Of a stretch of DNA of 64,000 nucleotides, positions 1 through 64,000 are shown in pieces. Source of the stretch: Candidatus Bathyarchaeia archaeon. Its GTDB lineage: Archaea > Thermoproteota > Bathyarchaeia > 40CM-2-53-6. The DNA lies in NCBI GenBank assembly GCA_049517415.1, contig JBEKSC010000009.1, positions 1 through 64,000 on the forward strand. The letters are read 5' to 3'. Position numbers and translations under genes: made by a program. Position 1 is the stretch's first letter. The number at the start of each line of letters is the position of its first letter. The notes beneath the pieces are model-generated. The model did no database searches. It worked only from the letters and a program-made list of their open reading frames with translations, and had not been told where the DNA came from.

Positions 1-260
1 GGCGATGGAACCAGCTTTTCCATCACATGGAAGAGCGCTGGACCATAAGAATTGGAAACGCCTTTCCAAACTCGTCATTAGCAGCAGTCGATACGGTTTT
101 CGATTTTTGTAAGCGTAGGCAATAGGCTAATGCGCGAATTAGACTCCAGATCATCGGCCTCTCCAACGCACACTTGATTGTTTAGTGTGTCTGCGCACCA
201 CTACACCCTAAATTACCGCACACCCTTCATATCTCTCTGGCAACACGGCCAGGGAACAAA

Positions 261-728
261 GTGAAAATATTGGAAGTTAATCGGCATGCTCCCTTGTTCG
301 CCCACAAGGATATCTTCATCGAGGCGCCGCCTCGAACCGTCTGGAGCCTCCAAACAGACATTGATAATTGGAGCAGGTGGCAACCTGACATAACAGCATC
401 CAACCTCGGAAGCCCCCTCACCGTCGGCTCTATTTTTCGGTGGAGATCCGGCGGTTTGAATGTAACTTCCACTGTCCAAGTGATTGAGCAGGATCATTTG
501 ATTGGCTGGACAGGCAAATCGCAAGGTGCCCAAGCCAAGCATATTTGGAAATTCATGCCGCAAGACAATGGTACGCTGGTTACAACAGAAGAGTCCATGG
601 AAGGCTGGTCGGTTAGGTTGTTGAAACTAGTAATGCCAAAGTTTCTTGATAATTCGCTGAATACGTGGCTGCGGAACCTCAAGATCCAAGCGGAAAGCAA
701 CTACAAAGCAGAAAAGGCAGGCGCCTAA
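261..728 (+). CDS. SRPBCC (polyketide cyclase/dehydrase-like) family protein
   Basis: IEAPPRTVW..DIDNWSRWQP N-terminal signature; typical size. Confidence 0.8.
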   Translation: MKILEVNRHAPLFAHKDIFIEAPPRTVWSLQTDIDNWSRWQPDITASNLGSPLTVGSIFRWRSGGLNVTSTVQVIEQDHLIGWTGKSQGAQAKHIWKFMPQDNGTLVTTEESMEGWSVRLLKLVMPKFLDNSLNTWLRNLKIQAESNYKAEKAGA

Positions 729-902
729 TTCAGGCTCTGCGTGCGTTCTGTTATAGCGTTGGGCTAATTTCCATCGTGGCTATATCAGATTCAAGTCTCG
801 TGGGTGTGAATTGACGAAAAGTTCTAGGTTCTGGCGTGTGAGTATTTCTTGCGGAGTGTGTTTAAAAAATAGAAGAGGAAAGATTGAGGCAGGCGACCTC
901 GT

Positions 903-1328
903 CTATATTCTTGTAAGATTCGCTTGATCTTCGTCGAATACCGTCTGCAGGAAGCCCATAACCGCTTTCTTTACCTGATCATCTGACATTACTGAGGATT
1001 TCCATTCTCCGACCACGGTCACGCCGGTTTCCTTTCCCTTTGGTAGATAGTACTGTAACGATTTCGAACCTGCGAGAGGTCCGTCTAATATCTCGAAGAG
1101 TGCGCCCAACGGAGGCATAGGCGTGAGTCTTGTTCTAACGGTTGTGAGTTTTCCTCCCATGTCTACGTCATAGCTGAGGATCATTGTGTCCTCGCCTGAG
1201 TGTTCACTCTTGTAATTCTTCAGGCTAGGATGATTGTGCTGTCCTTCGGACGCGTTCAACTTCCAAATCTTGTCTAAGGGTGCTTTGAATGTGCTTCCTT
1301 CATCCATTATGAATACCACATACTTCAC
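903..1328 (-). CDS. SRPBCC-like hypothetical protein
   Basis: FKAPLDKIW motif; co-oriented directly downstream of the AHSA1-like gene. Confidence 0.55.
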   Translation of the reverse strand: MKYVVFIMDEGSTFKAPLDKIWKLNASEGQHNHPSLKNYKSEHSGEDTMILSYDVDMGGKLTTVRTRLTPMPPLGALFEILDGPLAGSKSLQYYLPKGKETGVTVVGEWKSSVMSDDQVKKAVMGFLQTVFDEDQANLTRI

Positions 1329-1340
1329 CTCCTACTGTTG

Positions 1341-1910
1341 TCATCGAGCGCTAGAGGATGACTTCACGCGTTCGTCCATTGTCTTCTGCCAGCGTTCCTG
1401 CCATGACGCTTCGTTTTCTTTCCACCATTTATCGAATTCTTGTTGTGAATGTTCGAGGAAGTACTTGAGAACCTCTCCGGCTAGCATTTCCCATCCCACC
1501 TCGTGTCCCCAGTATTCTTCATCCCTTTCTGGGAACCCTTCATGTGTAAGTGTGATTTTGGTTCCGTTTCCTGCTTTTTCAAATTTCACTGTGACTTTCG
1601 AAGGGTTATCGTCGGACCATTTGGGGATTCGCTTACCCGTGTTCTTGTCGTAGTCGTTCATACTCCAAGTGTAGACGAGTAACTGGTTTGGGACAACTTC
1701 AAGAAATTCACCCGTGGTAGCCATGCCGTCCTCTTCTCTGCCCATCTTGAATTTGCCGCCCTTTCTAGGGTCGACTTCGAGATAGTCCGCCATCCATTGC
1801 TGAAGGTCTTCCTTTACCGTAAATGCCCTGTAGACGCGATCGGGTGAGGCGTTCACTTGGAAGACTTTGACGATCGTACCCCTCATCGACTCGGACTCTG
1901 GTTTGGTCAT
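1341..1910 (-). CDS. SRPBCC/AHSA1 (activator of Hsp90 ATPase 1-like) protein
   Basis: ASPDRVYRAFT..LQQW, TKITLTHEGF, GWEM motifs. Confidence 0.85.
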   Translation of the reverse strand: MTKPESESMRGTIVKVFQVNASPDRVYRAFTVKEDLQQWMADYLEVDPRKGGKFKMGREEDGMATTGEFLEVVPNQLLVYTWSMNDYDKNTGKRIPKWSDDNPSKVTVKFEKAGNGTKITLTHEGFPERDEEYWGHEVGWEMLAGEVLKYFLEHSQQEFDKWWKENEASWQERWQKTMDERVKSSSSAR

Positions 1911-1925
1911 TTGCTGGTCAAGAGA

Positions 1926-1950
1926 TAGTTAAGTAGTGCATTAACTACTT
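1926..1950. promoter_or_regulatory. Overlapping inverted repeats in a divergent promoter; probable operator
   Basis: TAGTTAA-N8-TTAACTA (1926-1947) and AAGTAGT-N6-ACTACTT (1931-1950) between the AHSA1 gene and the HTH regulator. Confidence 0.5.
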
Positions 1951-1976
1951 ATACTGTTGGCTAGTTAAATCTCGGC

Positions 1977-2918
1977 ATGCTGAAAGTAAAACCAACTGTC
2001 TTGACTCGGCAGCTCTGGGGACGCCGAGTTGCCGTTGAGGTCAAAGTTGATTCTGGAAACGAACTGCGTACTGAAATCAGAAGCGTTCGGAAGGCGCTCC
2101 GTTCACCCGCCCTGAGCGAACTTTTCGTCCTAGTGGCGAAGGGTATGAATGCGCCAAGCGAAATCGCGGCGAAGACAGCAAAATCGAAGTTTGCGGTAAG
2201 CCTGCAATTATCAAACCTCAGAAGGACAGGATTGTTGAGGTGCCGCTCAGTTGTGGGATTGGATATGCGCAGGAAACGCTATGAGGTCGTGTGGGAGAAA
2301 ATTGCCCAAATCTTTCGTCAAGATCACGCGCTTGAGTTCGACTTGTACGAAAACCACCTGACCATCGAGCCATTAGAGGAAGTCCATGGAACCACAGGCA
2401 AACCAGGCCTGGTGATTTCAGGCGACGGAAAGCTCGGCATGATAAGGGATATCATACCTGACGCGTTTCCCCTAGTCGAGTTGAAAGAAGAACAAGTTCA
2501 TGCAAGTATGAATCAACTCCTTTGGGAGTTTGTCGAACTCTTCAAAGGCTATTTGAAAGAGCGACGATTCGCTACAATTCACGAATACCTGCTTGGGGCC
2601 TACGAGGAGCTGTCGGAGCACTATGCGCGTCTTCCTCGGTCTTCCGAGTTGGCAAAGTTCTTCGAATTCATGGATAGAACCTTTTCCAGAACTCAACCCA
2701 TCGATGTCATTTGGAGGAAGTATGTCACGAAGATCTCAAGGGACAGTACAGTGTTTTACAAAGGCACACCTTCTAGAAAAATGGTCGTAAAGCTTTTCGC
2801 CGAAGCCGGTAGCGCTGATCCCGCGCGGCGTTATCTCCTAAACGCCGAAGCCCAAGCGGTTATTAAGCCTGGGACGGTCCTGAGAATTTACCCTTCATAC
2901 ACTTATCCTGAACCCTGA
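1977..2918 (+). CDS. ArsR-like winged-helix transcriptional regulator with extended C-terminus
   Basis: KALRSP..PSEIAAKTAKSKFAVSLQLSNLRRTGLL HTH; ArsR plus AHSA1 is a common pairing. Confidence 0.65.
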   Translation: MLKVKPTVLTRQLWGRRVAVEVKVDSGNELRTEIRSVRKALRSPALSELFVLVAKGMNAPSEIAAKTAKSKFAVSLQLSNLRRTGLLRCRSVVGLDMRRKRYEVVWEKIAQIFRQDHALEFDLYENHLTIEPLEEVHGTTGKPGLVISGDGKLGMIRDIIPDAFPLVELKEEQVHASMNQLLWEFVELFKGYLKERRFATIHEYLLGAYEELSEHYARLPRSSELAKFFEFMDRTFSRTQPIDVIWRKYVTKISRDSTVFYKGTPSRKMVVKLFAEAGSADPARRYLLNAEAQAVIKPGTVLRIYPSYTYPEP

Positions 2919-3011
2919 GAGGCAGAGTAACCTCAGGGAGGACGAAACCTTGAAAACCTCAGGAACACATATTTGTCCAGTGAATGTCTAAGTGTTTTCG
3001 AGGGAATGAGA

Positions 3012-3380
3012 ATGAGCATACCGGAACGCGTTCAAGCGATTGTTGAGAGGCTGCAAACCTCCGCTAGTGTAAAAACTGTTTACGGGGAGCCGATCAAAGT
3101 CGACGGAAAGACGATAGTTCCCGTAGCAAGGATTGCGTATGGTTTCGGAATGTGTTCTTGCGGGAAGAAAGGCGAAGAACAAGAGCAGCAGGGCAAAGAC
3201 CAGCAGAGTTGCGGCGGAGGAGGTGGAGGCCTGTCGATTAGGCCAGCGGGCGTTCTCGAAATAACTGAGGCTGAGACCCGCTTCATCCCAATCGGCGTCG
3301 GTCGTAAGCTTGCAGGAGCTCTGCTTGTCGGACTCATCCTAGGAGTCTTGATAGCAGGAAAACGTTCCAAAGACAAGTGA
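3012..3380 (+). CDS. GerW/YtfJ family protein
   Basis: VKTVYGEPI..TIVPVARIAYGFG..GGGGGG..P.GVL. Confidence 0.85.
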   Translation: MSIPERVQAIVERLQTSASVKTVYGEPIKVDGKTIVPVARIAYGFGMCSCGKKGEEQEQQGKDQQSCGGGGGGLSIRPAGVLEITEAETRFIPIGVGRKLAGALLVGLILGVLIAGKRSKDK

Positions 3381-3446
3381 GCATGTGAGCTAGTTCGTCC
3401 TAGTTCCAATCAACACCTAGTACAGCCTCAATTATTCGCGCGATAA

Positions 3447-3719
3447 TCATTGGCTTCCTAATTGCATGGCCAAGAGGAGGAAAAGAGCTGCCGTCGCACA
3501 TCCGAATAGTAACCACGAATTGCTCCTACCAGTGAGCGAGGGTTTATGGTATATGTATATCATCATGGCGAAAATTACGAGTTCCGATCCAACCATGGCG
3601 CCAAAGGTTCGCTGGTTCGCAACGAGGTCAAGGAACCATAGGTAGACCGTGATTGTGGCAGCACTCGCGGCCAGGAGCGTTTCCACTGTGTACCTTATCA
3701 TCTCGTCGTCGAGTTTCAA
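3447..3719 (-). CDS. Small 3-TM membrane protein, last gene of the Rieske/cytochrome b operon
   Basis: Hydrophobic; start overlaps the cytochrome b stop. Confidence 0.6.
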   Translation of the reverse strand: MKLDDEMIRYTVETLLAASAATITVYLWFLDLVANQRTFGAMVGSELVIFAMMIYIYHKPSLTGRSNSWLLFGCATAALFLLLAMQLGSQ

Positions 3720-5125
3720 AATGATGAACTCCTAGATGCCACTGCCAGGTTTCTTGTGATTCTCGCCATTACATAAAACGACGTGAAGAGTCCCACGAAG
3801 TTTGGTGCGAGTACTATAAGGTTGACCGAACCCATGGAGAAGGAATCAACAACGTTAGCGAAGCATACGGATCCAATGCACAATAGGACGACGAAGACTG
3901 ACGTGACCCATCGATTCCTGAAGGGAAGCATCATAGCGCGCAGAACGGACCCTGTGACTGATGAGGTTCTTCTGGTGCCCGTTTTCTTGAAGACGAATGC
4001 GGATATCAGTGCTATGGCGAGGGCGACTGTCCCGGTAATTTTCAAGGCTTCGGCATCTGGAATGACTTGACCGGGAGTGAAAAATCCCCAGACCGTCAGA
4101 AGGATGAGCTCCGCAACAACGATGATTCCGATCGTTGTGTAAAGGGGTCTCCTCCGTGGGTTCCGTTCACCTCCCCGGTCAATGAATGGAAGTATAACCA
4201 ATCCAGCCAGCAGGATTGTTACAGCTCCCAGCGCATAGTATATGCCGGAGCCCTCAAAAGAAGCAAACTTCAGAATCTGATACATCCATAGAAAATACCA
4301 CTCTGGTTGAGGCACATAATTCGATGCCGCCTGAGGGGTGAATTGCGCGGGAAGGTTGATTGGAAACAGAGCCGACGCTACGAAGATTATTGCGATGAAT
4401 ATGCAACCAAGCATCGCGAAGTAAAGGTAAACAGTTGGAAACCATGGAATCTCTTTTGATTCTCTTGCACCTGTGACCGGCTCGGCGGCTCCGTGTGCCT
4501 CGAACAGGAACATCTTAAGTGCCAGAAGCGAAAGGAGCGCCGCTGGAAGAACAACGATATGAAGGTCAAAGAATCTTGTAAGCTCGGCGGAGCTGCTTCC
4601 ATCGCCCGCCACTAGGAACGTTATGATGGGCCCTATCTGTGCTGGAAGGAAACTCAACATTCCTATCGAAACGTCCGTGGCCGACTTTGAGATAACCGTC
4701 CACGGAAGCAAGTAGCCTGTGAGGCCGAATCCCATTACTGTCAGCCCCATCAGCATTCCTATTACCCACATCATTTCTCTGGGCCTTTTTTGAACGCTCA
4801 CAAAGTATCCTCGAAACAAGTGAAGAAGTGCTAACATTATCATTGCATAGGCGCCATAGAGGTGTACAGTCTCCAAGAGCCCTCCGAGAGGCACGTTTCT
4901 GAAAATGAACTGAGTGGAGGAATAAGCTTGGTCGACCGTCGGCACGTAGTAGATCATCATGAGAAGACCCGTGAAAACTTGCAATCCAAAAGCGATTACA
5001 GTTAGTGCCCCAAGCCAGTAGAATGGATTCATACTATACTCGGGAACCGGACGCAGCGCATTTGTCCGAAGCCCAAAGCGTGATTTGACCCATTCAACGA
5101 ATTTTCTCCCGGCGTTCACGCTCAT
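3716..5125 (-). CDS. Cytochrome b subunit of a bc-type complex (SoxN/QcrB-like)
   Basis: Heme-ligand His motifs HLYGA/HLFRG/DLHIV, GYLLPW, PEWY. Confidence 0.95.
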   Translation of the reverse strand: MSVNAGRKFVEWVKSRFGLRTNALRPVPEYSMNPFYWLGALTVIAFGLQVFTGLLMMIYYVPTVDQAYSSTQFIFRNVPLGGLLETVHLYGAYAMIMLALLHLFRGYFVSVQKRPREMMWVIGMLMGLTVMGFGLTGYLLPWTVISKSATDVSIGMLSFLPAQIGPIITFLVAGDGSSSAELTRFFDLHIVVLPAALLSLLALKMFLFEAHGAAEPVTGARESKEIPWFPTVYLYFAMLGCIFIAIIFVASALFPINLPAQFTPQAASNYVPQPEWYFLWMYQILKFASFEGSGIYYALGAVTILLAGLVILPFIDRGGERNPRRRPLYTTIGIIVVAELILLTVWGFFTPGQVIPDAEALKITGTVALAIALISAFVFKKTGTRRTSSVTGSVLRAMMLPFRNRWVTSVFVVLLCIGSVCFANVVDSFSMGSVNLIVLAPNFVGLFTSFYVMARITRNLAVASRSSSF

Positions 5126-5131
5126 CTCATC

Positions 5132-5824
5132 TCACCCCGTACCCGAGAACACGGTGGAGCCAGTCACGATGTCTCCACCAGTCAAGTCGTACTGAAGCAG
5201 TTTCGCTGGATCAGTCGTTCCAGGCGGTCCATGTCCAAATATTGTGGGGGGACCCATGCCTATAGCGTAAATGTCGCCTGTGCCATCGTCGTACTTCAAA
5301 ATGACTCGTGGAACAGGCCTGGGTGGAGGCCCACCCAGCACTTGACCGTCATGAAGGAAGTCATATTGTCCTCCGTGACAGCAACAATACCCTTCAGGAG
5401 CAGGGGCGAGGTACGCCGAGTTGCAGGGAGGTGACGAGTTTGGCGTGAGAGCCGAGTAGAAGCATCCGAGGTGCTGGCAGACATTGCTGAATGCAACAAT
5501 GTCTGAATCGGGCCCGACGCCGTTGTCAGCCTTTCTACCGCACTTGACCAGAACATTTGGTGTGTCAACAAGTGGGTAATTGAAATGCAAGGGCTTAGCA
5601 GGGTCAAGTTTCGAGATGTTCGCGATTTTAATGACCGGCCATGACAAGTTGGTCGTGCCTCCTGTGGGAGACGGTACGAACGCGAGAATCCTAAAGATGC
5701 TCGCCAAGGTACCCACGGTAGCCAACCCACCCAAAGTTAGAATGAGTTTCAGAAAGTTCCTTTTGCTCCCTTCTGTTTCGGAGACTTCTCTTTGCTTGTT
5801 TTCTGTCGAGCCCATCATATTCAC
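5132..5824 (-). CDS. Rieske [2Fe-2S] protein (SoxL-like)
   Basis: Tat-like KRNFLK, CQHLGC and CCCHGG motifs, GPPPRP. Confidence 0.93.
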   Translation of the reverse strand: MNMMGSTENKQREVSETEGSKRNFLKLILTLGGLATVGTLASIFRILAFVPSPTGGTTNLSWPVIKIANISKLDPAKPLHFNYPLVDTPNVLVKCGRKADNGVGPDSDIVAFSNVCQHLGCFYSALTPNSSPPCNSAYLAPAPEGYCCCHGGQYDFLHDGQVLGGPPPRPVPRVILKYDDGTGDIYAIGMGPPTIFGHGPPGTTDPAKLLQYDLTGGDIVTGSTVFSGTG

Positions 5825-6090
5825 TCAGAACGATTGCTCGGATTTGCGTATTTCGCCATCAGCAACATGGAGGCAGCCAGCCCAAGTAGTACGAGTACAA
5901 ATGTGACGACGGCAGCAGTTGTTAGGTTGAAGTTTGCTGAATTCGGCGCCGTCGATGTTTGCGTCGTATTTCCAACTGTCGTGTCAGCCCAAGCGCTGTA
6001 ATGGACGGTGGCAAATGAAGCGAAGAAGGAAAAGAGAAGCATCAAAATGAGCATTGGGATCGCTGACGAAATTCTCGACTTTGAAATCAA
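5821..6090 (-). CDS. Small 2-TM membrane protein in the bc operon
   Basis: Two hydrophobic helices around a Thr-rich linker; stop overlaps the Rieske start. Confidence 0.55.
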   Translation of the reverse strand: MISKSRISSAIPMLILMLLFSFFASFATVHYSAWADTTVGNTTQTSTAPNSANFNLTTAAVVTFVLVLLGLAASMLLMAKYANPSNRSE

Positions 6091-6208
6091 CTAAGTCACG
6101 CTCGGAAATGTGGGAGCCAAGACATTTTCTTAGGCATGTTGGTTTTCTTGCCCCTGCACATTATCAGATGGATTATACTAGAAGGAATCACGGCGCAACC
6201 CTTTCCGA

Positions 6209-7066
6209 CTAGCGTCTTCTCCTAGCTAGAGTATCCAAACGATAAGGTACACCAATGGCGATCATTAGAAATGCATAGACTAACACAGTAACCTCCGCCA
6301 TCACCACAAGGTACGCAAGATTACCTGAGGTCAGGTAGATTACACCGTCGCCGCCTGCAACGGATACGGACGCGAGGCCAAGTAATGAGTAAGCCACCCT
6401 TTGCGGCTCCCAATTTGAGGTGGAACTTCCGGCCCCTTCCAGGATTGATACCACCAACACACCGAGAACGAGCGCCACCGTGAGAGCAGCGAACCCAACG
6501 TGAGTAACAACAGCAAAAGCGTACAGAGGAGTTGAAGACGCAGCCGCTCCCGCAATAATTGTCAGAGATAATGCCCCCAGAGCGATGTAAGTCATGATCG
6601 CGGCAGGGGAGAGTTCCCATGCTGTACCTCTCGATATGCGTGATACCTTGGCCAACGAGAATCCTGTAACCGGCATGCCAATTGCTACGCTTGCCATCAT
6701 CGATAAGTTCGTAATCGCAATTTGAGTTGCGTCTCCCGGGTTGCCAAGTAACGCGAAACCAGTGGACCCGGTTAACACCGTGATGAGAAAGAGCACGAAA
6801 TTATACATTGAGACCTTTTTTTCTCCTTGGAGTGCTGCTATGAATCCTACCAGGCCAGTCAAGAGTACAAAAACTGATGATGCCAAACCATGCTCGAGAA
6901 CTTCAGGCAAATTGAATGAGATGTTGTGCACCGTAATGGCCACCCAGATGCCCGCGACATAAGTGACTGCAAGAGAGATGGCTTGAAGATAGATCAAGTA
7001 CAGGAGCGGTTTTATCCTCGGTGTGCTCGTAGCCGCTTTGGATTGCGATGGGTCGAGCATTTTCAA
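6209..7066 (-). CDS. Polytopic membrane protein with two His-containing ~4-TM halves
   Basis: ~8 TM segments; VLEHGLAS and VTHVGFAA. Confidence 0.65.
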   Translation of the reverse strand: MKMLDPSQSKAATSTPRIKPLLYLIYLQAISLAVTYVAGIWVAITVHNISFNLPEVLEHGLASSVFVLLTGLVGFIAALQGEKKVSMYNFVLFLITVLTGSTGFALLGNPGDATQIAITNLSMMASVAIGMPVTGFSLAKVSRISRGTAWELSPAAIMTYIALGALSLTIIAGAAASSTPLYAFAVVTHVGFAALTVALVLGVLVVSILEGAGSSTSNWEPQRVAYSLLGLASVSVAGGDGVIYLTSGNLAYLVVMAEVTVLVYAFLMIAIGVPYRLDTLARRRR

Positions 7067-7073
7067 TCACGCG

Positions 7074-7574
7074 CTATGTTCGATTTGTTGCCTGGAGTAC
7101 CTTTATTGCCCGCATTATTTTGAGGGTCGCATAATATGACAAAAAGAGTGCGAGCATGAAGAGTATCGACATTATCCATCCTGCAGCGAGTGTAACAGCT
7201 CCTGACAGCCTTCCACCACCCGTTTCTAGAAATACTAGGCCTCCCAACGTTCCCACAATCAAGCAGACAACCGCTCCCAGGCTAAACATGGCGACCTTCC
7301 TCATTGCGTAGAGAAAACCTACCACCATGACAATGAAGGTGAAGACGAAGTTTAGGATTGCAGCCACCATGTGGATCATGTTTGAGGGGTCGCTTATGCC
7401 GATCGTGTTCACCCCTCCGGTGATGTAGATGTTGATGTACATTCCAGTAACGTACAGAATAAGATAGACAATGAAGTTCGCGTAACAAAGCCTTAGCGTG
7501 AGCTTGAGGCCAATCAGGCCGAGGTTGCCTATCTCTTCACCCTTGAGAGTCGCATCTATCTGAGCTTCTCCCAT
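7074..7574 (-). CDS. 4-TM membrane protein with His in TM2
   Basis: GMYIN.Y, MIHMVAA, GGLVF. Confidence 0.65.
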   Translation of the reverse strand: MGEAQIDATLKGEEIGNLGLIGLKLTLRLCYANFIVYLILYVTGMYINIYITGGVNTIGISDPSNMIHMVAAILNFVFTFIVMVVGFLYAMRKVAMFSLGAVVCLIVGTLGGLVFLETGGGRLSGAVTLAAGWIMSILFMLALFLSYYATLKIMRAIKVLQATNRT

Positions 7575-7577
7575 CTT

Positions 7578-8108
7578 CTATCGTCTACCTGTAAGTGTTT
7601 GAGCGGGCATTTGATATTTGATCCGGACATCTTCGCTGACGATGAATATTCTACTCATGAATGTCAGGATGACGGCCGTGAGGAATACAGACGCCATGAT
7701 GAAAGTGGAAAGATTTGCCAAGTCGCCATTACCTATAGAAGAACTTCCGAAGTACATGAACAGCATACCGCAAACAAATCCGACCATCCGTGCAGTGATC
7801 GCCCCAGCGTGTAGCAAAACCACCTGCATGAGTTTGGTCCTCATAGCCAACACTATCACAGGGATACTCATACTCGTGCTCAGAACTGCAAAAGCCACAT
7901 GAGCAAAGAGCGAAGGAGCTGCGAACAACTGCAAAAAGATACTTGTAAAGTCGGGTTGCAAGCTATCGGGTATTACGTAGTAGTAGTTCACCAACATTCC
8001 CGCAGCAATCGTCGCCCAGTAGAAAGCAAATTGCAGGTACAAGAAAAGATAGATCAGGTGCAGAGTCTTCCCAAGTTCACCTTCTTCAACTCTCTTGACC
8101 TCCCTCAA
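7578..8108 (-). CDS. 4-TM membrane protein with His in TM2
   Basis: GMLVNYY, LFAHVAFA, GMLF; resembles its neighbours. Confidence 0.65.
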   Translation of the reverse strand: MREVKRVEEGELGKTLHLIYLFLYLQFAFYWATIAAGMLVNYYYVIPDSLQPDFTSIFLQLFAAPSLFAHVAFAVLSTSMSIPVIVLAMRTKLMQVVLLHAGAITARMVGFVCGMLFMYFGSSSIGNGDLANLSTFIMASVFLTAVILTFMSRIFIVSEDVRIKYQMPAQTLTGRR

Positions 8109-8146
8109 CTCAATACCATCCCACTCTGAGGTTAGCTCAGTGAAAT

Positions 8147-8168
8147 CGCAACTCTTGAATGAGTTGCG
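8147..8168. promoter_or_regulatory. Perfect inverted repeat upstream of the bc operon
   Basis: CGCAACTC-TTGAAT-GAGTTGCG; TTTAAA box at 8183-8188; extra half-site GCAACTC at 8203-8209. Confidence 0.5.
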
Positions 8169-8371
8169 GACGCACTGAGTTCTTTAAACTTTCGGAACTT
8201 AGGCAACTCGTAACAGATTGGTTTGCAAACACTTCAGCGAAGTGATAGACGGGGATCGTACAGGTGACTTTAGAGTTAGAGATGAAACTTAAGAGCTTGC
8301 GTACATGGTTCGGCCGAGAGCTATCGTAAGAGGGCGACCCTGACCATTACGCTTGGGAGAGATGAGGTGAA

Positions 8372-9946
8372 ATGGAGTACAAGTGGAAGACTTTCTCAGT
8401 GACTTCGGTTGGCTCGCTTATGGCAGCGGTAGATAGCACCATTGTCCTATTGGCACTTGTTCCAATAGCCGAAGAACTCAACTCTGACTATGTTACGATG
8501 GTTTGGGTCGTAGTCGCCTACATTCTAGCTAACACGGCATTGGTGCTAAGCCTCGGCCGTCTCGCGGACATCTATGGGCGGAACAGGCTGTACAATGTGG
8601 GTTTCGTTGTGTTCATACTTGGCTCAGCGCTCTGCGGTTTCGCCGTGTCTGGCCTAACTCTTGTGGGGTTCAGAGCCATACAAGGCGTAGGTGCAGCGCT
8701 ACTGGCTGCGAACTCATTCGCCATCCTCTCCGAGGCCTTTCCAGGGAACGAGCGAGGCAAAGCATTTGGTGCTAATTCGATTGTCTGGGGCTCTGGAGTC
8801 GTTCTCGGAATAGTACTAGGCGGCCTGATTATAACGTACACGAGCTGGCGTTTGATTTTCCTAATCAACATACCAATTGGCATCTTTGGAACGATTTGGG
8901 CGTACCGAACCCTGAGAGAAAACAAGACCGAGCTGACAAGCAGGTACATCGACCTCCCTGCAACCGTGTCATTCACAATCGGTCTGCTCGCTTTAATGTT
9001 CGGTGTCACCTGGGGCATCATCTATTCCTGGCGCGATCCCATCACGCTTCTTTCGATCGCTGTTTCCCCGTTCATTTTGGGGTTTTTCGTGTATTGGGAG
9101 ATAAAACGTAGCAAGGATCCCGTGGTTGATTTCGCTCTGCTGAAGAACAGGGTCTTTACGCTATCGCTGACGACTGCGATGTTGCAGTCCTTGGCCTTGT
9201 TCAGCGTGGATTTTCTTCTCCTATTCTACTTAGAAGGCGTTGCAGGGCTTTCGGTGCTCACGGCTAGTTACCTGATAATCCCGATGGCGGTTTCACTATC
9301 CTTGGTCGGACCGTTTGCGGGGCGACTTTCAGACAGGTTTGGAGCTCGAATAATAGCTTCTCTAGGATTGGCAATACAAGTAGTTGTCCTGTTTCTGTTG
9401 AGAGGGCTTACGACCACAACTCCACTTATTCAGATCGGAATCATAGAAGCCATTTACGGCGTTGGGGGCGGATTGTTCTGGCCAGCGAATACGAGCGCGA
9501 TTATGGCGTCCTCGCCGCCTGCCCGTTACGGTGTAAGCTCAGGAATGATGAATACTTTCAGGAATACTGGAATGGTGATGAGTTTCGCGTTGTCGTTGAC
9601 TGCGGTATCGGGAGTGATACCGTCCAGCATCCTCTTCCAACTCTTCATAGGCACTTTTTCAGGTACCCTAGCGCCTAAGTACGCTTCCGCGTATCTTTCA
9701 GGCCAGAGTTACGCGTTCGGAATATCAGCAGTCCTGCTTATCGCATCCTTATTGTTCTCGCTGATCAGAGGAAAGGAAAGCAGGCAAGCCGTAACTATGG
9801 AAACGGCTGCAAAAATACCCGCCAGAATACCGTTAGAAACCAAGTTCGTGCTTGAACCAACTAATTCCCACTCTCCTGAACCGCGGCAGCGTGAACTGCA
9901 TTCTACTGTCGACAGCATCGAGACCAAGACCGTGAATAGTCACTAG
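8372..9946 (+). CDS. MFS transporter, DHA2 (EmrB/QacA) family
   Basis: DSTIV, GRLADIYGR, WRLIFLINIPIG; ~14 TM. Confidence 0.92.
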   Translation: MEYKWKTFSVTSVGSLMAAVDSTIVLLALVPIAEELNSDYVTMVWVVVAYILANTALVLSLGRLADIYGRNRLYNVGFVVFILGSALCGFAVSGLTLVGFRAIQGVGAALLAANSFAILSEAFPGNERGKAFGANSIVWGSGVVLGIVLGGLIITYTSWRLIFLINIPIGIFGTIWAYRTLRENKTELTSRYIDLPATVSFTIGLLALMFGVTWGIIYSWRDPITLLSIAVSPFILGFFVYWEIKRSKDPVVDFALLKNRVFTLSLTTAMLQSLALFSVDFLLLFYLEGVAGLSVLTASYLIIPMAVSLSLVGPFAGRLSDRFGARIIASLGLAIQVVVLFLLRGLTTTTPLIQIGIIEAIYGVGGGLFWPANTSAIMASSPPARYGVSSGMMNTFRNTGMVMSFALSLTAVSGVIPSSILFQLFIGTFSGTLAPKYASAYLSGQSYAFGISAVLLIASLLFSLIRGKESRQAVTMETAAKIPARIPLETKFVLEPTNSHSPEPRQRELHSTVDSIETKTVNSH

Positions 9947-10011
9947 GTCTGAATGAAGCTGCTGAACCCATGACGTAATTGTAAATTTGGCGCCTTTGAG
10001 TGTTGAGGATG

Positions 10012-10977
10012 TCATTCAAGCCTTAGCGTGGTATGGAGTTTTCTGGACAGGTTCTCGAGATCTTGGACGACGTAGAAGAAAGCCATCCACGACCACTTGC
10101 CCCACCGACGGATCCCTTCCCGTTTCACGAGCTCAACCGATTCCCTGCTGTTCTCAGGCTCCTTTCCGTAGAACAATTTTCCAAACACGGTTGCTGACCA
10201 GACATCGATTGGGAAACCTCCTGTGCGGTTGATCATGTCGGCAGAGTAGTCGCCTATTCCCGGGAGTTCCATCAGCACTCGTTTTGCTTCTTCTCCTGTG
10301 AGCGCTTTCAGTTCAGTAAATGTCGGTCCGGAGTTCCTTGACATCACCTTTGCCAGCTTCACTAAGCGTTTGGCGCGGTAGCCTACTTTACAGGTTTTCG
10401 CGAGCTCCTTGGCTGTGAGTGTGCTGATACGCCCGTACGTTGGCCAGACTCGGATGCATCTTTCATCAAACTCGGCCGTCTGCCCGTACTTTGTTATTAC
10501 AAAGTTCATCATCTGGTTACCTCGCTTGATGCCTGTCATCTGCAGCAGAATTGCGAGGGTTGCCCTCGCGAACAGTGAACTTGAAAACGTGTCGTGCATT
10601 CCGTATAGGTCTGCGATTACGTGCTTCAGTATGGGGTCGTTTCTTGCAAGCGTGTAGAATGGAGCTAGGTCTTCATTCACCCCTAATAGGTCATTCACCC
10701 CTTCCTTCACATTCTCTCTTACATCCGCAGTCGCGTGCTTCTTGGTGAATACGTCTGCTCTCAGGAGTGGGTGGTCCGTGCTCCCCAGCGACCGAAGTTT
10801 AACGCCTACCAGTTCGTCGTTAAGGTGTAGCGCTGACCATAGGGTTTCATTCTCGTATACTTCAAATGGAGTGAAGAGAGACCAGCCCGAAGGCTTCTTC
10901 ACCGTGAGCTTGAAACAGTAAGGCCTGATAGGCTTAACCTGATACGAGAACCGATGGGGTAACTTCATGTGCGCCAC
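10012..10977 (-). CDS. HhH-GPD DNA glycosylase (AlkA/Ogg-like)
   Basis: LPGIGDYSA helix-hairpin-helix, FPIDVW. Confidence 0.85.
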   Translation of the reverse strand: MAHMKLPHRFSYQVKPIRPYCFKLTVKKPSGWSLFTPFEVYENETLWSALHLNDELVGVKLRSLGSTDHPLLRADVFTKKHATADVRENVKEGVNDLLGVNEDLAPFYTLARNDPILKHVIADLYGMHDTFSSSLFARATLAILLQMTGIKRGNQMMNFVITKYGQTAEFDERCIRVWPTYGRISTLTAKELAKTCKVGYRAKRLVKLAKVMSRNSGPTFTELKALTGEEAKRVLMELPGIGDYSADMINRTGGFPIDVWSATVFGKLFYGKEPENSRESVELVKREGIRRWGKWSWMAFFYVVQDLENLSRKLHTTLRLE

Positions 10978-11016
10978 GAACCGAAACTAAAGGCAAGATG
11001 ATTGCTTGGATGGGAG

Positions 11017-11360
11017 TTATGTGAATTGCCCAAGTCCGACTACGTTGCCTTCTGTGTCTCTGAAGTATGCTGCGAAACCAAAGTTTCCGACGGGCGTTCT
11101 TGGTTGGATGACTTTGCCTCCGTTCTGCTCGATAGTTGCCGCTGTCTCGTCAATGTTCTCCACGCTGATGTAGATGACGGGGGACTTAACTGAGTCACGC
11201 CGCTCCAACATGCCACCGTTTATGGCGCCGGGTTCCTTTGGCTTTCCTCGTACTCCGAGCATATCAGCCTCAACGGTTCCGACTTGTGTGTTATGCATCT
11301 CTGGAATCTCGTTCATACTCCAACCAAAAGCTGTACCGTAGAATTTCCTTGCTTGATTGT
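11017..11360 (-). pseudogene. VOC/glyoxalase family gene lacking its N-terminus
   Basis: ARKFYGTAFGW..GAINGG..FRDTEGNVVGL present; the usual N-terminal HFEIP segment is replaced by the repeat flank. Confidence 0.7.
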
Positions 11361-11400
11361 AACTCAGAGTTCCAAGCCAACCACGCCTGACAACTTCAAG

Positions 11401-11480
11401 ACCGCGGCTAACACCGTAGTCGACGAGATGGAACCCGCATGGAACCCACGAATTTGGTGGGTTCGTATCCCACCGGCCCG
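11401..11480 (+). repeat. Copy 1 of an ~80-bp direct repeat ending in a tRNA-like T-arm/acceptor strand
   Basis: ACCGCGGCTAACACCGTA...GTGGGTTCGTATCCCACCGGCCC, matches 14272-14352. Confidence 0.85.
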
Positions 11481-11630
11481 ACACGAATTATGGCTTCACA
11501 AATATAGTCAGCACAAAAGGATTAGGCCACTGCAAACAGAGTTGGAAATTTACGAACCCGGCATACTCTTATCAAGCATTTTGACCGTGACTATGGAGAG
11601 TTCAAACCCGAAATTGTACCCTATCAGGAC

Positions 11631-11975
11631 GTGCGCTTTGAATTGACTAACTCAAAAACGGCCGTCGCACAAGTCATGAAGCTCAAAAATCTGATCGCCT
11701 ATCAAAGCGGAGCAGTCGTGAGCAAGACCCTAGTGAATGAAGAAGAAGGTACTGTAACAGCCTTTGCATTTGATGAAGGCCAGGGATTGAGTGAGCATAC
11801 AGCACCCTACGCCGCATTGGTCATTGTCATAGAGGGTCAGGTAGACATCAAGATTTCCGGTGAAAGTTTCCACTTGAACGAAGGCGAGATGATCATAATG
11901 CCTGCCAACAAACCACATGCACTCAAAGCAGTCACCAAGTTCAAGATGATTCTAATTATGGTAAAATCGAGGTAA
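11631..11975 (+). CDS. Cupin domain protein
   Basis: FAFDEGQGLSEHTAP..MPANKPHAL. Confidence 0.9.
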   Translation: MRFELTNSKTAVAQVMKLKNLIAYQSGAVVSKTLVNEEEGTVTAFAFDEGQGLSEHTAPYAALVIVIEGQVDIKISGESFHLNEGEMIIMPANKPHALKAVTKFKMILIMVKSR

Positions 11976-11984
11976 CCGAAGACT

Positions 11985-12446
11985 TTGTCCCCGAGAATCG
12001 TCGCTCGCCCACTCGAACTTGAGGAACTCATTGCGCTCCTCTCCCAAGAGCATCAGGAACAGAGAAAACGCCTGTCAGAGCTTGTCGACGTTTTGGAGAA
12101 GAAAGACTATGCGAGAGGAGCCGAGCTGGCAAGGGAATTTGATAACTCAAGTATTCAGCACATTGTTGACGAAGAGAATGTATTGCTGAAACTTTTCATC
12201 GATACGTATGGGCGAAATGGGGCGGATGATGCCATCAAGGTGTTCCAGCAACATCGAACGATGCACAAACTGGCTGATACAATCTCGGAGAAAGCTATGA
12301 ACTCACCTGAAGAACTTGGATCAATGCCTTCCGAATTCGACAAACTGGTTCGTTCGCATTTTGATGCTGAGGATAAACGCATCTTTCCTTGGGCTTTGCA
12401 GACGCATCAAGGGATACGGAAGAACGATTCAAAGCCGTCAGTGTGA
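11985..12446 (+). CDS. Hemerythrin/HHE domain protein
   Basis: EH..QHIVDEE..QH..HFDAEDKRIFP. Confidence 0.8.
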   Translation: MSPRIVARPLELEELIALLSQEHQEQRKRLSELVDVLEKKDYARGAELAREFDNSSIQHIVDEENVLLKLFIDTYGRNGADDAIKVFQQHRTMHKLADTISEKAMNSPEELGSMPSEFDKLVRSHFDAEDKRIFPWALQTHQGIRKNDSKPSV

Positions 12447-12692
12447 AGTGCCGAGAACAATTCTAGAATCTAGTTGCCGTTCCTATTTCGTTTCATGAGA
12501 GTGACCGGTTTTCGTGGCTTCATACGCTGTTTTGTCGCAATGTACGCAGTACATTCGTCCCTCGACGTATCGGACTAGCTGTCCACATTTTGGGCAAGTC
12601 TGCGTTGACATATGACCGACTAACTTGCCGGATTCAGTTAACGCTTTTGATCATCATGCTCCCCCAAACATGTTAGGGGTCACCCCTTATAG

Positions 12693-13085
12693 TTGACTCG
12701 CCAAGATGATAGTCGTGAGACGAAAATGACAATAGAGCTGACCGACAAGGAGTTGAGGTTGGCCAAGGCGAACGTCGCTTACGCCCTTGAGAATTGTCCA
12801 GTGGAAGGAGGAATAATGACCGAGGCAGGACACTTCTCGACCAAGGCATCCTTCGAGACGTTACGCAAGAAACTTCAGGCTGTTGCAGTTCAGCCCGTTA
12901 ATAGGCTGGACGTGAACAATGAAGAACTTGAATTCCTAATAGCCGCTTCAACCTACGCTCTTGAGTATTGTCCGGTTGAGGGCGGCATGATGACTGAGGA
13001 CAAACAATTTTCAACCAAGAAAGATTTCGGTGCCCTGCGGCAAAAGCTCAAAACATTCACAGCACCGACGACGCAGCCACGGTGA
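12693..13085 (+). CDS. Hypothetical protein made of two internal repeats
   Basis: YALENCPVEGGIMTE..FSTK..LRKKL and YALEYCPVEGGMMTE..FSTK..LRQKL. Confidence 0.75.
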   Translation: MTRQDDSRETKMTIELTDKELRLAKANVAYALENCPVEGGIMTEAGHFSTKASFETLRKKLQAVAVQPVNRLDVNNEELEFLIAASTYALEYCPVEGGMMTEDKQFSTKKDFGALRQKLKTFTAPTTQPR

Positions 13086-13663
13086 ATTCTGCTTTGTCCG
13101 CCATCCAGGTGTTGGAGGAAGAGCACAAAGTAATCCTGCGAATGGTGAACGTACTCACCGCTATCCATGAACGCCTTGAAAGTGGCGGAGATATTGATGC
13201 TGCGACACTGGCGGAGGTTGTAGATTTCTTCCGAGCTTTTGCCGACAAAGGTCATCACGCAAAAGAAGAAGACGTTCTCTTTCCGACCCTGGAAAGGAAT
13301 GGAGTCCGTCCGCAAGGATGCCCAATAGGCACACTCACAAGCGAACATAAGCAGGGGAGAGCGCTTATGACCGCTCTGAATGATGCGGTCGAGAAGTATG
13401 CCAGCGGCGATTCAGCCGCAAAGGTCACGATCTCTGCGACAATCAAAGGCGCCATAGATTTGTACACGGATCACATTTGGAGAGAAGACTACCTTCTCTT
13501 CCCGATGACCGAGAAAGTTCTATCCAAGCCAGAGCTAGAAGGCGTCGTAAGAAATTTCAACGAAGTGGAGACGAGATTCGGTTCAGATTTCCATAACAAA
13601 TATGAGCAGATTGTGGAGAAACTTGAGAAATCATTCAACACCAACAGAAAAGGAGGTGTTTGA
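13082..13663 (+). CDS. Hemerythrin/HHE domain protein
   Basis: EEH..HHAKEEDVLFP..SEH..HIWREDYLLFP. Confidence 0.92.
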   Translation: MNSALSAIQVLEEEHKVILRMVNVLTAIHERLESGGDIDAATLAEVVDFFRAFADKGHHAKEEDVLFPTLERNGVRPQGCPIGTLTSEHKQGRALMTALNDAVEKYASGDSAAKVTISATIKGAIDLYTDHIWREDYLLFPMTEKVLSKPELEGVVRNFNEVETRFGSDFHNKYEQIVEKLEKSFNTNRKGGV

Positions 13664-13950
13664 AGATGCCTAAGAGAGAAAAACGCCGAAAGACCAAAGT
13701 GAAATCGAAGGCGTATTGCGTCGCCTGCAAGAGGCCCATACAAGGAAAACCCAGTGTAATGAGATTACAGATTACTCATAAGAATCCTAGAATGATGGAA
13801 TGCGCAAAGAAGGTTGGATTCACGTCACCCAACTGGGAATTGGAAGAAGAAATGCAAGGCACCATGCATAAGCAATGCTTCAACCAAGCCATGCTGATCT
13901 GGGAGATCGCCTTCCACACCCGACCACTGAGCCCCCGTCGACCAGAATGA
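13660..13950 (+). CDS. Hypothetical protein with CxxC..HxxC (possible Zn finger)
   Basis: GGAGGTG SD upstream, overlaps the preceding stop. Confidence 0.5.
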   Translation: MKMPKREKRRKTKVKSKAYCVACKRPIQGKPSVMRLQITHKNPRMMECAKKVGFTSPNWELEEEMQGTMHKQCFNQAMLIWEIAFHTRPLSPRRPE

Positions 13951-13965
13951 TGTAGCAAAACGGAC

Positions 13966-14256
13966 TTGGGCATTATGGAGCCGAAAGAGACATTCCAGGT
14001 AAGATCAGAAACCGCACAGAAAGATAGCCTGTTTTACTTGAAGCTGAGATGGGTATCATCGAAAGATGATTCCGATAGGAAGCAGTTTGGGGATAGGATA
14101 AGAACCCTACTTAACGTGCCTATGTCTTGGCGGCTTGTTCGATGTACTACCTGTGCTAGAGAAGACTACTATGTTTGCCATTATTGCGACCAATGTCCGC
14201 AATGTTGTAACTGCAGCGCTGACACGAACCCGGATTGGACGCTTGCTGGCGACTGA
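13966..14256 (+). CDS. Cys-rich hypothetical protein
   Basis: CxxC..CxxCxxCxxCCxC cluster. Confidence 0.45.
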   Translation: MGIMEPKETFQVRSETAQKDSLFYLKLRWVSSKDDSDRKQFGDRIRTLLNVPMSWRLVRCTTCAREDYYVCHYCDQCPQCCNCSADTNPDWTLAGD

Positions 14257-14271
14257 CCAGCAAATTCTCCA

Positions 14272-14352
14272 ACCGCGGCTAACACCGTAATCGGCCGAGG
14301 TGGACCCCACATGGAACCCATGATATTGGTGGGTTCGTATCCCACCGGCCCC
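14272..14352 (+). repeat. Copy 2 of the ~80-bp direct repeat with a tRNA-like 3' end
   Basis: ACCGCGGCTAACACCGTA...GTGGGTTCGTATCCCACCGGCCCC. Confidence 0.85.
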
Positions 14353-14372
14353 ACGGCTTCAACCAACTAGGG

Positions 14373-14810
14373 CTATTTGGTGAAGTAAATTTCTAGGAAG
14401 TAGAGTGCGTACGCTCCGATGAAACTGCCCCCATCTGAGCAGAGTTTGCATTGTTTTGAAACCCTGATAGAACGAAGAGAACGCCTCCTATCACTGCGGA
14501 GATAACCCCAGCGGCCGCTAAGATCGACAGGATTCGCAGCGATCTCAGCTTCGACTTGAAGGAGAGCCCAATGACAACAAGCGACAGGACGACAAGCAAT
14601 ACCCCTTCGAACGCATGGTACACGGTGAACTCTCCAGCACCGAAGAGAGCTGTCATCAACCCCCCGAACGAATAGCTCACACTCCCGCCGGTGAGGCTGT
14701 TCGCTTTCTATTTCAGCCGTTTGAATCGTCATGTGTCGATTCGGATTCCGATCACCGCGAACGTTTCGCCATCCCGCACATTACAAAGAGCAAAACCGTC
14801 AGTAGTCTTC
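14373..14810 (-). pseudogene. Frameshifted 4-TM His-containing membrane protein
   Basis: Body (VYHAFEG..GGVLF..SAQMG) and C-terminus (GSFIGAYALYF) lie in different frames around a G run at ~14430. Confidence 0.6.
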
Positions 14811-14820
14811 TTTAGTTCCA

Positions 14821-16020
14821 GTGGCAAAGGCGATCTTCATTGCGAGTTGCGTGACACTGACGCGTTTGATTGACCGAGATGCATACACTTCCCTCTTTTT
14901 CTCTAGAACGATTTACGCGGTTAACTGGTATAACATCGCAGCTCTCTTCGCGTTCATAGCATCTGATTTCAACCTGAATGTGTCAGGGTTGGGAGTCGCC
15001 ACGGCCTGGTTCTACGTTGGCGTCGGATTGTTCCTAGTTCCTGGCGGCGTTATCGCAGCCAAGTATGGCGCAAGGAACACCGCCGTCGTGGGTGTCCTAA
15101 TTGCGTCAATCGCTGTCACAATAACGGCTTTCACTACGGAGTTCTATCAACTTCTACTTCTCAGGTTCATAGTTGGAGTAGGCTCTGCCATTTTCTTTGC
15201 TCCAGGAGTAACGTTGATTGCCCGTACTTTTCGGCGAGAATATCAGGGATTCGGGGTAGGCACATTCCAGAGCGCTTACTACGTTGGAGGAGTCCTAGGT
15301 CTTTTCGCGTGGTCAGTCCTAGCCGAGGCGGTCGGTTGGAGATTCAGTCTGGTAACGAGTGGTCTACTAGGTATCTTGGGAGGCTTACTCATGTTCGTGA
15401 AGGTCCCAAAGGATGAGCTGCGTTCGAATTTTGTAGTCAAGCGCGAAGACCTGCGCAGGGTTCTCTCGAACCGATGGCTGGTTCTGCTCTCACTTGAATT
15501 GGTCGGGTTCGGATCCGGCACGTTTGTAATTAGCGGCTTCATGGTATATTACCTCGAACAGTCACTTCATCTCAGCCCAAGCTTCGCGGGCACGATCGGC
15601 AGCCTGACGCCGTTATGTGCAATAGTTGCTTCCCCCCTATGCGGGATGCTCTACGCGAAGACCAAGAACACTCAGTTGCTGATCTTCTCCTTGGGGGTGA
15701 TGTTGGCATTTGCATTGGCGCTTGACGTCATAGCCAGCGTCCCACTTGCAGTGGCGTCAACCATTCTCGCGGGGTTCGGCAACGGTGCATTCACTGTCGG
15801 GTATTTGGCGGCACGTGACAGCATGGCGGCATCAGCCGAATACGAATCCTTTGCAATCAGTTGGGTGACTACTATTGAGATGTTAACAGCCTTTTGGTCC
15901 CCGATAATGTTCTCTCTGCTAGTTCTATCATTTGGCTATGGATTCTCGTGGCTTGCTAGCGGGGTGTATACACTAGCTTTAATTTCGATAATCCTGTATC
16001 CCATCCATAGCAAACGCTAG
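14821..16020 (+). CDS. MFS transporter
   Basis: ~12 TM, GVIAAKYGAR loop, LRFIVGVG. Confidence 0.88.
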   Translation: MAKAIFIASCVTLTRLIDRDAYTSLFFSRTIYAVNWYNIAALFAFIASDFNLNVSGLGVATAWFYVGVGLFLVPGGVIAAKYGARNTAVVGVLIASIAVTITAFTTEFYQLLLLRFIVGVGSAIFFAPGVTLIARTFRREYQGFGVGTFQSAYYVGGVLGLFAWSVLAEAVGWRFSLVTSGLLGILGGLLMFVKVPKDELRSNFVVKREDLRRVLSNRWLVLLSLELVGFGSGTFVISGFMVYYLEQSLHLSPSFAGTIGSLTPLCAIVASPLCGMLYAKTKNTQLLIFSLGVMLAFALALDVIASVPLAVASTILAGFGNGAFTVGYLAARDSMAASAEYESFAISWVTTIEMLTAFWSPIMFSLLVLSFGYGFSWLASGVYTLALISIILYPIHSKR

Positions 16021-16035
16021 GCGCAGGAAATACTC

Positions 16036-17121
16036 TCAGAACGTGAGTTTTCCGTTCCGGACGACGGCATTGTCGCCTACTGTTAGCGTAGCTTTCGTTA
16101 TGACTCCGGCAAAGTAGAAGTCGGTTTTGTTGGCGCCCCCTATGTCGTCGTTGCCGCCGATGCCTACGGTTACAACGCCGGAGGCTAAGCTATCTTGAAG
16201 GAACCCCGTTCTCACCTTCGGGTTCACGCCAACGCCGACAACTGCAATCCTATCCCTCTCGCCTGAAGCTTTGTCATAGGCCGTTTTCAGAAGGTTCGCG
16301 TTCAAACGGGCTCGATAATTCGAGAGTATCCCATTCCTGAAATCTAACCGAACGCCGCCAACCCATTTACCCATGAATTGCGCTGGTTTGTCGAAGACGA
16401 CGCTCCCCTCCGCATATGTCTCATCTGGGCATGCCAAGACGTCGCCGCCCGGTATGTTAGCAACGTTTCGGCCATGGTCAAGGTCCTCTGAGTCGACGAT
16501 GCAGTCGTCCTGAAACGCATCACGGCTTGCCAACCTAAGGGTAAGGTTGGTGCCATTTGGGGCGGTAAGTTTGACCTCGCCGTTGCGCATGAGGGATGCG
16601 AGCTTCGCCACCTTACCTTTGAGCTCCGCAAAGTCCACCTCCGAGGCTGCGATCAACATGCGCTGCCAGGAGACGAGTGGGATTTTGTAGGCGTGGGCAC
16701 GCTGTTGTGAGGTGTACCCTAACGCGATCCGTGCTGCTTTAAGCCGTAACCGTTTCGCCCTTTCATACCATTCTTCATTGTAGCTAGTTGCGGCGCCGAA
16801 TTTTGAGCGGTACTTCCACATTTTGAGGAAGTCCGCTGGGCCGGGGATGAAGACGTATCCCTTGGCCTTCTCAACCGCTGCCCACTCATGCTCTCCAACT
16901 TTTCCCAGCTTCTCTTCGGGAAGCGTCTCGGCACTTTTCCAGAAAGTTTCTTCACGCTCGAGTAGCAGGATTGGGCGCGCTCCAAGTTCACGAAGCTTGT
17001 ACATGAATGCGTCTGCTATTGGAAGGCCGTGGTCCCAGGACTCAACTATTACATCATCGCCAGGCTGGATGCCAAGAGTTGACGTGAGAACGTTTGTTGC
17101 TAGGGCATCATAACTGAACAT
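16036..17121 (-). CDS. Aminopeptidase, M29 (thermophilic metalloprotease) family
   Basis: GTNLTL, NIPGGDV, G.GVNP, IGGNDDIGGANK. Confidence 0.8.
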   Translation of the reverse strand: MFSYDALATNVLTSTLGIQPGDDVIVESWDHGLPIADAFMYKLRELGARPILLLEREETFWKSAETLPEEKLGKVGEHEWAAVEKAKGYVFIPGPADFLKMWKYRSKFGAATSYNEEWYERAKRLRLKAARIALGYTSQQRAHAYKIPLVSWQRMLIAASEVDFAELKGKVAKLASLMRNGEVKLTAPNGTNLTLRLASRDAFQDDCIVDSEDLDHGRNVANIPGGDVLACPDETYAEGSVVFDKPAQFMGKWVGGVRLDFRNGILSNYRARLNANLLKTAYDKASGERDRIAVVGVGVNPKVRTGFLQDSLASGVVTVGIGGNDDIGGANKTDFYFAGVITKATLTVGDNAVVRNGKLTF

Positions 17122-17506
17122 AGTTCAAGCACCACGCAGCCACCTACCCATAAGACTTTACCTCGTGCCTTGGATAATTTCTCTCAGCAGTTACCTGCAG
17201 CCTGTTCAACTCCAAACTGGGGGTACAATAGCCGGTTCGTTGACCTTTCAGGTTCCCGCTGGAACCTCAACCTATGCTCCTTCGTATCAAGGGCTAGGAA
17301 CGCCGCCAACAATAAACTGGATACACCATTAATGCGAATGTAGTACCCTAGTACTACATTCAGGTTTGTGAGAAATTCAGGACTGTGAGATGGTGCCCAA
17401 GTCCCCGATTAGGGGAAAGTACGACGAAAGTGGAGAAACAGACTCAAGAAAAAGAAAGCTACACCGAGGATCTAACATCGCGGCCTCGAATCTTCCAAAG
17501 GCTCAG

Positions 17507-17670
17507 TTACTTCTTTCTTCGTCTTACCACAAGGTATCCAATTAGAACTAACACAACGATGACGACGGTTCCCAAGGGCAGTGTCATCCCGCTTAATTGG
17601 GTGGATTGTGATTGAGGGAGTTGCTGGGCCATCATAGAGCCCATGGTTTGTGTGAGGGAGTAAACAGTGG
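17507..17670 (-). pseudogene. C-terminal fragment of a membrane-anchored surface protein
   Basis: ..SQSTQLSGMTLPLGTVVIVVLVLIGYLVVRRRKK*; abuts the Cas1 fragment. Confidence 0.5.
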
Positions 17671-17671
17671 T

Positions 17672-18217
17672 GTAGGTCTCGATCCGTCAGTGGGTTTTCT
17701 TCACGATTTTAGCGACTATCAGACGAAGCAGTCGTTAATTTACGACTTGCAGGAACCTTTTCGCTGGTTGGTTGACATATCAGTGATTCAGGCCTTCGAA
17801 TCGCGAGCGTTGGAGTTGTCAGACTTCTACTTCACCGGCGACGATTACAGATATCGTTTCGAGGCTCAGGCCAAGCAGCGCTTCATTGATTTGATTCGTG
17901 ACCGGTTTAACGCCGGAGTAACTTGCAAGGGGCGCCTATTGAAGTGGGATACAGTGATTGAACAGAAAACCAGTGAGCTAGGACGTTTCCTGAGTGGGAA
18001 GCAACTGGCACTTGACTTCATTGAACCTGCCCCGAAGTTAGAGCGGCAGGATGATAATGATTTAAGGGCCAAGATTCTTGACCTGAGTGCCGCTCAGGCG
18101 GGGCAGCTTGGAATCAGTAAAAGCACACTTCACTGCCTTCGGAAGAAGGCTGCGGCCAATCGTAGCTTTGCAGTTTATAGTTCGATAAAGAAGAAACTCG
18201 AAATAGTAAATTGGTGA
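17672..18217 (+). pseudogene. cas1: Cas1 (Cas1-solo/casposase-like, with C-terminal HTH), N-terminal half missing
   Basis: GLDPSVGFLH, SLIYDLQEPFRWLVD, C-terminal LGISKSTL HTH; no N-terminal domain, no array. Confidence 0.85.
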
Positions 18218-18558
18218 GGAAGAATGCCGACTCAAGCAATCGTTCGCCGACTGGCTTTGATAAGATCTTTGTACAACAGCGCCATCCATATGGGGCTTCT
18301 TCAAGGCGCACATGCCCAAGCAAAACCTAGGAATCTACGTGATCAACCAAGACAAACTCTACTGGCATCCTATTGAGAAGCAAAGCGGTCAGAAAGGCGC
18401 AGTAACCAAAGTCTTAGAGGAAGCAATCAAACTCTGATCGAAGAGTTAGACGGATTAACGCATATGGCTCTTTAAGACGTTGGGAGAGCCAAGACTCAGT
18501 TTTTCGTCTCTCCGGTGGAGCTTCGGCCAGAATCATAAGGTTAATATGATTATAATTG

Positions 18559-18589
18559 CATAGTTGTTTGCATAGTTAAGCCCATAGTT
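18559..18589 (+). repeat. Three CATAGTT heptamers at exact 12-bp spacing before the integrase
   Basis: 18559-65, 18571-77, 18583-89. Confidence 0.6.
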
Positions 18590-19643
18590 GATTGACATGA
18601 CGGTTACTGTTCAGAAGCAGAAATTTGAATACGACCCCATAGCCCGATGGCGGCGGGATTCCAAGAGCTCCGGAAGCTTCAACGCCAGATACGTCATATT
18701 GCAGCGGTTCCTCAACTTCCATAATACCACGCCTAAGAAGCTCCTTCTTCTCGCCAGCAAAACCCTGCCCGGTAAGCCTCAAATCGCAATCGAGGGCAAG
18801 ATTGAGCGATTTCTCGACTACCGAGCGGAGCAAGGCAATGCCAGTAGCACGGTAGCAAAAGAAGCTGGCATAATCATCAGCTTCCTTGCAGCTAACAATG
18901 TGCTAGTCAAGATTGGAAAGAAGTACAGCATCCACACCGTCTATGAATCAAGGCGAGTTCTAGAGCAACCCGAAGTTCAAAGGATGATTGAGGTCACGCC
19001 AGGTCTCGAAGAAAAAGCCGTAATCTGTTTCCTGGCTCAAACAGCCCAAAGAATCGGTATCCTCACAGGACTACAATGGAAGATGATTCACGAGCAGCGC
19101 ATCAAAGGAACTAACAAAGTCTACGGATTTGCGGAAGTTATGCCTGAGATAGCAGACCGAAACGGTAGACCAGCAGGCAACAAAACCCAGCAACACTACC
19201 TCTTCGGCATCCACTGGCAAAGCATGAAGCTCCTAGACGAACTTAAGGCAAAGCAGAAAGCGTCCGAAAGAGCAGATGACCCATTCATCTTCTCAATCAA
19301 CAAGCGACGCATGCAAGAAGCCATCACAGACGCAGCAGAACTGGCAGGAATTCAAGTCGAAACTGAAACTAGACTCCCACTTGAGAAAAGAGACAAGAAC
19401 GGCAAGATAGTCAAAGCTTCGAAGAAACGCAAATGGCATGAAATTCACGCCCATGTCTTCCGACGCTTCTGGATAAACCAAATGGATACGGCTGGAGTCA
19501 GAAACGAGAAGCTACTGGAGTACCAGCTCGGCCACTCCATCTACGCTGGAGGAACCTACCACGCCGGAATATTCACCCCAGACAAGATAGTAGCCGCAAT
19601 CGATCAGGCGGACAAACAATTGAGAGTGCTTCCGTCGGCCTGA
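18588..19643 (+). CDS. Tyrosine recombinase/integrase
   Basis: TAQRIG (catalytic R), HVFRR (H-x-x-R), LGH, downstream Tyr (GTY). Confidence 0.88.
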   Translation: MIDMTVTVQKQKFEYDPIARWRRDSKSSGSFNARYVILQRFLNFHNTTPKKLLLLASKTLPGKPQIAIEGKIERFLDYRAEQGNASSTVAKEAGIIISFLAANNVLVKIGKKYSIHTVYESRRVLEQPEVQRMIEVTPGLEEKAVICFLAQTAQRIGILTGLQWKMIHEQRIKGTNKVYGFAEVMPEIADRNGRPAGNKTQQHYLFGIHWQSMKLLDELKAKQKASERADDPFIFSINKRRMQEAITDAAELAGIQVETETRLPLEKRDKNGKIVKASKKRKWHEIHAHVFRRFWINQMDTAGVRNEKLLEYQLGHSIYAGGTYHAGIFTPDKIVAAIDQADKQLRVLPSA

Positions 19644-19724
19644 GCACATCTTACCGAATCGTTTTCTTCAGTTGCAGGGTGTGAGTGTTTAGTCGGACTA
19701 TTCGCTGACTGCGTGAAGGAATGG

Positions 19725-19741
19725 GTGTGATTTGAACGCAC
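19725..19741 (-). other. Degenerate tRNA T-arm-like remnant
   Basis: Minus strand GTGCG-TTCAAAT-CACAC, one stem mismatch, ~80 bp after the integrase stop. Confidence 0.35.
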
Positions 19742-19769
19742 TCCTTAGAAAAACTAGCAAACTAGGAAT

Positions 19770-20126
19770 TCAATTTCTGATACGAGGTATTTCCTTCGTC
19801 GAACGAAAAATCCTAAGCCCCAGCTTCTTCGCAAGTTGTAGTTCTTTGTCTGCGCCTTTGGAACCTCCCAAATACAAGAAGGCATCGCAAAATTCCAGCC
19901 AGACCTTGTCGTACGCATAGTAGAATTGCGCTGGGAGTGGTTTCTTTGTCTCCAGATGGATGAAGTGAGTTAAGTGGGGAATGAACGGAACGTGCCCCTT
20001 TTCTATAACTTGAATTCCAGCTCGAATTGCCTTCAAAGTATTTTGGTGCGCCACCCTCGCGGCGTCATGAGGGTCCGAGTTCGCAGGCGTGTAAGGGCCT
20101 GCAACGTATATCTTCAAACGCTTCAT
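19770..20126 (-). CDS. Nucleoside 2-deoxyribosyltransferase-like (DUF4406/DUF1937-type) protein
   Basis: KIYVAGPY..GHVPFIPH..CDA..SKGADKE. Confidence 0.8.
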   Translation of the reverse strand: MKRLKIYVAGPYTPANSDPHDAARVAHQNTLKAIRAGIQVIEKGHVPFIPHLTHFIHLETKKPLPAQFYYAYDKVWLEFCDAFLYLGGSKGADKELQLAKKLGLRIFRSTKEIPRIRN

Positions 20127-20128
20127 TC

Positions 20129-20722
20129 CTAACTCCCACTGAGTTTAATCCCTCGCCAATTCAACGCCCTGTAGCCCAACAATACAGCGAATGCGATCAC
20201 CCAGAGCATCCCATCGAAAACCGGACTTGCAACGTAGTTACGGAACAGTATAAGTGCGAGGAAAACTATGCAGAAAATCAACGCATGAACGGTTCTTTTC
20301 ATGAACTTCCGTGGAGAACCTTCGGTTCTGTACTCGTAGATTCGCACTGCAGTCCACGCCAAATACACCACGAAGACAGCGAACAGAATCACCAGAATGG
20401 TTCCGAAATATTGAACGCTGGCGAACGCATACCAATACAAGAACAGTAATACTAGGTCCAAAAAGAATCGCCATATCGACTTAATGGGCACATTGAGAAC
20501 GGATCGATGGTATCCGACCCAACTAGTGACAACCAATGTGTAAGCGAGGACCACGTCGGCAAGCGTCAGCAAATTTCCTACTGGGTCAGAGAACCATTTG
20601 CCCCCTTTGGTAGGATCGGCAAGAAGTATGAAGCTCTGGGCTAACACCACGGCGAATAGTATGTCAACAAAACTCGTGTATATCGTTGACAACTGCGGGC
20701 CTGTTTCATTTGTTGTCTTCAA
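20129..20722 (-). CDS. 6-TM membrane protein, weakly TMEM175-like
   Basis: FVDILFAVVL and SWVGYHR resemble the FSD..FA and W..HH motifs. Confidence 0.6.
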   Translation of the reverse strand: MKTTNETGPQLSTIYTSFVDILFAVVLAQSFILLADPTKGGKWFSDPVGNLLTLADVVLAYTLVVTSWVGYHRSVLNVPIKSIWRFFLDLVLLFLYWYAFASVQYFGTILVILFAVFVVYLAWTAVRIYEYRTEGSPRKFMKRTVHALIFCIVFLALILFRNYVASPVFDGMLWVIAFAVLLGYRALNWRGIKLSGS

Positions 20723-21024
20723 GAGAAAATTAGCTCTGCTATTTCTTAACTAATTCAATCTAAGGTAATAGTTGGTTTCATGTATATGTTTTGAGTATAC
20801 GTCTTGTGTTGTTTCAGGGTTTATGGGTTCAGTTGCGCTGAAGCTTTCGCGCCTTTGAAGTCTTATAATTCATAATTCTTTGCCGCGCTCTTTCCGCAAC
20901 CGCATCCTAAACTTCTAAGAAGAAACTTCCAACCGTTTTCTTCATCTTCACCATTATCGTCGTGGTCGTTCGTCGTCGTCAGCGTCATAAAGTTAATCTA
21001 GGCGGCGGCGGGGGCGGGGTCTGC

Positions 21025-21053
21025 TGGTGCGGGCGAGCGAATTTGAACTCGCT
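21025..21053 (-). other. tRNA 3'-end remnant (att-like)
   Basis: Minus strand AGCGAG-TTCAAAT-TCGCT-CGCCCGC-A-CCA. Confidence 0.55.
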
Positions 21054-21092
21054 TTTTGGGGGGCGGTACCGATTCCTAGTGCTGTTAGATTT

Positions 21093-21839
21093 CTATTTCA
21101 GTCGTTTGAAACTCCATGTTCCGATTCCGATCATCACGGCCGCGAAGCCGGTTAGGATTAGGAGGTTGAGTGCGATGGGGAGTTGGGATGAGCCTAGGAT
21201 TAGGCCGCGTAGTCCGTCGACAGCATACGTGACTGGGTCGAGCATTGTGAAGATTACCAAGTATGGTGGCAGGTTCTTGAGTGGGAAGAGGGCGCCGCTG
21301 AAGAAGAACATTGGAAAGACCAGAAAGCTGACAATTAGCTGGAAGCCTTCCACGCTCTCCATATTCGACCCTATGATCAAGCCCAGGCTTACGAGCGCGG
21401 ACGCGAGAACGAACATGAATACAAACGAGAAGAGCACCGAGAGAAGCGTGTAGTTTATCCTTAGAAGTAATCCGAAGACGAGCATAGCGCAACCCTGAAG
21501 CAGCGCATCAATGCTTCCCCCAACCATCTTCCCAGCAAAGATAGTTGTCCGTGAGAGTGGGGCGACGAGCACTTCCTTGAAGAAGTCGATCTTCCTATCC
21601 CACACAATGTACAGGCCGAAGAAGACGGAGGAGAAGAGAATCGACATGGCGAGGATCCCTGGAAAGATGAAGACTTGGTAGTTGACGCCACCCAACGAAA
21701 CCGCGGACCCTAACCCACCCCCGAAGACCACAATCCAGAGCAGGGGGGTTATGAGGGATGATACGATTCGTGACTTTTCCCGCGTAAACACCTTCATCTC
21801 CCGGTACCAGAGCGCGTAGAACCCCTCCAGCTCACCCAT
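21093..21839 (-). CDS. ABC-2 type exporter permease
   Basis: FIFPGILAM..KEVLVAPLSR..FFSGALFP..DPVTYAVD. Confidence 0.93.
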   Translation of the reverse strand: MGELEGFYALWYREMKVFTREKSRIVSSLITPLLWIVVFGGGLGSAVSLGGVNYQVFIFPGILAMSILFSSVFFGLYIVWDRKIDFFKEVLVAPLSRTTIFAGKMVGGSIDALLQGCAMLVFGLLLRINYTLLSVLFSFVFMFVLASALVSLGLIIGSNMESVEGFQLIVSFLVFPMFFFSGALFPLKNLPPYLVIFTMLDPVTYAVDGLRGLILGSSQLPIALNLLILTGFAAVMIGIGTWSFKRLK

Positions 21840-22810
21840 TAGTGCCCACTCCTCACCCGTGCGATTCGCTCGAACACGCCCCCCTCACCCGACTCCTCCC
21901 TAATCTCACGTCCCGTGTAATGCAGGAAAACATCGTTCAGCGTAGCCGTCCGAACCTCCACAGAATCCACCGCACCAACCATCCCGAGAATTTCCTGCAA
22001 ATGCACGCTCGCATCCTTCACCGTCAACCGCAGCGTACTCCCCGACTGGTCTAGGCTCAACACATAATCCAAACTTTTCAGGCGTTCAATATTTGGCGAC
22101 TGGACGCGGAGCTTTATGATCTCCCCACCCACCTTCGACTTCAACGCTCTCGGGCTATCCAAAGCGGAAACCTGGCCGTGGTCGATTATGGCTACGCGGT
22201 TACAGAGCCTATCCGCTTCATCCATGTAATGCGTCGTAATTATGACAGTAACCTTCTCGGATTTGACAAGGTTCTCAATGTAAGCCCAAATGTGCTCCCG
22301 AGTCTGCGGGTCCAGTCCCAACGTCGGTTCGTCGAGAAAGAGGATTCTAGGGTTATGCAATAGCCCCCGCGCCAGTTCCAGTCTTCTGCGCATTCCGCCG
22401 GAATATTTCTTCACAACATCGTTCGCTCGGTCCTGTAGGTCCACTAGGCTGAGGACGTAATCTATGCGCTCCCGCCGCTCCCCCTTCGGGACGCCGAACA
22501 TCAACGCATGCAGGTACAAGTTCTCCCGACCGGTTAGCACATCGTCGCTACTCGGGTCCTGGAATACGATACCAATAGAACGGCGTACGTCGGCGGGGTG
22601 GGATCGAATATCGTACCCGTTCACGCGTCCAGTCCCCGAGGTTGGCTTCACGAGCGTGGCGAGCATCGAAAGCGTCGTAGTCTTCCCCGCCCCATTCGGG
22701 CCGAGGAGACCAAAGATTTCACCCTCCTCAATGCTCAGGTTCAACGAATCAACAGCCAGCAAGTCCCCATACCGCTTCGTCAAACCCTCCGTCTCAACCG
22801 CATGAACCAA
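21839..22810 (-). CDS. ABC exporter ATP-binding protein (DrrA-like)
   Basis: GPNGAGKTT, YSGGM, LDEPT. Confidence 0.95.
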   Translation of the reverse strand: MVHAVETEGLTKRYGDLLAVDSLNLSIEEGEIFGLLGPNGAGKTTTLSMLATLVKPTSGTGRVNGYDIRSHPADVRRSIGIVFQDPSSDDVLTGRENLYLHALMFGVPKGERRERIDYVLSLVDLQDRANDVVKKYSGGMRRRLELARGLLHNPRILFLDEPTLGLDPQTREHIWAYIENLVKSEKVTVIITTHYMDEADRLCNRVAIIDHGQVSALDSPRALKSKVGGEIIKLRVQSPNIERLKSLDYVLSLDQSGSTLRLTVKDASVHLQEILGMVGAVDSVEVRTATLNDVFLHYTGREIREESGEGGVFERIARVRSGH

Positions 22811-22850
22811 TGAGCATCAACCGGCCATGCAACGGACTAGGCTGCGTGCC

Positions 22851-23000
22851 TTAAATTGACTGGCTGTGCGAGGGCGCTCGCACGACTCGCTCATCTTTGA
22901 CTAATATGATATGGCTTCCTCTTTGCCGTGCTACGACAAATCCACTCTTACTCAAGGCCTTGATTACTTCACGCCATGAGAGCAGAGGGAGCTTCGACAA
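22851..23000 (-). pseudogene. hicA: HicA toxin, C-terminally truncated
   Basis: LP.LSWREVIKAL..GF..RQRGSHIIL; ends at ~49 aa. Confidence 0.7.
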
Positions 23001-23202
23001 TAACCTCGACTCTTTCACCTTTCGTCTGCTCCCTGAATCTCTCTGCCTTGACCTCAAGATAGCCTTCAATCGCTTCCTTGAGGTTAGAGAGAGCCTCTTC
23101 TTTCGATTCACCTTCTGTGGTGACAGGGAGTTCAACGCATTTTATCACAAACCCACCCTCTTCGGCAGGTTCCAGTACTGCGGTGAATTTGATTGAGGCC
23201 AT
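22969..23202 (-). CDS. hicB: HicB antitoxin
   Basis: EEGGFVIKCVELP..TEGESKEEALSNLKEAIEGYLE. Confidence 0.88.
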   Translation of the reverse strand: MASIKFTAVLEPAEEGGFVIKCVELPVTTEGESKEEALSNLKEAIEGYLEVKAERFREQTKGERVEVIVEAPSALMA

Positions 23203-23347
23203 TTCTATTCTGTCATGTGGCCTTGACCCATAAACAGCTGACTTACCGACGGCAATGATGGTGTGGCTGGCGCTCAAATTACCAGTCTAGGGTGAAATCT
23301 GGGGGAACGCTAACACAATGAAGCTAGGGAGAGTGAATCCCTCGATG

Positions 23348-23722
23348 TCACTCTATGTATTGCACGCCCGGAAGTTCTTTCAAGTCTTTGTCGCTTGTGA
23401 TTAATTGAGCCGAGTACGCTCTGGCTGTAGAATAGACTATCGCGTCGGCCATAGCAAACCCTTTTTCCAAACTCGCATCGGCCGCTTTCAACGCCGATTG
23501 CTCGTCTAATGTTACAATTCTGGTTCGGGTGATCTGAGCGTAGGCCTCCAAGGCCACTTGTTCGCCCTTTTCTTTCTTCAGCCTCTTGTAGACCTCATAC
23601 ACTACCACAGTCGGTGTGATTGTGTCATTCGCGTTTACGTTCTCGATGTAAGTGGCAAATTTCTTCGCCAACGGCCCATTCGCGAAGTACTCGATCCATC
23701 CGTACGAGTCGATTACTTTCAA
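23348..23722 (-). CDS. vapC: VapC/PIN domain toxin
   Basis: VIDSYGWIEY, YE, MADA, TSD. Confidence 0.92.
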   Translation of the reverse strand: MKVIDSYGWIEYFANGPLAKKFATYIENVNANDTITPTVVVYEVYKRLKKEKGEQVALEAYAQITRTRIVTLDEQSALKAADASLEKGFAMADAIVYSTARAYSAQLITSDKDLKELPGVQYIE

Positions 23723-23928
23723 AACCTGTCCTGCTCATCCCGGATATTGCTTGTTCTCGTGCCGCTGGCAAGACCACGAGTATCCTTGATTGGCCTCAGA
23801 GGAATTAGATGAACAACACCATCCTTCTCCACGACTACTACCTTTTGCCCAGGTTGGAGCTTCAATCTTGACCTAACCTCCTCAGGAATGACCACTTGGA
23901 ACTTGGAAGAGACCGTTACTGTAGCCAT
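23719..23928 (-). CDS. vapB: AbrB/MazE-type antitoxin
   Basis: VSSKFQVVIPEEVR..L.PG; overlaps the vapC start. Confidence 0.88.
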   Translation of the reverse strand: MATVTVSSKFQVVIPEEVRSRLKLQPGQKVVVVEKDGVVHLIPLRPIKDTRGLASGTRTSNIRDEQDRF

Positions 23929-24173
23929 CGTTAGCGTCACAGTAGAACGGCGCACCTATCGATACTTAAGGCTTCTTACGATGAGAGTCAGAGTGTCACA
24001 AGCCTACGGCAGGGTCGGAGGGGGGAATCACCCGCGGAAGGAATTTTGACACCGGGATCAATGAGTCTGAGTTTAGTTACATCGCAACGTAGTGGACCCG
24101 CCTCAGTTTGTCGCCTTCAGGGCTCCAGCCAAGCTGCTTGTCTACCCGCAACTGCATGAAGTTGACGACATTA

Positions 24174-24476
24174 TCAACGACTTTGTTTGGTCTGCTTCAG
24201 ATTTAGGTGGTCGCCCCATGCTAGCAGTTCATGAAGGTCGTTCTCAACATCAAATCGGTAGGTCTGTGCATTGCTGATCTTCCTCGAACGCTTGACGAAA
24301 CCATACTTGACTAATTTCCCAATTGCTTTTTGCACAGTCTTAAATGTCAAGCCAGTGGATTCAGCGAGCATTGGTACGGTTTGCTCCATGTTGCCAACTA
24401 TTCGCGCCTGGTCTAGGACGCGTGCGACTGGGCCTCCGAATACTTGGGTGAATGGCCCCCCTTTCATATCTTTCAA
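24174..24476 (-). CDS. Winged-helix DNA-binding protein
   Basis: LAESTGLTFKTV..L.K.GFV..RK. Confidence 0.7.
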   Translation of the reverse strand: MKDMKGGPFTQVFGGPVARVLDQARIVGNMEQTVPMLAESTGLTFKTVQKAIGKLVKYGFVKRSRKISNAQTYRFDVENDLHELLAWGDHLNLKQTKQSR

Positions 24477-24537
24477 CTCTCACACTCTCATGCGTGTCAT
24501 CATCATGATAACGGCGTTATATTAAGCATTGTATAAG

Positions 24538-24556
24538 ATTCCATAGATAATGGAAT
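24538..24556. promoter_or_regulatory. Inverted repeat upstream of the wHTH gene
   Basis: ATTCCAT-AGATA-ATGGAAT. Confidence 0.4.
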
Positions 24557-25011
24557 GATTTTCAATGGTATTTAGGCTGGGTACCTTGCTGCATGCCAAG
24601 GGGAACCACCCGTTGAGCTATTACCGAAAGGATATCCTCCCAAGTATCGGCATTTAGTTATGGAAGCATTTGAGATCTTGAAATCTGAAAACCGATCGCC
24701 GATTCAAGTAGTCCAACATAGGACTGGGCGCGGTACCTCTCCGCACGTCTGCCTTGTTCCGACTCAACTCTCAAGTGTTAGAGGTCTGATGAATGGTTAT
24801 AGGAAATCTGTAGGCCGTTAGCCTTACGGCAGAGACCTCAGAACTCTACTGCCCTTGAGGAAATAGACACGGTATGCAGCGGTTTCTTGCACCCAATCCT
24901 GTCCGACATCAACTTTTCAGGACCGCGCAAACTGCTATTTGTATTAGCTACTCCGCCTCAATCATCGGAGAGTAAATAAGAGAAATTCGCAGTAGAGACA
25001 ATTGAGCTAAC

Positions 25012-25416
25012 ATGACGACCGACGAGGAGATCTTGGAAGAATTAAGGAAGATTCGTGAGGCGGTCACTCCGAAGCCCGCGCCACCCGAAGTGAAACCGAA
25101 GGGGCTCATCGCTGAGTTTATGGCCTTTATTGGGAAAGCTGGCGTCATTGGGTTGGCTGTCGGCTTCATTATGGGCACGTACATTGGGACCGTAGTTACA
25201 GCGCTCGTTCAAGACATCATCATGCCGATTCCAGGTGCCTTGATTTCTGGGGGCGATTGGAGGAAAGCGGTTGTCACCTTGCCCATAGGCCAAGGCATGA
25301 ATTTCGCGGTAGGAGACTTTGTCGGTGTTATCATTAATTTCATAATAGTCGCCGTCGTGGTCTTCTTCATAACCAAGTACGCTGGAAAAGCTATGGAGAA
25401 AGTCCCGCTGAAGTAG
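25012..25416 (+). CDS. mscL: Large-conductance mechanosensitive channel
   Basis: EFMAFI..VIGLAVGFIMG..LVQDIIMP..GDFVGVIINFII. Confidence 0.9.
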   Translation: MTTDEEILEELRKIREAVTPKPAPPEVKPKGLIAEFMAFIGKAGVIGLAVGFIMGTYIGTVVTALVQDIIMPIPGALISGGDWRKAVVTLPIGQGMNFAVGDFVGVIINFIIVAVVVFFITKYAGKAMEKVPLK

Positions 25417-25452
25417 CAGCAACAGCCTCGAACCGCAAACTGCCCACTAGGT

Positions 25453-26619
25453 CTACCGTATTTCTTCTTCTCCTTCAGTCACGGTTATCCCACGTTTTCC
25501 AGACACCAGTTCCTTCAGGAACTCGCTAGGCTCAACGCAAAGCTCAGGCGGCAGCGTGCCTCGTTTAGTTATTCTTCCCATTGCGAGCCACTGTGCGATT
25601 ATGGAGGGGGGTGTTCCTGTGCCGACCGTCCCGCCGCCAACGTTCCACCGTTCGTTTGGAACGCTGACAGCGTCCACCCAAATCCTGACCCGCTTTCCAT
25701 CACGCTTACCCAATCCCTCGACCCTCTGGCAATCAACATCTAATTCAACGTCCGTGGGTTTCGGGAGGGAGTCAATAACCGAAGTTAACATGTCGTAGGG
25801 GACGACGTCTTCGCCCCTGACCTTGATGGGCGTCTTCTTAGTCAAACCCAACTGGGCTAGGAGCACGATTGATTTTGTGAATTCGGGTGGGTAAGCGACT
25901 ACGAAATCCATTTCCTTGATCCCTCTCCCAATGTTGAAGGGCATCGTCGCTAACTCAGAATGAATCGTGTAGTACCCCTCCACCTTACCAATGGGCTCGG
26001 GTAGAGTGAAAGATTCCTTTCCGGAAAGCGCCGGAATCTCTCGGATCCTCCCTTCGCGAAGTATGATCGGTGGGATTGTAAACTCATCTAGGACAGTTCG
26101 TATCGCGTAAGGGGCCTGAAATCCTCCGCCTCCTTTGACGACCGTGGAGCCGCTGCGCAGTTTCATCACCTCCACCTCATCCAGTTTTTCAGCGACGTAG
26201 GCTCCCATCACGTTCATTGTTCCAGGCGTACTACCCATCCCCAAAACGCAAGCGACGTTCGCGTCCTTCGCAGCCTTGTCCAACTCCAGCTGCTTCATCG
26301 TCATATGGTAGAGTCCACCGAGGTCGAGGTAGTGTATGCCCGCCGAGATGGCTGCTTGCATGACTTGCTGGTTCAACTCGTACCAGGTCGAGTTAACCAC
26401 CACATCCCAGTCTCTCATAATCCGGGTTAACTGTGCGTTTTCACGTGCATCTGCGGAAAGTGGGACGGCGCGTTCGTCTCCTAAACTTCTCGACGCCGCC
26501 TCGGCTCGTTCAAGGCACAGGTCAGCAACCCCTACTTTCTCCACTTTGCTGTTCCCTAGCATGTCCCTGATTGTGAACTGAGCCATAGCCCCGGCTCCGC
26601 CAAGAACTAAGATTCGCAA
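25453..26619 (-). CDS. Saccharopine dehydrogenase/carboxynorspermidine synthase-like oxidoreductase
   Basis: VLGGAGAM, HYLDLGG, GSTPG, HSE, G.LPPE. Confidence 0.88.
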   Translation of the reverse strand: MRILVLGGAGAMAQFTIRDMLGNSKVEKVGVADLCLERAEAASRSLGDERAVPLSADARENAQLTRIMRDWDVVVNSTWYELNQQVMQAAISAGIHYLDLGGLYHMTMKQLELDKAAKDANVACVLGMGSTPGTMNVMGAYVAEKLDEVEVMKLRSGSTVVKGGGGFQAPYAIRTVLDEFTIPPIILREGRIREIPALSGKESFTLPEPIGKVEGYYTIHSELATMPFNIGRGIKEMDFVVAYPPEFTKSIVLLAQLGLTKKTPIKVRGEDVVPYDMLTSVIDSLPKPTDVELDVDCQRVEGLGKRDGKRVRIWVDAVSVPNERWNVGGGTVGTGTPPSIIAQWLAMGRITKRGTLPPELCVEPSEFLKELVSGKRGITVTEGEEEIR

Positions 26620-26714
26620 GTGAAATCGTCCCTCGTATGACCCAACGACGTATTCCACCAGGTAGAAATACCCTTATCAGACTTTGTCCAATAACAACTA
26701 AGGCTTGATGAATA

Positions 26715-27308
26715 ATGAGTCTCCTTCGTTCGATCCTTACTGGTCTGCTCGTTCTTGTCGCCATTGTTTCAATTGCTTTCATAGGGTACACTAGCCTGAA
26801 CCCTCCCCTAGTAACTGTGACCCAACAGCAGTTTCTAACAAACACTCAGAGCCTCTACAGCACGCAAACGATGACCAGCCTTAGTATTGTAACGAGTTTC
26901 CGAACGGTCACAAGCGCAACTACGGCTGGGTTTGGAAATGGTTACCCTGGGTACGGGTATTATCAGAATTATCCGAATAACCCGAACTGTTCGTATTATG
27001 GATGTTACTACTCGCCCCCAGGCTTCGCTTCCCCAAGCGATCTCTGCACCACATCAGCTCAGAATGGTACGATTCAATGCTCCGGATACTTGCACGTGCC
27101 CTCGAGCACGTGCACGGAACTTGCAATTCCATACAACGCTCCAGCCCTTATGGAGTCCACGGGCTACCTGTACCTGACCTTGTTCAATTTACCATCAAAC
27201 ACTCCTCCGAGCGGCACATGGGTCACGGTGACAGGAACGCTAAACCAAGGCTACTCATCCGGCGTGCTTTGCACAACTAACTACATCAACGTGGCTACAA
27301 TATCCTAG
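26715..27308 (+). CDS. Membrane-anchored Thr/Cys-rich hypothetical protein
   Basis: N-terminal TM, Thr-rich linker, Cys-containing C-domain. Confidence 0.65.
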   Translation: MSLLRSILTGLLVLVAIVSIAFIGYTSLNPPLVTVTQQQFLTNTQSLYSTQTMTSLSIVTSFRTVTSATTAGFGNGYPGYGYYQNYPNNPNCSYYGCYYSPPGFASPSDLCTTSAQNGTIQCSGYLHVPSSTCTELAIPYNAPALMESTGYLYLTLFNLPSNTPPSGTWVTVTGTLNQGYSSGVLCTTNYINVATIS

Positions 27309-27358
27309 CAAAAAACCGGTAAGCCGACCAACTAACGGTTAAATTCGCGCGCACTAGG

Positions 27359-27754
27359 TTGCGCTCACGATTGCCTATGAAATCTAAATTTACATACGTA
27401 GGAATCAGAGTCAAAGACCTAGAGAAATCCATCGACTTCTACACAAAATTACTGGGCATGAAAGTCAAGGGCAGAAACAAATTTGAGAGAACCAAGGGTG
27501 AAGTCGTCAACTTGGAAAGCGAAGGCGTCGCCTTCGAACTCGAACTGAACTACTACGAGAAGGACAGCCCGTATTACTCGGAATACACGACCGGAGAAAG
27601 CCTCGACCATCTAGCCTTCGGCGTAGAAGACCTTCCGCGAGCTCTAGAAGAAGCTCGGAAGGGCGGCTACCGCGTCATCGCGGAAATGAAATCAGACGAA
27701 AGCCGCTGGGCCTACGTAGAGGATCCCAACGGAATCTGGATCGAACTTTTCTAG
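27359..27754 (+). CDS. VOC family protein (lactoylglutathione lyase-like)
   Basis: RVKDLEKSIDFY, ELNY, DHLAF, DPNGIWIEL. Confidence 0.9.
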   Translation: MRSRLPMKSKFTYVGIRVKDLEKSIDFYTKLLGMKVKGRNKFERTKGEVVNLESEGVAFELELNYYEKDSPYYSEYTTGESLDHLAFGVEDLPRALEEARKGGYRVIAEMKSDESRWAYVEDPNGIWIELF

Positions 27755-27831
27755 TTTCCCTGAATCGTCAGCCTCGTCTAACGTGGCTTCGTTTTATATT
27801 CAACCTCAGTTAATGGGCGGGCGATGTCACT

Positions 27832-28209
27832 TTGTTTGCAGGTATCGGCGGCCTAATTATTCAACTAATAATCGCTGGTATTATCGGCGGTATCTTCGTT
27901 TGGTTGGCGGGAAAGGCCCTAGGCGCACCCAGGGCTACCTATTGGCATGGGATTCTGATCGTTGTTTTAGCGATAATTGTCAGTGACATCATTGGTTATT
28001 TCTTGAGCGGCCTGGGCTGGATCAGAATCATCATAGAAATTATCGTAATCCTTCTGCTGATCAAGCACTTCTTCGCGGTCGGATGGGTAAAGGCGATCGT
28101 AATCGCAATCTTGGCTGTGGTCATAGCGATCATAGTCACCTTTGTCCTTGCTTTAATCGGGCTTGCCTTCGCAGCCACAGCACTGAAGGGCCTAATCCCA
28201 GGACTATAA
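27832..28209 (+). CDS. 4-TM membrane protein
   Basis: Hydrophobic, W.KAI motif. Confidence 0.7.
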   Translation: MFAGIGGLIIQLIIAGIIGGIFVWLAGKALGAPRATYWHGILIVVLAIIVSDIIGYFLSGLGWIRIIIEIIVILLLIKHFFAVGWVKAIVIAILAVVIAIIVTFVLALIGLAFAATALKGLIPGL

Positions 28210-28211
28210 TC

Positions 28212-28233
28212 GTCTCGCCTTGCAGGGCGAGAC
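28212..28233 (+). terminator. Stem-loop directly after the stop codon
   Basis: GTCTCGCCT-TGCA-GGGCGAGAC. Confidence 0.35.
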
Positions 28234-28399
28234 TTCGTCACTATGTCTTGTACAATACGGTCGGGCTAACTGGGTAAGAGCGGCCCGTAACATTTGGGTT
28301 GGCAAGATAATCTCTACGATAAGGCAAAACCCTTATTATGGGTAGGATTGAGTTGACCAGCTCAACTGCTTCTACATAAATCGCGAGACTTGGAAGATT

Positions 28400-30013
28400 A
28401 TGCTAGCTAGATCGAAGGTCGCAATCTTAATTGTGGTCGCTATCTCGTCTGTAACGCTTTTTCAGACTGTGGAAGGAGCTTGTGGTGTTCACGTAGGCGT
28501 ACCAGGAGCGCCGATACAAGTTGGTTCACCCTTCGTGATCTCGTACTACACTGACGTAGGGTGCAACGGCATGACCACCGTTCTCGTTCGGCCGGCTCTC
28601 AGCGTTACGCCCATCTGGCAGGCAGGGCCGACTCACGTCAGCGGTGGGTTAGACTACGAAGTAACTGCCCCTGGCATAAACACTCCAGGAGGTTACTTTG
28701 CGGAAGTCTCATTTGTGAAAACGGGCGGAAACACTGCTGTATTGGGAGAGAAACTCTTTCAAGTGGTTGGACCGGCCTCTGTATCAACAAACTGGGCGAT
28801 CCAGTCAGTCTCACTAACTCCTTCTCCCCCTCAAGTTGGTGACCCAGTAACTTTCAGCGCGGTGTTGGTTGCGCTCTCGACATCGGGCTCATATCCGCAA
28901 AGTGTTGATGTGGAATGCACAATTGACGGCGCTTCATGCGGAGGCGGGTCCCTCTCCTACCCTGGACCAACTGGCAACCCCGCTACTGTGAACACGCAGA
29001 CGCAGTGGATCGCAACGCCAGGAACACACACGTTAACTTGGTCGGTTTCGACGAATAACGATCCAAACCCCGGCAATAACGTAATGAGCACCACGTTCAT
29101 TGTTGGACAAGCAATACAAACGACAACGCAATTTGATTTTTCATTATCCGATTCACCCACTCAGCAGAGCGCCACTCCTGGTGGGAGCGCAAGCTACACT
29201 GTCGCCGTGAACCCAGTAACAGGGCCACAGCAGAGTGTGGATCTCAGCGTGTCAGGATTACCGAACGGTGTGTCCGCGTCATTTAACCCAACCTCAGGAA
29301 CACCTCCATTTACTTCAACACTAAGCGTTACAGTGGCATCCTCAGTGTCCCCTGGAGCGTTAACGCTAACCATCGTTGGGAATGGAGGTGGGGTAACCCA
29401 TACGGCCTCCGTCACTCTCATCGTCTCGGCTGCATCTGATTTTGCAATTGGCGTTAGCCCCGCCTCTCAGAGTGTGCTTCAGGGACAGACGGCATCGTAT
29501 TCGGTGAATGTTTCCGCCCTCAATGGCTTCAACTCGCAGGTTTCATTGTCTGTCTCAGGATTACCTTCGGGTGCCGATGGGGTCTTCAGCAATCCCTCCG
29601 GAACTCCAAACTTTGCTTCGACGCTCACGGTCACATTATCAGGGGATGTTGCGCCTGCTTCGTATACGTTGACGGTGACCGGGAGCGGAGGGGGACTAAG
29701 CCACGTCGCCAACCTGGTTCTAACAGTTAATGCAGCCGTAGTAACGCAAAGCTCAACGTCCTCAACTCAAGCATCAACTCAACCATCAAGCGACCTGATG
29801 AGCATGATCCAACAAAACCAACTCCTCATACTCGGAGGCATAATCTTGTTGGCCGTCTTGATTGCAGTCGCGTTGCGGAGTAGACGAAAACCAACCTCGA
29901 CCCAACCTACGGGAAAGGGCGCCACAACTGGATTCGTTTACTGTGGAAAGTGTGGAACCCAAAACCCAACCGCCAACAAGTTCTGCAAAGAATGCGGCAC
30001 CGATCTAAAATAA
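28400..30013 (+). CDS. Surface protein: signal peptide, CARDB and two Ig-like repeats, TM, cytoplasmic zinc ribbon
   Basis: DPNPGNN, two DF.L..SP..SGLP.G repeats, CGKCG..CKECG. Confidence 0.85.
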   Translation: MLARSKVAILIVVAISSVTLFQTVEGACGVHVGVPGAPIQVGSPFVISYYTDVGCNGMTTVLVRPALSVTPIWQAGPTHVSGGLDYEVTAPGINTPGGYFAEVSFVKTGGNTAVLGEKLFQVVGPASVSTNWAIQSVSLTPSPPQVGDPVTFSAVLVALSTSGSYPQSVDVECTIDGASCGGGSLSYPGPTGNPATVNTQTQWIATPGTHTLTWSVSTNNDPNPGNNVMSTTFIVGQAIQTTTQFDFSLSDSPTQQSATPGGSASYTVAVNPVTGPQQSVDLSVSGLPNGVSASFNPTSGTPPFTSTLSVTVASSVSPGALTLTIVGNGGGVTHTASVTLIVSAASDFAIGVSPASQSVLQGQTASYSVNVSALNGFNSQVSLSVSGLPSGADGVFSNPSGTPNFASTLTVTLSGDVAPASYTLTVTGSGGGLSHVANLVLTVNAAVVTQSSTSSTQASTQPSSDLMSMIQQNQLLILGGIILLAVLIAVALRSRRKPTSTQPTGKGATTGFVYCGKCGTQNPTANKFCKECGTDLK

Positions 30014-30597
30014 CATCAGATTGCCTCAGGTTGAATGGCCTTTCGAGGTTCGCCATATCGAGAATCGCCTTAATTCCTTATATGTTGAAATGTACTACAC
30101 AACGACAGGTGCCATTAATTGAGCTTCGAATTTGATGGTTTGAATGAATTGTTCGACAAAGGCGCATATCACAAGGCCGAATCCTTTGGGCAGAACGGCA
30201 TCATGGCCGCTTTCAGACATCGCAATCTCGAGGCGCACATACCGCTCATAATCGCATTTCTCTTCGTGCTCTCTGGCGATTACATATCCCTAATCCGCCA
30301 TCTAAGAATGGTCATCTAGACGCTCAAGTCAATGCTTGACTTGCATAAGTCCCGCCTAACGGGGCACCGTTCCACCTCGTGAGCTCGTACCCTCTGAACG
30401 ATGTACTTGGTCGCTGGTAATCATGTACATGGTTTGCGGCCATGCTACCTCAATCCCGTCTTCGGAAAGATGTACATACTCACTGGTGAACATGTACACG
30501 TTCAGGCGAAACTTCCGAGGGTCTCCGAAAACGCGCTTGCGCTGCTGAAAGCCCTCTATTGCGACTTTCCTTTTCCCGGCGCCATCCGAATAACAAT

Positions 30598-31722
30598 TCA
30601 CCGTTTGTCGATGGGCACCACTTTTCGGTCCCGCGGCCCGGTGTACTCAGTTTCAGGCCGGATAAGTCGGTTGTTGGCTACTTGTTCGAGGACGTTCGCG
30701 GACCATCCGACGCTTCGGCTCGCAGCGAAAGTTGCTGTGAAGAGGTCCGGTGGTAAGCCAACGGAATCCATCACAACCGCGGAATAGAATTCCACGTTGG
30801 TATACAGCTTCTTGCGAGACTTTTCCGTCTGCAGGATGCGGATGGCTGTTTCCTCAACACTGCGGGCCAATTCGAAGAATCTCTTGTCCGCTGTCTTGTT
30901 TGCTATGTCACGGAGGATCTCGGCCCGCGGGTCCGTGGTCCTATAGACTCTGTGCCCAAAACCCATCAGCCTTCTCCCAGCCTTCAACTCATCCCTAATC
31001 CAAGGTTCAGCGCGTTCGGGGTTTCCAATGTCCTTCAGCATTTGAAGAACAGGGGCCGGGGCGCCGCCGTGAAGTGGTCCTTTTAGGGCTCCGATTGCGG
31101 CGGTTATGGCCGAGTACATATCAGACCATGTGGACGCCACAATTCTCGCAGTGAAGGTTGAGGAATTCATACCATGGTCCGCGAGAAGAATCAGGTATTT
31201 GTCGAGTGCGTCTACCTTGGCCTCTTCAGGTTCTTTTCCCGTAAGCATGTAAATGTAATTCGCAGCGTGCCCAAGCCCCGGTAGCGGGTCTAGGGGTTCT
31301 TGGCCGCGGCGGAGGCGGTCAAATGCAGCGTTGATCGTCGGCATCTTCGCAGTAATTGCAATCGCGTCCGAGATATCGGGTTTCTTTAGGGGAATGCCCG
31401 TCCCGAGCGTTGAGATGGCGGTTCGAAGCACATCCAGAGTGTTCGAGGTGCGGGGAAGGTTACGGATGGTTGCCTTTAGGTCCGCAGGAATCGACCGTTC
31501 CATGATTAGGCGTTTATTCAGGTCGGCAAGCTGCGTCTTGGTCGGTAGGTTGCCATTCCAAAGCAGGTAGGCGACTTCTTCGAAGGCGAGGTTGGCGGCA
31601 AGGTCGTGAATATCATACCCCCGGTAGATGAGGCGCCCCGCGTTTCCATCAATCATGCAGATACTGCTATCGTCGATGATTACTCCTTCGAGTCCCTTCG
31701 CAATCGCCTTGGCAGCCGTCAA
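30598..31722 (-). CDS. Citrate/2-methylcitrate synthase
   Basis: GLEGV, ADHG, GPLHGGA, GFGHRVY, NVEF. Confidence 0.95.
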   Translation of the reverse strand: MTAAKAIAKGLEGVIIDDSSICMIDGNAGRLIYRGYDIHDLAANLAFEEVAYLLWNGNLPTKTQLADLNKRLIMERSIPADLKATIRNLPRTSNTLDVLRTAISTLGTGIPLKKPDISDAIAITAKMPTINAAFDRLRRGQEPLDPLPGLGHAANYIYMLTGKEPEEAKVDALDKYLILLADHGMNSSTFTARIVASTWSDMYSAITAAIGALKGPLHGGAPAPVLQMLKDIGNPERAEPWIRDELKAGRRLMGFGHRVYRTTDPRAEILRDIANKTADKRFFELARSVEETAIRILQTEKSRKKLYTNVEFYSAVVMDSVGLPPDLFTATFAASRSVGWSANVLEQVANNRLIRPETEYTGPRDRKVVPIDKR

Positions 31723-31848
31723 GTGCTAAGCCTATTCTTCAGCCACGCTCATCTCACTTATTATCCAATCTCGTAACCGTTTGTGCCCGCCAGACTTGTG
31801 CAATCTTTCTTAAGGGAATCCACCTAACGTTATCCACAGGTTAGAAAC

Positions 31849-32874
31849 ATGACACATGAGATTGGAGGGCGTGAGTCAGGAGTTGTCGCGTTTAAGGAAA
31901 CCGATGAAGTACGGGTGAACGACGACGCCGTTCTCGCGCCGGAAGCTGTCCGCGGAGAAGTCGGAACCATTGTGAAGATCAACCGCTACTTGACTGAGCC
32001 GGCACAACTCTCTGAAAGGATGATCGCGGTGGACCGTTACCAGCAGTTGGTCAAACAACCACGCGAAACTGAGATACTCGGCTTCGCCCTGCAAATCTTC
32101 CTTCCCAAGATTGGTGACTCGCTCCTCGTAGCCTCAAATGAGGTAACCCTACTTTCAAAATTCAGAGAAAGGATTGACAGGCTCGAAGGCAGGCTCATCG
32201 CTCACCTAACCGACCCACAACAATTCACTGTGCTAGGCGACGGCGGGCTCGATGTTCCATTCATCAATCAGAATTTTGATGCACAGTTCTTCGGCGACCT
32301 GGTGCGGTACGTGCTCAGGCCGAAGCTTGGCAGAACTTCAACCAAGGTCCTATCCCCTGAAGCCTCCGGCCCCCCTTTGGCGGCCGTCTACGCTAGTATG
32401 GCCGGTCTCAGCTTTGTACGCGCGGTGAAAGTGTACGATAAGGCGCGGCCGCAAGTCCCTGGCACTTGGCGGGGTACTGTGGTGGGAGATGTTAAGGTTC
32501 CTTCCGCTACGAAGAAGACCGAGCACTACTTCGCCATTCCCGAAGGCTCGATGATCGCGGGGGACCGTGTTGTCATCTTTGACGACGTCGGGTTTACTGG
32601 CCGTACTCGAAACGCCTGCATACAATTAATCGAAAAAGTGGGTGCAAAGGTCTCGGCTATCGTTAATGTTGTCGAAAAGTCGTACGGTGAACCTCGGAAC
32701 GTAACCGTGAACTCGAAAGCTATCCTCGGGATAACCGGCTTCGAACCTGAAACGGATAAGACTTGTAGGCTGAAGATTAATGAGCTTCTCTTGGAACCTC
32801 TGAAAACTCCTCGCATTGTCGGCGGCGTGAATTACGCTCCTAAGAGGTCTCTCTCAACTCTCCGCGAGCAATAG
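31849..32874 (+). CDS. Type I phosphoribosyltransferase with N-terminal extension (APRT/XPRT/PurR-like)
   Basis: EASG, VVIFDDVGFTGRT PRPP loop. Confidence 0.78.
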   Translation: MTHEIGGRESGVVAFKETDEVRVNDDAVLAPEAVRGEVGTIVKINRYLTEPAQLSERMIAVDRYQQLVKQPRETEILGFALQIFLPKIGDSLLVASNEVTLLSKFRERIDRLEGRLIAHLTDPQQFTVLGDGGLDVPFINQNFDAQFFGDLVRYVLRPKLGRTSTKVLSPEASGPPLAAVYASMAGLSFVRAVKVYDKARPQVPGTWRGTVVGDVKVPSATKKTEHYFAIPEGSMIAGDRVVIFDDVGFTGRTRNACIQLIEKVGAKVSAIVNVVEKSYGEPRNVTVNSKAILGITGFEPETDKTCRLKINELLLEPLKTPRIVGGVNYAPKRSLSTLREQ

Positions 32875-32896
32875 TGCGGCCCAAGGAAAGTGCGAG

Positions 32897-33562
32897 TTGC
32901 AAATAGATCACTGTGATTTTCCGGAAGACGCACTCTACGACGTAGATAACAGAGTTTGGGTTAGGCTGCTGGGAAAGAACAGTGCCACCATCGGCATAAC
33001 AAGCGTTCACTCCGCGTTAGCGGGAAGGCTGAACAAGGTGAACTTCAAGCCCGTCGGCACTGTCCTGCAGAAAGGGAAGAGCGTCGCAACCATTGAGAGT
33101 GTGAAATATTTCGGCGCAGTCCGAACTCCGCTCTCGGGCACTCTTATCGAAAGCAACCTTGTTCTAACCGAACGACCGAAGTTAGCAAATGATTCGCCGT
33201 ATGAATTAGGTTGGTTTGTGAAAGTTGAAGCCGCTTCTCTATCCGAGGAATTGAAGACCCTAAGTGATCTGACGAGCGCTAGGGAATCACTGAAATCGCA
33301 AATCAGCCAGCTTCGAGTTAGGTGTTTCAAGGCCTATCCGGATTATGAAATGTGGGAAATAGGGGTGGAATGCGCCGCCGTCTTGGTTAGATTGAATGAG
33401 CTTATCGAGCGGTGCGCCTTGAATGATGTGGTTCACGTCGTTTCCGACGATCCAACCGCTGATATCGAAATGGAGCGGTGGTCGGATGAAACAGGCCAGT
33501 TGGTGCTCGAGTCAAGGAAGGAAGGCAAGCTGATTCACTTCATCGTCAAGAAAGTGAAGTAG
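32897..33562 (+). CDS. GcvH/LbpA-like lipoyl carrier fused to a TusA domain
   Basis: CDFPEDALY, GIT, IESVK, NDSPY.GW; then G.EC..VVSDDP..ERW..ETG..HFIVKK. Confidence 0.85.
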   Translation: MQIDHCDFPEDALYDVDNRVWVRLLGKNSATIGITSVHSALAGRLNKVNFKPVGTVLQKGKSVATIESVKYFGAVRTPLSGTLIESNLVLTERPKLANDSPYELGWFVKVEAASLSEELKTLSDLTSARESLKSQISQLRVRCFKAYPDYEMWEIGVECAAVLVRLNELIERCALNDVVHVVSDDPTADIEMERWSDETGQLVLESRKEGKLIHFIVKKVK

Positions 33563-33586
33563 GAAAGTAGGTTTTTTCCGAAGGTT

Positions 33587-34432
33587 TTACGGTTTCTGGA
33601 TTGGGTTGCGGACCATGTTTCCCCACTCAGTCCAAGACCCGTCGTAGTTCCTTACGTTCGGGTAGCCGAGTAGGTATTTTAGAACGAACCATGAAAATGA
33701 CGACCTCTCGCCGATCCTGCAGTATGTTATAATTTCCTTATCCGGTGTGATGCCTTTGCTTTGGTATAATTTGGCCAAGTCTTCTGCGTTTTTGAAGGTT
33801 CCATCCTCCTTCACAGCCTGAGACCATGGTATGCTCACGGCGCCAGGGATGTGCCCTCCCCGTTGCGCGTGTTCGTTCGGGTATTCAGGTGGGGCCGTTA
33901 TTTCCCCAGTAAATTCAGCTGGGCTGCGAACATCGACGAGCGCTTTGTCCCTTTTTCCAAGTGATTTCTTTACGCCGTCCAAATAAATCCTGATTTCCTC
34001 GTTCGGGCCTTTGGCTTTGTAGACTGCGAGCGTGTGTGCGGGTAATTCCCTCGTTACTTCCCGGTCCTCGGAGAGCCATTTCTTTCGCCCGCCGTTCATC
34101 AAAACGACTTTCTCAAAGCCATAGTACTTGAGTATCCAGAAAGCGAAAGCTGCAAACCAGTTGTTGAAGTCGCCGTATAGAACAAGCGTCGTGTCTTTGT
34201 TTACGCCGGACCTGGAGAGTAAGTCCTCGAGCTGTTTTTGGTTGACTATGTCTCGGGATAGGGGATCGTTCATGTCAGCTTTCCAGTCGAAGAGTATTGC
34301 GCCGGGTATGTGGGCAAGGTTGTAGTTGGCGATGGGGTCATAGTCGACTTCGGCGATGCGAACATTGCTATCTTTCAAGTGTTGGCTTACCCAGTCGCTT
34401 TCAACAAGAACTTCGGGATGTTTGTATGACAA
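33587..34432 (-). CDS. Tandem-domain rhodanese (thiosulfate sulfurtransferase)
   Basis: HIPGA twice, CRIGER active-site loop, YDGSWTEW. Confidence 0.95.
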   Translation of the reverse strand: MSYKHPEVLVESDWVSQHLKDSNVRIAEVDYDPIANYNLAHIPGAILFDWKADMNDPLSRDIVNQKQLEDLLSRSGVNKDTTLVLYGDFNNWFAAFAFWILKYYGFEKVVLMNGGRKKWLSEDREVTRELPAHTLAVYKAKGPNEEIRIYLDGVKKSLGKRDKALVDVRSPAEFTGEITAPPEYPNEHAQRGGHIPGAVSIPWSQAVKEDGTFKNAEDLAKLYQSKGITPDKEIITYCRIGERSSFSWFVLKYLLGYPNVRNYDGSWTEWGNMVRNPIQKP

Positions 34433-34660
34433 TTCGTAGCACGGCTCAAAACATGCCGTACGGCATATTTAACCTCACCTTAACGCCGCCTAACCATACG
34501 CGAACACGCGAAGGCCCAACCAAAGTTTAAATTCGAACACAAAACTCCGGAACAGTAACGGGCACATTATTGACGCCCGGTGAATCAGGAATTTTTCCGA
34601 GGCTTACTTGGCGATTCAAAACGCTGCTCGCTCCCAGTTCGAGAAATGAGTGAATGAATC

Positions 34661-36112
34661 TTGACAGAGAAGATTATTGACGGCTTGACCTTCGACGACG
34701 TTCTGCTAATCCCGAAGAAGTCCACTGTTCGTTCCCGAAAGGATGTGCACACCAGGACGCGCCTCTCACGAAATATCGAGTTACGCATCCCGATGGTGAG
34801 CGCTCCGATGGACACTGTGACTGAACATTCGATGGCTGCCACAATGGCGCGCGCTGGCGGGATCGGCATCATACACCGTTTCATGACGATAAACCAGCAA
34901 GTCGAAGAAGTTCTGAAAGTGAAGCGCTCCGAGAGCATCGTTATAGAGCAACCCTACAGCCTAACGGCTGATCTGAAGCTCAAGGACGCGAAACGCTTGA
35001 TGTCCCAGAAGGGAGTATCTGGCCTGCTCGTCCTAGATGAGCGGGGGCACCTGCAGGGGATCCTAACGACGAGAGACATTCAATTCGAACGCGACGAGGA
35101 GAAAAGGGTTGGTGAAATGATGACTGGAATCAAGGACATGGTCACAGCCTCTGCCGGGATAACTCTAGAAGAGGCGGAACGGATTCTGCACAAAAACAAG
35201 CTCGAAAAACTTCCATTGACCGACAAGGACGGAAAACTGCGCGGCCTCATAACAAGCCGCGACATGCTCAGCCTCGAACAATATCCGGACGCTTCGAAGG
35301 ACCAGAAAGGCCGCTTGTTGGTCGGTGCGGCTGTTGGCGTGAAGGCAGGTTACCTAGAGAGGTCCAGGGAGTTGTGTGAAGCTGGTGTTGACGTGCTCGT
35401 TCTCGACGTGGCCCACGCCCACTCCGACATTACACTCGAAGCCGTTCGCAACATCAAGAAGTCACTGCCAAAAGCTGAGTTGATTGTGGGCAACGTTGCG
35501 ACCAAGGAGGGAACCGAGGACCTTATCGCTGCTGGAGCGGACGCCGTGAAGGTGGGAATTGGTTCCGGTTCGATATGCATCACCCGGATTGTGACAGGGG
35601 CAGGAGTCCCTCAGCTTACGGCTATCATCGAATGTACGAAGGTGGCCGACGAGAATGGTGTGCCAATAATTGCTGATGGGGGGATACGCAACTCGGGCGA
35701 TATTACGAAAGCCATCGCCGCAGGCGCTTCAACCGTGATGGTTGGAAGCCTTCTCGCGGGGGCGGAGGAAAGCCCGGGGATGACCGTGATGAGGGAGGGC
35801 AGGAAATTCAAGTTAGTGCGCGGAATGGCTTCAGTAGCTGCCTCCTACGACCGGACATCTCGAGAATCCGAACAGGCAGAAGAGGACGCTGCAGTCGACC
35901 TCTTAGACTACGTACCGGAAGGTGTGGAGGCGTTCGTAGAATACAAGGGCAACGCCTCAGAGTTAATTAGCCAACTCGTTGGGGGCCTGCGTTCTGGGAT
36001 GAGTTACTGCGGCGCAACAGAAATTTCGCAATTCCGTGGTAAAGGTAATTTCGTCAAAATCTCACAAGCAGGTTTGAAGGAAAGCTACCCACACGACGTC
36101 GAAGTAATGTAA
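34661..36112 (+). CDS. guaB: IMP dehydrogenase with CBS pair
   Basis: [40 protein letters not shown]. Confidence 0.96.
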
Positions 36113-36153
36113 ACAGAACAAGCCTTACTCCTTCCACTAGTCGGCGTGCCTCA

Positions 36154-36666
36154 TTGGAAATCTTCACAATCGGTCATTCAACTAGAACCTTCGACGAACT
36201 CGTACGCTCCTTGTCGGCCCATGGTGTGAACATCTTAGTTGACGTGCGAAGTTTCCCCCGTTCGTTCAAGAATCCCCAATTCAACACCGAAGTGATAGAA
36301 ACTGAACTCCCCAAACACAACATTCGTTACATCTGGTTGCAGAAGCTCGGCGGGCGGAGGAAAGGGTTCGGGCAAGAATCTAAGAACGCTTGTTGGAAGA
36401 ACAAGTCGTTCAGGAATTATGCGGATTACATGGAGACCTCGGCCTTTACCGATGGCGCCGAGGAGCTTCTCAGGTTGTCAGGTGAGGGGGTCGTTGCCAT
36501 AATGTGTGCTGAGGCCGTTTATTGGAGGTGCCACCGGTCAATGATATCCGATTACCTGAAATCGAATGGACTGCACGTCACACACATCTTCGATGAGACG
36601 CATAGCCGGGAGCATGAATACACTCAATGCGCGAAGGTTGTAGACGGAAAACTAACCTACCATTGA
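36154..36666 (+). CDS. DUF488 family protein
   Basis: TIGHS, DVR..P, LGG, MCAE..CHR. Confidence 0.9.
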   Translation: MEIFTIGHSTRTFDELVRSLSAHGVNILVDVRSFPRSFKNPQFNTEVIETELPKHNIRYIWLQKLGGRRKGFGQESKNACWKNKSFRNYADYMETSAFTDGAEELLRLSGEGVVAIMCAEAVYWRCHRSMISDYLKSNGLHVTHIFDETHSREHEYTQCAKVVDGKLTYH

Positions 36667-36686
36667 ACAGAACTAAATCCCGAGAG

Positions 36687-37166
36687 TTAGATGGTTTTCT
36701 TCGCAACTAGGTAGTATCCGCTTGCTTTGTCTTCCAGAGAGGTGACAGAGAATCCCACTTTCTCCAATCTTTGCTTCAAGATGTCGGGTGTGAGGAAATT
36801 CACGTGAACCCTTCTTATCTTGCGTTCGATCCAGTCGATGATTTTCCATCGGCCTTCTGGCCTCAGTTCGTTTACGAACAGGCATCCAGTTGGCTTTAGA
36901 ATTCTATTCAGCTCCCTCATTGCCTGATCTATGTCAGTCATATGATGAAGCGACTTCTTTGCGTAACCTTTTTCGAAGGAGGAATCTCGAAATGGAATTG
37001 CCTCTCCAACGGCTAGGATACAATCTAGGTTTGGATACGTGCGGTGCATGTGCTGCACTTTCTTTTGAGCGGGCTCAATTGCAATTACCTCTTTGGATTG
37101 GTTGGCTACCTTACTTGCAACGTACCCGTAGCCTGCTCCAAGCTCTACAATCATATCCGTACCCAA
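36687..37166 (-). CDS. Class I SAM-dependent methyltransferase (start uncertain)
   Basis: ELGAGYG, IPF.D.SF, LHH, RILKP.G. Confidence 0.82.
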   Translation of the reverse strand: MGTDMIVELGAGYGYVASKVANQSKEVIAIEPAQKKVQHMHRTYPNLDCILAVGEAIPFRDSSFEKGYAKKSLHHMTDIDQAMRELNRILKPTGCLFVNELRPEGRWKIIDWIERKIRRVHVNFLTPDILKQRLEKVGFSVTSLEDKASGYYLVAKKTI

Positions 37167-37277
37167 CGGGTTCAGGAGAGTTACAATGTGGCTGGAATCT
37201 CGCCGGGCGGTCCAAGCTTCAAATGAAGTAAGAAGAGGCGCCGTAGGCTTTAGGACACTCCAACCCGATTTATGAGG

Positions 37278-37601
37278 CTATATTTCGATCATAACGTCGC
37301 TTCCTTGAACGGTAACCTTGTACGATTTTTCCGGCTGGATGCTATCCGCCGGTTCTTGGTCAGGCCCGATGAGAGGTTTTCCAGTTGTGACGTCGAACTG
37401 GGCTCCGTGCTCTGGGCAGGTTACAACATTATTCCTGAGTGCGCCCTCTGATAGGTTTCCTTGCTCATGCGTACACCAGTTATCCATCGCGTAGAAGTTT
37501 CCGCCGATATTGGCGAGGACAATATCCTTTCCGCCAGCGTTGACGAATTTGAGGCGGCCAGGGGGCACGTCGGATTTGCTGCACGCCTTAACTAGTGGCA
37601 T
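37278..37601 (-). CDS. Rieske-type ferredoxin
   Basis: CTHE..CPEHGAQFD. Confidence 0.92.
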   Translation of the reverse strand: MPLVKACSKSDVPPGRLKFVNAGGKDIVLANIGGNFYAMDNWCTHEQGNLSEGALRNNVVTCPEHGAQFDVTTGKPLIGPDQEPADSIQPEKSYKVTVQGSDVMIEI

Positions 37602-37648
37602 TGGGCATCTAAATTTCTGGGGATGTTCCTTAGGTTTTAAGTCCTTCG

Positions 37649-39496
37649 TTAGAGCGGTTTAGGGGTCGCTTTTAATCGGCGCAGCTCAGCGGTCAATAAT
37701 GGGACGGCAGCGGCGTAGTCGGCTGCAATGCCATAATCGCAATTCTTGAAGATTAGTGCATTTGGATCGCTGTTGATTGCTACAACTATCCTCGCCCGGC
37801 CGATTCCGACCGTGTGGTTAAATGCGCCTCTCACGCCGATCGCTAAATACAGCTTCGGTCCCACGGATCTACCTGTTAGCCCAACCTGAAGCTGCCTGGG
37901 CAACCAGCCCATGTCCACAACCTTCCTAGTAGTCGCTATCGGCGCATCCAAGACCTCAGCCAATTCATTGATTACCTTCATATTACTAGGTCCGCCAACG
38001 CCAAATCCTACAGCCACAACGACGTCCGCATTGTCTAATCTCAACGCGTCTCGATCTGACTCGAACCTTTCCTCGACCACCCGGCCCATTGCCTTCAGAC
38101 CCGTTGGGTGTACCTCAACCACACTACCACGTCTGGAAGGGTTCGCTACTGTTGCGGTCAGCATTCCGGGCCGAACCGTTGCCATCTGTGGAAATGTACG
38201 GCTGATGATGGGTGCTACAATGTTTCCGCCAAATGCCGGCTTCAATTGAACCAGTTGCCCTTGGTCGTTCAGCTCTAGTCCGATGCAGTCGCTTGTCATA
38301 CCTAGCCCAAGCCGAGCGGCTACCCTTGGCATGAAATCTCTGCCGAGGGACGTGGCAGCTGCCACAACCGCGAAGGGCTGGTATTGATGACTCGTTTCAG
38401 CTAGGGCAGCGGCGTAAGCGTCGCTCGAGTAAGCCGACAATTGCTCATGCTTAACCAAGTAGACTCTGTCAGCTCCGTGCGCGATGAAGTCCTGGGCATG
38501 CTCCTCGGGGCTATCGCCTAGGGCGACGACGCACAGTTCGCTCTCCAATTTGGACGCAAGCTCGAGTCCCCGCCCAATCAATTCGTAACTTGCGCTCCTC
38601 ACGCGGCCTTGCACCATCTCAGCGAAAACCCAAAACGGCTTACTCATTCCTAGGGCACGAGACCCGGGGGGCATGGGTTTCTTTTCCTCAACCTCCTTCC
38701 ATCCCGAGAACAGGCCGCTCGCGGCTAGGTTCTCTGCAAGTTTCTTCACTTTCTCTTCCAGCGTCGAGCCACCGACGATTTCGCATTTCCTCTTGGTTTC
38801 AATGGAGTAAATTTCGGAAACAGACGTTGGCGAGCCTTTGGACCCGAACAGTGAAGCGTCTTGGCTGAGTTCGGACGCTGTAACGGCCCTGTAGGGTTTT
38901 GATTTCGCGGCTTCCCGTTCCTCTTGGGTTGGGTTGTAGGGTTTGATTAATCGTTCAGCGGACGTTAGGAGAAGTGGTAATGGTGCTTCGATTCGTTGGA
39001 ACCCGTAGTCCGTTTCGGCTTCGACTGTCGCTCTGTCGTGGCTGGCTGAGAGGTCAACTTTGGTTGCACCGCTCACGTGGGGGATTCCAAGAAGTTCTGC
39101 GACCTCAGGGCCGACGTGGCCCGTTTCCGCGTCCACACTGTACTTTCCGCACAGGATGATGTCGAAAGGTGTCTCTCTCTCAATCGCCATTGAGAGGGCA
39201 CGTGATGTAGCTAGGGTGTCGGATCCAGCGAACGCTCTATCTAACAGGTGTAGGGCACGATCGGCGCCCATCGCCATAGCCTCAGTCAGGGCTTCTTTAG
39301 CTTGGGGTGGTCCCATCGTCATAACAACCACCTCGCCGCCGTACTCTTCCTTAGCGGTGGCAGCGAAGGTTAGGGCCCTTCTATCAAACGGGTTAATCTC
39401 GTTGTGAACTCCTTCCCGGATAAGTGTCCTTTTCACGCTGTCAAACTTGAGCTCCGAAACCGCCGGAACTTGCTTGATGCACACGATAAACTTCAT
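37649..39496 (-). CDS. etfBA: Fused electron-transfer flavoprotein beta+alpha
   Basis: VCIKQVP..GSDT..GSPT (beta), then KPAFGG..QVGLTG..HTVG..AINSD (alpha). Confidence 0.93.
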   Translation of the reverse strand: MKFIVCIKQVPAVSELKFDSVKRTLIREGVHNEINPFDRRALTFAATAKEEYGGEVVVMTMGPPQAKEALTEAMAMGADRALHLLDRAFAGSDTLATSRALSMAIERETPFDIILCGKYSVDAETGHVGPEVAELLGIPHVSGATKVDLSASHDRATVEAETDYGFQRIEAPLPLLLTSAERLIKPYNPTQEEREAAKSKPYRAVTASELSQDASLFGSKGSPTSVSEIYSIETKRKCEIVGGSTLEEKVKKLAENLAASGLFSGWKEVEEKKPMPPGSRALGMSKPFWVFAEMVQGRVRSASYELIGRGLELASKLESELCVVALGDSPEEHAQDFIAHGADRVYLVKHEQLSAYSSDAYAAALAETSHQYQPFAVVAAATSLGRDFMPRVAARLGLGMTSDCIGLELNDQGQLVQLKPAFGGNIVAPIISRTFPQMATVRPGMLTATVANPSRRGSVVEVHPTGLKAMGRVVEERFESDRDALRLDNADVVVAVGFGVGGPSNMKVINELAEVLDAPIATTRKVVDMGWLPRQLQVGLTGRSVGPKLYLAIGVRGAFNHTVGIGRARIVVAINSDPNALIFKNCDYGIAADYAAAVPLLTAELRRLKATPKPL

Positions 39497-39698
39497 TGCA
39501 GAACCACTCCGACTCACTCGCTTGGCGCCGTATGGCATTTGGGTCGAAAAGTGGAATCTTCTCCAAATCTAACTATTCCTCCACGCCATGATAAATATTC
39601 GCAGCGTAAGGCCAGAGCAAGCGTGCAAACTCTGAAAACAATATCACACCTCTCCCAGAGTTTAATTATATCCAGCCTCGAATTCTGGCTCGAGGCCG

Positions 39699-40253
39699 AT
39701 GCAAGCGCTCTCTTCCCTTAAATCAAAACTCGGAACCGTAGTGGACGATTTCCGAAAGAAGTACCCCTCGTTCGACGAATCTTTCAGCACATACATGGGG
39801 CAATATGGAGAGGGTGCTGTAAAGGTCTATGAGCCCTTTAAGGTCAGCGACACCATCGATCCCGTCGTCATAATTCTCGGCCGAACTACGTCCCTTTTCT
39901 ACAAAGATTCCCGTCGGCTCCTGTCCGGCAGCCTCAACTCAGTCCCTATTGAGAGCGGAAATGTCTATGTGATGGGTAGGCGCAAACGTCCCGATTCGAA
40001 ACTAATCGTCTGGTCATCGAAGGAGGAGAGCGAGGTTGAACAGTATGACAGCCGCATCCGAATAATTCCTTCACGAATTCACGCTGCGATCTTTGCCTTA
40101 GAAGACGGCACCGTCTTGTTCGCTGATCTGGGCAGCTCCTCGGGCTCAATTTTGGTAGGTGAAACCTCAAAGCCGGAACCATTCATCACACTCTACGCAC
40201 CGCCTAGGGTCGACGTTCACAGAGTCCCAATTGAATCAAAGTACACGCGTTAA
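39699..40253 (+). CDS. FHA domain protein
   Basis: MGR..SRIHA..DLGSSSG. Confidence 0.75.
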   Translation: MQALSSLKSKLGTVVDDFRKKYPSFDESFSTYMGQYGEGAVKVYEPFKVSDTIDPVVIILGRTTSLFYKDSRRLLSGSLNSVPIESGNVYVMGRRKRPDSKLIVWSSKEESEVEQYDSRIRIIPSRIHAAIFALEDGTVLFADLGSSSGSILVGETSKPEPFITLYAPPRVDVHRVPIESKYTR

Positions 40254-40465
40254 GGCCCGGATTGGATTCCTCGCCTGACGGGTGAGAAGTTGCTATCATC
40301 ATTCAACCGGATCATTCTATCTTTCACTCCACACACGAAGCTAGATTGAGAGCCAGTCTCAATTAACTCCGCTAACCTACCAAGCGGAAGTTCGCCACCT
40401 AACCTCGGTACAGAATTCGCTAATTGAGAGTTAACCCTAAATTTCCCATTACTCTGTGCTTCGAA

Positions 40466-40570
40466 TGAAGGTACCGGGGGAGCTGGGAAGGTCCCGGCTG
40501 AGAGGACGGCTCACGTCGCCGTCGACCCCGTGAACCTGATCCGGGTAATGCCGGCGTAGGGAGTGTGCTA
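40466..40570 (+). ncRNA. TPP riboswitch
   Basis: GGGG..GCTGAGA..GACCC.TGAACCTGATCCGGGTAATGCCGGCGTAGGGA consensus, upstream of thiT. Confidence 0.95.
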
Positions 40571-40669
40571 AGTGAACGCAAGTCGCGCAACTTTCCGCAA
40601 TCCATCCAAAGCGTTCCATATCGCTGTCCTCGGTAACCTTCAACCAAATCGTGGAGGTGAAATTGGACA

Positions 40670-41188
40670 GTGAAAATTCAAACAAAGATACTAACGGAAA
40701 TCATCGCTATGGTCGCTCTGGCAGGAGTCCTTGAGTACGTTTCCGGATTTCTCCCGTTGCAGATGCCAGAAGGTGGCAGGGTGACCCTTGCCGCAATGGT
40801 CCCAATCTTCTTTGTTGCCGCACGAAGGGGTCCGCGGATTGGGATCTTGGCGGGAATTGCTTTCGGTTTAGTGGTGCTCGTGGAAGAACCTTTCATATAC
40901 CATCCAGTTCAAGTTCTGCTTGATTATCCACTGGCTTTCGGGGCACTCGGGTTAGCTGGTTTCTTCCGACACTCACCTGTGCTCGGCGTCGCGGTCGGCA
41001 TAGGTGGAAGGTTCCTTTGCCATTTCACTTCAGGGCTCGTTTTCTTCGCAACGTATGCACCAGCAGGAATGAATCCAGCACTTTATTCCGCAATATACAA
41101 TGCATGGTATCTTGTTCCAGAACTCATCATCAGCTCTGTGTTCATGTTCATACTGCAAAAGAGGCATGTATTAGAAATCTATCTCTGA
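40670..41188 (+). CDS. thiT: ECF-type thiamine transporter S component
   Basis: MPEGG, HPVQVLLDYPLAF, RFLCHF.SG..FF..YAP, YS..YN; TPP riboswitch upstream. Confidence 0.92.
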   Translation: MKIQTKILTEIIAMVALAGVLEYVSGFLPLQMPEGGRVTLAAMVPIFFVAARRGPRIGILAGIAFGLVVLVEEPFIYHPVQVLLDYPLAFGALGLAGFFRHSPVLGVAVGIGGRFLCHFTSGLVFFATYAPAGMNPALYSAIYNAWYLVPELIISSVFMFILQKRHVLEIYL

Positions 41189-41242
41189 TTCACTACGTAG
41201 AATCGCGGAATAAAACCCCTTTTTTCTTCTCTTGTTCAACAT

Positions 41243-42322
41243 ATGAAGAGAATGGTCAGGCGAAAAATGTTGACTGGCTATCTTGGAAAAGTCAACCGAA
41301 ACTACTTGGACAGAGTTATCTATCCTAGGCTCGGCGCCGTACGTCGAGAAATAATCGTTGGCCCAAGATTTGGCGTTGACAATGCAGTTGTCAGAGTTGG
41401 GGGAGGGAGAGTTCTGGTGGCAACAACCGACCCGCTGTCCTTCATCCCGGGCTTACGCCCATCTGAATCGGCATGGCTCTCAGTCAACCTGTTAGCCTCC
41501 GATCTAACCACTTGCGGTTGCGCCCCACAGTACGGAATCTTCGACTTCAATCTGCCCCCGCAGATGAGTAATCACCAATTTGCCGAGTACTGGAAAGCTT
41601 TCCATTCTGAGTGCAAGAAGCTTGGGCTCGCAATCGTGGGGGGCCACACAGGAAAGTACCAAGGTTGCGGCTATTCGGTAATCGGGGGCGGCGTAATGTA
41701 TACGGTCTGCCGTGAGGAGCGGTACCTGACGTCTGAAATGGCCGGAAGTGGCGACGACGTCATCCTAACTAAAGGCGCAGCTGTTGAAACGACGGCAATT
41801 CTCACACGAGCATTCCCACGAAAAATCAAAAGTGTAATAGGGAGCAGGCTGTTCGAGAAGGCTCGGAATTACCTGTTCGAAGTATCGACTGTAAAAGACG
41901 CTCTCACAGCGGCTTCTGTTGGAATTCATCAGAATGGAGTAACAGCCATGCATGACGCAACAGAGGGCGGCGTCATTGCCGCTGTCCTGGAACTTTCAAA
42001 CGCATCGGGCCTCGGAGTAGAAATCGACTTGGACATTATTCCGGTATCCGAAGAGACCCGGGAGATTTGTAAGTTCTTTCGAATCAACGCTTTGATATCC
42101 CTTAGCGAAGGGACTCTCATAATCGCGTGCCGCCCCAATAAAACTGCAAGAGTCTTGAACCAACTGAAGTCTAACGGGATCTCATCGCACGTGGTCGGCC
42201 GCTTGACAAAGACCCGATCAGCGCAGGCAACAACACGTCGAGGGCGGGTTCGTCTTACTTATCCTAGTTTTGACCCGTATTGGAAGGCTTACCGGAAAGG
42301 AACAACGAAACGCTGGCAATGA
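41243..42322 (+). CDS. AIR synthase-related (PurM/ThiL/HypE fold) protein
   Basis: GP.FGVD, TTDP, GGHT, MHDATEGG. Confidence 0.88.
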   Translation: MKRMVRRKMLTGYLGKVNRNYLDRVIYPRLGAVRREIIVGPRFGVDNAVVRVGGGRVLVATTDPLSFIPGLRPSESAWLSVNLLASDLTTCGCAPQYGIFDFNLPPQMSNHQFAEYWKAFHSECKKLGLAIVGGHTGKYQGCGYSVIGGGVMYTVCREERYLTSEMAGSGDDVILTKGAAVETTAILTRAFPRKIKSVIGSRLFEKARNYLFEVSTVKDALTAASVGIHQNGVTAMHDATEGGVIAAVLELSNASGLGVEIDLDIIPVSEETREICKFFRINALISLSEGTLIIACRPNKTARVLNQLKSNGISSHVVGRLTKTRSAQATTRRGRVRLTYPSFDPYWKAYRKGTTKRWQ

Positions 42323-42330
42323 ACTTCGGC

Positions 42331-42624
42331 TCAGGTTGCGGACCTAAACTTGAGGTAGCCAACTTTCTCGATGCAGTTCCTGCACCAGAACTGGTTTCGC
42401 TCCAAGGAATACTCAGCGTAGGCGTCCACAACAACCGTTCCGCAGTTCCAGCATCGGAGAAGGAGCATCCGCTTCATCTTATGATACTTCATCTCCTTCT
42501 GGTGTTCCAGCCAGATAGGGTCGCCATACTCGCAGACGACGTTGCAAACCTCGCAGAAGAAGAAATTGCCAACCACGGCTAACTCGCGTGACTCAAAGCT
42601 CGTACTTTCCGTGGTCTGGCTCAT
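42331..42624 (-). CDS. Small Zn-binding hypothetical protein
   Basis: Three CxxC pairs. Confidence 0.55.
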   Translation of the reverse strand: MSQTTESTSFESRELAVVGNFFFCEVCNVVCEYGDPIWLEHQKEMKYHKMKRMLLLRCWNCGTVVVDAYAEYSLERNQFWCRNCIEKVGYLKFRSAT

Positions 42625-42701
42625 GGCTTCTCGAATCTCGTGAGTTTTCCTCACAGAACCAATTGGACCGTACATATGCCTTTGGTTTAACCAGCCAAGA
42701 A

Positions 42702-43595
42702 TTAAGGCGAAGTTGGTTTCCAAAAATCGAGAAGGTATTCGAACGTTGTGCCCATGGTTATGTAGTTGGACGGCCAGCCGAAGATTCCTACTCTATTGAC
42801 TATGTTGGTTCTGTCCCAGATGATTGTGTTCCGAAGCTCGTAACCCGCTTCAACTAAGGCATGGTGCACATGCATATGAAGTGGGACTCTCATTCCGTGT
42901 TTGTCATTCTTCCACCACATATCTGGCACATTGATGACCGCATGACCCTTGGGTTTCAGGATTGGAAGAAGACTTCTGAAAATGGTCCCCATTTGTTCCG
43001 TATATTTTTCGAAAGCTTGCGTTCCGAGATCTCTGTCGTCTTGGCTGTATTGTTCTACCTTGAGGTACTGTTTGTTCCGCCTAAGTTCGCCTCTTCTGCT
43101 CTTGTTCGACCTCGGCCTGTTGAGGAGGTTCGCGTAGGGAGGAGAGGTGAAAATCAAACTGACTGTACCTTCTTCGAGGTATGCAGATATTCTTCGTGCA
43201 TCGTCGCAGAGTACGATCTGCTGAGTTTCATGCTTCTGTCCGGCTATCTCCAGCCGCTGCCTCGCGGTAACGCAATATTGGGGGTTGATGTCAAAGCCAA
43301 CCGCATTCCTCTCAATGTCCTGGCAGGCGAGTAGTGTCGTGCCGACTCCATTGAAAGGGTCTACTACAAGCTCGCCCGCGTGCGTGAATAACTCCACTGC
43401 CCTCTTGGCTAGGGCGAGGGGCATCACTGCGGGGTGTACTTCTTTGTCTCGGATGTCCCGTCTCTCGTAGAAGCATTTCCAGACTCCGATCTGTGCCTTG
43501 ATCCATTCCTTAGGCGACATGCAGTTGAGGTGGTTCTCGGGGCAGTTGCATCGTCTAGCTGACGAGATTGAGACTTTGGCCGGCGTCTCTAGCAT
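42702..43595 (-). CDS. Orphan amino-DNA methyltransferase (likely m4C)
   Basis: HPAVMP, DPFNGVGTT, TSPPY. Confidence 0.9.
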   Translation of the reverse strand: MLETPAKVSISSARRCNCPENHLNCMSPKEWIKAQIGVWKCFYERRDIRDKEVHPAVMPLALAKRAVELFTHAGELVVDPFNGVGTTLLACQDIERNAVGFDINPQYCVTARQRLEIAGQKHETQQIVLCDDARRISAYLEEGTVSLIFTSPPYANLLNRPRSNKSRRGELRRNKQYLKVEQYSQDDRDLGTQAFEKYTEQMGTIFRSLLPILKPKGHAVINVPDMWWKNDKHGMRVPLHMHVHHALVEAGYELRNTIIWDRTNIVNRVGIFGWPSNYITMGTTFEYLLDFWKPTSP

Positions 43596-43649
43596 AGTAT
43601 TCGACCTAGGATAGTCGGATGAAGTAAAAAGCGCTCCTGAAGCTCCCCA

Positions 43650-44078
43650 CTAGATGTCAGCCGTACTCCAAACGACTACGCTAATCGGCTTGATTTTGAT
43701 TAACGGCCGGTCTTCAAGATTCATCTGACGATACTGTTTGTATTTTTCCCGTAGCAGCATAACTGCTCGCTCATGAGTTCTTCCGTCGTGAATAATTTCT
43801 GCGGAGCCACGCACTATCACGTACTTCAGCTCGTTCCAATCTTCTTCGTAATGATCTACGACCAAACACACGTTGGGGTTCTCAGCAATATTCAGGACCC
43901 GCCGTAATTGGATCGGCTTTCTTCGCTTGGGCTTCTCGTCGATTGGAGTATAAATCGTGGCTCCATCGAGCACGTAACATATAGGAACAACGTGTGGTTG
44001 GCCACGCTTCGTTGAAGTAGCCAAATGTCCCAATCGGGATTCGATAAGAAGTTCGCGTGCCCATCCTTCTACTCTCAT
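43650..44078 (-). CDS. PPOX-class (pyridoxamine 5'-phosphate oxidase-like) oxidoreductase
   Basis: LAT..PHVVP..IDEKPK..NP.V..VDHYEEDW. Confidence 0.88.
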   Translation of the reverse strand: MRVEGWARELLIESRLGHLATSTKRGQPHVVPICYVLDGATIYTPIDEKPKRRKPIQLRRVLNIAENPNVCLVVDHYEEDWNELKYVIVRGSAEIIHDGRTHERAVMLLREKYKQYRQMNLEDRPLIKIKPISVVVWSTADI

Positions 44079-44544
44079 GCCCGAACCCTTCTCATGGATG
44101 CAAAGCTCTTATTCTTCGCACGGAGATGTTGGAGGAGAATCAACTTTGCCCATCTTCTTCACCCCCAAGCAGGCTAATGAGTTCTTACCTCAGGTGAAGG
44201 AGACGGTCGAACGATCCATCGCAATCAAGAAAGAAGCTGACGCGTTAAAGGACGACACGGAGATGGCTGATGCCATGGAACGGCTCGGGAGGGAAATTCA
44301 GAAGCTTGAGGAACTCGGCTGCGTCCTGAAGGACCTGAACATCGGACTACTTGACTTCCCAGCAGTAAGGCTCGGCAAACGCGTTTGGCTCTGCTGGAAA
44401 TTAGGCGAGGAGAACGTCGCCTTCTGGCATGAGCTGCATGAGGGCTACGCCGGAAGGAAGACGGCTAACGAGAAGGAATTCTACGAAGACGACGTTGCGA
44501 TAAAATCGCTAACAGGCGAGGCTATCTCGAAACCGAACACTTAG
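44077..44544 (+). CDS. DUF2203 family protein
   Basis: FT..QAN..LP, GLLDFP, LCWKLGE..WH..GYAGR. Confidence 0.9.
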   Translation: MPEPFSWMQSSYSSHGDVGGESTLPIFFTPKQANEFLPQVKETVERSIAIKKEADALKDDTEMADAMERLGREIQKLEELGCVLKDLNIGLLDFPAVRLGKRVWLCWKLGEENVAFWHELHEGYAGRKTANEKEFYEDDVAIKSLTGEAISKPNT

Positions 44545-45123
44545 CACCTGCAGCTCCTCAAAGAACAGTTGACGCTTCGCCATTACCTCGTATTGGAACT
44601 CAGGATTCACCTCAGAGATTAGAGACGCAGAATCATTCAAAGTACTGATCAAGAGTAAGGCGGTTCCATCGCAATTGAGATGCTCTCCAAGTCCGCCTAG
44701 GAACCGCTTTGACAGAGCTATGCCACCCGGTCCTCCATCGACGGTTCTGTCTTCAACCGTTGAACTAGGCAGGTAGGGCGGGTTGAATGTGACCAGGTCG
44801 AACTTCCCTTGAACATTCGAGAACACGTCTGACAAGACTGTTTGGAGGCCTAGCGCCAGCACTCGAGCGGTCTTCTGTGCATATTCCAATGCTGACTGGT
44901 CAACATCTGTCACTGTGACATGGGCTCCACGGGATGCGCAAAATAACCCAAGAATGCCTGAGCCAGTCCCGATGTCAAGCACTTGCTTCCCTCCAACCGA
45001 TATTTTCGCGATGGCGTCCAGCATTAGGAAAGTGTCGTCACTCGGGGAATAGACATTCTTCGGCACATCTCCTATGGCATGAAGGATTTTTCTGAGAATT
45101 TCTTCGTTCTCGGCCTTTTGCAC
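44509..45123 (-). CDS. HemK2/PrmC-type release-factor glutamine methyltransferase
   Basis: VYSPSDDTFL, DIGTGSG, FNPPYLP, GG..G. Confidence 0.88.
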   Translation of the reverse strand: MQKAENEEILRKILHAIGDVPKNVYSPSDDTFLMLDAIAKISVGGKQVLDIGTGSGILGLFCASRGAHVTVTDVDQSALEYAQKTARVLALGLQTVLSDVFSNVQGKFDLVTFNPPYLPSSTVEDRTVDGGPGGIALSKRFLGGLGEHLNCDGTALLLISTLNDSASLISEVNPEFQYEVMAKRQLFFEELQVLSVRFRDSLAC

Positions 45124-45148
45124 GAGCCTGTTCTCTGCGCCTTTGGGC

Positions 45149-45763
45149 TTATGGTTCAGCCATGAACTTAATGAATTCTTCCCGTGTGCGCCTTTTCAAT
45201 GTGTAATTGTTTCTGCGCTCGAACCCAATAGTTGAGGACGTTGTTTTTCCGTAGTCGTGGCCCGGGTAGACCTCTATTGTATCATCCAAGGGTAGGATCT
45301 TCTCTACTAGGCTATCGTACAGATCCCCAGAATTTCCGCCCGCCAAGTCTGTTCTGCCGCATTCACCAACGAACAAAGTGTCCCCTGTGAGTAGTTTTCC
45401 GTCTACGAGTAGGCAGATGTGGTCTGGGCAATGGCCTGGTGTGTGGAACACTTTCAGCTTCAACGATCCAACTTCTATAGTGTCGCCGTCCTTTACCGAA
45501 ATATCCTTTCTCACGGGGGATTTCACGTGCATGACCACCTTTGCGCCTGTACGTTTAACGACGGCTTCGTTCCCTTCGATATGGTCGTGGTGGGAATGCG
45601 TATTGATGACTCGTGTAATTTTCAAACCCAATTCTTCGCATTGCGCCAGTAAATTGTCAACTTCCCAAGCAGGGTCGATCAGCGCAGCTGACTTGGTCTT
45701 CTCGTCTCCGATAATGTATGAAAAGTTCTGGAAGGTGCCAACGGGTACTTGCCTGAATATCAT
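45149..45763 (-). CDS. MBL-fold hydrolase (glyoxalase II/persulfide dioxygenase-like)
   Basis: THSHHDH, TPGH, GDTLF..CGRTD, PGHDY. Confidence 0.92.
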   Translation of the reverse strand: MIFRQVPVGTFQNFSYIIGDEKTKSAALIDPAWEVDNLLAQCEELGLKITRVINTHSHHDHIEGNEAVVKRTGAKVVMHVKSPVRKDISVKDGDTIEVGSLKLKVFHTPGHCPDHICLLVDGKLLTGDTLFVGECGRTDLAGGNSGDLYDSLVEKILPLDDTIEVYPGHDYGKTTSSTIGFERRNNYTLKRRTREEFIKFMAEP

Positions 45764-45853
45764 GGCTGCGTCGGGTAGAATGCCGGGCGAACTTTAATCA
45801 ATTTCGTTTTCCTTAATTCTTGAGTGTGTACGCTTCGAGAAGGGCGTGATGCA

Positions 45854-46207
45854 ATGAGTCGACTAATTGTTTTCGAACCCGACCTCCTATTCTCATCAAG
45901 AATAGAGAGCGCCGCCGCGAAGGTTGGCTTCTCCGCAAAGGTTTTCGACAATTTAGATGAATTTCTCCAAGAAGCCAAGCAATCGACGCCACAGGTCGCT
46001 CTCGTGAACCTTGATGTCGCAGTGGGAAAATTTGCGGTCCTGGAAGGCCTCGCCCGGAGTTCGTCTTGTAAGGTGGTCGGGTACTATTCGCACGTGAACA
46101 GCAGTTTAGCTGAAGAGGCGCAGCGCACTGGAATCAACGCCGTGTTTCCTCGAGGAGCATTCGCGAACAAACTCGAAGCGCTGTTGAGAGAGTTCTCATC
46201 AGGCTGA
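45854..46207 (+). CDS. Receiver-like (CheY fold) protein
   Basis: DLLFSSRI..SHV..A...G...V.PR. Confidence 0.7.
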   Translation: MSRLIVFEPDLLFSSRIESAAAKVGFSAKVFDNLDEFLQEAKQSTPQVALVNLDVAVGKFAVLEGLARSSSCKVVGYYSHVNSSLAEEAQRTGINAVFPRGAFANKLEALLREFSSG

Positions 46208-47041
46208 CAGTTCCCTTACTCTTCGCATGTTCTCCTTCTCGTCGCCGCGTTCATCGATGGGTGTTTCCATGATGAAGGGGAGGTTTCGAACCGCCTCGTG
46301 CTTGAAGAGCGCCCTGAAACCTTGTTCTCCAATGTATCCCAAGCCTATGTGCTCATGCCTGTCCCTGCCGGAACCTAAACCGACCTGCGAATCATTCAGA
46401 TGAATTACCTTCAATATGCTGAAACCCAGAATAGAATTGAATTTCCCGAGAGTGCCGTCAACGCCCCGTGGTGAGTGCAGGTCATAGCCGGCCGCGTACG
46501 CGTGCGCAGTATCGAAACAGATCCCAACGCGTTTTCTATTCTCGACTCGGTCCAAGATTCTCTTAATGTCTTCGAAAGAGGAGCCCATGCTGTTCTTGGT
46601 TCCCGCGGTGTTTTCGAGGAGGAGCATGACGTCGTTCGGGTTCTCTGAAAGTGCGTGGTTTATTGCGTCCACAATTTTTTCTAAGCCTACGTCGGAGCCT
46701 TCACCGAGGTGGCTTCCCAGGTGTGTCACAATGTATGGGATTCCCAGCGTCCCGCACCTATCAAGCTCGCCACTGAGCGATTTCACGGACTTGTTGTAAA
46801 TTAGCTTCTTAGGCGAGGAAAGGTTCGGCAGGTAGGGCATGTGGGCTACGACGGGAGTTAGGTTGTACGACCCGACCTTCCTTTTGAATTCTGCAACTTC
46901 TCCGCGGTCAAGCTTCTTGTATTTCCAGCCCCTCGGGTTCCTGGTAAACATTTGAAACGTGTCACAGCCTAGTTCGCGGGCGCGGTCAGCCGCTTGATCG
47001 ATTGTCCCCGAAATTGAAACATGCATCCCAAGTCTGATCAA
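46199..47041 (-). CDS. nfo: Endonuclease IV
   Basis: G.HVSI, QMF..NP, H.PY..NL, ENTAG, DTAH, HLNDS, DRHEHIG, ETP. Confidence 0.95.
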   Translation of the reverse strand: MIRLGMHVSISGTIDQAADRARELGCDTFQMFTRNPRGWKYKKLDRGEVAEFKRKVGSYNLTPVVAHMPYLPNLSSPKKLIYNKSVKSLSGELDRCGTLGIPYIVTHLGSHLGEGSDVGLEKIVDAINHALSENPNDVMLLLENTAGTKNSMGSSFEDIKRILDRVENRKRVGICFDTAHAYAAGYDLHSPRGVDGTLGKFNSILGFSILKVIHLNDSQVGLGSGRDRHEHIGLGYIGEQGFRALFKHEAVRNLPFIMETPIDERGDEKENMRRVRELSA

Positions 47042-47175
47042 AAACCAATCTCCCCAGCGAACAATGACCAGGTTTAGAAAGAAAAGGCGTTCGATTCGCA
47101 GCGGCCTCGGATGAACCCTCAACTTTGGCAGCTTGGAAAAGTTGATATGAGAACAGACCTCCACGGACACGCGAT

Positions 47176-47289
47176 GGCCGCCGTAGCGTAGAGGAGTCCT
47201 AAACTCCGCGAACCTTGGTAGCGTATAGACCCACTTAGGGATACAAGGCTGTGGACCCTACGGGGCGAGTTCAAATCTCGCCGGCGGCC
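47176..47289 (+). tRNA. tRNA-His(GTG) with two non-canonical introns (~15/16 at 47192-47213; 29/30 at 47229-47246)
   Basis: Encoded G-1, acceptor GCCGCCG/CGGCGGC, C73; spliced anticodon arm TAGGG-CTGTGGA-CCCTA; T arm GCGAG-TTCAAAT-CTCGC; BHB helix GTAT/ATAC. Confidence 0.9.
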
Positions 47290-47296
47290 CTCACCA

Positions 47297-48241
47297 TTAA
47301 GACTCCGTCGTCCTCAATTCAACGATTTTAGGGAGCTCCCTCACAAGACTTCGAAGCCGTAGATTGACTTCTTGAATTCGCTCGATAGTGCGAGGCGCGT
47401 TTAGAACAGGTGACCCGAATTCTCGCCTCATTCTGGAGATTGCGGACTCAAAAGCGGACTCCGGAATAGCTCCTGAAACCTTCAGCGTGGACATGCAGCC
47501 AGTGAGAAATGACAGACGGTCGAGCACGCTAGTTCTAGGCGGACATTCTCCAAGCTCTTCGAAGACCATCATGCGTGAGATGTGAGATGGGTTCGAGAAA
47601 CCAATTTCCTTTCTCCAGAGATCGATGTCGGCAGAACCATTGATCTGTGCGATGTGGCGTGGGCGTCTTCCAAATCCACCCGGCTCGGCATTCAATCTGC
47701 AAGAAACATTGACGCCGAGTTCTCTCCCGAGAAATTTTGCCAATTCCTCAATTACCGCTCGTGCAGTCATCTTGATTTGGATCCTAGGATATTTGTGAGG
47801 CTGGGTTTTTGAGGCGTTGTAAAATCCTAGGACCCCGTCTGTGGCAAGGATTTCTCGCACGAAATACTTCATCAGACGAGCGTCGTCAAGAATGGCGGAG
47901 GGTATTGAGGGACTAATCTTTCGTCCATTAGGAAGGCCAAGGACCCTGTGCTTGAAGAGTGCAACGTTCTTGCTTTGAAATACGATGGACATCCAAGTCC
48001 TTCCAGGGTCGAGATAAACTCCAAACTTGTGGAGGTCGTATGCCGATTCGATGGTCGGAATAACATGACTTAGAAGATAGAGCTGGTCTTCCAGAGCGTT
48101 CCCTGTGATATCGTAGCAATAATTAGTGTTGGTTCCGTTTTGTCTGATGAATAGGTGACCGTCTCCAAGGTGAATGCCAGTATCGGCTGCGACCTCAGGT
48201 GTCATCGAGAACATTGCACTGTAATGTGAATCAAGATTCAT
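47297..48241 (-). CDS. Free-standing double-motif LAGLIDADG homing endonuclease-like protein
   Basis: ADTGIHLGDGH and FVREILATDGV motifs; GL..G.K, YPRI.I, IGFSNP. Confidence 0.82.
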   Translation of the reverse strand: MNLDSHYSAMFSMTPEVAADTGIHLGDGHLFIRQNGTNTNYCYDITGNALEDQLYLLSHVIPTIESAYDLHKFGVYLDPGRTWMSIVFQSKNVALFKHRVLGLPNGRKISPSIPSAILDDARLMKYFVREILATDGVLGFYNASKTQPHKYPRIQIKMTARAVIEELAKFLGRELGVNVSCRLNAEPGGFGRRPRHIAQINGSADIDLWRKEIGFSNPSHISRMMVFEELGECPPRTSVLDRLSFLTGCMSTLKVSGAIPESAFESAISRMRREFGSPVLNAPRTIERIQEVNLRLRSLVRELPKIVELRTTES

Positions 48242-48297
48242 ATTCTGGGTTGGAGGTGCAGAGGATGCAAGAGTACTGTGAAACTAAGACGACCCCA

Positions 48298-48349
48298 AGG
48301 GGTTCAAAGCGTCGTTCTCGCGACGTGAAAGTCCCCTCGGCGGCCCTCA
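48298..48349 (+). pseudogene. tRNA 3' fragment (His-like) carrying a 23-nt BHB intron at 59/60
   Basis: AGGGG-TTCAAA[GCGTCGTTCTCGCGACGTGAAAG]T-CCCCT-CGGCGGC-C; last 12 nt identical to 47282-47293. Confidence 0.8.
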
Positions 48350-48421
48350 ACAATTCATTTTTGAGGCGGGAGGCGTAAATTCCTACGATAATCAGGGTGG
48401 TGGGTTAGAATCATCGATCGG

Positions 48422-48643
48422 ATGCTGAGGCGAAGCGGGCCTGGTACGTGTGAAGTCTGCGAGAGGAAACCTGCAACAAGGAAAGCGAAGTTTACTGCAC
48501 AATCTCTTCAATCTACTTCTATGCCTTTGTTTGACGAGGAGTCGCTCGTTGCAGGGGAATTTGAGAAGAGGGTATGTGAAGAATGCCTAACCTTCTTGCA
48601 GAACGCGAAGAACGTAACGGACCTCACCTTCGAACGATTGTGA
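48422..48643 (+). CDS. Small Zn-finger protein
   Basis: CEVC..CEEC. Confidence 0.6.
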   Translation: MLRRSGPGTCEVCERKPATRKAKFTAQSLQSTSMPLFDEESLVAGEFEKRVCEECLTFLQNAKNVTDLTFERL

Positions 48644-48755
48644 GCAAGTTTAACTCAACCTCGGACGTCGTGTTCGACAACCACTGAGAAAGAATTCTCG
48701 CTCATCCGGTCTGCGCGGAAGGGTTAAAGGTTTGAGTCAGAACGTGTAAGCAAGT

Positions 48756-48871
48756 GGGCCGGTAGTTCAGCCTGGTATGCCAAGTGTTCGCTGGGCCAAA
48801 GAACGTCCGGTTTGCAAGTTCTTCACCAAGCTTCCGGAAGGTCGCGGGTCCGAATCCCGCCCGGTCCACCA
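48756..48871 (+). tRNA. tRNA-Ala(TGC) with introns at 21/22 (48779-48800) and 37/38 (48817-48832)
   Basis: GGGCCGG/CCGGTCC with G3:U70, encoded CCA, BHB helices TGGT/GCCA and TTTG/CAAG. Confidence 0.93.
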
Positions 48872-49075
48872 ATTTTAAGCCTTGCTTTTCCCGAGTTCTG
48901 ACCGTTTCTTGCCCGAACGGTTCGGATTTGGGCCAGTTGGTTTTTCGGTGCTACGAGATTTCCTAATGGGTAGAAGCCCGCATAATTCTTTGATTCCAGT
49001 CCCGAGGAGCCAATTATCATCATTCAAATGTCTCAAGCAGTAAATCTACTACTGCAAAATCAATTTAACAAGTTG

Positions 49076-50335
49076 CTATGAATCCAACTTCGTCCTTGCA
49101 ATTGTACTATTAATGCTCTTTCTCGTCGTATCCCATCCAAACTTACGCAGCATCAAAAGGAATACGTTCAGACGCGTTCCATCGGGAGATAACTTCTCGT
49201 AGGAACCGCCATCTTTCGATGGAAAACCTCTAACGATGAGACTGGCCAGGTGGGCCGGTTCCAAGGGAATTAGTCCAAGTCTGTTAGATTCCTTACTGTC
49301 CTCAGAAAAGGGCCAATTGGATTTGACGTCAGCGGAGGTCAGATGGGTGTCGTGATGAGCATGGACAGAGAATTCCAAATCATCATATTCTCCAGCAAAA
49401 GCCGCCATTTTTATCCTCTTTCTAGAGGCAGCTATTCCAAGCTCTTCTCTTAGACCGCGAACCGCCGCGGCCTCAAAGTCCTTATCAGCACCTCCTCGAT
49501 ATGAAATATCTCCATTCATAGATTCGTCAGTTGACATGCTCCACTTGTTACCGTAAAACTCTGTTCGAGCGGATCGACGTAAGAGTACAAGCTTCTTGTC
49601 CGAGGTGGTTACACTCACATGCACGCCTACCCCTCCACCAACGAAGATGTTTCGGTAAGATCGAACCTTATTCGACCGCTTGAGAACGTGATTCCTGAAG
49701 TTTACCGGCACCCCATTTACTTCGACATGGTCCGCTTCCAGTGCATTACGGATCGCGAGAATTACACTAAATTTAACGCGTCCCAATCTAATCTTCGGGG
49801 GATTCGAAGGATCGAAGGAATCAAGTATCGGAGGAGGGTCCATTCGGTCGACGTAGAGCTTATCGCGATCTGGGCTTGGTTTCCCGTCGAGGACACGCAT
49901 TCCGCCCTTAAATTTCACCATGCCCACCTCGTTCCGCTCACTGACTCTACCGTACTTGTCCGCAAGTTCATTCAGATTCGCCTCTGTAAGGCCAAATAAT
50001 TTTGCAAATCTCCTGCGTCCATTACCCGCGTCAATCGACTCATCGACCGCGACGTCATAATGGGGGGTCTTCTCATAGATGAAATGGCAGTCGGGGAAGA
50101 CTGCATGTTCATCAATCGCTATCGTGTCACTCCACTTGGATTCCGGAGCTTGTCGATTCAAGAACATCATTAAATCAGATGATGCCTGCAGGCGTGCCTT
50201 ACGCAAAAGCGAAACCAACTCCACATCTCCGGCAGACGAGCGGGTCAGAGGTTTGGATCCTCGCGTCCTCCTCTGTTCTCTAGGCCGATTGCTCCAAAAG
50301 CGTCTAAGGCCCTTCCAAGTAGAACTCAAAGGCAA
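49076..50335 (-). CDS. Protein with C-terminal divergent NUDIX-like domain
   Basis: GVHV.V.T.D.KLVLLRRS..W..S.DE..AAVRGLREELGI. Confidence 0.7.
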   Translation of the reverse strand: MPLSSTWKGLRRFWSNRPREQRRTRGSKPLTRSSAGDVELVSLLRKARLQASSDLMMFLNRQAPESKWSDTIAIDEHAVFPDCHFIYEKTPHYDVAVDESIDAGNGRRRFAKLFGLTEANLNELADKYGRVSERNEVGMVKFKGGMRVLDGKPSPDRDKLYVDRMDPPPILDSFDPSNPPKIRLGRVKFSVILAIRNALEADHVEVNGVPVNFRNHVLKRSNKVRSYRNIFVGGGVGVHVSVTTSDKKLVLLRRSARTEFYGNKWSMSTDESMNGDISYRGGADKDFEAAAVRGLREELGIAASRKRIKMAAFAGEYDDLEFSVHAHHDTHLTSADVKSNWPFSEDSKESNRLGLIPLEPAHLASLIVRGFPSKDGGSYEKLSPDGTRLNVFLLMLRKFGWDTTRKSINSTIARTKLDS

Positions 50336-50485
50336 TACGAGGCATCAATCTGAAAGAATCACCTTATTATGTTTGATTTTTCATCTCTCAGGATTGTTCC
50401 CTGTCTCACTGAGCTGAGCTATTGTTCTGCGCGAAAACGCGCAAGTTAAAGCTACATTGGCCGTTCACCTAGGTGGAAATCCATC

Positions 50486-50803
50486 TTGCCGAGACTAACC
50501 GAACGAGCCCTCTCACCAATCGTGAATGCCTCAAGGCCCGCCCTCCTTGCAGGGTTAAGCTTAACAGCCATCCAACTCGCGCAACGGAGCTTAGTACTAA
50601 GGTCTGCGCTTGTAGCCTCAACGATCTTCTACATGATAAGTTCAATCTCTTTATTCTTTTATGACGTGACACCGGAAGAGAGATCGCACAAACAAACGAC
50701 GTTCAAGTCTTGGCTAACATTTCTTTGGCATGCAGCCAGTGTGACTTTCTTCTTGGGTTTGTTGCTAACGGTAGTCTCCGCCTTTCTCCTAATTCTAGTA
50801 TAA
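50486..50803 (+). CDS. Small 3-TM membrane protein
   Basis: Three hydrophobic segments. Confidence 0.55.
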   Translation: MPRLTERALSPIVNASRPALLAGLSLTAIQLAQRSLVLRSALVASTIFYMISSISLFFYDVTPEERSHKQTTFKSWLTFLWHAASVTFFLGLLLTVVSAFLLILV

Positions 50804-50878
50804 CCGCTTTCCTCCTCAGATATGGGGTAATTCTAATTCAGCACTATCTTAGGTGATGAAGTAGTTGGGAACCGTAGA

Positions 50879-52714
50879 CTAGACGAAATCTGAGAGCTTG
50901 GTTGAATTCATTTTCAATTTAATGCGCATGGGTTCGAATGCTTGTGAGAGTGAGGCGTGTAGACTGAGGACGTAGTCATCGACGTCGATCTCGTTCGAGT
51001 TTGCTTGTGAGGTTGGTTTGACGGTGAATTGCCTTCCCTGTAACCTGAACGGGAGCACCTTCACAAATCCAATCGTGTCCCCACGATCGGGCCGCCTTCC
51101 CTGCCGCTCGAGCAGCCAAGCCGCTTGGTAGGGCTGCGCAAGTCTCTTCGACCGTACCTTCTCCGCTGGCTCTTCCCTAAGTTCAACTCGATATTCTAAG
51201 CCACCCAGACTCACGGATCTGCTACGAAGCCGGTGAGTCGCTTCGGCAACTATGTCGGTCAGCTGCTGTTTGGCAGTTTCGAATTCGGTGGGTGAGCGAC
51301 GTCCTTCGGCCAGTTGAGTTAGGCATTGTTGGAAGGTTTCCTGGAAGAATCGTGGTGAGTTGGATTTGGCGATGGCTAAACCTTTGATTTCTGGTTCTCC
51401 GTTGGGTAGGATACCGAAGTAGGCTTTGATAGTGCTGAGAACACAGACCGAATAGACGCGATCATAAGCCAATTGAAGTCTGAACTTGCTACCAACCTCT
51501 TGAATGAGCTTCCACGTCTCCTCCTCAGTTGGGTTGTCTAGGAATAGCGAATCCGTGTCGCTGTACTTCGGTCTGAGATCCATCCTCTTCGCCAAATCCC
51601 ATGTGGATTGAAGGACGTATCTTCCGTAAGCTGTGATCGCCTCGCCCAGAAGTGGACTGGCTAAGCCATGAATTCGAATTGTAACTCCGTAACAGGAGAC
51701 GAGAAATAGCTTCAAAATTCGCGATGCGGCCACAACGTTACCCTCCGTCTCATCTGCTGTTTTCGTCTGGGGTTTGTAGACCTGTAGACGCAGATCACGG
51801 AGAGCGCCTACGAGAACGGAGTAGATTCCGCGTCTTTTCGTGCAAACGTGTAACTGTGGTTGGCCGGGCACCCGGTTACTTCGACATTCTGGGTGGGGGC
51901 ATTGGATAGTCTCGTATGAGAGGTTGAATACGTCTATACAACCCGGGTAAAGAGATTCGAAATCCAGGACGTGCATGTTGAAGTAAGTACCCGGCTCCGG
52001 CCCGATTGCTAAGGCACCCGTTACCTGCTTTCTCGTGTCTCCGAGGTTGAGTTCTTCAGGGTTGGGAATGAGGATGTTATGGGAGCGGTAGTAGGTGTTG
52101 AGCATTGAACGTATCCAGTCGGAGACGGAATAGTTTCTGTATGTTCGGTTTATGGGGAGGTTCGCTAAGCGGCTGAGGAGAAAGGCATTATAGTAATCTT
52201 CCTCAGAGCCAACTCCACGGATATCGAGTTTCTCTTCAGGAATCTTGGGTACGGGCTGGCTGACGTAGGCGTATGCCTCCTGCAGCGAAGCATACTTGAG
52301 TCGGTCGCTTCGGCTGATTCTTCCGAACAATTTCTCAAAGCGAGAACCATCCTCGCCGCCTAAGGAGGCATCAGGAACCCAACCGTTTTCGCTGAAACGG
52401 TGAAGGATGCCGAACCGCAGTCCCTTATCATACGCGTAGCTGAGCGCCGGATCAATGTCCAGCTCCCAAGCTTTCGTGTCCTTCGAAGGTTTCCCTGTGT
52501 AGGTGACCTTGTTTAGTGTCAACTCGTTTCCCGTGAAGAGGTCAATTTTCTTGACGGGTTCGCCCTGTTTCTGTGTAGTGAGGTAGTATGGTTGAAAATC
52601 TCTTTCAATCCATTCAATCGATTCCAAGCCGGGCGATGTGATCAGCCTGAGAGTGACTAACCCCGTCTTGTAGGTGGCTCCTACAAGCCACGCAGATTGA
52701 CCCTCGGGAATCAA
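50879..52714 (-). CDS. Family B DNA polymerase (PolB1-derived) lacking the 3'-5' exonuclease domain
   Basis: DFESLYP, KLFLVSCYG, YSDTDS, NLSYET.CPH.EC, PIP-like TKLSDFV; only 611 aa. Confidence 0.9.
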   Translation of the reverse strand: MIPEGQSAWLVGATYKTGLVTLRLITSPGLESIEWIERDFQPYYLTTQKQGEPVKKIDLFTGNELTLNKVTYTGKPSKDTKAWELDIDPALSYAYDKGLRFGILHRFSENGWVPDASLGGEDGSRFEKLFGRISRSDRLKYASLQEAYAYVSQPVPKIPEEKLDIRGVGSEEDYYNAFLLSRLANLPINRTYRNYSVSDWIRSMLNTYYRSHNILIPNPEELNLGDTRKQVTGALAIGPEPGTYFNMHVLDFESLYPGCIDVFNLSYETIQCPHPECRSNRVPGQPQLHVCTKRRGIYSVLVGALRDLRLQVYKPQTKTADETEGNVVAASRILKLFLVSCYGVTIRIHGLASPLLGEAITAYGRYVLQSTWDLAKRMDLRPKYSDTDSLFLDNPTEEETWKLIQEVGSKFRLQLAYDRVYSVCVLSTIKAYFGILPNGEPEIKGLAIAKSNSPRFFQETFQQCLTQLAEGRRSPTEFETAKQQLTDIVAEATHRLRSRSVSLGGLEYRVELREEPAEKVRSKRLAQPYQAAWLLERQGRRPDRGDTIGFVKVLPFRLQGRQFTVKPTSQANSNEIDVDDYVLSLHASLSQAFEPMRIKLKMNSTKLSDFV

Positions 52715-52807
52715 GAGCGCACCTGGCTTCTAGTCTGACGAGTAATCGGTTCTCTTTAGGCTTGGAGGAAGCGACGTTCCACGCCGGAATAGTTGGAGAT
52801 TGTGACT

Positions 52808-53056
52808 TCAAAAGTCTGAGGGGAGGGATTCTTCATACGTTTCTACCATTAGGCCACCGCAATATCGGCCGCTTTCAGCTGTGAATACGATTGGAATTCT
52901 ATCGATGATCTTCTCGTTGGGGTGGTTCTTAATCCAATCCCGTATCTTCTGGTCGACTTCCAACCAGATGCGCCCGCAGATTATGACTCCAACTCGTTTC
53001 CTAGCCTTAGCTTGCATATTTTGACCATCAGAGCGAATGGGGTGAATTTTCGTCAA
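52808..53056 (-). CDS. Hypothetical protein
   Basis: Start overlaps the upstream stop. Confidence 0.45.
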   Translation of the reverse strand: MTKIHPIRSDGQNMQAKARKRVGVIICGRIWLEVDQKIRDWIKNHPNEKIIDRIPIVFTAESGRYCGGLMVETYEESLPSDF

Positions 53057-53580
53057 TCATATGGTCTGGGACCTCCGGCAAAAGCGCGCTGTCTTTCTCT
53101 CTTCCGCAAAATTGCCACATCGCGAGGCTCAGGTTTAGGGGGGACGGCTGCGGGTCTCTTGTAGCCGGCGCGTTGCACCTTCATGAGTTCATCGGCTGTG
53201 ATGAAACCTGTCTCCTGCTGCTTCCACTGTATCGCGCGCATTTCACCCATGTCAAAGTCCGGGAGCCGGACGCGGAACACAAGCTCATCTGCCCTTCCTT
53301 CAATTTCCAACCCCAAGAGATCATAGTCGTCTGAGAGGGACAGAAAGCGGCGAATTATCTTAACCCGGTCTGATGGCAAGGCAACTTCCTTGGATTCTAC
53401 CTCCGCTTGGTCGCACCATTGGCAGATCCACGTGACATTCCTTATCAGAACGCTAGGAACCTTGAGTTTCTCGGGAGTGGAGTAGCGGCAGCCGCAGGAA
53501 ATCTGTGGAGTTCTGGCCTTACAGGCTCTACACCATCGCTCCGTGCGGATAGTGTAGTTACTGCTTCCACTGAATGGCAT
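53053..53580 (-). CDS. Zn-ribbon hypothetical protein
   Basis: CRAC..CQWC; overlapping operon structure. Confidence 0.6.
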   Translation of the reverse strand: MPFSGSSNYTIRTERWCRACKARTPQISCGCRYSTPEKLKVPSVLIRNVTWICQWCDQAEVESKEVALPSDRVKIIRRFLSLSDDYDLLGLEIEGRADELVFRVRLPDFDMGEMRAIQWKQQETGFITADELMKVQRAGYKRPAAVPPKPEPRDVAILRKRERQRAFAGGPRPYD

Positions 53581-53959
53581 AGTAGTCTCTCATCTTAGGC
53601 TTAAGTTGCATAGGTTCCTCACTTCTCGGTACGAGTTCGCCGCTCTTCACCGAGTATCTTTCATGACACCACTCGCAGGTAAGAAAGACATCGAGTGGTC
53701 CACCACAATGAGGACAACGCCGGTTCCGGACCGTGTCGATTTCTGCCTGGTGCATAACGATGCGTTCGGCGACTGGGTCCGGCTCGGTCTTCAGCTCCTT
53801 TAGCCTGCCCTCTCTGAATCGAAACTCACGTTTGCATGAGTCGCAGCGGAAGCCCAACTCATCAACATCGCGGCCTTGAAGTAACCGCTTACTTCGGTTT
53901 ATCCAAACCAATGGCTTGTGGCAATCGAGGCAATCGGTCGAGTTAGAGTCAATTTCCAA
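53558..53959 (-). CDS. Double Zn-ribbon protein
   Basis: Four CxxC pairs. Confidence 0.65.
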   Translation of the reverse strand: MEIDSNSTDCLDCHKPLVWINRSKRLLQGRDVDELGFRCDSCKREFRFREGRLKELKTEPDPVAERIVMHQAEIDTVRNRRCPHCGGPLDVFLTCEWCHERYSVKSGELVPRSEEPMQLKPKMRDYYAIQWKQ

Positions 53960-54254
53960 ATATGTTGCAACTCAGCGCCGCAAATACAGTGGGTCGACCC
54001 GTAACGGCACAAGCTCATCATTCTCTAGTTCAAACCAGAGGTTGCATTGGTCACAACGTTTCAAGGGATAGTTCTCTTGGCCTAGAAGTTCAATTTGACA
54101 GGACGGACATTTCAAACCAGATCACAATATTTGCCGTAAACAATGCTACCGGATAAACTCAGAAATCACTGCAAGGCTAGGAGTCAGTGATTAATGAAAA
54201 TGAAATCGGGACTAACAGAGTGAAGGATGAAACTGTAAACTCTTTGCAGCATAG

Positions 54255-54464
54255 TCATTCTTGGCTCGTCTCCTTCTCCAAGAGCCTTAATCTCGCACGT
54301 CTGAACTGTTGTTCGTCCAGTTTGTTGAAATATTCTGTTAGCGCTTGTCTTATAGCCTCAGGCTTTGATCCAACAAATCCTTTCTGGATTATCTCGTCCA
54401 GTCGCCTAGCCAATTCACCCGTGAGATCGAAATCTATTCTTGTACTATAACGGTCGTTCTGCAT
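54255..54464 (-). CDS. Ribbon-helix-helix (CopG-like) regulator
   Basis: RIDFDL..LARRLD..G...SK.EAIRQAL. Confidence 0.8.
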   Translation of the reverse strand: MQNDRYSTRIDFDLTGELARRLDEIIQKGFVGSKPEAIRQALTEYFNKLDEQQFRRARLRLLEKETSQE

Positions 54465-54891
54465 TCTCTACCTTCTCCGCTCTTGACTCACTTCCGAGAT
54501 TCGCATTCTGCCCAGCGTCAGGCCGCGAAATTCTCTCATCGTCGCCTTGACCAACCGCTCGACTCTGAATCATGGCTTCCCTTAACACGTCCGGGAGGCC
54601 GGCCGCCTGTTCTAGTTTCGTCACATTGAAAATAACAACGTATTCTTTTCTGCAGTGTTTTGTCAGCCACATTATCCTTCCGTCATTGTAAATCTTCATG
54701 TCGTTGACAATAGTGATGGGAAGACCGCACCAGATGCAGAAGACTCCGGCTGTGCTGTGAAGCTGATACTCAATTCCTGCAGAGCTGAGTTGCTTCTCGA
54801 CCTCGCGTTGAGTGGTGAAGTCTTTCGGTGCTATCGAGATTATACATGCAGGGCTTTTGGTAGGTCTATAATGCAGATTCTGCATTCTCAA
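54445..54891 (-). CDS. Hypothetical protein (CxxC..HC)
   Basis: Overlapping operon gene. Confidence 0.55.
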   Translation of the reverse strand: MRMQNLHYRPTKSPACIISIAPKDFTTQREVEKQLSSAGIEYQLHSTAGVFCIWCGLPITIVNDMKIYNDGRIMWLTKHCRKEYVVIFNVTKLEQAAGLPDVLREAMIQSRAVGQGDDERISRPDAGQNANLGSESRAEKVENAERPL

Positions 54892-55204
54892 CTTTCTGCT
54901 CCTTTTGGTCTACGTTCGTCTCGAGTGGTGTGGCATCTAACTCAGCAAGAAGCAAATCGCCATCGCTTGCAGGGGGCTCGTACGCTTCGTGAAGCTCTGA
55001 TTCCATGACCGCCTCGGACAGTATTCGAGCCTCAAGTTCGCCCTTTTCAATTGAGCGTGACAACGCTTCTCTGAGATTCCACAATAGTTCTGAGTCTTGT
55101 CGTGTTCCCTCCCAATCTGCTCCTTCGAATTCGCGCAGTTCCATAGAATGTTCTTTCAGTTCATTCATGCGGTCGCTTCGTTCCAATGATTTGCCCGTGA
55201 CCAT
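54866..55204 (-). CDS. Acidic hypothetical protein
   Basis: Glu-rich; ends in DLLLAELD, similar to its neighbour. Confidence 0.55.
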   Translation of the reverse strand: MVTGKSLERSDRMNELKEHSMELREFEGADWEGTRQDSELLWNLREALSRSIEKGELEARILSEAVMESELHEAYEPPASDGDLLLAELDATPLETNVDQKEQKVENAESAL

Positions 55205-55206
55205 TA

Positions 55207-55815
55207 TTATTCCCTCACCGGTTCGGCCTCGATATTCCTCTCTGGCTGAACTTCAAGCTGGTTAGAGTCTAATTCGACAAGCAGAAGCTCTAGGTCAGCG
55301 ACAGGAACGTCATATAGTTCTGGACCTTTGTCGATGATGGCCTGTTGCGAGACTTCCACCAAGGGTTCAGTTAGATCAATTTCAGGTTCTTTCTGCTCGA
55401 TTGTGGCTGGCCCCGTTTCCACAAATCGATTCGCTTCGAGGCCTACCTCTTGCAAGTTAGGTGGAGTCTCCGAAACGAGGTCTGTCTCAGTCTGAGATTC
55501 TTGCTTCTGGTCTGAGTCATTGCGAAGATACTTCTCCATAGCACGCCCAACAGCCTTCTCCATCAAAGCTTGATCCGGCTCAGGGCGATAGAACGTAGGC
55601 TGACGATAGCTTTCGGTAGATGGCCTTTCGATAACTTCGTAACGGGTTTCCGTCTTTGGAAGTTTTGCAGGTGATTCTTTTTCGTATCTAAAATCATGCG
55701 TTCGGAAATAGTTCCTCGGCCCTCCGTAGCCGCCTCCTCCAAGATTCGGAATGTAGGGTCGTCTCTTTGTATCGGATCTCCCAACTCGTTTACGTTTCCG
55801 CCTATAGTCTCCCAT
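55207..55815 (-). CDS. Hypothetical protein with basic N-terminus and acidic C-terminus
   Basis: RRKRKR..; ELLLVELD; abuts the ATPase stop. Confidence 0.6.
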   Translation of the reverse strand: MGDYRRKRKRVGRSDTKRRPYIPNLGGGGYGGPRNYFRTHDFRYEKESPAKLPKTETRYEVIERPSTESYRQPTFYRPEPDQALMEKAVGRAMEKYLRNDSDQKQESQTETDLVSETPPNLQEVGLEANRFVETGPATIEQKEPEIDLTEPLVEVSQQAIIDKGPELYDVPVADLELLLVELDSNQLEVQPERNIEAEPVRE

Positions 55816-57921
55816 TCACTGCACCTTCATTCCAGAATCGTCATGATTCGGGTTTGTTCCGCTAAATGACCGCTGATGTCCGACGCCCGACTGGCTATTT
55901 CTAGTACTATTTTCACGTAGGAATTCGCTTATTTTCTGTACAGTTACTTTCTCGATTGCGGGACGGGCGTTCAGGAACATTACTCCGTCCCGCAGACTTT
56001 CATCATCTTTAACAAGTATGACTAGGCTGTCAAGCTCGTCTATTCCCTCAACTTTTTCCTCAATATTTGTGGTTGTTAATTCTATTTCTATTCCAGTCTT
56101 ACTCTTGCCGTCGTAACAGTAGACGTCAAGCCTTCTCCCAGAAGCCAGCTTCTTCTCTATCGTCGCTTCGTAGCCTTTCTTTCTAAAAGAATAGGCGATA
56201 AGCACCTGGTAGAGTGAATGCTCGAATCCGACATTCCCGATTTTCTTCCATAGGCTCGAGTCGTAGCCGAAATCTCTGAGAAGATTCAGAGCGTCATCCG
56301 TCGGAAGTAGGAACTTCACAGGCCTGAATCTTCCCAACGGAATCTCTAAACTCACGATTAGGTGTCGGTTGGCTAGTTCTTGGATTGCCGATTCGATTCT
56401 TCTGCCAGAGACTTTCAGAGCGTAGCATCTAGATCTGATGCCAAGAAATGGATGCTGGCAAACGTTTGCGAGTACGCCCCACGCGTCTGCAGTTAGCTGA
56501 CTCTTGATTAGCCTCGGTACTTGCTCTGCATTCTGTACGCGGCCAATTGCTTCCTTTCGCTCTTCAATTTCGAGTTCAGGGAGCAATTTCCGCAACCTCT
56601 CAGCGACCGCTTGGTCAGAAATGTGCTTGTCGACCGGATAGTCAGCGGTGACAATCATGAAAGGCTCAGTGTACTGATCCGAGAGTTTGACTAGCCATTC
56701 TCCTCGCTTGAGCTTGTGGATTACGTCTCGTTCGTCATCGTCGAGGCCCATTGCTTCGGAGATTGAATTGATGTCGGTTCCGTTTCCTAAGTTGCCTACT
56801 ATTTTAACCAAAGTGTTTGCGTGTACGGAATTTGTCATCTTGTTTGGTTCTTGCGACGTTAAGATCAAAGCTGTCCCGAAATCCCTGAACTGGGTGGGGA
56901 ATAGATTGATTGTCGGCATTCCCATTTCTCTTGTAGTGTCTCTCCATTCCTTGTTGGCATCCCAGATTCTGTGTGCTTCATCGCAGATTATCACCTGTCT
57001 CAGTTGTTCGCCGCGGTGTTGCTCTGTCATTCGATAGGCGTAGAGCCACGTTAGCATGACCTCAATGAGCCAATTCTGCTCTTCAGCCCTCAGCTGATCG
57101 AGTTCAAAGACTACAAAACGGTCCACAAGGTCTTCGAGTTTCAGGCCGCTATTCGAATTCAGTACGCTGCCAAGAATGCTGCCCAGTGTGCGAGTGCGAT
57201 TGTACATAACGTCGTAGTACTCAAGCCGCTTCCGACTTGTCTCCTGACTAGCAACCATCAACCTATGCAAGTCCCCAAGCGTTGGAAAAACGCTAGTCTT
57301 TTGGTAATCTTCGTACAGCTGGTCCAGGTACTCAAGAAGATAATTGATTCCAGCGTGATAGACTCCCCAAGCGTGGCCACAGACTTCTGAAAACAGTTGC
57401 CACCATAGTTTCACGTCCATTTTTGGTGGCGGTCTCAAAGGATTCCAGCGCAATTTCTGCCATGGAATGACTGCCAATTGCTCATGACGCAAGAGGAGAG
57501 CACGGCCGTCTTGCTTAACATCAAAGAACCAGAAGCCGACGTTGTTCTTGATCAACTGGTCCGTGAGATTGTAGAGTAGAACGGATTTCCCGTGGCCAGA
57601 CTGGGCAAAGATCCCGACGTGTCTACATAGGTCAGACCTTCGTAATGCAAATTTCCCAACACGTTTGTTCCCTTGGACTACTGTGCCAAACAGAATTTCA
57701 CCGTTGAACTCTGGAGGTACGGGCAGATAGGAATTTTCTGAATCAAGCAACAGCTGCAGCCCAGGCCCAAGAATTGTTTCAACGTCTTGCCTGATGCTTT
57801 GTTTGTCTTCTTCGCTATCCGTTATGACGTACAAGTCCAGCAGCGTCTTCAGACTATCAGCGTTGACATGTTGCGAGAGTTTCTCGATCGTTTCTTTTGT
57901 TTCCTCAACCCATTCATCCAA
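55816..57921 (-). CDS. HerA/VirB4/FtsK-like P-loop ATPase fused to wHTH and a PD-(D/E)XK-like domain
   Basis: RHVGIFAQSGHGKS, FFDVK, ICDEAH, R.FG..SQ; C-terminal H..IE..RLDV..GIEIE. Confidence 0.85.
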   Translation of the reverse strand: MDEWVEETKETIEKLSQHVNADSLKTLLDLYVITDSEEDKQSIRQDVETILGPGLQLLLDSENSYLPVPPEFNGEILFGTVVQGNKRVGKFALRRSDLCRHVGIFAQSGHGKSVLLYNLTDQLIKNNVGFWFFDVKQDGRALLLRHEQLAVIPWQKLRWNPLRPPPKMDVKLWWQLFSEVCGHAWGVYHAGINYLLEYLDQLYEDYQKTSVFPTLGDLHRLMVASQETSRKRLEYYDVMYNRTRTLGSILGSVLNSNSGLKLEDLVDRFVVFELDQLRAEEQNWLIEVMLTWLYAYRMTEQHRGEQLRQVIICDEAHRIWDANKEWRDTTREMGMPTINLFPTQFRDFGTALILTSQEPNKMTNSVHANTLVKIVGNLGNGTDINSISEAMGLDDDERDVIHKLKRGEWLVKLSDQYTEPFMIVTADYPVDKHISDQAVAERLRKLLPELEIEERKEAIGRVQNAEQVPRLIKSQLTADAWGVLANVCQHPFLGIRSRCYALKVSGRRIESAIQELANRHLIVSLEIPLGRFRPVKFLLPTDDALNLLRDFGYDSSLWKKIGNVGFEHSLYQVLIAYSFRKKGYEATIEKKLASGRRLDVYCYDGKSKTGIEIELTTTNIEEKVEGIDELDSLVILVKDDESLRDGVMFLNARPAIEKVTVQKISEFLRENSTRNSQSGVGHQRSFSGTNPNHDDSGMKVQ

Positions 57922-57927
57922 TCATAA

Positions 57928-58131
57928 TCACTCCTTCACGAATATCTTGCCGCCAAGAACAACGAAGACCAGCATCAGCACGCCGAAGACGATAATGTAA
58001 GCGGCGCTGGGCATTCCCCACTCACTGAGCTTTGCGTAAGCCCACGATAGAATGCCGTACCAGATGATGAGAATCGACGTCAAGATCAAGCCAGAGACGA
58101 AAGCTGTCTTAAGTTCCATCGTTGTCTTCAC
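57928..58131 (-). CDS. Small 2-TM membrane protein
   Basis: Hydrophobic; coupled to the ATPase. Confidence 0.6.
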   Translation of the reverse strand: MKTTMELKTAFVSGLILTSILIIWYGILSWAYAKLSEWGMPSAAYIIVFGVLMLVFVVLGGKIFVKE

Positions 58132-58678
58132 CAGTCTCTTCTTCCAGCCTGTTCTTCACGTCGGCCACATCTTCGTCTGCATCGAAAATCTTGGAGTAGA
58201 CTGAGAGGACTCTGATTCCGTCGCCGGTGATTTTTCTTGAAAGGAACGATAGCATTCCAGATTCTGTGATGTACTTTAATTCTCTAAGAACCGCCAGAGA
58301 ACTTTTCACATCGTCCTTATCCAGTCGACATATTTTGGATATTTGCGGAACCGATTCGATTTCATTGTTAATGCAAAGGAGAATTTTAAATCCGTGACGA
58401 GTGAGAGGCGCGACCAGCGCTAGATGTGGCCTGCAATAGGGCACTCCGTCCACCTTCGTGGAACATCCCGTACAAAGTTTTGATCCACACGTTCGACACA
58501 GAAGGAAGTTCTCCAGCGGATATTTACCGCAAAAGTCGCATGCCATCAAGAAGGTAGTTCGATTAATTTTTCCAGCATTAGTTTCTATCTTCTTGCCTCC
58601 GAGGAGACCACGGTTCTCGATCACTGCGTGTTCTTCGAATGACGTGTCAGACAAAATCATCATCCGCGCAGAATTCAT
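58109..58678 (-). CDS. B-box/Zn-finger plus winged-helix protein
   Basis: CDFC..CRTC..CTGC..CRPH then a wHTH-like segment (ITGDG). Confidence 0.7.
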   Translation of the reverse strand: MNSARMMILSDTSFEEHAVIENRGLLGGKKIETNAGKINRTTFLMACDFCGKYPLENFLLCRTCGSKLCTGCSTKVDGVPYCRPHLALVAPLTRHGFKILLCINNEIESVPQISKICRLDKDDVKSSLAVLRELKYITESGMLSFLSRKITGDGIRVLSVYSKIFDADEDVADVKNRLEEETGEDNDGT

Positions 58679-58796
58679 TTCGCCATCTTTGCAGAGTCCT
58701 TACGGCAAATACGACGACAAGTCCCATGAAAAGAAAGGGAAAGATGAGAAGAGCAAACATACCTAATGCAATTGCTACGAGCAGCTCTTTCTTCAA
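58647..58796 (-). CDS. 49-aa membrane peptide (not in ORF track)
   Basis: TTG start overlapping the upstream stop; MKKELLVAIALGMFALLIFPFLFMGLVVVFAV.. Confidence 0.5.
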   Translation of the reverse strand: MKKELLVAIALGMFALLIFPFLFMGLVVVFAVRTLQRWRNEFCADDDFV

Positions 58797-59077
58797 TCGA
58801 AATCATCCTCGAACCGTCTTTTGAAATTACTAGGCCGTTCAATGTGGACGATTCGCGTATGTGTCACTGTGTGTGTTCGTCGGGGCTCATGATAGTCCCA
58901 GTCTCCTGATTCCTCCATGAGCAGGCCAAGTATGGTAAGGCCGCCGACTCCTGTGATCATAATGAGAACCCAAATGGCTGCGTTGTAGCCGTTGACAAAG
59001 CCCAGCACTGCACCCCAAAGTATCACGAAAGCCATCGCAAAACCAAAAGTGATGGGGAGAGTTGGGAGGATTTCCAA
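58793..59077 (-). CDS. 2-TM membrane protein
   Basis: Two TM segments and a charged tail. Confidence 0.6.
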   Translation of the reverse strand: MEILPTLPITFGFAMAFVILWGAVLGFVNGYNAAIWVLIMITGVGGLTILGLLMEESGDWDYHEPRRTHTVTHTRIVHIERPSNFKRRFEDDFD

Positions 59078-59078
59078 T

Positions 59079-59234
59079 TTAGTAATCCTCCACTTTCCCG
59101 CTCGGGTAGTGCGTTAGCACCGTTGTCCGTTCAGTGACGTCGTGACTTGTGGGTTCGGATGGTATGTCGTCACCATCACTGAGGGCCTTCCCCAAACCCG
59201 CGCCGATTGCAGCTAGTATGATGAACCAGATCAA
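59079..59234 (-). CDS. 51-aa membrane peptide (not in ORF track)
   Basis: GGAGGTGA SD, TTG start, MIWFIILAAIGAGLGKALSD.. Confidence 0.55.
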   Translation of the reverse strand: MIWFIILAAIGAGLGKALSDGDDIPSEPTSHDVTERTTVLTHYPSGKVEDY

Positions 59235-59439
59235 ACAATCACCTCCTCAACAGTACGCAAGGACCTCGCGTACGTAGTCTTCTGTTTCCCTGTAGCTTTT
59301 GGAATAGCTGCCGTAGAGTTTGTAGTCCCATCGTTCGCGGATGATAACAGTGCAGACGTGTTGATCGAGTTTGTCTCCGAACAGCTGTCTCCAAGCGATC
59401 TCATTATGAGAGTTGGCAAGCAACGCAGGCAGGCATGCT

Positions 59440-60270
59440 ATGACCGTACCAGGATTTCCCAAGGCCCTGTGTCAGGTTACACTCTCAGGCCTTGATTATG
59501 AACGGATAGAATACTCAATCAATAGGTTACCCTGTTACAAAATATGGATTGTTGAAAACGATGCAAGCATAGCCAAGGCCGACAAAGCGCTAATCGTCGA
59601 AATTCATAACGATCTCGAAAGAAGACTGCGAAATCGATTTCAAAAAAACCTGCAGTTTTGTCAAGTGAACTTCCAAAATCCGAGAGAGGCAACACTTGGA
59701 ATGTATGCGGTCATTTTGCGAGAACAAAGAAGAGGCTTCGATGTCTTTGTGAATATAAGCACCGGAACCAAGCCGATGGCAGTCGCAGCAACAGTCGCCG
59801 CGGCCCTTGCGGGGTGCAGTGTGGTTTACTTCCGGGCCAAGGAATACTCGCGCCTCAAAGACAAGGACGAAGTTGTTGCCAAAGGGGTCAAGGCTGACCC
59901 ATCTCCAATAGAAATACCGATATTTCATCTGCTCAGACCTGCCACGCAAATGAGAGAAGAGAGACTTGAGGTCTTAACCGAGCTTGTCAGGGTTGGTAAA
60001 ATCTCGAATGTAAAGGACTTGACGCTAAACAGAAAAAGGAATCTAAGAGGCGCAAGTTTGGACGCTGAACACGCAAGACTGTTGTATCACCTGCACGAAC
60101 TTGAGAAGGACGCATTGGTGAAAGTCGAACGACAAATAGAAAGTAAATCAAACGGGAAGCCGACAAAATTGAAGGAGGAGACTAAGCCGACCGATCTGGG
60201 CAAGTTTATTGTGGAACTCAAGCGAATAGAGAACGAAGTAAATCGGGAACCTGTCCCGAATCCAGACTAG
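59440..60270 (+). CDS. CARF (DUF6293/Csa3-like) plus wHTH transcriptional regulator
   Basis: VFVNISTGTK..A..AA..Y..A.EY; C-terminal YHL.ELEK.LV..TDLGK. Confidence 0.75.
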   Translation: MTVPGFPKALCQVTLSGLDYERIEYSINRLPCYKIWIVENDASIAKADKALIVEIHNDLERRLRNRFQKNLQFCQVNFQNPREATLGMYAVILREQRRGFDVFVNISTGTKPMAVAATVAAALAGCSVVYFRAKEYSRLKDKDEVVAKGVKADPSPIEIPIFHLLRPATQMREERLEVLTELVRVGKISNVKDLTLNRKRNLRGASLDAEHARLLYHLHELEKDALVKVERQIESKSNGKPTKLKEETKPTDLGKFIVELKRIENEVNREPVPNPD

Positions 60271-60333
60271 CTCAATGACTTCAGATTACGTTCTCGGAAA
60301 AATGGAAGAAGGGAGCGGTATGCTCCCAGCTTC

Positions 60334-60690
60334 TTACAAAGTCACGACTTGAATTCCGTCTACGAGTTTTCCTGCGAAGTTCTTCTTCACGACGATCAGG
60401 CTAATCTGCTTACCCGTCCATAGATCAGTGTCGTCTCCATATTTCTCTGCGATTATCTTGCTGTTCGTGCTGTTCAACGCAAGCTGCTTGGAGGTCTCGT
60501 TAAAGGAAAGAACGACCTTGTTCCTTGCATCTTCTCCTTGACCTAACTTCTTGACTTCTGCGGTCCTTATCGTTAGCATTGTGTTGTTGAGGTTCTCCGA
60601 AACAATATTCGTGGAGTTGAGATAGTTCCAGTTATCTCCAGCGTATGCGTTCTCTTCGTATTGACGATATACTTCCATTACATTGGCCAT
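60334..60690 (-). CDS. Virus-type OB-fold-like protein (possible ssDNA-binding)
   Basis: K.VL.F..K.L.LN.TN..I...YGDDTD.W.GK.I.L.....F.G..VDGI pattern, recalled from phage proteins. Confidence 0.55.
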   Translation of the reverse strand: MANVMEVYRQYEENAYAGDNWNYLNSTNIVSENLNNTMLTIRTAEVKKLGQGEDARNKVVLSFNETSKQLALNSTNSKIIAEKYGDDTDLWTGKQISLIVVKKNFAGKLVDGIQVVTL

Positions 60691-60744
60691 GTTTTCACAC
60701 TCCTTGGGCTCTGTTTGCTTTGACCCATCAGAACCCATACCAAC

Positions 60745-60927
60745 TCAGCAAGCCCTCTTGCTGAAGCTGTCTATCGGCCTCACTTTCTTCAGCGTCTTCT
60801 TGTCTCGAAGCAACGATGATAATTTCGCGTTAAGTTCCTTCCTTAGTATCGACCGTTGCTCTTCCAAGTCCCTAATCTGTATCTGAATCTCTATTATCTC
60901 GTCTTGAAGTCTCTGTAGTTTGCTCAT
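60745..60927 (-). CDS. Short coiled-coil protein
   Basis: Heptad pattern. Confidence 0.5.
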   Translation of the reverse strand: MSKLQRLQDEIIEIQIQIRDLEEQRSILRKELNAKLSSLLRDKKTLKKVRPIDSFSKRAC

Positions 60928-61455
60928 CGTCTCACATCCTCTCGAGTTAATAACGGGAGGCGAGTCTTCTTCGTTTCAGCGAAGCGTGGTCGAAGACCGA
61001 AAGGAAGAAAGAACGAGCCGACTCCGCGGATCGGGATTCTGTTTTGAATTGCGCTTTGCCCGTCAGAATATAGGTCCGATGGAATTCATGCGACAAAACT
61101 CATCAATGTTCTCGAAACCACACATTACATCATAGAAATCAATAAGCAAACATGTTCACAGAATTATCAACATCTCTCTAACTCCACGCGATGAAGGACG
61201 AAAGCCCTGAGCGCCTTCACATATTTTCCTACAAACCTGAAAAGTGAGACTTCGTTCTGCCAAGTGAGGAGATCGCATAAATGGCATTACACGCCCTCCG
61301 AACCTTTTGCAATCTGGCAGCATCTTCCGACAAAGACGGCTAAAGGAAGTATTTGACCCCCACTTCGCTCAGCAAGGCAGAATCATGCGACCAGCCCGAA
61401 TTGTAGTCTTAAGTTGTCTTCTCAGCTATGGATTGCGGACAGCGAGCAAAGTGAG

Positions 61456-61926
61456 TTAAGAAATATGCTCAGCTGGCGCAGATTCATTATAGAACAATCC
61501 GAAAATACTCAAGACCATCGGCCCTCGTAATTCATTTTTCGCGAGAAACATTTCCCAGTGCTTCTCAGGCTCATACTTGGGGTCGGGTTCTGTGTGAGGC
61601 CAGCTGACTATCTTGCCCAAGTATCGGCAGAGGTCTACGTGAAGGCGGAGAACAACTTCATCGCCCCAGCGGGACAGCGGAACTCGGTATTCAGGAAAAT
61701 TATGTGGAAACCCGACCGGTTTCGCCGTCGTTGGACCCTTGTGCGTGGGATTTTGCAGGATCGCTGTCGTATTCCATTCGAGGGCTTCGTAGGTTTTTCT
61801 GATGTCAGGTAGTCGAGTCAGTCGATGAATGAATATCTCATCAGACCGCAGATCAGACCTCTCTGGAAGGTTGTCCCAGCCAATCGTTCGAGGCTGAATC
61901 TCTTGTTGCCCAACTTCTCCAGCCAA
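61456..61926 (-). CDS. Hypothetical protein
   Basis: 156-aa ORF, GGAG upstream. Confidence 0.5.
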   Translation of the reverse strand: MAGEVGQQEIQPRTIGWDNLPERSDLRSDEIFIHRLTRLPDIRKTYEALEWNTTAILQNPTHKGPTTAKPVGFPHNFPEYRVPLSRWGDEVVLRLHVDLCRYLGKIVSWPHTEPDPKYEPEKHWEMFLAKNELRGPMVLSIFGLFYNESAPAEHIS

Positions 61927-61994
61927 TCCTGCTCCTCGAAGGGTTTTCGCATTGCCTTGAAATAAGGTTTCGACGTTCCACTCGTTTCATTTTG

Positions 61995-62026
61995 TATACC
62001 GGACGATTAGTCATCTATACCGGACG
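61995..62026. promoter_or_regulatory. Direct repeat TATACCGGACG x2 at 21-bp spacing in a divergent promoter
   Basis: 61995-62005 and 62016-62026; TATAAG box at ~62049. Confidence 0.55.
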
Positions 62027-62076
62027 GGTGCGGGCACAATGGCTCAACTATAAGCGCTCTCGAAACCAAATAATGA

Positions 62077-62721
62077 ATGATGGCATTTTGGAATCGATGG
62101 TTCAGAAAAGAAGAATCGAAAGTTGAAACGACACAACCTGTTGCAAGTGACCGGGAGCTGGTCATGCAATGGGTTCAGAGCGTCAATGATTCACTCATAG
62201 GTATCGGAGAAGAACTGAGAAAGGTGCCTTCTGAAACGGCGGCCATCTACAATCAGAGTCTCGAAAACAGCAACCGAGACGTTCTAAGAAAGTTGGACGA
62301 GCTGCCTGATAAGATAACAGGGCCCTTGAAGGAGATGATCGCCATCTCGAAGCAGGAAATCTTGGCCGAACTAGTTCGCATCAGTTCGCACTATAATGCG
62401 CATCATTCGCATGATTCGGATAGTGCGCAGATTCTAAAACCCGTTCAAGAGATAACGAATGGTTTGACGGGTAAGCAAAGGAAGCTTCTGGCTATACTCC
62501 TGGGTTCAGGGTTCCTCTCATACGCTGAGATCGGAGAGAAGCTTGGAATAACCCACGAATCAGCAAAGAATCTTGTGAATAGGCTTCTAAAGGACAAAGA
62601 GAAGGCGAGGCTATTCTCAAAACAGGAGACCGATAGAGGCGTTATAGTGGGTGTGTCGAGCGAAGCTCAGGATGAGATATTAGAGAAAAAGTACCGAACT
62701 ACAGCGAACGATTCGACATGA
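62077..62721 (+). CDS. Coiled-coil plus C-terminal HTH protein
   Basis: LTGKQRKLL..LSYAEIGEKLGITHESAKNLVNRL. Confidence 0.75.
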   Translation: MMAFWNRWFRKEESKVETTQPVASDRELVMQWVQSVNDSLIGIGEELRKVPSETAAIYNQSLENSNRDVLRKLDELPDKITGPLKEMIAISKQEILAELVRISSHYNAHHSHDSDSAQILKPVQEITNGLTGKQRKLLAILLGSGFLSYAEIGEKLGITHESAKNLVNRLLKDKEKARLFSKQETDRGVIVGVSSEAQDEILEKKYRTTANDST

Positions 62722-62746
62722 TTCGACGAATGATTCGAACGATTCG
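62710..62746 (+). repeat. Four GATTCG hexamers over the HTH gene stop
   Basis: 62710, 62720, 62732, 62741. Confidence 0.6.
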
Positions 62747-62887
62747 CACGATGCGGATAATTCGGCAGCGATTACTTTTGGACGTCTGAGGCTCATTGTT
62801 ATTTATTGCCTTACGTGGCCGCTGAACAAGACCACCAGAAGATTCGTAAAGAACTTCCATCTCAGTGAATCCCCCTTGGTTAAGGGC

Positions 62888-64000
62888 ATGTCATCTGAGA
62901 CTGAACTTGCTGCAGTTACTGAGTCCCCTTCATCAGTAAATCGAACTATTGCAATTGTTAAAACGAATAAAGACTTGCTGCACAGATTCGTGTCATACGG
63001 TGAGTTTCTAGGAATCATCGTAGACGTATTCTACGATCTCGGTCACAGTCGAAAGAGAATAGCGATAAAGAATCTAGTAAAACGCAACTCTAGCGAGACC
63101 GTTGAGCCGGTGAGAGATGCCCCGTCTCCTGATCTCAATGTTAATCTCGCTTCGGCTGTTGACCTGAGGAAGTTTTTCCCAACAAAGCCTTTTCCGAATC
63201 ATGGATACATTGGCACTGTAAGGGGCACAGATTATCCGGTTCCCATTGACCTAGAAAAACTCTGCTACCGAAATGCAGCAGTACTTGCTGGCACTGGTCA
63301 CGGAAAATCGACGTTAGCTGCACTTCTCGCTTGCGAGCTATATGCATCCGGAAAGAGAATTGTTGTAATCGACCCTACTGGCGAGTGGAAACGAATTGTG
63401 AGGCAACTTGCTCCATCTCTCAGCATTCCCGAGGGCAGCATAAAGTGCGATGTAATCCCCCCTATAGGAGACAATGATACACTTCTCTACGAGACGTCCA
63501 GAAGAATTCTAATCGCTGCCCTCAGACCAAATAGTGATTTGTTTGAGATTGTTGATGTCTCATTTCCGGACTGGATTGGTTCAATCCTTGCCAAGAAGAA
63601 GAAACAACGCATGATGGCATGGCGTATTGAGGAGGATCTGATTAGCCAGGCATCATCACATTTCGCGGAAACAGAAAAGACGTATGACTTCAAAACGTGC
63701 GTCATTCTTGAGGAGGCGCATGATTTTGTTCCGGCGAAACCGATGCACGATGACCAAGAGGCACTCACTGAAACGTTCGCGGTAGCAACCAAAGAGTTCA
63801 GGAAGCATGGTCTCGGACACATCTTTATCGACCAAAGCCTAAGAACAATTTCACCGGAATTGCAAATCCAAACATTCCTATTTGGGTCAACTAATGCCCC
63901 TGCAGACCTACTTTTTCTGAGAAAACAGCTTGGGGAGGACATTGCTTCAGCGATACAGCGCACAAGTGCCACATTGACGAGAACATGGGTTGCTTTTGGA
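62888..64000 (+). CDS. HerA-like ATPase (partial, runs off the window; not in ORF track)
   Basis: Manual translation from ATG 62888: RNAAVLAGTGHGKS, VIDPTGEW, ILEEAHDFVP, EFRKHGLG..DQ. Confidence 0.85.
   Translation, partial: MSSETELAAVTESPSSVNRTIAIVKTNKDLLHRFVSYGEFLGIIVDVFYDLGHSRKRIAIKNLVKRNSSETVEPVRDAPSPDLNVNLASAVDLRKFFPTKPFPNHGYIGTVRGTDYPVPIDLEKLCYRNAAVLAGTGHGKSTLAALLACELYASGKRIVVIDPTGEWKRIVRQLAPSLSIPEGSIKCDVIPPIGDNDTLLYETSRRILIAALRPNSDLFEIVDVSFPDWIGSILAKKKKQRMMAWRIEEDLISQASSHFAETEKTYDFKTCVILEEAHDFVPAKPMHDDQEALTETFAVATKEFRKHGLGHIFIDQSLRTISPELQIQTFLFGSTNAPADLLFLRKQLGEDIASAIQRTSATLTRTWVAFG

What the first reader, a model, noticed from the sequence alone, without database searches (positions are those of the whole stretch)
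47176..48349. LAGLIDADG gene sandwiched between tRNA-His and a second, intron-bearing tRNA 3' end: possible tRNA-part replacement by a homing cassette
Seen: intact tRNA-His (T arm GCGAG/CTCGC, no T-loop intron), then an antisense double-LAGLIDADG ORF whose stop lies 8 bp from the tRNA end, then an orphan 3' fragment. The fragment has a different but fully paired T stem (AGGGG/CCCCT), a perfect 23-nt BHB intron at 59/60 (helix TTCA/TGAA), and the same terminal 12-mer CGGCGGCCCTCA. Inference: a free-standing homing endonuclease unit inserted with its own tRNA 3' portion and displaced the resident one, which would be an integrase-free route for gain or loss of tRNA introns. Alternatively the fragment is the 3' piece of a split, trans-spliced tRNA; the intact BHB suggests recent origin or continued selection.
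Basis: partly seen in the sequence, partly recalled or inferred. Interest (0 to 1): 0.75.

Follow-up and report, generated by a model that had tools for sequence, protein, structure and literature searches.

The report
Homing-endonuclease cassette replacing tRNA-His 3' part
A one-kilobase selfish DNA cassette in a peat archaeon carries a DNA-cutting enzyme gene plus its own intron-free back end of the histidine tRNA gene, has pushed an intron-bearing back end aside, and so shows one way archaeal tRNA genes can lose or gain introns without an integrase.

Summary
47176-47289 is a tRNA-His(GTG) gene with two BHB introns and an intron-free T arm. 47297-48241 (-) encodes a double-motif LAGLIDADG endonuclease (model pLDDT 90.7; best fold matches I-DmoI and I-Tsp061I). 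48298-48349 is an orphan T arm plus acceptor 3' strand with a perfect 23-nt BHB intron at 59/60.

Sixteen of 16 endonuclease-free same-genus (Bathyarchaeia) genomes with a readable T arm have an empty site, a 59/60 intron and no GCGAG stem.

The GCGAG/CTCGC arm travels with the endonuclease gene: 9 of 18 endonuclease-linked loci have it, against 3 of 37 endonuclease-free ones.

The gene is 84-85% identical between species whose neighbouring housekeeping gene is 72-77% identical and saturated at synonymous sites. That indicates horizontal spread, with dN/dS about 0.2.

A 32%-identical paralogue shows the same architecture at another tRNA gene.

No 5' half, complementary leader or giant BHB supports a split tRNA.

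Cleavage specificity is untested.

Closest known are fungal mitochondrial mORF cassettes, phage SegB and the Caldiarchaeum tRNA-Thr element.

Earlier unchecked AI notes of this scan report the same design in other archaea. My literature searches found no description of it for archaeal tRNA genes.

The parts
47176..47289 (+). tRNA-His(GTG) gene, from G-1 to discriminator C73; the functional copy. The conserved trailer CTCA runs on to 47293.
   Evidence: RF00005 29.9 bits. ARAGORN calls tRNA-His(GTG) after in-silico splicing. The 5' part is shared with 48 other genomes of the family.
47192..47213 (+). Intron 1, 22 nt, in the D loop (15/16). Relaxed BHB: the central helix has one G-A mismatch.
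   Evidence: By comparison with the tRNA-His genes of genus g2, which lack it. Read from the sequence.
47229..47246 (+). Intron 2, 18 nt, in the anticodon stem (29/30). Strict hBHBh' motif.
   Evidence: BHB scan: central helix GTAT/ATAC, outer helix 5 bp, inner helix 3 bp.
47265..47293 (+). Cassette-borne replacement module ('copy A'). It comprises the intron-free T arm GCGAG TTCAAAT CTCGC (47265-47281), the acceptor 3' strand with C73 (47282-47289) and the trailer CTCA (47290-47293).
   Evidence: Identical at every window position to the module next to the 84-85% identical endonuclease genes of two other species; L083 has a 59/60 intron in addition. The GCGAG arm is in 9 of 18 endonuclease-linked loci.
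47297..48241 (-). Free-standing double-motif LAGLIDADG homing endonuclease gene, 314 aa. The motifs lie around GIHLGDGHL and EILATDGVL, with the acidic residues D27 and D135.
   Evidence: D27 and D135 are invariant in 6 of 6 orthologues. dN/dS 0.17-0.21.
48242..48297 (-). Leader of the endonuclease gene, probably holding its promoter. The motif TGTGAAACTAAGA at 48277-48289 (+ strand) is conserved in related cassettes.
   Evidence: Seen in L083, L084 and L089. 71-80% identical to L085 and L083 while the host flanks are unalignable. The promoter function is inferred.
48298..48349 (+). Orphan 3' part of tRNA-His ('copy B'). It comprises the T stem AGGGG/CCCCT, the T loop, the acceptor 3' strand, C73 and CTCA.
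   Evidence: It is contiguous with a downstream flank that is 90% identical to the empty allele of G014.
48309..48331 (+). 23-nt BHB intron at T-loop position 59/60 within the orphan.
   Evidence: Strict motif read from the sequence. The same intron position is found in 16 of 16 endonuclease-free congeners.

Best explanation
This is a roughly 1-kb integrase-free homing cassette. It resembles the fungal mitochondrial 'mobile ORF' cassettes, but it sits in an archaeal chromosomal tRNA gene.

The unit consists of a replacement T arm, acceptor 3' strand and trailer of tRNA-His (47265-47293, here intron-free). Next comes an antisense LAGLIDADG endonuclease gene whose stop abuts the tRNA end, and then its leader. 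An intron-bearing T arm and acceptor (48298-48349) lies stranded downstream.

Shown:
- the architecture;
- empty sites in relatives;
- linkage of the GCGAG arm to the endonuclease gene across species;
- horizontal spread with purifying selection on the enzyme;
- decay and loss stages of the gene in other genomes;
- the same design at a second tRNA gene with a distant paralogue.

Inferred:
- The enzyme cuts endonuclease-free tRNA-His genes in or near the variable-loop/T-arm region.
- The break is repaired from a cassette-bearing copy. The conserved tRNA 5' exons serve as the left homology arm and the orphan as the right one.
- The functional gene therefore acquires the cassette's T arm and its intron state in one step (here, loss of the 59/60 intron).
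- Both copies escape re-cutting. Copy A escapes through its altered stem (pair 52:62 is A-T; every other T stem tabulated has G-C there). Copy B escapes because its left context is replaced by cassette DNA.
- Later deletion between the two 12-mers would leave an endonuclease-free gene with the imported arm.
For: Empty alleles:
- G014 (flanks 90-91% identical), G004, G018 and G021 join window 47282 directly to about 48300.
- 16 of 16 endonuclease-free congeners with a readable T arm have the 59/60 intron, and none has GCGAG.

Endonuclease: fold and motifs.

Linkage of the arm:
- GCGAG is next to the gene in G000, G064 (remnant), L083, L084, L085, L086, L087, L090 and L091. That is 9 of 18 linked loci, against 3 of 37 endonuclease-free loci.
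- Six of the 7 intron-free T loops found are on this arm.

Segment identity of G000 to L083 / L085: neighbour gene 0.67 / 0.71; spacer 0.57 / 0.49; copy A 1.00 / 1.00; endonuclease gene 0.86 / 0.85; leader 0.80 / 0.71; downstream 0.37 / 0.25.

Horizontal spread:
- Endonuclease dS is 0.42-0.52 for pairs whose neighbouring gene is saturated at synonymous sites (NG86 gave no estimate).
- The nearest relatives by that gene lack the endonuclease: 94.6, 89.9, 89.5 and 87.3% amino-acid identity.

Life-cycle stages: the gene is broken in G015 and G046 and mostly deleted in G064.

Orphans range from intact to decayed. Chimeric stems in L084/L090 and L085 suggest recombination inside the T arm.

Second system: a 32%-identical paralogue lies behind a probable tRNA-Tyr in G011 and G004. 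Its orphan 3' part carries an extra 53/54 BHB intron. Eleven congeners, G000 among them, have the empty site with the orphan-type end.

The arrangement is not an assembly artefact. It occurs 100% identical on metagenome contigs of 163 kb and 106 kb, and 20 DNA runs of 19 studies hold it, 16 of them flagged as possible sources of this DNA.
Against: - No cleavage assay and no RNA data, so the target site and the immunity mechanism are inferences.
- In the g2/g3 clade of the endonuclease (53-56% identical), copy A carries ordinary stems (GCGGG, GTGGG, AGGGG). G015, L089 and L092 have CCGGG. The 'resistant GCGAG arm' is therefore not general.
- The GCGAG stem also occurs without any endonuclease trace in G065, G068 and G070 of genus g15. 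These could be a native source and not footprints.
- The orphan of G000 matches G016, G017 and G020 (51 of 52) and not its nearest relatives, which have GTGGG. So 'displaced resident' is not strictly shown.
- How the duplication first arose is unknown.
- The genomes are related, so the counts are not independent.
Confidence: 0.85

Rival explanations
1. Scar of an integrase-type element. A virus or plasmid integrated into the 3' end of tRNA-His, duplicating its att-like 3' part. It then decayed, leaving only a passenger endonuclease gene.
For: Direct repeats of a tRNA 3' part are the classic footprint of tRNA-targeted integration. A recombinase element between a tRNA fragment and a tRNA with a different intron content is described for Caldiarchaeum (PMC3293823, abstract).
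Against: The insert holds no ORF over 100 aa other than the endonuclease gene. The same roughly 1-kb unit, with the stop codon abutting the tRNA end, recurs in 18 loci of several genera. The endonuclease gene is under purifying selection and moves between species together with the arm. The two T arms differ in sequence, unlike att repeats.
Confidence: 0.05
2. Local tandem duplication of the tRNA 3' part, followed by independent insertion of an endonuclease gene between the copies. The arm next to the gene would be a diverged local copy and not imported.
For: Tandem T-arm/acceptor duplicates with no gene between them exist in this family (G021 locus L027).
Against: Copy A is identical in species whose host flanks are 50-70% identical or unalignable. 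It is not found in any of 16 endonuclease-free congeners. The insertion point and orientation are the same in all orthologous loci.
Confidence: 0.06
3. Split or alternative tRNA. The orphan would be a functional 3' half, joined in trans to a 5' half encoded elsewhere, or in cis by splicing out a giant intron that contains the first T arm and the endonuclease gene.
For: The orphan's BHB intron and T stem are intact, and its acceptor strand matches the tRNA-His 5' end. Spliced in silico onto the 5' part, it gives a valid tRNA-His.
Against: No second 5' acceptor/D-arm is found in the 2.65-Mb assembly (100% estimated completeness). The best complement to 48242-48297 is 14 nt at E 0.36. No BHB joins position 48 to 48298. 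Orphans are mismatched, truncated or absent in other cassette-bearing genomes: 5 of 9 reference genomes lack a recognisable one.
Confidence: 0.02
4. Old, vertically inherited and now immobile gene. The endonuclease gene would have been present in the ancestor of the family and lost many times, and the arm differences would be ordinary drift.
For: Most orthologues sit at the same locus across three genera. Several are decayed.
Against: The endonuclease gene is less diverged than the adjacent housekeeping gene in the same genome pairs: dS 0.42-0.52 against saturation, and 84-85% against 72-77% amino-acid identity. The four closest relatives of G000 lack it.
Confidence: 0.04

Closest known systems
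Fungal mitochondrial mobile ORFs (mORFs) that create hybrid genes: Allomyces macrogynus atp6; Glomus sp. atp6, atp9, cox2 and nad3 (PMC3630166, passages read). Also partial C-terminal duplications of cob and atp6 beside endonuclease ORFs in Endoconidiophora (PMC6279837, passages).
   Same: The order is the same: inserted foreign 3' end of the host gene, then a LAGLIDADG (or GIY-YIG) ORF, then the displaced native 3' end about 1 kb downstream. The inserted end is foreign and the native end resembles relatives. Horizontal transfer is inferred.
   Different: The host gene here is a chromosomal archaeal tRNA gene, not a mitochondrial protein gene. The ORF is antisense and not fused in frame. The swapped module changes the BHB-intron content and the T-stem sequence.
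SegB of phages T4 and T6: a free-standing GIY-YIG homing endonuclease in the tRNA gene cluster (PMC13096335, passages read, which cites Brok-Volchanskaya 2008).
   Same: It is a free-standing endonuclease gene beside tRNA genes. It cuts inside tRNA genes, and the published cleavage motif RAWTSGAAC is the complement of the T-loop consensus. It promotes co-inheritance of the neighbouring tRNA region.
   Different: Different enzyme family and host (phage). No replacement module or orphan architecture is described in the passages I read. No introns are involved.
Caldiarchaeum subterraneum tRNA-Thr(GGU) locus heterogeneity (Sugahara et al. 2012, PMC3293823, abstract read).
   Same: An orphan tRNA fragment and a full tRNA gene with a different intron number flank a mobile insert of 1.8 kb. 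The authors proposed it as a route to intron gain and tRNA fragmentation.
   Different: [quoted passage not shown] Here the only gene is a LAGLIDADG endonuclease, the site is specific, and a 3' part (not a 5' part) is duplicated.
I-DmoI and I-Tsp061I: archaeal monomeric LAGLIDADG endonucleases encoded in rRNA BHB introns.
   Same: Best structural matches (E 1.5e-9; TM normalised by target 0.77) and best profile match (2dch). They have two motifs in one chain.
   Different: Those enzymes are encoded inside the intron they mobilise. This one is free-standing, antisense to its host gene, and has about 95 extra C-terminal residues. Sequence identity is only 17-18%.

Membership tests
LAGLIDADG homing endonuclease (double-motif, monomeric) | Two LAGLIDADG motifs, each ending in an acidic residue | tested here: met
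   The motifs around residues 19-30 and 127-138 have D27 and D135, invariant in 6 of 6 orthologues.
LAGLIDADG homing endonuclease (double-motif, monomeric) | Doubled alpha-beta-beta-alpha-beta-beta-alpha fold | tested here: met
   Model pLDDT 90.7 and pTM 0.90 with this order of elements. Foldseek matches I-DmoI at E 1.5e-9 and I-Tsp061I at TM 0.77; 144 PDB matches have E <= 0.001.
LAGLIDADG homing endonuclease (double-motif, monomeric) | Match to curated family models | tested here: inconclusive
   The window protein itself matches no Pfam family even at E 10. Five of 13 aligned relatives match PF14528, best E 4.7e-11. The profile of the alignment hits 2dch at 6e-6.
LAGLIDADG homing endonuclease (double-motif, monomeric) | Site-specific double-strand cleavage of a long target | not testable with these tools
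   Needs the purified protein and tRNA-His gene substrates.
Mobile homing endonuclease gene (homing cycle) | Patchy presence at one homologous site, with empty alleles in close relatives | tested here: met
   Matches at E <= 0.001, paralogues at other loci included, in 21 of 105 genomes of the order. Among the 48 reference-genome tRNA-His loci with a readable T arm, 9 carry the endonuclease gene or a remnant of it. The site is empty in 16 of 16 endonuclease-free congeners with a readable T arm.
Mobile homing endonuclease gene (homing cycle) | Horizontal transfer and stages of decay | tested here: met
   Endonuclease dS is 0.42-0.52 where the neighbour gene is saturated. Broken copies are found in G015 and G046, and a remnant in G064.
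mORF-type cassette that replaces a gene end | Order: inserted gene end, endonuclease ORF, native gene end. The inserted end is foreign and the native end is like relatives. | tested here: met
   Order shown. Copy A is absent from 16 congeners but identical in other cassettes. The orphan is 51 of 52 identical to congeners G016, G017 and G020, though not to the nearest relatives.
Archaeal BHB intron (orphan 59/60 intron) | Two 3-nt bulges separated by a 4-bp helix and flanked by helices | tested here: met
   TTCA/TGAA central helix, AGGGG/CCCCT outer helix, CGTCG/CGACG inner helix. The layout and cut positions of the motif are recalled from the literature.
Archaeal BHB intron (orphan 59/60 intron) | Removed from RNA in vivo | not testable with these tools
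   No RNA run on record holds the stretch.
Split (trans-spliced) tRNA gene | A separate 5' half with a leader complementary to the 3' half's leader | tested here: not met
   No such 5' half or complement exists in the assembly.
Integrase-mediated tRNA-gene integration | A tyrosine or serine recombinase gene within the inserted element | tested here: not met
   The only ORF over 100 aa between the repeats is the LAGLIDADG gene. The same holds in the related loci inspected.

The most novel reading that the evidence does not exclude
A family of free-standing LAGLIDADG cassettes may be a general engine of tRNA-gene remodelling in Bathyarchaeia, and, by this scan's earlier unchecked notes, in other archaea. 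Each member targets one tRNA gene. It carries a cleavage-resistant replacement module and keeps a native-type module downstream as the homology arm it needs, because intergenic DNA is not conserved between species. Serial homing followed by loss of the endonuclease gene would then swap T arms and add or remove BHB introns across species. That would account for the unusual diversity of T stems (five types in one genus beside invariant acceptor and D stems), the patchy intron distribution, and orphan tRNA fragments. Under this reading, intron and stem variants act as immunity alleles in an arms race.
Probability: 0.35. Interest if true: 0.9.

Novelty: new variant of a known kind. Interest (0 to 1): 0.78.

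Why it matters
How archaeal tRNA introns arrive, move and disappear is a long-standing open question. The abstract of a 2026 preprint on Asgard tRNA introns states that 'how they arrive remains open' (10.64898/2026.10.13.758758).

Here a natural series of alleles shows a one-step, integrase-free exchange of a tRNA module whose intron content differs from that of the module it displaces:
- the 59/60 intron is lost in tRNA-His;
- a 53/54 intron is lost in a second tRNA gene.

The series includes empty sites, intact cassettes, decayed cassettes and possible footprints.

It makes the question testable at the bench with one 314-residue protein and a handful of tRNA-gene substrates. It also extends the 'gene-end replacing' endonuclease cassette from fungal mitochondria to archaeal chromosomes and RNA genes. 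Finally, it offers a new LAGLIDADG scaffold whose target is probably a conserved tRNA gene sequence.

Tried and rejected
- ARAGORN on the raw window, with and without its intron option, found 0 tRNAs. The genes are too interrupted, so Rfam and in-silico splicing were used instead.
- Pfam (E up to 10) and PDB sequence searches with the single protein were uninformative. The weak ene-reductase hits at E 0.05-1.7 were discarded.
- The genome-contig scan with the single protein found no relative. The 13-sequence alignment was too diverse for that tool. The 6-orthologue alignment worked.
- Split tRNA: no 5' half and no complementary leader.
- Giant cis intron: no BHB at the required boundaries.
- A shared 'GGATACAA' variant in intron 2 of G000 and G015 looked like a co-conversion mark. 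Among the metagenome cassettes it appears only in L089 and L092, not in L083, L084, L085, L086 or L091, so I dropped it.
- RNA evidence: no RNA holder was listed for the stretch, so nothing can be said on expression or splicing.
- The DNA contigs of four runs gave no endonuclease-free allele of the window's own population. They showed only the empty allele of a G014-like relative, in run X20.
- The identity of the tRNA at the paralogue locus could not be fixed by blind BHB splicing plus ARAGORN; several isotypes were called. I call it probable tRNA-Tyr from C1:G72, the GTA triplet and an earlier unchecked note.
- The scan's notes near this place and by protein sequence returned nothing.
- Literature searches found no paper describing a LAGLIDADG cassette that duplicates part of an archaeal tRNA gene. 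Subscription journals are not covered.
Full report
**What is there.**

The window is contig C9 of a 2.65-Mb assembly. Orthologous loci carry record titles of soil Bathyarchaeota/Bathyarchaeia MAGs. The stretch itself is held by peat, wetland and soil metagenomes.

- **tRNA-His.** 47176-47289 (+) is a tRNA-His(GTG) gene with an encoded G-1. Rfam's tRNA model scores it at 29.9 bits, with two long insertions. ARAGORN misses it in the raw sequence. It calls tRNA-His(GTG) once the introns 47192-47213 (D loop) and 47229-47246 (anticodon stem 29/30, strict BHB) are removed in silico. Its T arm, GCGAG TTCAAAT CTCGC, has no intron.
- **ORF.** Eight bases after the discriminator begins the stop codon of a 314-aa ORF on the other strand (47297-48241).
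- **Orphan.** Fifty-six bases beyond its start codon lies 48298-48349. This is a T stem AGGGG/CCCCT, a T loop split at 59/60 by a 23-nt intron with a textbook helix-bulge-helix-bulge-helix, and the same acceptor strand, discriminator and trailer 12-mer as at 47282-47293.

**The ORF is a LAGLIDADG endonuclease.**

Single-sequence searches fail. The profile, model and fold evidence is listed under the observation check. The two motif aspartates (D27, D135) are invariant in 6 of 6 orthologues. Pairwise dN/dS among intact copies is 0.06-0.21, so the protein is maintained by selection.

**Empty sites.**

A DNA search of 40 relatives and a pattern search of the 59 genomes of the family recovered the tRNA-His locus in 49 genomes.

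- In G014, whose flanks are 90-91% identical, window 46200-47282 is joined directly to 48300-48872. The 1-kb insert is absent. The same holds for G004, G018 and G021.
- In all 16 endonuclease-free genomes of the same genus with a readable T arm, the gene has three introns, including one at 59/60. The stems are GTGGG, AGGGG, GCGGG, CGGGG or CCGGG, never GCGAG. G012 ends at a contig edge and was left out.
- The orphan of the window is 51 of 52 identical to the T arm, intron and acceptor of G016, G017 and G020.
- The DNA after the orphan continues the synteny with G014.

**The replacement arm travels with the endonuclease gene.**

Orthologues (53-56% amino-acid identity) sit at the same place and in the same antisense orientation in G023, G024, G047, G060 and G063. 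G043 holds a partial copy that is cut off by the end of its contig, so its place could not be checked. Broken copies are in G015 and G046. G064 keeps only about 240 nt of the 3' end of the gene.

A metagenome scan added 11 loci. Two are 100% identical to the window, on contigs of 163 and 106 kb. Nine are 65-85% identical.

| Locus class | Loci with GCGAG/CTCGC arm | Which |
|---|---|---|
| Endonuclease-linked | 9 of 18 | G000, G064, L083, L084, L085, L086, L087, L090, L091 |
| Endonuclease-free, with enough downstream sequence | 3 of 37 | G065, G068, G070, all in another genus |

G042 and G047b end too soon to tell. Several of these loci are close kin, so the counts are descriptive only.

Segment by segment, the window compared with L083 and L085:

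| Segment | Identity to L083 | Identity to L085 |
|---|---|---|
| Neighbouring AP-endonuclease-like gene | 0.67 | 0.71 |
| Spacer | 0.57 | 0.49 |
| Copy A | 1.00 | 1.00 |
| Endonuclease gene | 0.86 | 0.85 |
| Leader | 0.80 | 0.71 |
| Downstream | 0.37 | 0.25 |

**Horizontal spread.**

The neighbouring housekeeping gene is 94.6, 89.9, 89.5 and 87.3% identical (amino acids) to G014, G018, G021 and G004. All four lack the endonuclease gene. It is only 72.5, 77.2 and 74.2% identical in L083, L085 and L091, whose endonucleases are 84, 85 and 82% identical to the window's.

Synonymous divergence of the endonuclease gene is 0.42-0.52 for pairs in which the neighbour gene is saturated. For G000 against G014 the neighbour gene has dS 0.315.

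In run X20 a G014-like empty allele co-occurs with the cassette-bearing population.

**Intron turnover.**

Within the cassette lineage the copy A arm occurs with the 59/60 intron (L083, L084/L090, L086/L087) and without it (G000, L085, L091, G064). Six of the seven intron-free T loops found in the survey are on the GCGAG arm.

When an intron-free cassette enters a genome whose tRNA-His has the intron, the functional gene loses that intron at once. That is the situation in the window.

G065 and G068 have the intron-free GCGAG arm, native-type trailers and no endonuclease trace. They fit deletion between the two 12-mers after invasion. They could equally be the source lineage of the arm, since G070 has the GCGAG stem with an intron.

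**The orphan.**

Orphans are recognisable in 4 of 9 reference genomes that carry the endonuclease gene or a remnant of it (G000, G015, G024, G063). They are present in 7 of 7 metagenome loci whose far side is in reach.

Their condition varies:
- intact: G000, L083, L086/L087;
- mismatched or chimeric stems: L084/L090 with GTGGG...CCCCT; L085 with CCGGG...CCCAC and no intron; G015;
- truncated: L089;
- ruined: G063.

The chimeras suggest recombination junctions inside the T arm.

The window's orphan is of the AGGGG type, like L083's, whereas its nearest relatives have GTGGG. It may therefore have been co-converted from the donor and not be the strictly resident copy.

I infer that the orphan serves the element as its right-hand homology arm, because the DNA beyond the tRNA gene is not conserved between species.

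**Rejected alternatives.**

- There is no other 5' half, and no sequence complementary to 48242-48297, in the assembly.
- No BHB could splice position 48 to the orphan.
- No recombinase lies in the insert.

**Generality.**

A paralogue (32% identical) in G011 and G004 lies, again antisense with its stop at the tRNA end, behind a multi-intron tRNA. This is probably tRNA-Tyr, judged from C1:G72 and GTA; one search was ambiguous.

It is followed by an orphan 3' part of about 115 nt that carries an additional BHB intron at 53/54.

Eleven congeners, the window's own genome among them (C2:37338-37582), have the empty site with the orphan-type end. G006 and G010 have the cassette-type end without the gene.

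Other paralogues lie beside tRNA-Trp, one of them with a 21-nt repeat of the tRNA 5' part.

**Comparison with what is known.**

- The architecture matches the fungal mitochondrial mORF cassettes: inserted C-terminus, LAGLIDADG ORF, native C-terminus (PMC3630166, passages; PMC6279837, passages).
- A free-standing endonuclease that cuts inside tRNA genes is known from phage (SegB; PMC13096335, passages).
- A recombinase element that changes tRNA intron number and leaves a fragment is known from Caldiarchaeum (PMC3293823, abstract).
- Seven literature searches found no description of a LAGLIDADG cassette of this design in archaeal tRNA genes.
- Earlier AI notes of this scan report the same design in other archaea. 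They are unchecked and were not used as evidence.

**Verdict.**

The element is a new variant of a known kind of mobile element. It bears directly on the origin and loss of archaeal tRNA introns. The enzyme's target and the basis of immunity remain to be shown.

Noticed in passing
window 48756-48868 (+): A second interrupted tRNA gene (RF00005 46.3 bits) with insertions of 29 and 18 nt. The anticodon-loop TGC and the G3:U70 pair suggest tRNA-Ala(UGC). It has an encoded CCA end, unlike tRNA-His here.
   Followed up: partly
L007/L022 (G015:C35), tRNA-His copy A: The cassette-side tRNA-His of G015 has about 19 extra bases exactly between the variable loop and the T stem. They look like a partial T-stem duplication, not a clean BHB intron. 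The endonuclease gene there is broken, and no second tRNA-His 5' end was found in that genome.
   Followed up: partly
L027 (G021:C184), about 150-330 nt after the paralogue ORF: Two tandem copies of a T arm with a T-loop intron and an acceptor 3' strand, about 45 nt apart with no gene between them, lie downstream of a 366-aa paralogue. In G001 (L026) a 10-nt copy of the same tRNA's 5' end lies upstream of the ORF.
   Followed up: partly
L026/L027 paralogues (G001:C5, G021:C184): These 366-368-aa paralogues have asparagine where the first catalytic aspartate should be (GNG in place of GDG), and a long extra C-terminal domain. They may be nickases or inactive.
   Followed up: no
L031-L034 (G044, G041, G055, G053): Short paralogues (200-250 aa; four of the five Pfam PF14528 hits) lie next to a tRNA-Trp gene whose long intron looks like the known box C/D guide RNA (recalled). 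L034 has a 21-nt direct repeat of the tRNA 5' part on the far side of the ORF.
   Followed up: partly
family-wide tRNA-His alignment: Within one genus the T stem of tRNA-His takes five forms, and six counting the cassette arm, while the acceptor and D stems are invariant and the anticodon stem varies at only one or two pairs. The intron sets differ between genera: D-loop and 29/30 introns in g1, an intron inside the anticodon (34/35) in g2/g3.
   Followed up: partly
window 48422-48643 (+): A 73-aa ORF with two CxxC pairs, conserved at 84-95% in the four nearest relatives, lies between the orphan and the next tRNA gene. Its function was not examined.
   Followed up: no
whole genome G000: Rfam's tRNA model finds only 18 tRNA genes in a genome estimated 100% complete, and 16 of the 18 are 90-187 nt long. 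The remaining tRNA genes appear too interrupted to be detected, which agrees with the scan's earlier notes on this genome.
   Followed up: partly

Follow-up and report, generated by a model that had tools for sequence, protein, structure and literature searches.

The window analyzed here, the whole 64,000-nt stretch of contig C9 of a Bathyarchaeia genome (G000), carries a tRNA-Ala(UGC) gene with two introns, followed by two minus-strand operons and a set of genes that includes regulators and a HerA-like ATPase (Table 1). The identity of the tRNA follows from its anticodon loop (UUUGC..) and, as read, its acceptor G3:U70 pair. Rfam, limited to 48600-49100, placed the gene at 48756-48868 (E 8e-9), and two insertions in the alignment, 29 and 18 nt long, represent the introns; the CCA end of the gene lies at 48871, and the 3'-end pattern occurs only once in the window. 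The gene was missed by ARAGORN on the window and by Rfam run across the entire window. ARAGORN also found no tRNA in eight further loci carrying the DNA polymerase described below; because intron-bearing tRNAs are missed by this program, such blanks are uninformative here.

Table 1. Features of the tRNA-Ala(UGC) gene and the adjoining DNA in the window
Feature	Position	Strand	Remarks
tRNA-Ala(UGC), two introns	48756..48871	+	Rfam 46.3 bits; unique 3'-end pattern; 100% identical in G014
Conserved noncoding left end of element A, 117 nt	48872..48989	.	Common to G001, G002, L054, L055
NUDIX419, 419 aa, weak degenerate NUDIX domain, cargo slot	49076..50335	-	PF00293, E 1e-4
Exo-less PolB1-like DNA polymerase (PolB), 611 aa, cargo	50879..52714	-	
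p82, p175, Zn133, small Cys-rich zinc-ribbon proteins in PolB operon	52808..53959	-	
RHH (CopG-type) protein, final gene of ATPase operon	54255..54464	-	84-94% aa identity in L054, L055
g148, g112, g202, variable genes downstream of ATPase	54445..55815	-	
ATPase, 701 aa, HerA/VirB4/DndH-like, fused to wHTH and restriction-endonuclease-like domain	55816..57921	-	
g67 (2-TM peptide) and g189 (Zn ribbon plus wHTH), invariant ATPase partners	57928..58678	-	
g55, g94 (2 TM), g51 (1 TM), g62, small proteins, operon head	58675..59419	-	
CARF-domain (Csa3-like) regulator	59413..60270	+	
g134 and g60, backbone gene pair	60334..60927	-	87% nt identity in L054, 79% in L074
wHTH214, backbone regulator	62077..62721	+	66-87% aa identity in 5 other loci
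HerA-like ATPase (HerA407), 407 aa	62876..64100, past window edge 64000	+	

Comparison with congeners located the boundary of the inserted DNA. Synteny with G014, G018, and G004 covers 36.0 to 48.87 kb and breaks at 48871/48872, in agreement with a sequence-only reading of the window in which housekeeping genes stop right after the CCA. Next to the tRNA, these three genomes carry homologues of C49:3.5-8.8 kb and, after them, of C19, and G021 has the same arrangement there; the site is thus empty in four congeners. Together with copies of the tRNA 3' end described below, the empty sites bear out an insertion at tRNA-Ala and speak against the possibility that the same genes are syntenic across the lineage with no att duplication.

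The insertion does not end at position 64000, which is only the edge of the window, but reaches 24.6 kb past it. The island spans ∼39.6 kb, from C9:48872 to C9:85156 and on to C49:3482, through a join that rests on a 116-nt overlap (the final 116 nt of C9 and C49:6-121) in which a 42-nt tandem repeat is included. The final 25 nt of the tRNA-Ala end (48848-48872) constitute attL, and the search past 64 kb for a repeat of this end returned a copy on C49 (attR, 3458-3482; 23/25 nt); the sequence beyond this copy corresponds to that beside the tRNA in G014 and G004. Taken by itself, an internal copy of the last 13 nt (C9:84716-84728) is not significant, since the same search returned another chance 13-mer on C9, and it was dropped as the sole attR once the C49 copy and its flank were found. 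In G017, a stretch located 29.5 kb past the tRNA-Ala gene shares 85% identity with the 375 nt that precede the 13-nt copy, and this counterpart likewise ends in a tRNA-Ala-type 3' end. The 13-nt copy divides the island into element A (C9:48872-84728; 35.9 kb) and segment B (3.8 kb). The GC content of element A is 47.9%, versus 50.1% for the genome; among 262 stretches of 36 kb from the genome, 1.2% are that low or lower. Segment B, located between the 13-nt copy and attR, contains SDR and PLP enzyme genes at a host-like GC content of 51.3% and would be a separate, probably older acquisition. At the other end, the left-end sequences diverge completely past a near-invariant 36-nt block; contigs assembled from 22 runs break at the tRNA and have loose ends at 48872/3 and 48988, and contigs of run X14 also diverge at 48988.

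The two tightly coupled operons noted earlier were confirmed as gene strings from 59419 to 54255 and from 53959 to 50879, with overlaps of 4 to 26 nt. In the first, the 701-aa ATPase has the Walker A/B P-loop (invariant G109/K112 and D314-E315), a DUF87 match, and a model with the HerA-type fold of the HerA/FtsK/VirB4 superfamily (7es4, E 1e-16; 4d2i; 4ag5, TMt 0.72). The fold resembles VirB4 and HerA equally closely, and CedD gave a partial match (E 1.5e-13). Foldseek returned no match at E≤0.001 for the C terminus alone, so a VIA-align search was needed; it pointed to a MarR-type wHTH (Z 11.5) followed by an AF1548/1y88-like domain (Z 11.3). The modeled structure agrees with the earlier label "ATPase-nuclease." The small membrane peptides also attributed to this operon are only partly such: TM segments are predicted in g51, g94, and g67 and are lacking in g62 and g55. 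A conjugative (T4SS/Ced-like) apparatus would combine a VirB4/CedB-type ATPase with a polytopic channel protein, pilin, coupling protein, or relaxase; Pfam on the island ORFs found no relaxase or VirB6 family, and the membrane proteins seen are peptides with only one or two TM segments. No relative of the ATPase was present among IMG/VR viral contigs, and its module matched no known PADLOC system as a whole.

The second operon encodes the polymerase. Its polymerase part (residues 178 to 601) is closest to Saccharolobus Dpo1/PolB1 (1s5j, E 3e-56; NF004417), whereas about 50 aa stand in place of the exonuclease region; the 1s5j alignment spans only PolB residues 178 to 593 versus chain residues 398 to 819. 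These matches upheld the description of the polymerase as host-PolB1-like and exo-less, although its identity to the PolB1 of the host itself is just 37%. The Pfam match is PF00136 and not PF03175, and NF004416 matched only at E 6e-15, whereas the PolB1 model reached 1e-91. The catalytic motifs A (DFESLYPG) and C (YSDTDS) have been kept intact, from which we infer that the protein is probably an active, non-proofreading accessory polymerase. All full-length relatives are 614 to 656 aa long and form six clusters at 50% identity. We considered p175 as a split-off exonuclease (compare Kunpengvirus [PMC10848311]), but it is a zinc-ribbon protein.

Full-length PolB was found in 7 of 22 congeners; the 18 genomes examined from beyond the genus had none. 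G012 and G013 contain additional broken copies, and a search of genome contigs returned nine loci only, from the same set of congeners. The sole unit common to these loci is Zn133-p175-PolB, an order conserved in four of the nine, while the other neighbors differ. A neighborhood survey anchored on PolB and on the ATPase, as proposed in the sequence-only reading, was run and showed distinct surroundings for the two; in the 7 congeners, PolB stands beside no other island genes, which contradicts the notion that PolB, the ATPase operon, CARF, and HerA are combined in one element. The literature listings and passages that we consulted describe neither this polymerase family nor the ATPase module.

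The remaining genes of the window fit earlier predictions unevenly. The CARF-HTH gene was confirmed as encoding a CARF protein (HFX_2341_N, E 6e-12), a second HerA gene is indeed present, and the reported absence of capsid, terminase, MCM, primase, relaxase, and Cas1 genes held for the ORFs in Pfam and PHROG searches. A NUDIX-like gene was borne out weakly (22.7 bits versus a cutoff of 21.1; no match in PHROG, NCBIfam, or PADLOC). Two other descriptions failed: the supposed virus-like OB-type ORF, g134, matches only a PHROG of unknown function, and the HTH protein said to have repeat sites is accompanied by a single two-copy 24-nt repeat at 75% identity. Beyond the window, HerA407 is followed by a 416-aa protein (g416) with an Rx4H motif. 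The defense genes of the island are HerA407 with g416, a ParB-methylase, a second methylase, HerA449, a type I R-M system with PIN, and HEPN. Paralogues of the backbone genes defined below were absent elsewhere in G000.

Related metagenomic loci revealed which parts of the island travel together. Loci L054 and L055 share the tRNA, the left end (81 to 91% nt identity), a variable slot, the RHH gene, and the ATPase operon, and L054 also has g134/g60 and wHTH214 at 87 to 89% nt identity. PolB is missing from both, which argues that it is cargo and further counters the one-unit claim. G001 and G002 have the same left end; contig C88 of G002 bears the ATPase operon at 81% nt identity, separate from the PolB contig and in a different context. 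Among 59 metagenome loci of the ATPase, 2 of them from the window's own population, blastp found neighboring g189 in 42, g67 in 14, g140 in 8, wHTH214 in 7, and g536 in 3; by clustering (n = 58), fam 0 occurred in 47 and fam 2 in 41. In most relatives, the operon-head position of g55/g94/g51/g62 holds ThiF/E1(-JAB) genes, and the g148/g112/g202 slot is filled by fam 6, 17, 42, or 125. ParM-like segregation genes lie beside the module in L083 and L104, and Cap15/SMODS genes adjoin it in L070. Among congeners, the modules are distributed independently. Judged from these distributions, PolB forms an accessory family of its own that turns up in unrelated contexts; here it is carried as cargo, not as the replicase of the element.

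An integrase was sought past 64 kb, as had been suggested, and none was found in the island, nor was a Cas1, a transposase, or terminal inverted repeats. A six-frame PF00589 search of the entire genome gave no match in 48.9 to 85.2 kb at E≤1, and Pfam found no recombinase among the main ORFs and 79 further ORFs, other than 21 in alternate frames within the type I R-M genes. The left ends of L054 and L055, the closest relatives at tRNA-Ala genes, also show no integrase. The right-end protein g536 was rejected as an integrase (no match in Pfam, PHROG, or NCBIfam and no PDB sequence match), also as an SSV-type split form over the att site, since the computed circle junction has only 12 open codons before the ATG; Atlas points to Mrr-type nucleases at 0.86 to 0.87, a lead only. 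NUDIX419, g416, and g314 were read as candidate recombinases, and nothing fit. Relative L074, however, terminates with a 401-aa PF00589 tyrosine integrase (E 2.8e-24) which lies 66 nt away from the 3' end of a tRNA gene and is followed by host genes; its tRNA differs from the tRNA-Ala target, and its ATPase is only 47% identical. Integration of the island would most likely have proceeded through a tyrosine recombinase, as in L074. With no recombinase and a decayed attR, the G000 copy is probably fixed in place and immobilised.

We regard it as probable that the DNA from C9:48872 to C49:3482 is a composite genomic island in the 3' end of tRNA-Ala(UGC), in which element A represents an undescribed Bathyarchaeia tRNA-targeting family with its cargo. 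The family would target tRNA 3' ends, with three members at tRNA-Ala-type genes. Its backbone would comprise the 117-nt left end, the RHH gene, and the operon of g189, g67, and the ATPase-wHTH-nuclease-like protein, together with g134/g60, wHTH214, g127/g115, g140, and the wHTH-Mrr-like g536 at the right end. NUDIX419 and the PolB operon, in the variable slot by the left end, and the defense genes would be the cargo of G000. The earlier suggestion of a possibly undescribed class is not supported, because the ordinary tyrosine integrase beside the tRNA in L074 marks a kind of element already known; what looks undescribed is the backbone family and the polymerase family.

An alternative that we consider unlikely is a defense island built up in separate steps at a tRNA hot spot rather than on one mobile element. 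The backbone genes could be merely common small genes resident in Bathyarchaeia variable regions, and the content of the island (type I R-M with PIN, two methylases, HEPN, CARF, three HerA-like ATPases, and an Mrr-like nuclease), the missing recombinase, the independent distribution of modules, and the conflict-system-like company of the ATPase module (ThiF/E1-JAB in most relatives; Cap15/SMODS in L070) are in keeping with it. It does not account well for L054 and L055, which have the same target, the 117-nt end, and the order RHH-ATPase operon-g134/g60-wHTH214, or for a right terminus kept at 85% nt identity in G017, the lower GC content of element A as one block, and the ParM-like genes and integrase beside the module.

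Very improbable, and largely refuted, is a single self-replicating element of a new class, with PolB as replicase and the ATPase-nuclease operon handling DNA. The intact PolB motifs, its patchy, sometimes multicopy or decayed occurrence, resembling that of mobile genes, and the fact that no known mobile-element hallmark accounts for the island would suit this idea; against it, no other island gene lies within ±8 kb in the nine PolB loci, L054 and L055 retain the backbone without PolB, and G002 keeps the two modules on different contigs. Least credible of all is a nonautonomous casposon derivative served by a casposase in trans, with the 13-nt direct repeat as target site duplication: G017 has a Cas1 gene (E 7.5e-52) 198 nt after tRNA-Ala, the same site as the island, with a PF03175 polymerase 11.7 kb further in, and G000 has Cas1 genes on C3 and C8 (open frames of 410 to 416 aa), but the island has neither Cas1 nor terminal inverted repeats, its attR has tRNA homology out to 25 nt, and element A, at 35.9 kb, is about twice the maximum of the 7 to 20 kb given for casposons (PMC4104785).

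Integration at a tRNA 3' end with a short duplication and the carriage of a PolB are casposon-like; the PolB is of a different type. A genome-wide six-frame PF01867 search matched C3, C8, and C9:17654-17893 only, with nothing in 48.9 to 85.2 kb or on C49, and all pairings of the ends of A and B gave only 7- to 9-nt chance matches as inverted repeats. Pipolins are marked by a primer-independent PolB (piPolB). By profile matches, the island polymerase is of the PolB1/Dpo1 kind, consistent with the earlier reading that the element matches neither casposons nor pipolins. The polymerase resembles archaeal PolB1 in its polymerase half and is unlike it in missing the entire exonuclease domain. Dpo2 is a short, non-proofreading, extra B-family polymerase, as the island PolB appears to be. 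PolB2, as described in one report, has disrupted catalytic residues and an operon with a RadA-like gene and arCOG07300 (PMC4104785), whereas the island PolB has intact motifs, zinc-ribbon partners, and neither of those neighbors.

Tyrosine-recombinase elements offer a close likeness: insertion at a tRNA 3' end, direct repeats, an empty site in relatives, a size of tens of kilobases, a family B polymerase, and, in L074, an integrase beside the tRNA. IgnAgg-E3 and ArcSul-E1 are described as PolB-bearing archaeal tRNA-integrating elements with a tyrosine recombinase and as having no genes in common with each other (PMC4104785). Unlike these two as described there, the island encodes no integrase, and its PolB is cargo without an exonuclease domain.

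Bathyarchaeia are abundant and uncultured, and their nonviral mobile elements are barely charted; their viruses have been described with capsid genes (PMC10848311). The locus provides a worked example with nucleotide-level boundaries and an empty site, and its backbone genes and ends are usable as search keys for the family. That the striking proofreading-less polymerase rides along as cargo and does not drive the element warns against claiming a new self-replicating class. Two modules are of separate interest, the exo-less PolB1-like family and, paired in relatives with E1/JAB, the ATPase-wHTH-nuclease module. As a speculation to which we give little credence, the g189-g67-ATPase trio, often after ThiF/E1-JAB, might be a new archaeal DNA-handling machine for transfer or maintenance of integrase-less tRNA-targeting elements, or a new ubiquitin-like-linked defense system carried by them, and Bathyarchaeia might possess a new accessory polymerase system made up of PolB and its zinc-ribbon partners. 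The ATPase fold and a paired nuclease-type effector recall the HerA/DndH/VirB4 proteins of defense (SIR2-HerA, DUF4297-HerA, DndFGH) and conjugation; unlike in those defense systems, the island ATPase is itself fused to a nuclease-like domain and a wHTH, and it is constantly accompanied by a 2-TM peptide and a Zn-ribbon wHTH protein, to which most relatives add ThiF/E1(-JAB).

The G000 genome comprises 59 contigs (2.65 Mb), with the window as C9:1-64000; the organisms from which related proteins derive assign it to Bathyarchaeia. ARAGORN reported no tRNA in the whole window, and Rfam over the full window also overlooked tRNA-Ala; on 48600-49100, Rfam returned a tRNA (46.3 bits, E 8e-9) carrying 29-nt and 18-nt insertions, which were therefore taken as two introns. 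Read by eye, the anticodon loop is UUUGC and the acceptor stem contains G3:U70, and the gene was therefore assigned as tRNA-Ala(UGC). The 23-nt tRNA 3' end quoted in the sequence-only reading occurs once in the window.

Searching forty relatives with the tRNA plus the sequence to its left gave long matches in G014 (90%), G004, G018, and G021. In a translated comparison with 20-kb stretches of G014, G018, and G004, synteny was unbroken over C9:36.0-48.87 kb and stopped at 48871/48872, past which no credible match to C9 was found in these stretches. After the tRNA, these three genomes and G021 carry DNA homologous to contig C49 from ~3.5 kb to its end, followed by C19. The final 116 nt of C9 (85,156 nt) are identical to the start of C49 and consist of a 42-nt tandem repeat and unique sequence. 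C49 also carries a copy of the tRNA 3' end (attR; 23/25 positions), and the sequence 3' of attR matches the DNA that immediately follows the tRNA in G014 and G004. Congener synteny, the contig overlap, and attR with its flank therefore define an island that extends from C9 into C49. Thus, the proposal that DNA is inserted at tRNA-Ala was borne out, as was a repeat of the tRNA end past 64 kb, but the island runs beyond the window and is larger than had been noted.

Nine congener tRNA-Ala loci were compared: four are empty (G014, G004, G018, and G021), two (G001 and G002) have the first ~117 nt of the island, and three (G017, G011, and G006) are occupied by other DNA. The left junction (attL) was present in assembled contigs of 20 runs from 19 studies (peat, wetland, and soil), nine of which may be the source, and assembled metagenome contigs over this junction break at the tRNA. 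The insertion is genuine, and its limits are well defined.

Inside the island, 13 nt of the tRNA end recur as an exact copy, which alone is weak evidence, since the search also gave another chance 13-mer on C9. The 375 nt preceding it share 85% identity with a segment that lies 29.5 kb downstream from the G017 tRNA-Ala and likewise closes with a tRNA-type terminus (GCCCGAGGCTCCA), identical to the 3' end of the tRNA adjoining the element in L055. Because this match ends at a tRNA-type 3' end, the site was treated as a real element terminus, dividing the island into element A and segment B. Element A has 47.9% GC versus 50.1% for the genome; when 262 equally long genome windows were compared, only 1.2% were as low. 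Segment B (51.3% GC) encodes an SDR together with a PLP-dependent enzyme resembling threonine dehydratase; the best relatives of the latter in five congeners are paralogues at other positions and only 48-50% identical.

Coordinates of features at the tRNA-Ala insertion and of accompanying observations
Feature	Contig	Position	Length or strand
Cas1 fragment and 351-aa ORF	C9	17612-19643	
TPP riboswitch	C9	40466-40580	
tRNA preceding the 314-aa ORF	C9	47177-47289	
314-aa ORF	C9	47297-48241	minus strand
tRNA-Ala(UGC), Rfam match	C9	48756-48868	
tRNA-Ala 3' end	C9	48849-48871	23 nt
Island	C9 to C49	C9:48872 to C49:3482	39,646 nt, with the C9/C49 overlap taken at face value
Element A	C9	48872-84728	35,857 nt
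Terminus of element A	C9	84346-84728	
Exact tRNA-end copy	C9	84716-84728	13 nt
Tandem repeat (42-nt unit)	C9 and C49	85007-85132 and 14-97	
C9/C49 overlap, on C49	C49	6-121	116 nt
attR	C49	3458-3482	
Segment B			3,789 nt
Adjacent g140 and g60 homologues (L038)	G017:C3	96160-96852	
tRNA-Ala with Cas1/PolB insert (L041/L042)	G017:C4	969069	

Three further observations concern the surroundings. The 42-nt repeat, in at least three copies, lies beyond the window where the assembly broke. A TPP riboswitch (Rfam, 70.9 bits) precedes the syntenic core region in this archaeal genome. The 314-aa ORF between the two tRNAs has two LAGLIDADG-like motifs read by eye and no Pfam or NCBIfam match; it is absent here in G014, G018, and G004, whose two tRNAs are ~1.1 kb closer, and is possibly a free-standing homing endonuclease insertion.

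From the tRNA outward, the island genes (named by protein length) are NUDIX419 (weak NUDIX match); the PolB operon (Zn133, p175, p82, PolB); the ATPase operon (g62, g51, g94, g55, g189, g67, a 701-aa ATPase, g202, g112, g148, RHH); a CARF/Csa3-like regulator; g134/g60, g156, and wHTH214; HerA407 and a 416-aa protein with an Rx4H motif at its end, which we read as putatively HEPN-like; g127/g115; a ParB-methyltransferase and a second methyltransferase; g314 (secreted or membrane protein), g126 (three TM segments), and HerA449; DUF6338 and a YgjP-like peptidase; type I R-M genes (hsdR, hsdS, hsdM) with a PIN gene inserted, then HEPN; g140; and, last in element A, g536, encoding wHTH domains and, at the C terminus, a D..ECK motif. 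An Atlas score of 0.86-0.87 offers a lead connecting g536 to Mrr-type nucleases. In line with the sequence-only reading of the part inside the window, no island gene gave a family match to capsid, terminase, MCM, primase, or relaxase.

The search for an integrase beyond 64 kb, as the sequence-only reading had proposed, found none within the island. A six-frame search of the whole genome for tyrosine recombinases (PF00589) gave eight matches and a search for Cas1 gave four, all of them outside the island. Neither recombinase nor transposase families were detected in four C49 genes or in 79 of the 100 additional stop-to-stop frames that reach ≥70 aa, the other 21 lying inside the type I R-M genes. 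Comparison of the ends of A and B revealed no inverted repeats. The candidacy of g536 as a split SSV-type gene spanning the att site was excluded.

Related elements occur at other loci. L054 and L055 share the island's target and left end but lack PolB: each has the tRNA, the 117-nt left end (91% and 81% nt identity, respectively), a 449- to 482-aa gene, RHH, and the ATPase operon, and L054 further on has g134/g60 and wHTH214 (87-89% nt). The L054 tRNA has a GGC anticodon region like that of a tRNA on G000 contig C1, with the last 19 nt in common. When the five left ends were aligned, column identity averaged 86%, with a 36-nt block that is almost invariant; they part ways immediately past C9:48989, where contigs of run X14 also diverge. 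Because L054 and L055 have another gene there, the slot is variable, and in the island it is filled by the 5.2-kb stretch that holds NUDIX419 together with the PolB operon. Within the family, an integrase does occur at a third locus (L074, a 509-kb contig), which has g134/g60 at 79% nt identity and, at 47%, the g189-g67-ATPase trio. This locus terminates in a tyrosine recombinase of 401 aa (PF00589, E 2.8e-24), separated by 66 nt from the 3' end of a tRNA that contains an intron (Rfam, 53 bits), with ordinary host genes beyond. G000 contig C2 encodes an integrase 58% identical to this recombinase; no paralogues of the backbone genes were found elsewhere in G000. Separately, homologues of g140 (86-90% aa) and g60 (87%) are adjacent in G017 and 22 kb apart in G000, an arrangement suggesting that the G000 defence genes may have been inserted between backbone genes.

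The 701-aa ATPase has ~80 full-length relatives (37-88% identity), with invariant Walker A (G109, K112), D314-E315, H568, E589, R597, D599, and E612. The structures nearest to its AlphaFold model (pLDDT 83) are those of the DndH C-domain (E 1e-16, TMt 0.74), HerA, and VirB4 (TMt 0.70-0.72). When modelled together with 35 homologues (pLDDT 82), the last 247 residues are predicted to form a MarR-type wHTH (Z 11.5, rmsd 2.2, 78 aligned) and a second domain like AF1548/1y88 (Z 11.3, rmsd 3.0, 105 aligned), which we take to be a restriction-endonuclease-like fold; Foldseek alone gave only marginal matches (Can2, VC1899, and EcoT38I). Among the 40 relatives, the protein occurs only in G002 (88%) and G017 (27%); one G002 contig (C88) carries the entire operon (81% nt), with PolB on another contig. 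In a blastp survey of 59 metagenome loci, two of which (L052 and L056, on contigs of 106 kb and 163 kb that may bridge C9 and C49) represent the window's own population, the ATPase was accompanied by g189 (42 loci), g67 (14), RHH69 (8), g140 (8; 61-73% identity), wHTH214 (7; 66-87% in the five loci outside that population), g134/g60 (4), g127 (4), and g536 (3; 49-54%). Clustering gave the usual order in relatives as fam27-fam27-fam8-g189-g67-ATPase-fam6-RHH, where fam 8 is ThiF/E1, fused to JAB once. L083 and L104 add a ParM-like gene, and L070 has Cap15/SMODS nearby. In most relatives (L059, L061, L083, L070, and others), ThiF/E1, sometimes JAB-fused, and two small fam 27 proteins precede the module, and this gene neighborhood suggests that a ubiquitin-like conjugation step may be linked to the ATPase-nuclease.

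The polymerase is host-PolB1-like, as previously read: residues 178-601 align best with Saccharolobus Dpo1/PolB1 (1s5j, E 3e-56) and also with NCBIfam PolB1 models, and neither motif A (DFESLYPG) nor motif C (YSDTDS) is disrupted. By eye, a remnant of the N-terminal domain is followed by ~50 residues in place of the exonuclease domain. The host's own PolB1 (C8) is 37% identical. The family comprises more than 120 clusters (60-86% identity, ~610 aa); clustering at 50% left six full-length representatives (614-656 aa), separated by a gap from E 1e-105 to 1e-73 from ordinary 800- to 900-aa PolB1, which match only from residue ~178 on. Across the 40 relatives, full-length copies were present in 7 of 22 congeners and in none of 18 genomes outside the genus, no copy was found in the empty-site genomes, and broken additional copies occurred in G012 and G013. 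Both p175 and Zn133 are zinc-ribbon proteins, and a role as a detached exonuclease was rejected. G013 (L043 and L051) has two copies of an ~8-kb segment with TIR and NACHT-like genes and Zn133-p175-PolB, one with PolB split into four pieces.

A neighborhood survey anchored on the ATPase and PolB had been proposed; the ATPase partners recurred, while the PolB loci shared only Zn133-p175-PolB (four of nine loci), with neighbors otherwise varying (TIR, NACHT-like, HD-CE, Fic, TBP, EMG1, PolX, and metabolic genes). The exo-less polymerase is accessory cargo. Given this, and elements L054 and L055 without PolB, the suggestion of a new class of element was not upheld, and the island is not a self-replicating element of a new class.

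Among known systems, the island fits tRNA-integrating elements, albeit without its own integrase. PMC4104785 mentions two tyrosine-recombinase elements that carry PolB. PMC10848311 describes viruses of Bathyarchaeia, in one of which the exonuclease and PolB are split between separate genes; the island differs in having no capsid gene. The HerA-like ATPase tied to a Ubl gene in Sulfolobales (PMC2948915) belongs to another family and context than the island ATPase. The island polymerase differs from PolB2, and the island from casposons, as these are characterized in PMC4104785 (PolB2 mostly inactivated and linked to RadA-like genes; casposons with Cas1, TIR, and TSD, 7-20 kb). The island is a composite of an element that lacks an integrase and belongs to an undescribed family, defence cargo, and an accessory exo-less polymerase.

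Two other loci with Cas1 were observed. Within the window, a 201-aa Cas1 C-terminal fragment (PF01867, E 1e-12) precedes a 351-aa ORF whose match to tyrosine recombinases falls below threshold (24.3 bits versus a cutoff of 27.1); together they are perhaps a remnant of another mobile element. In G017, a 270-aa Cas1 (E 7.5e-52) begins 198 nt past the 3' end of a tRNA-Ala, a protein-primed-type PolB (PF03175) lies 11.7 kb in, and an IS240-type transposase lies between them; this insert is casposon-like and has the same target site as the G000 island.
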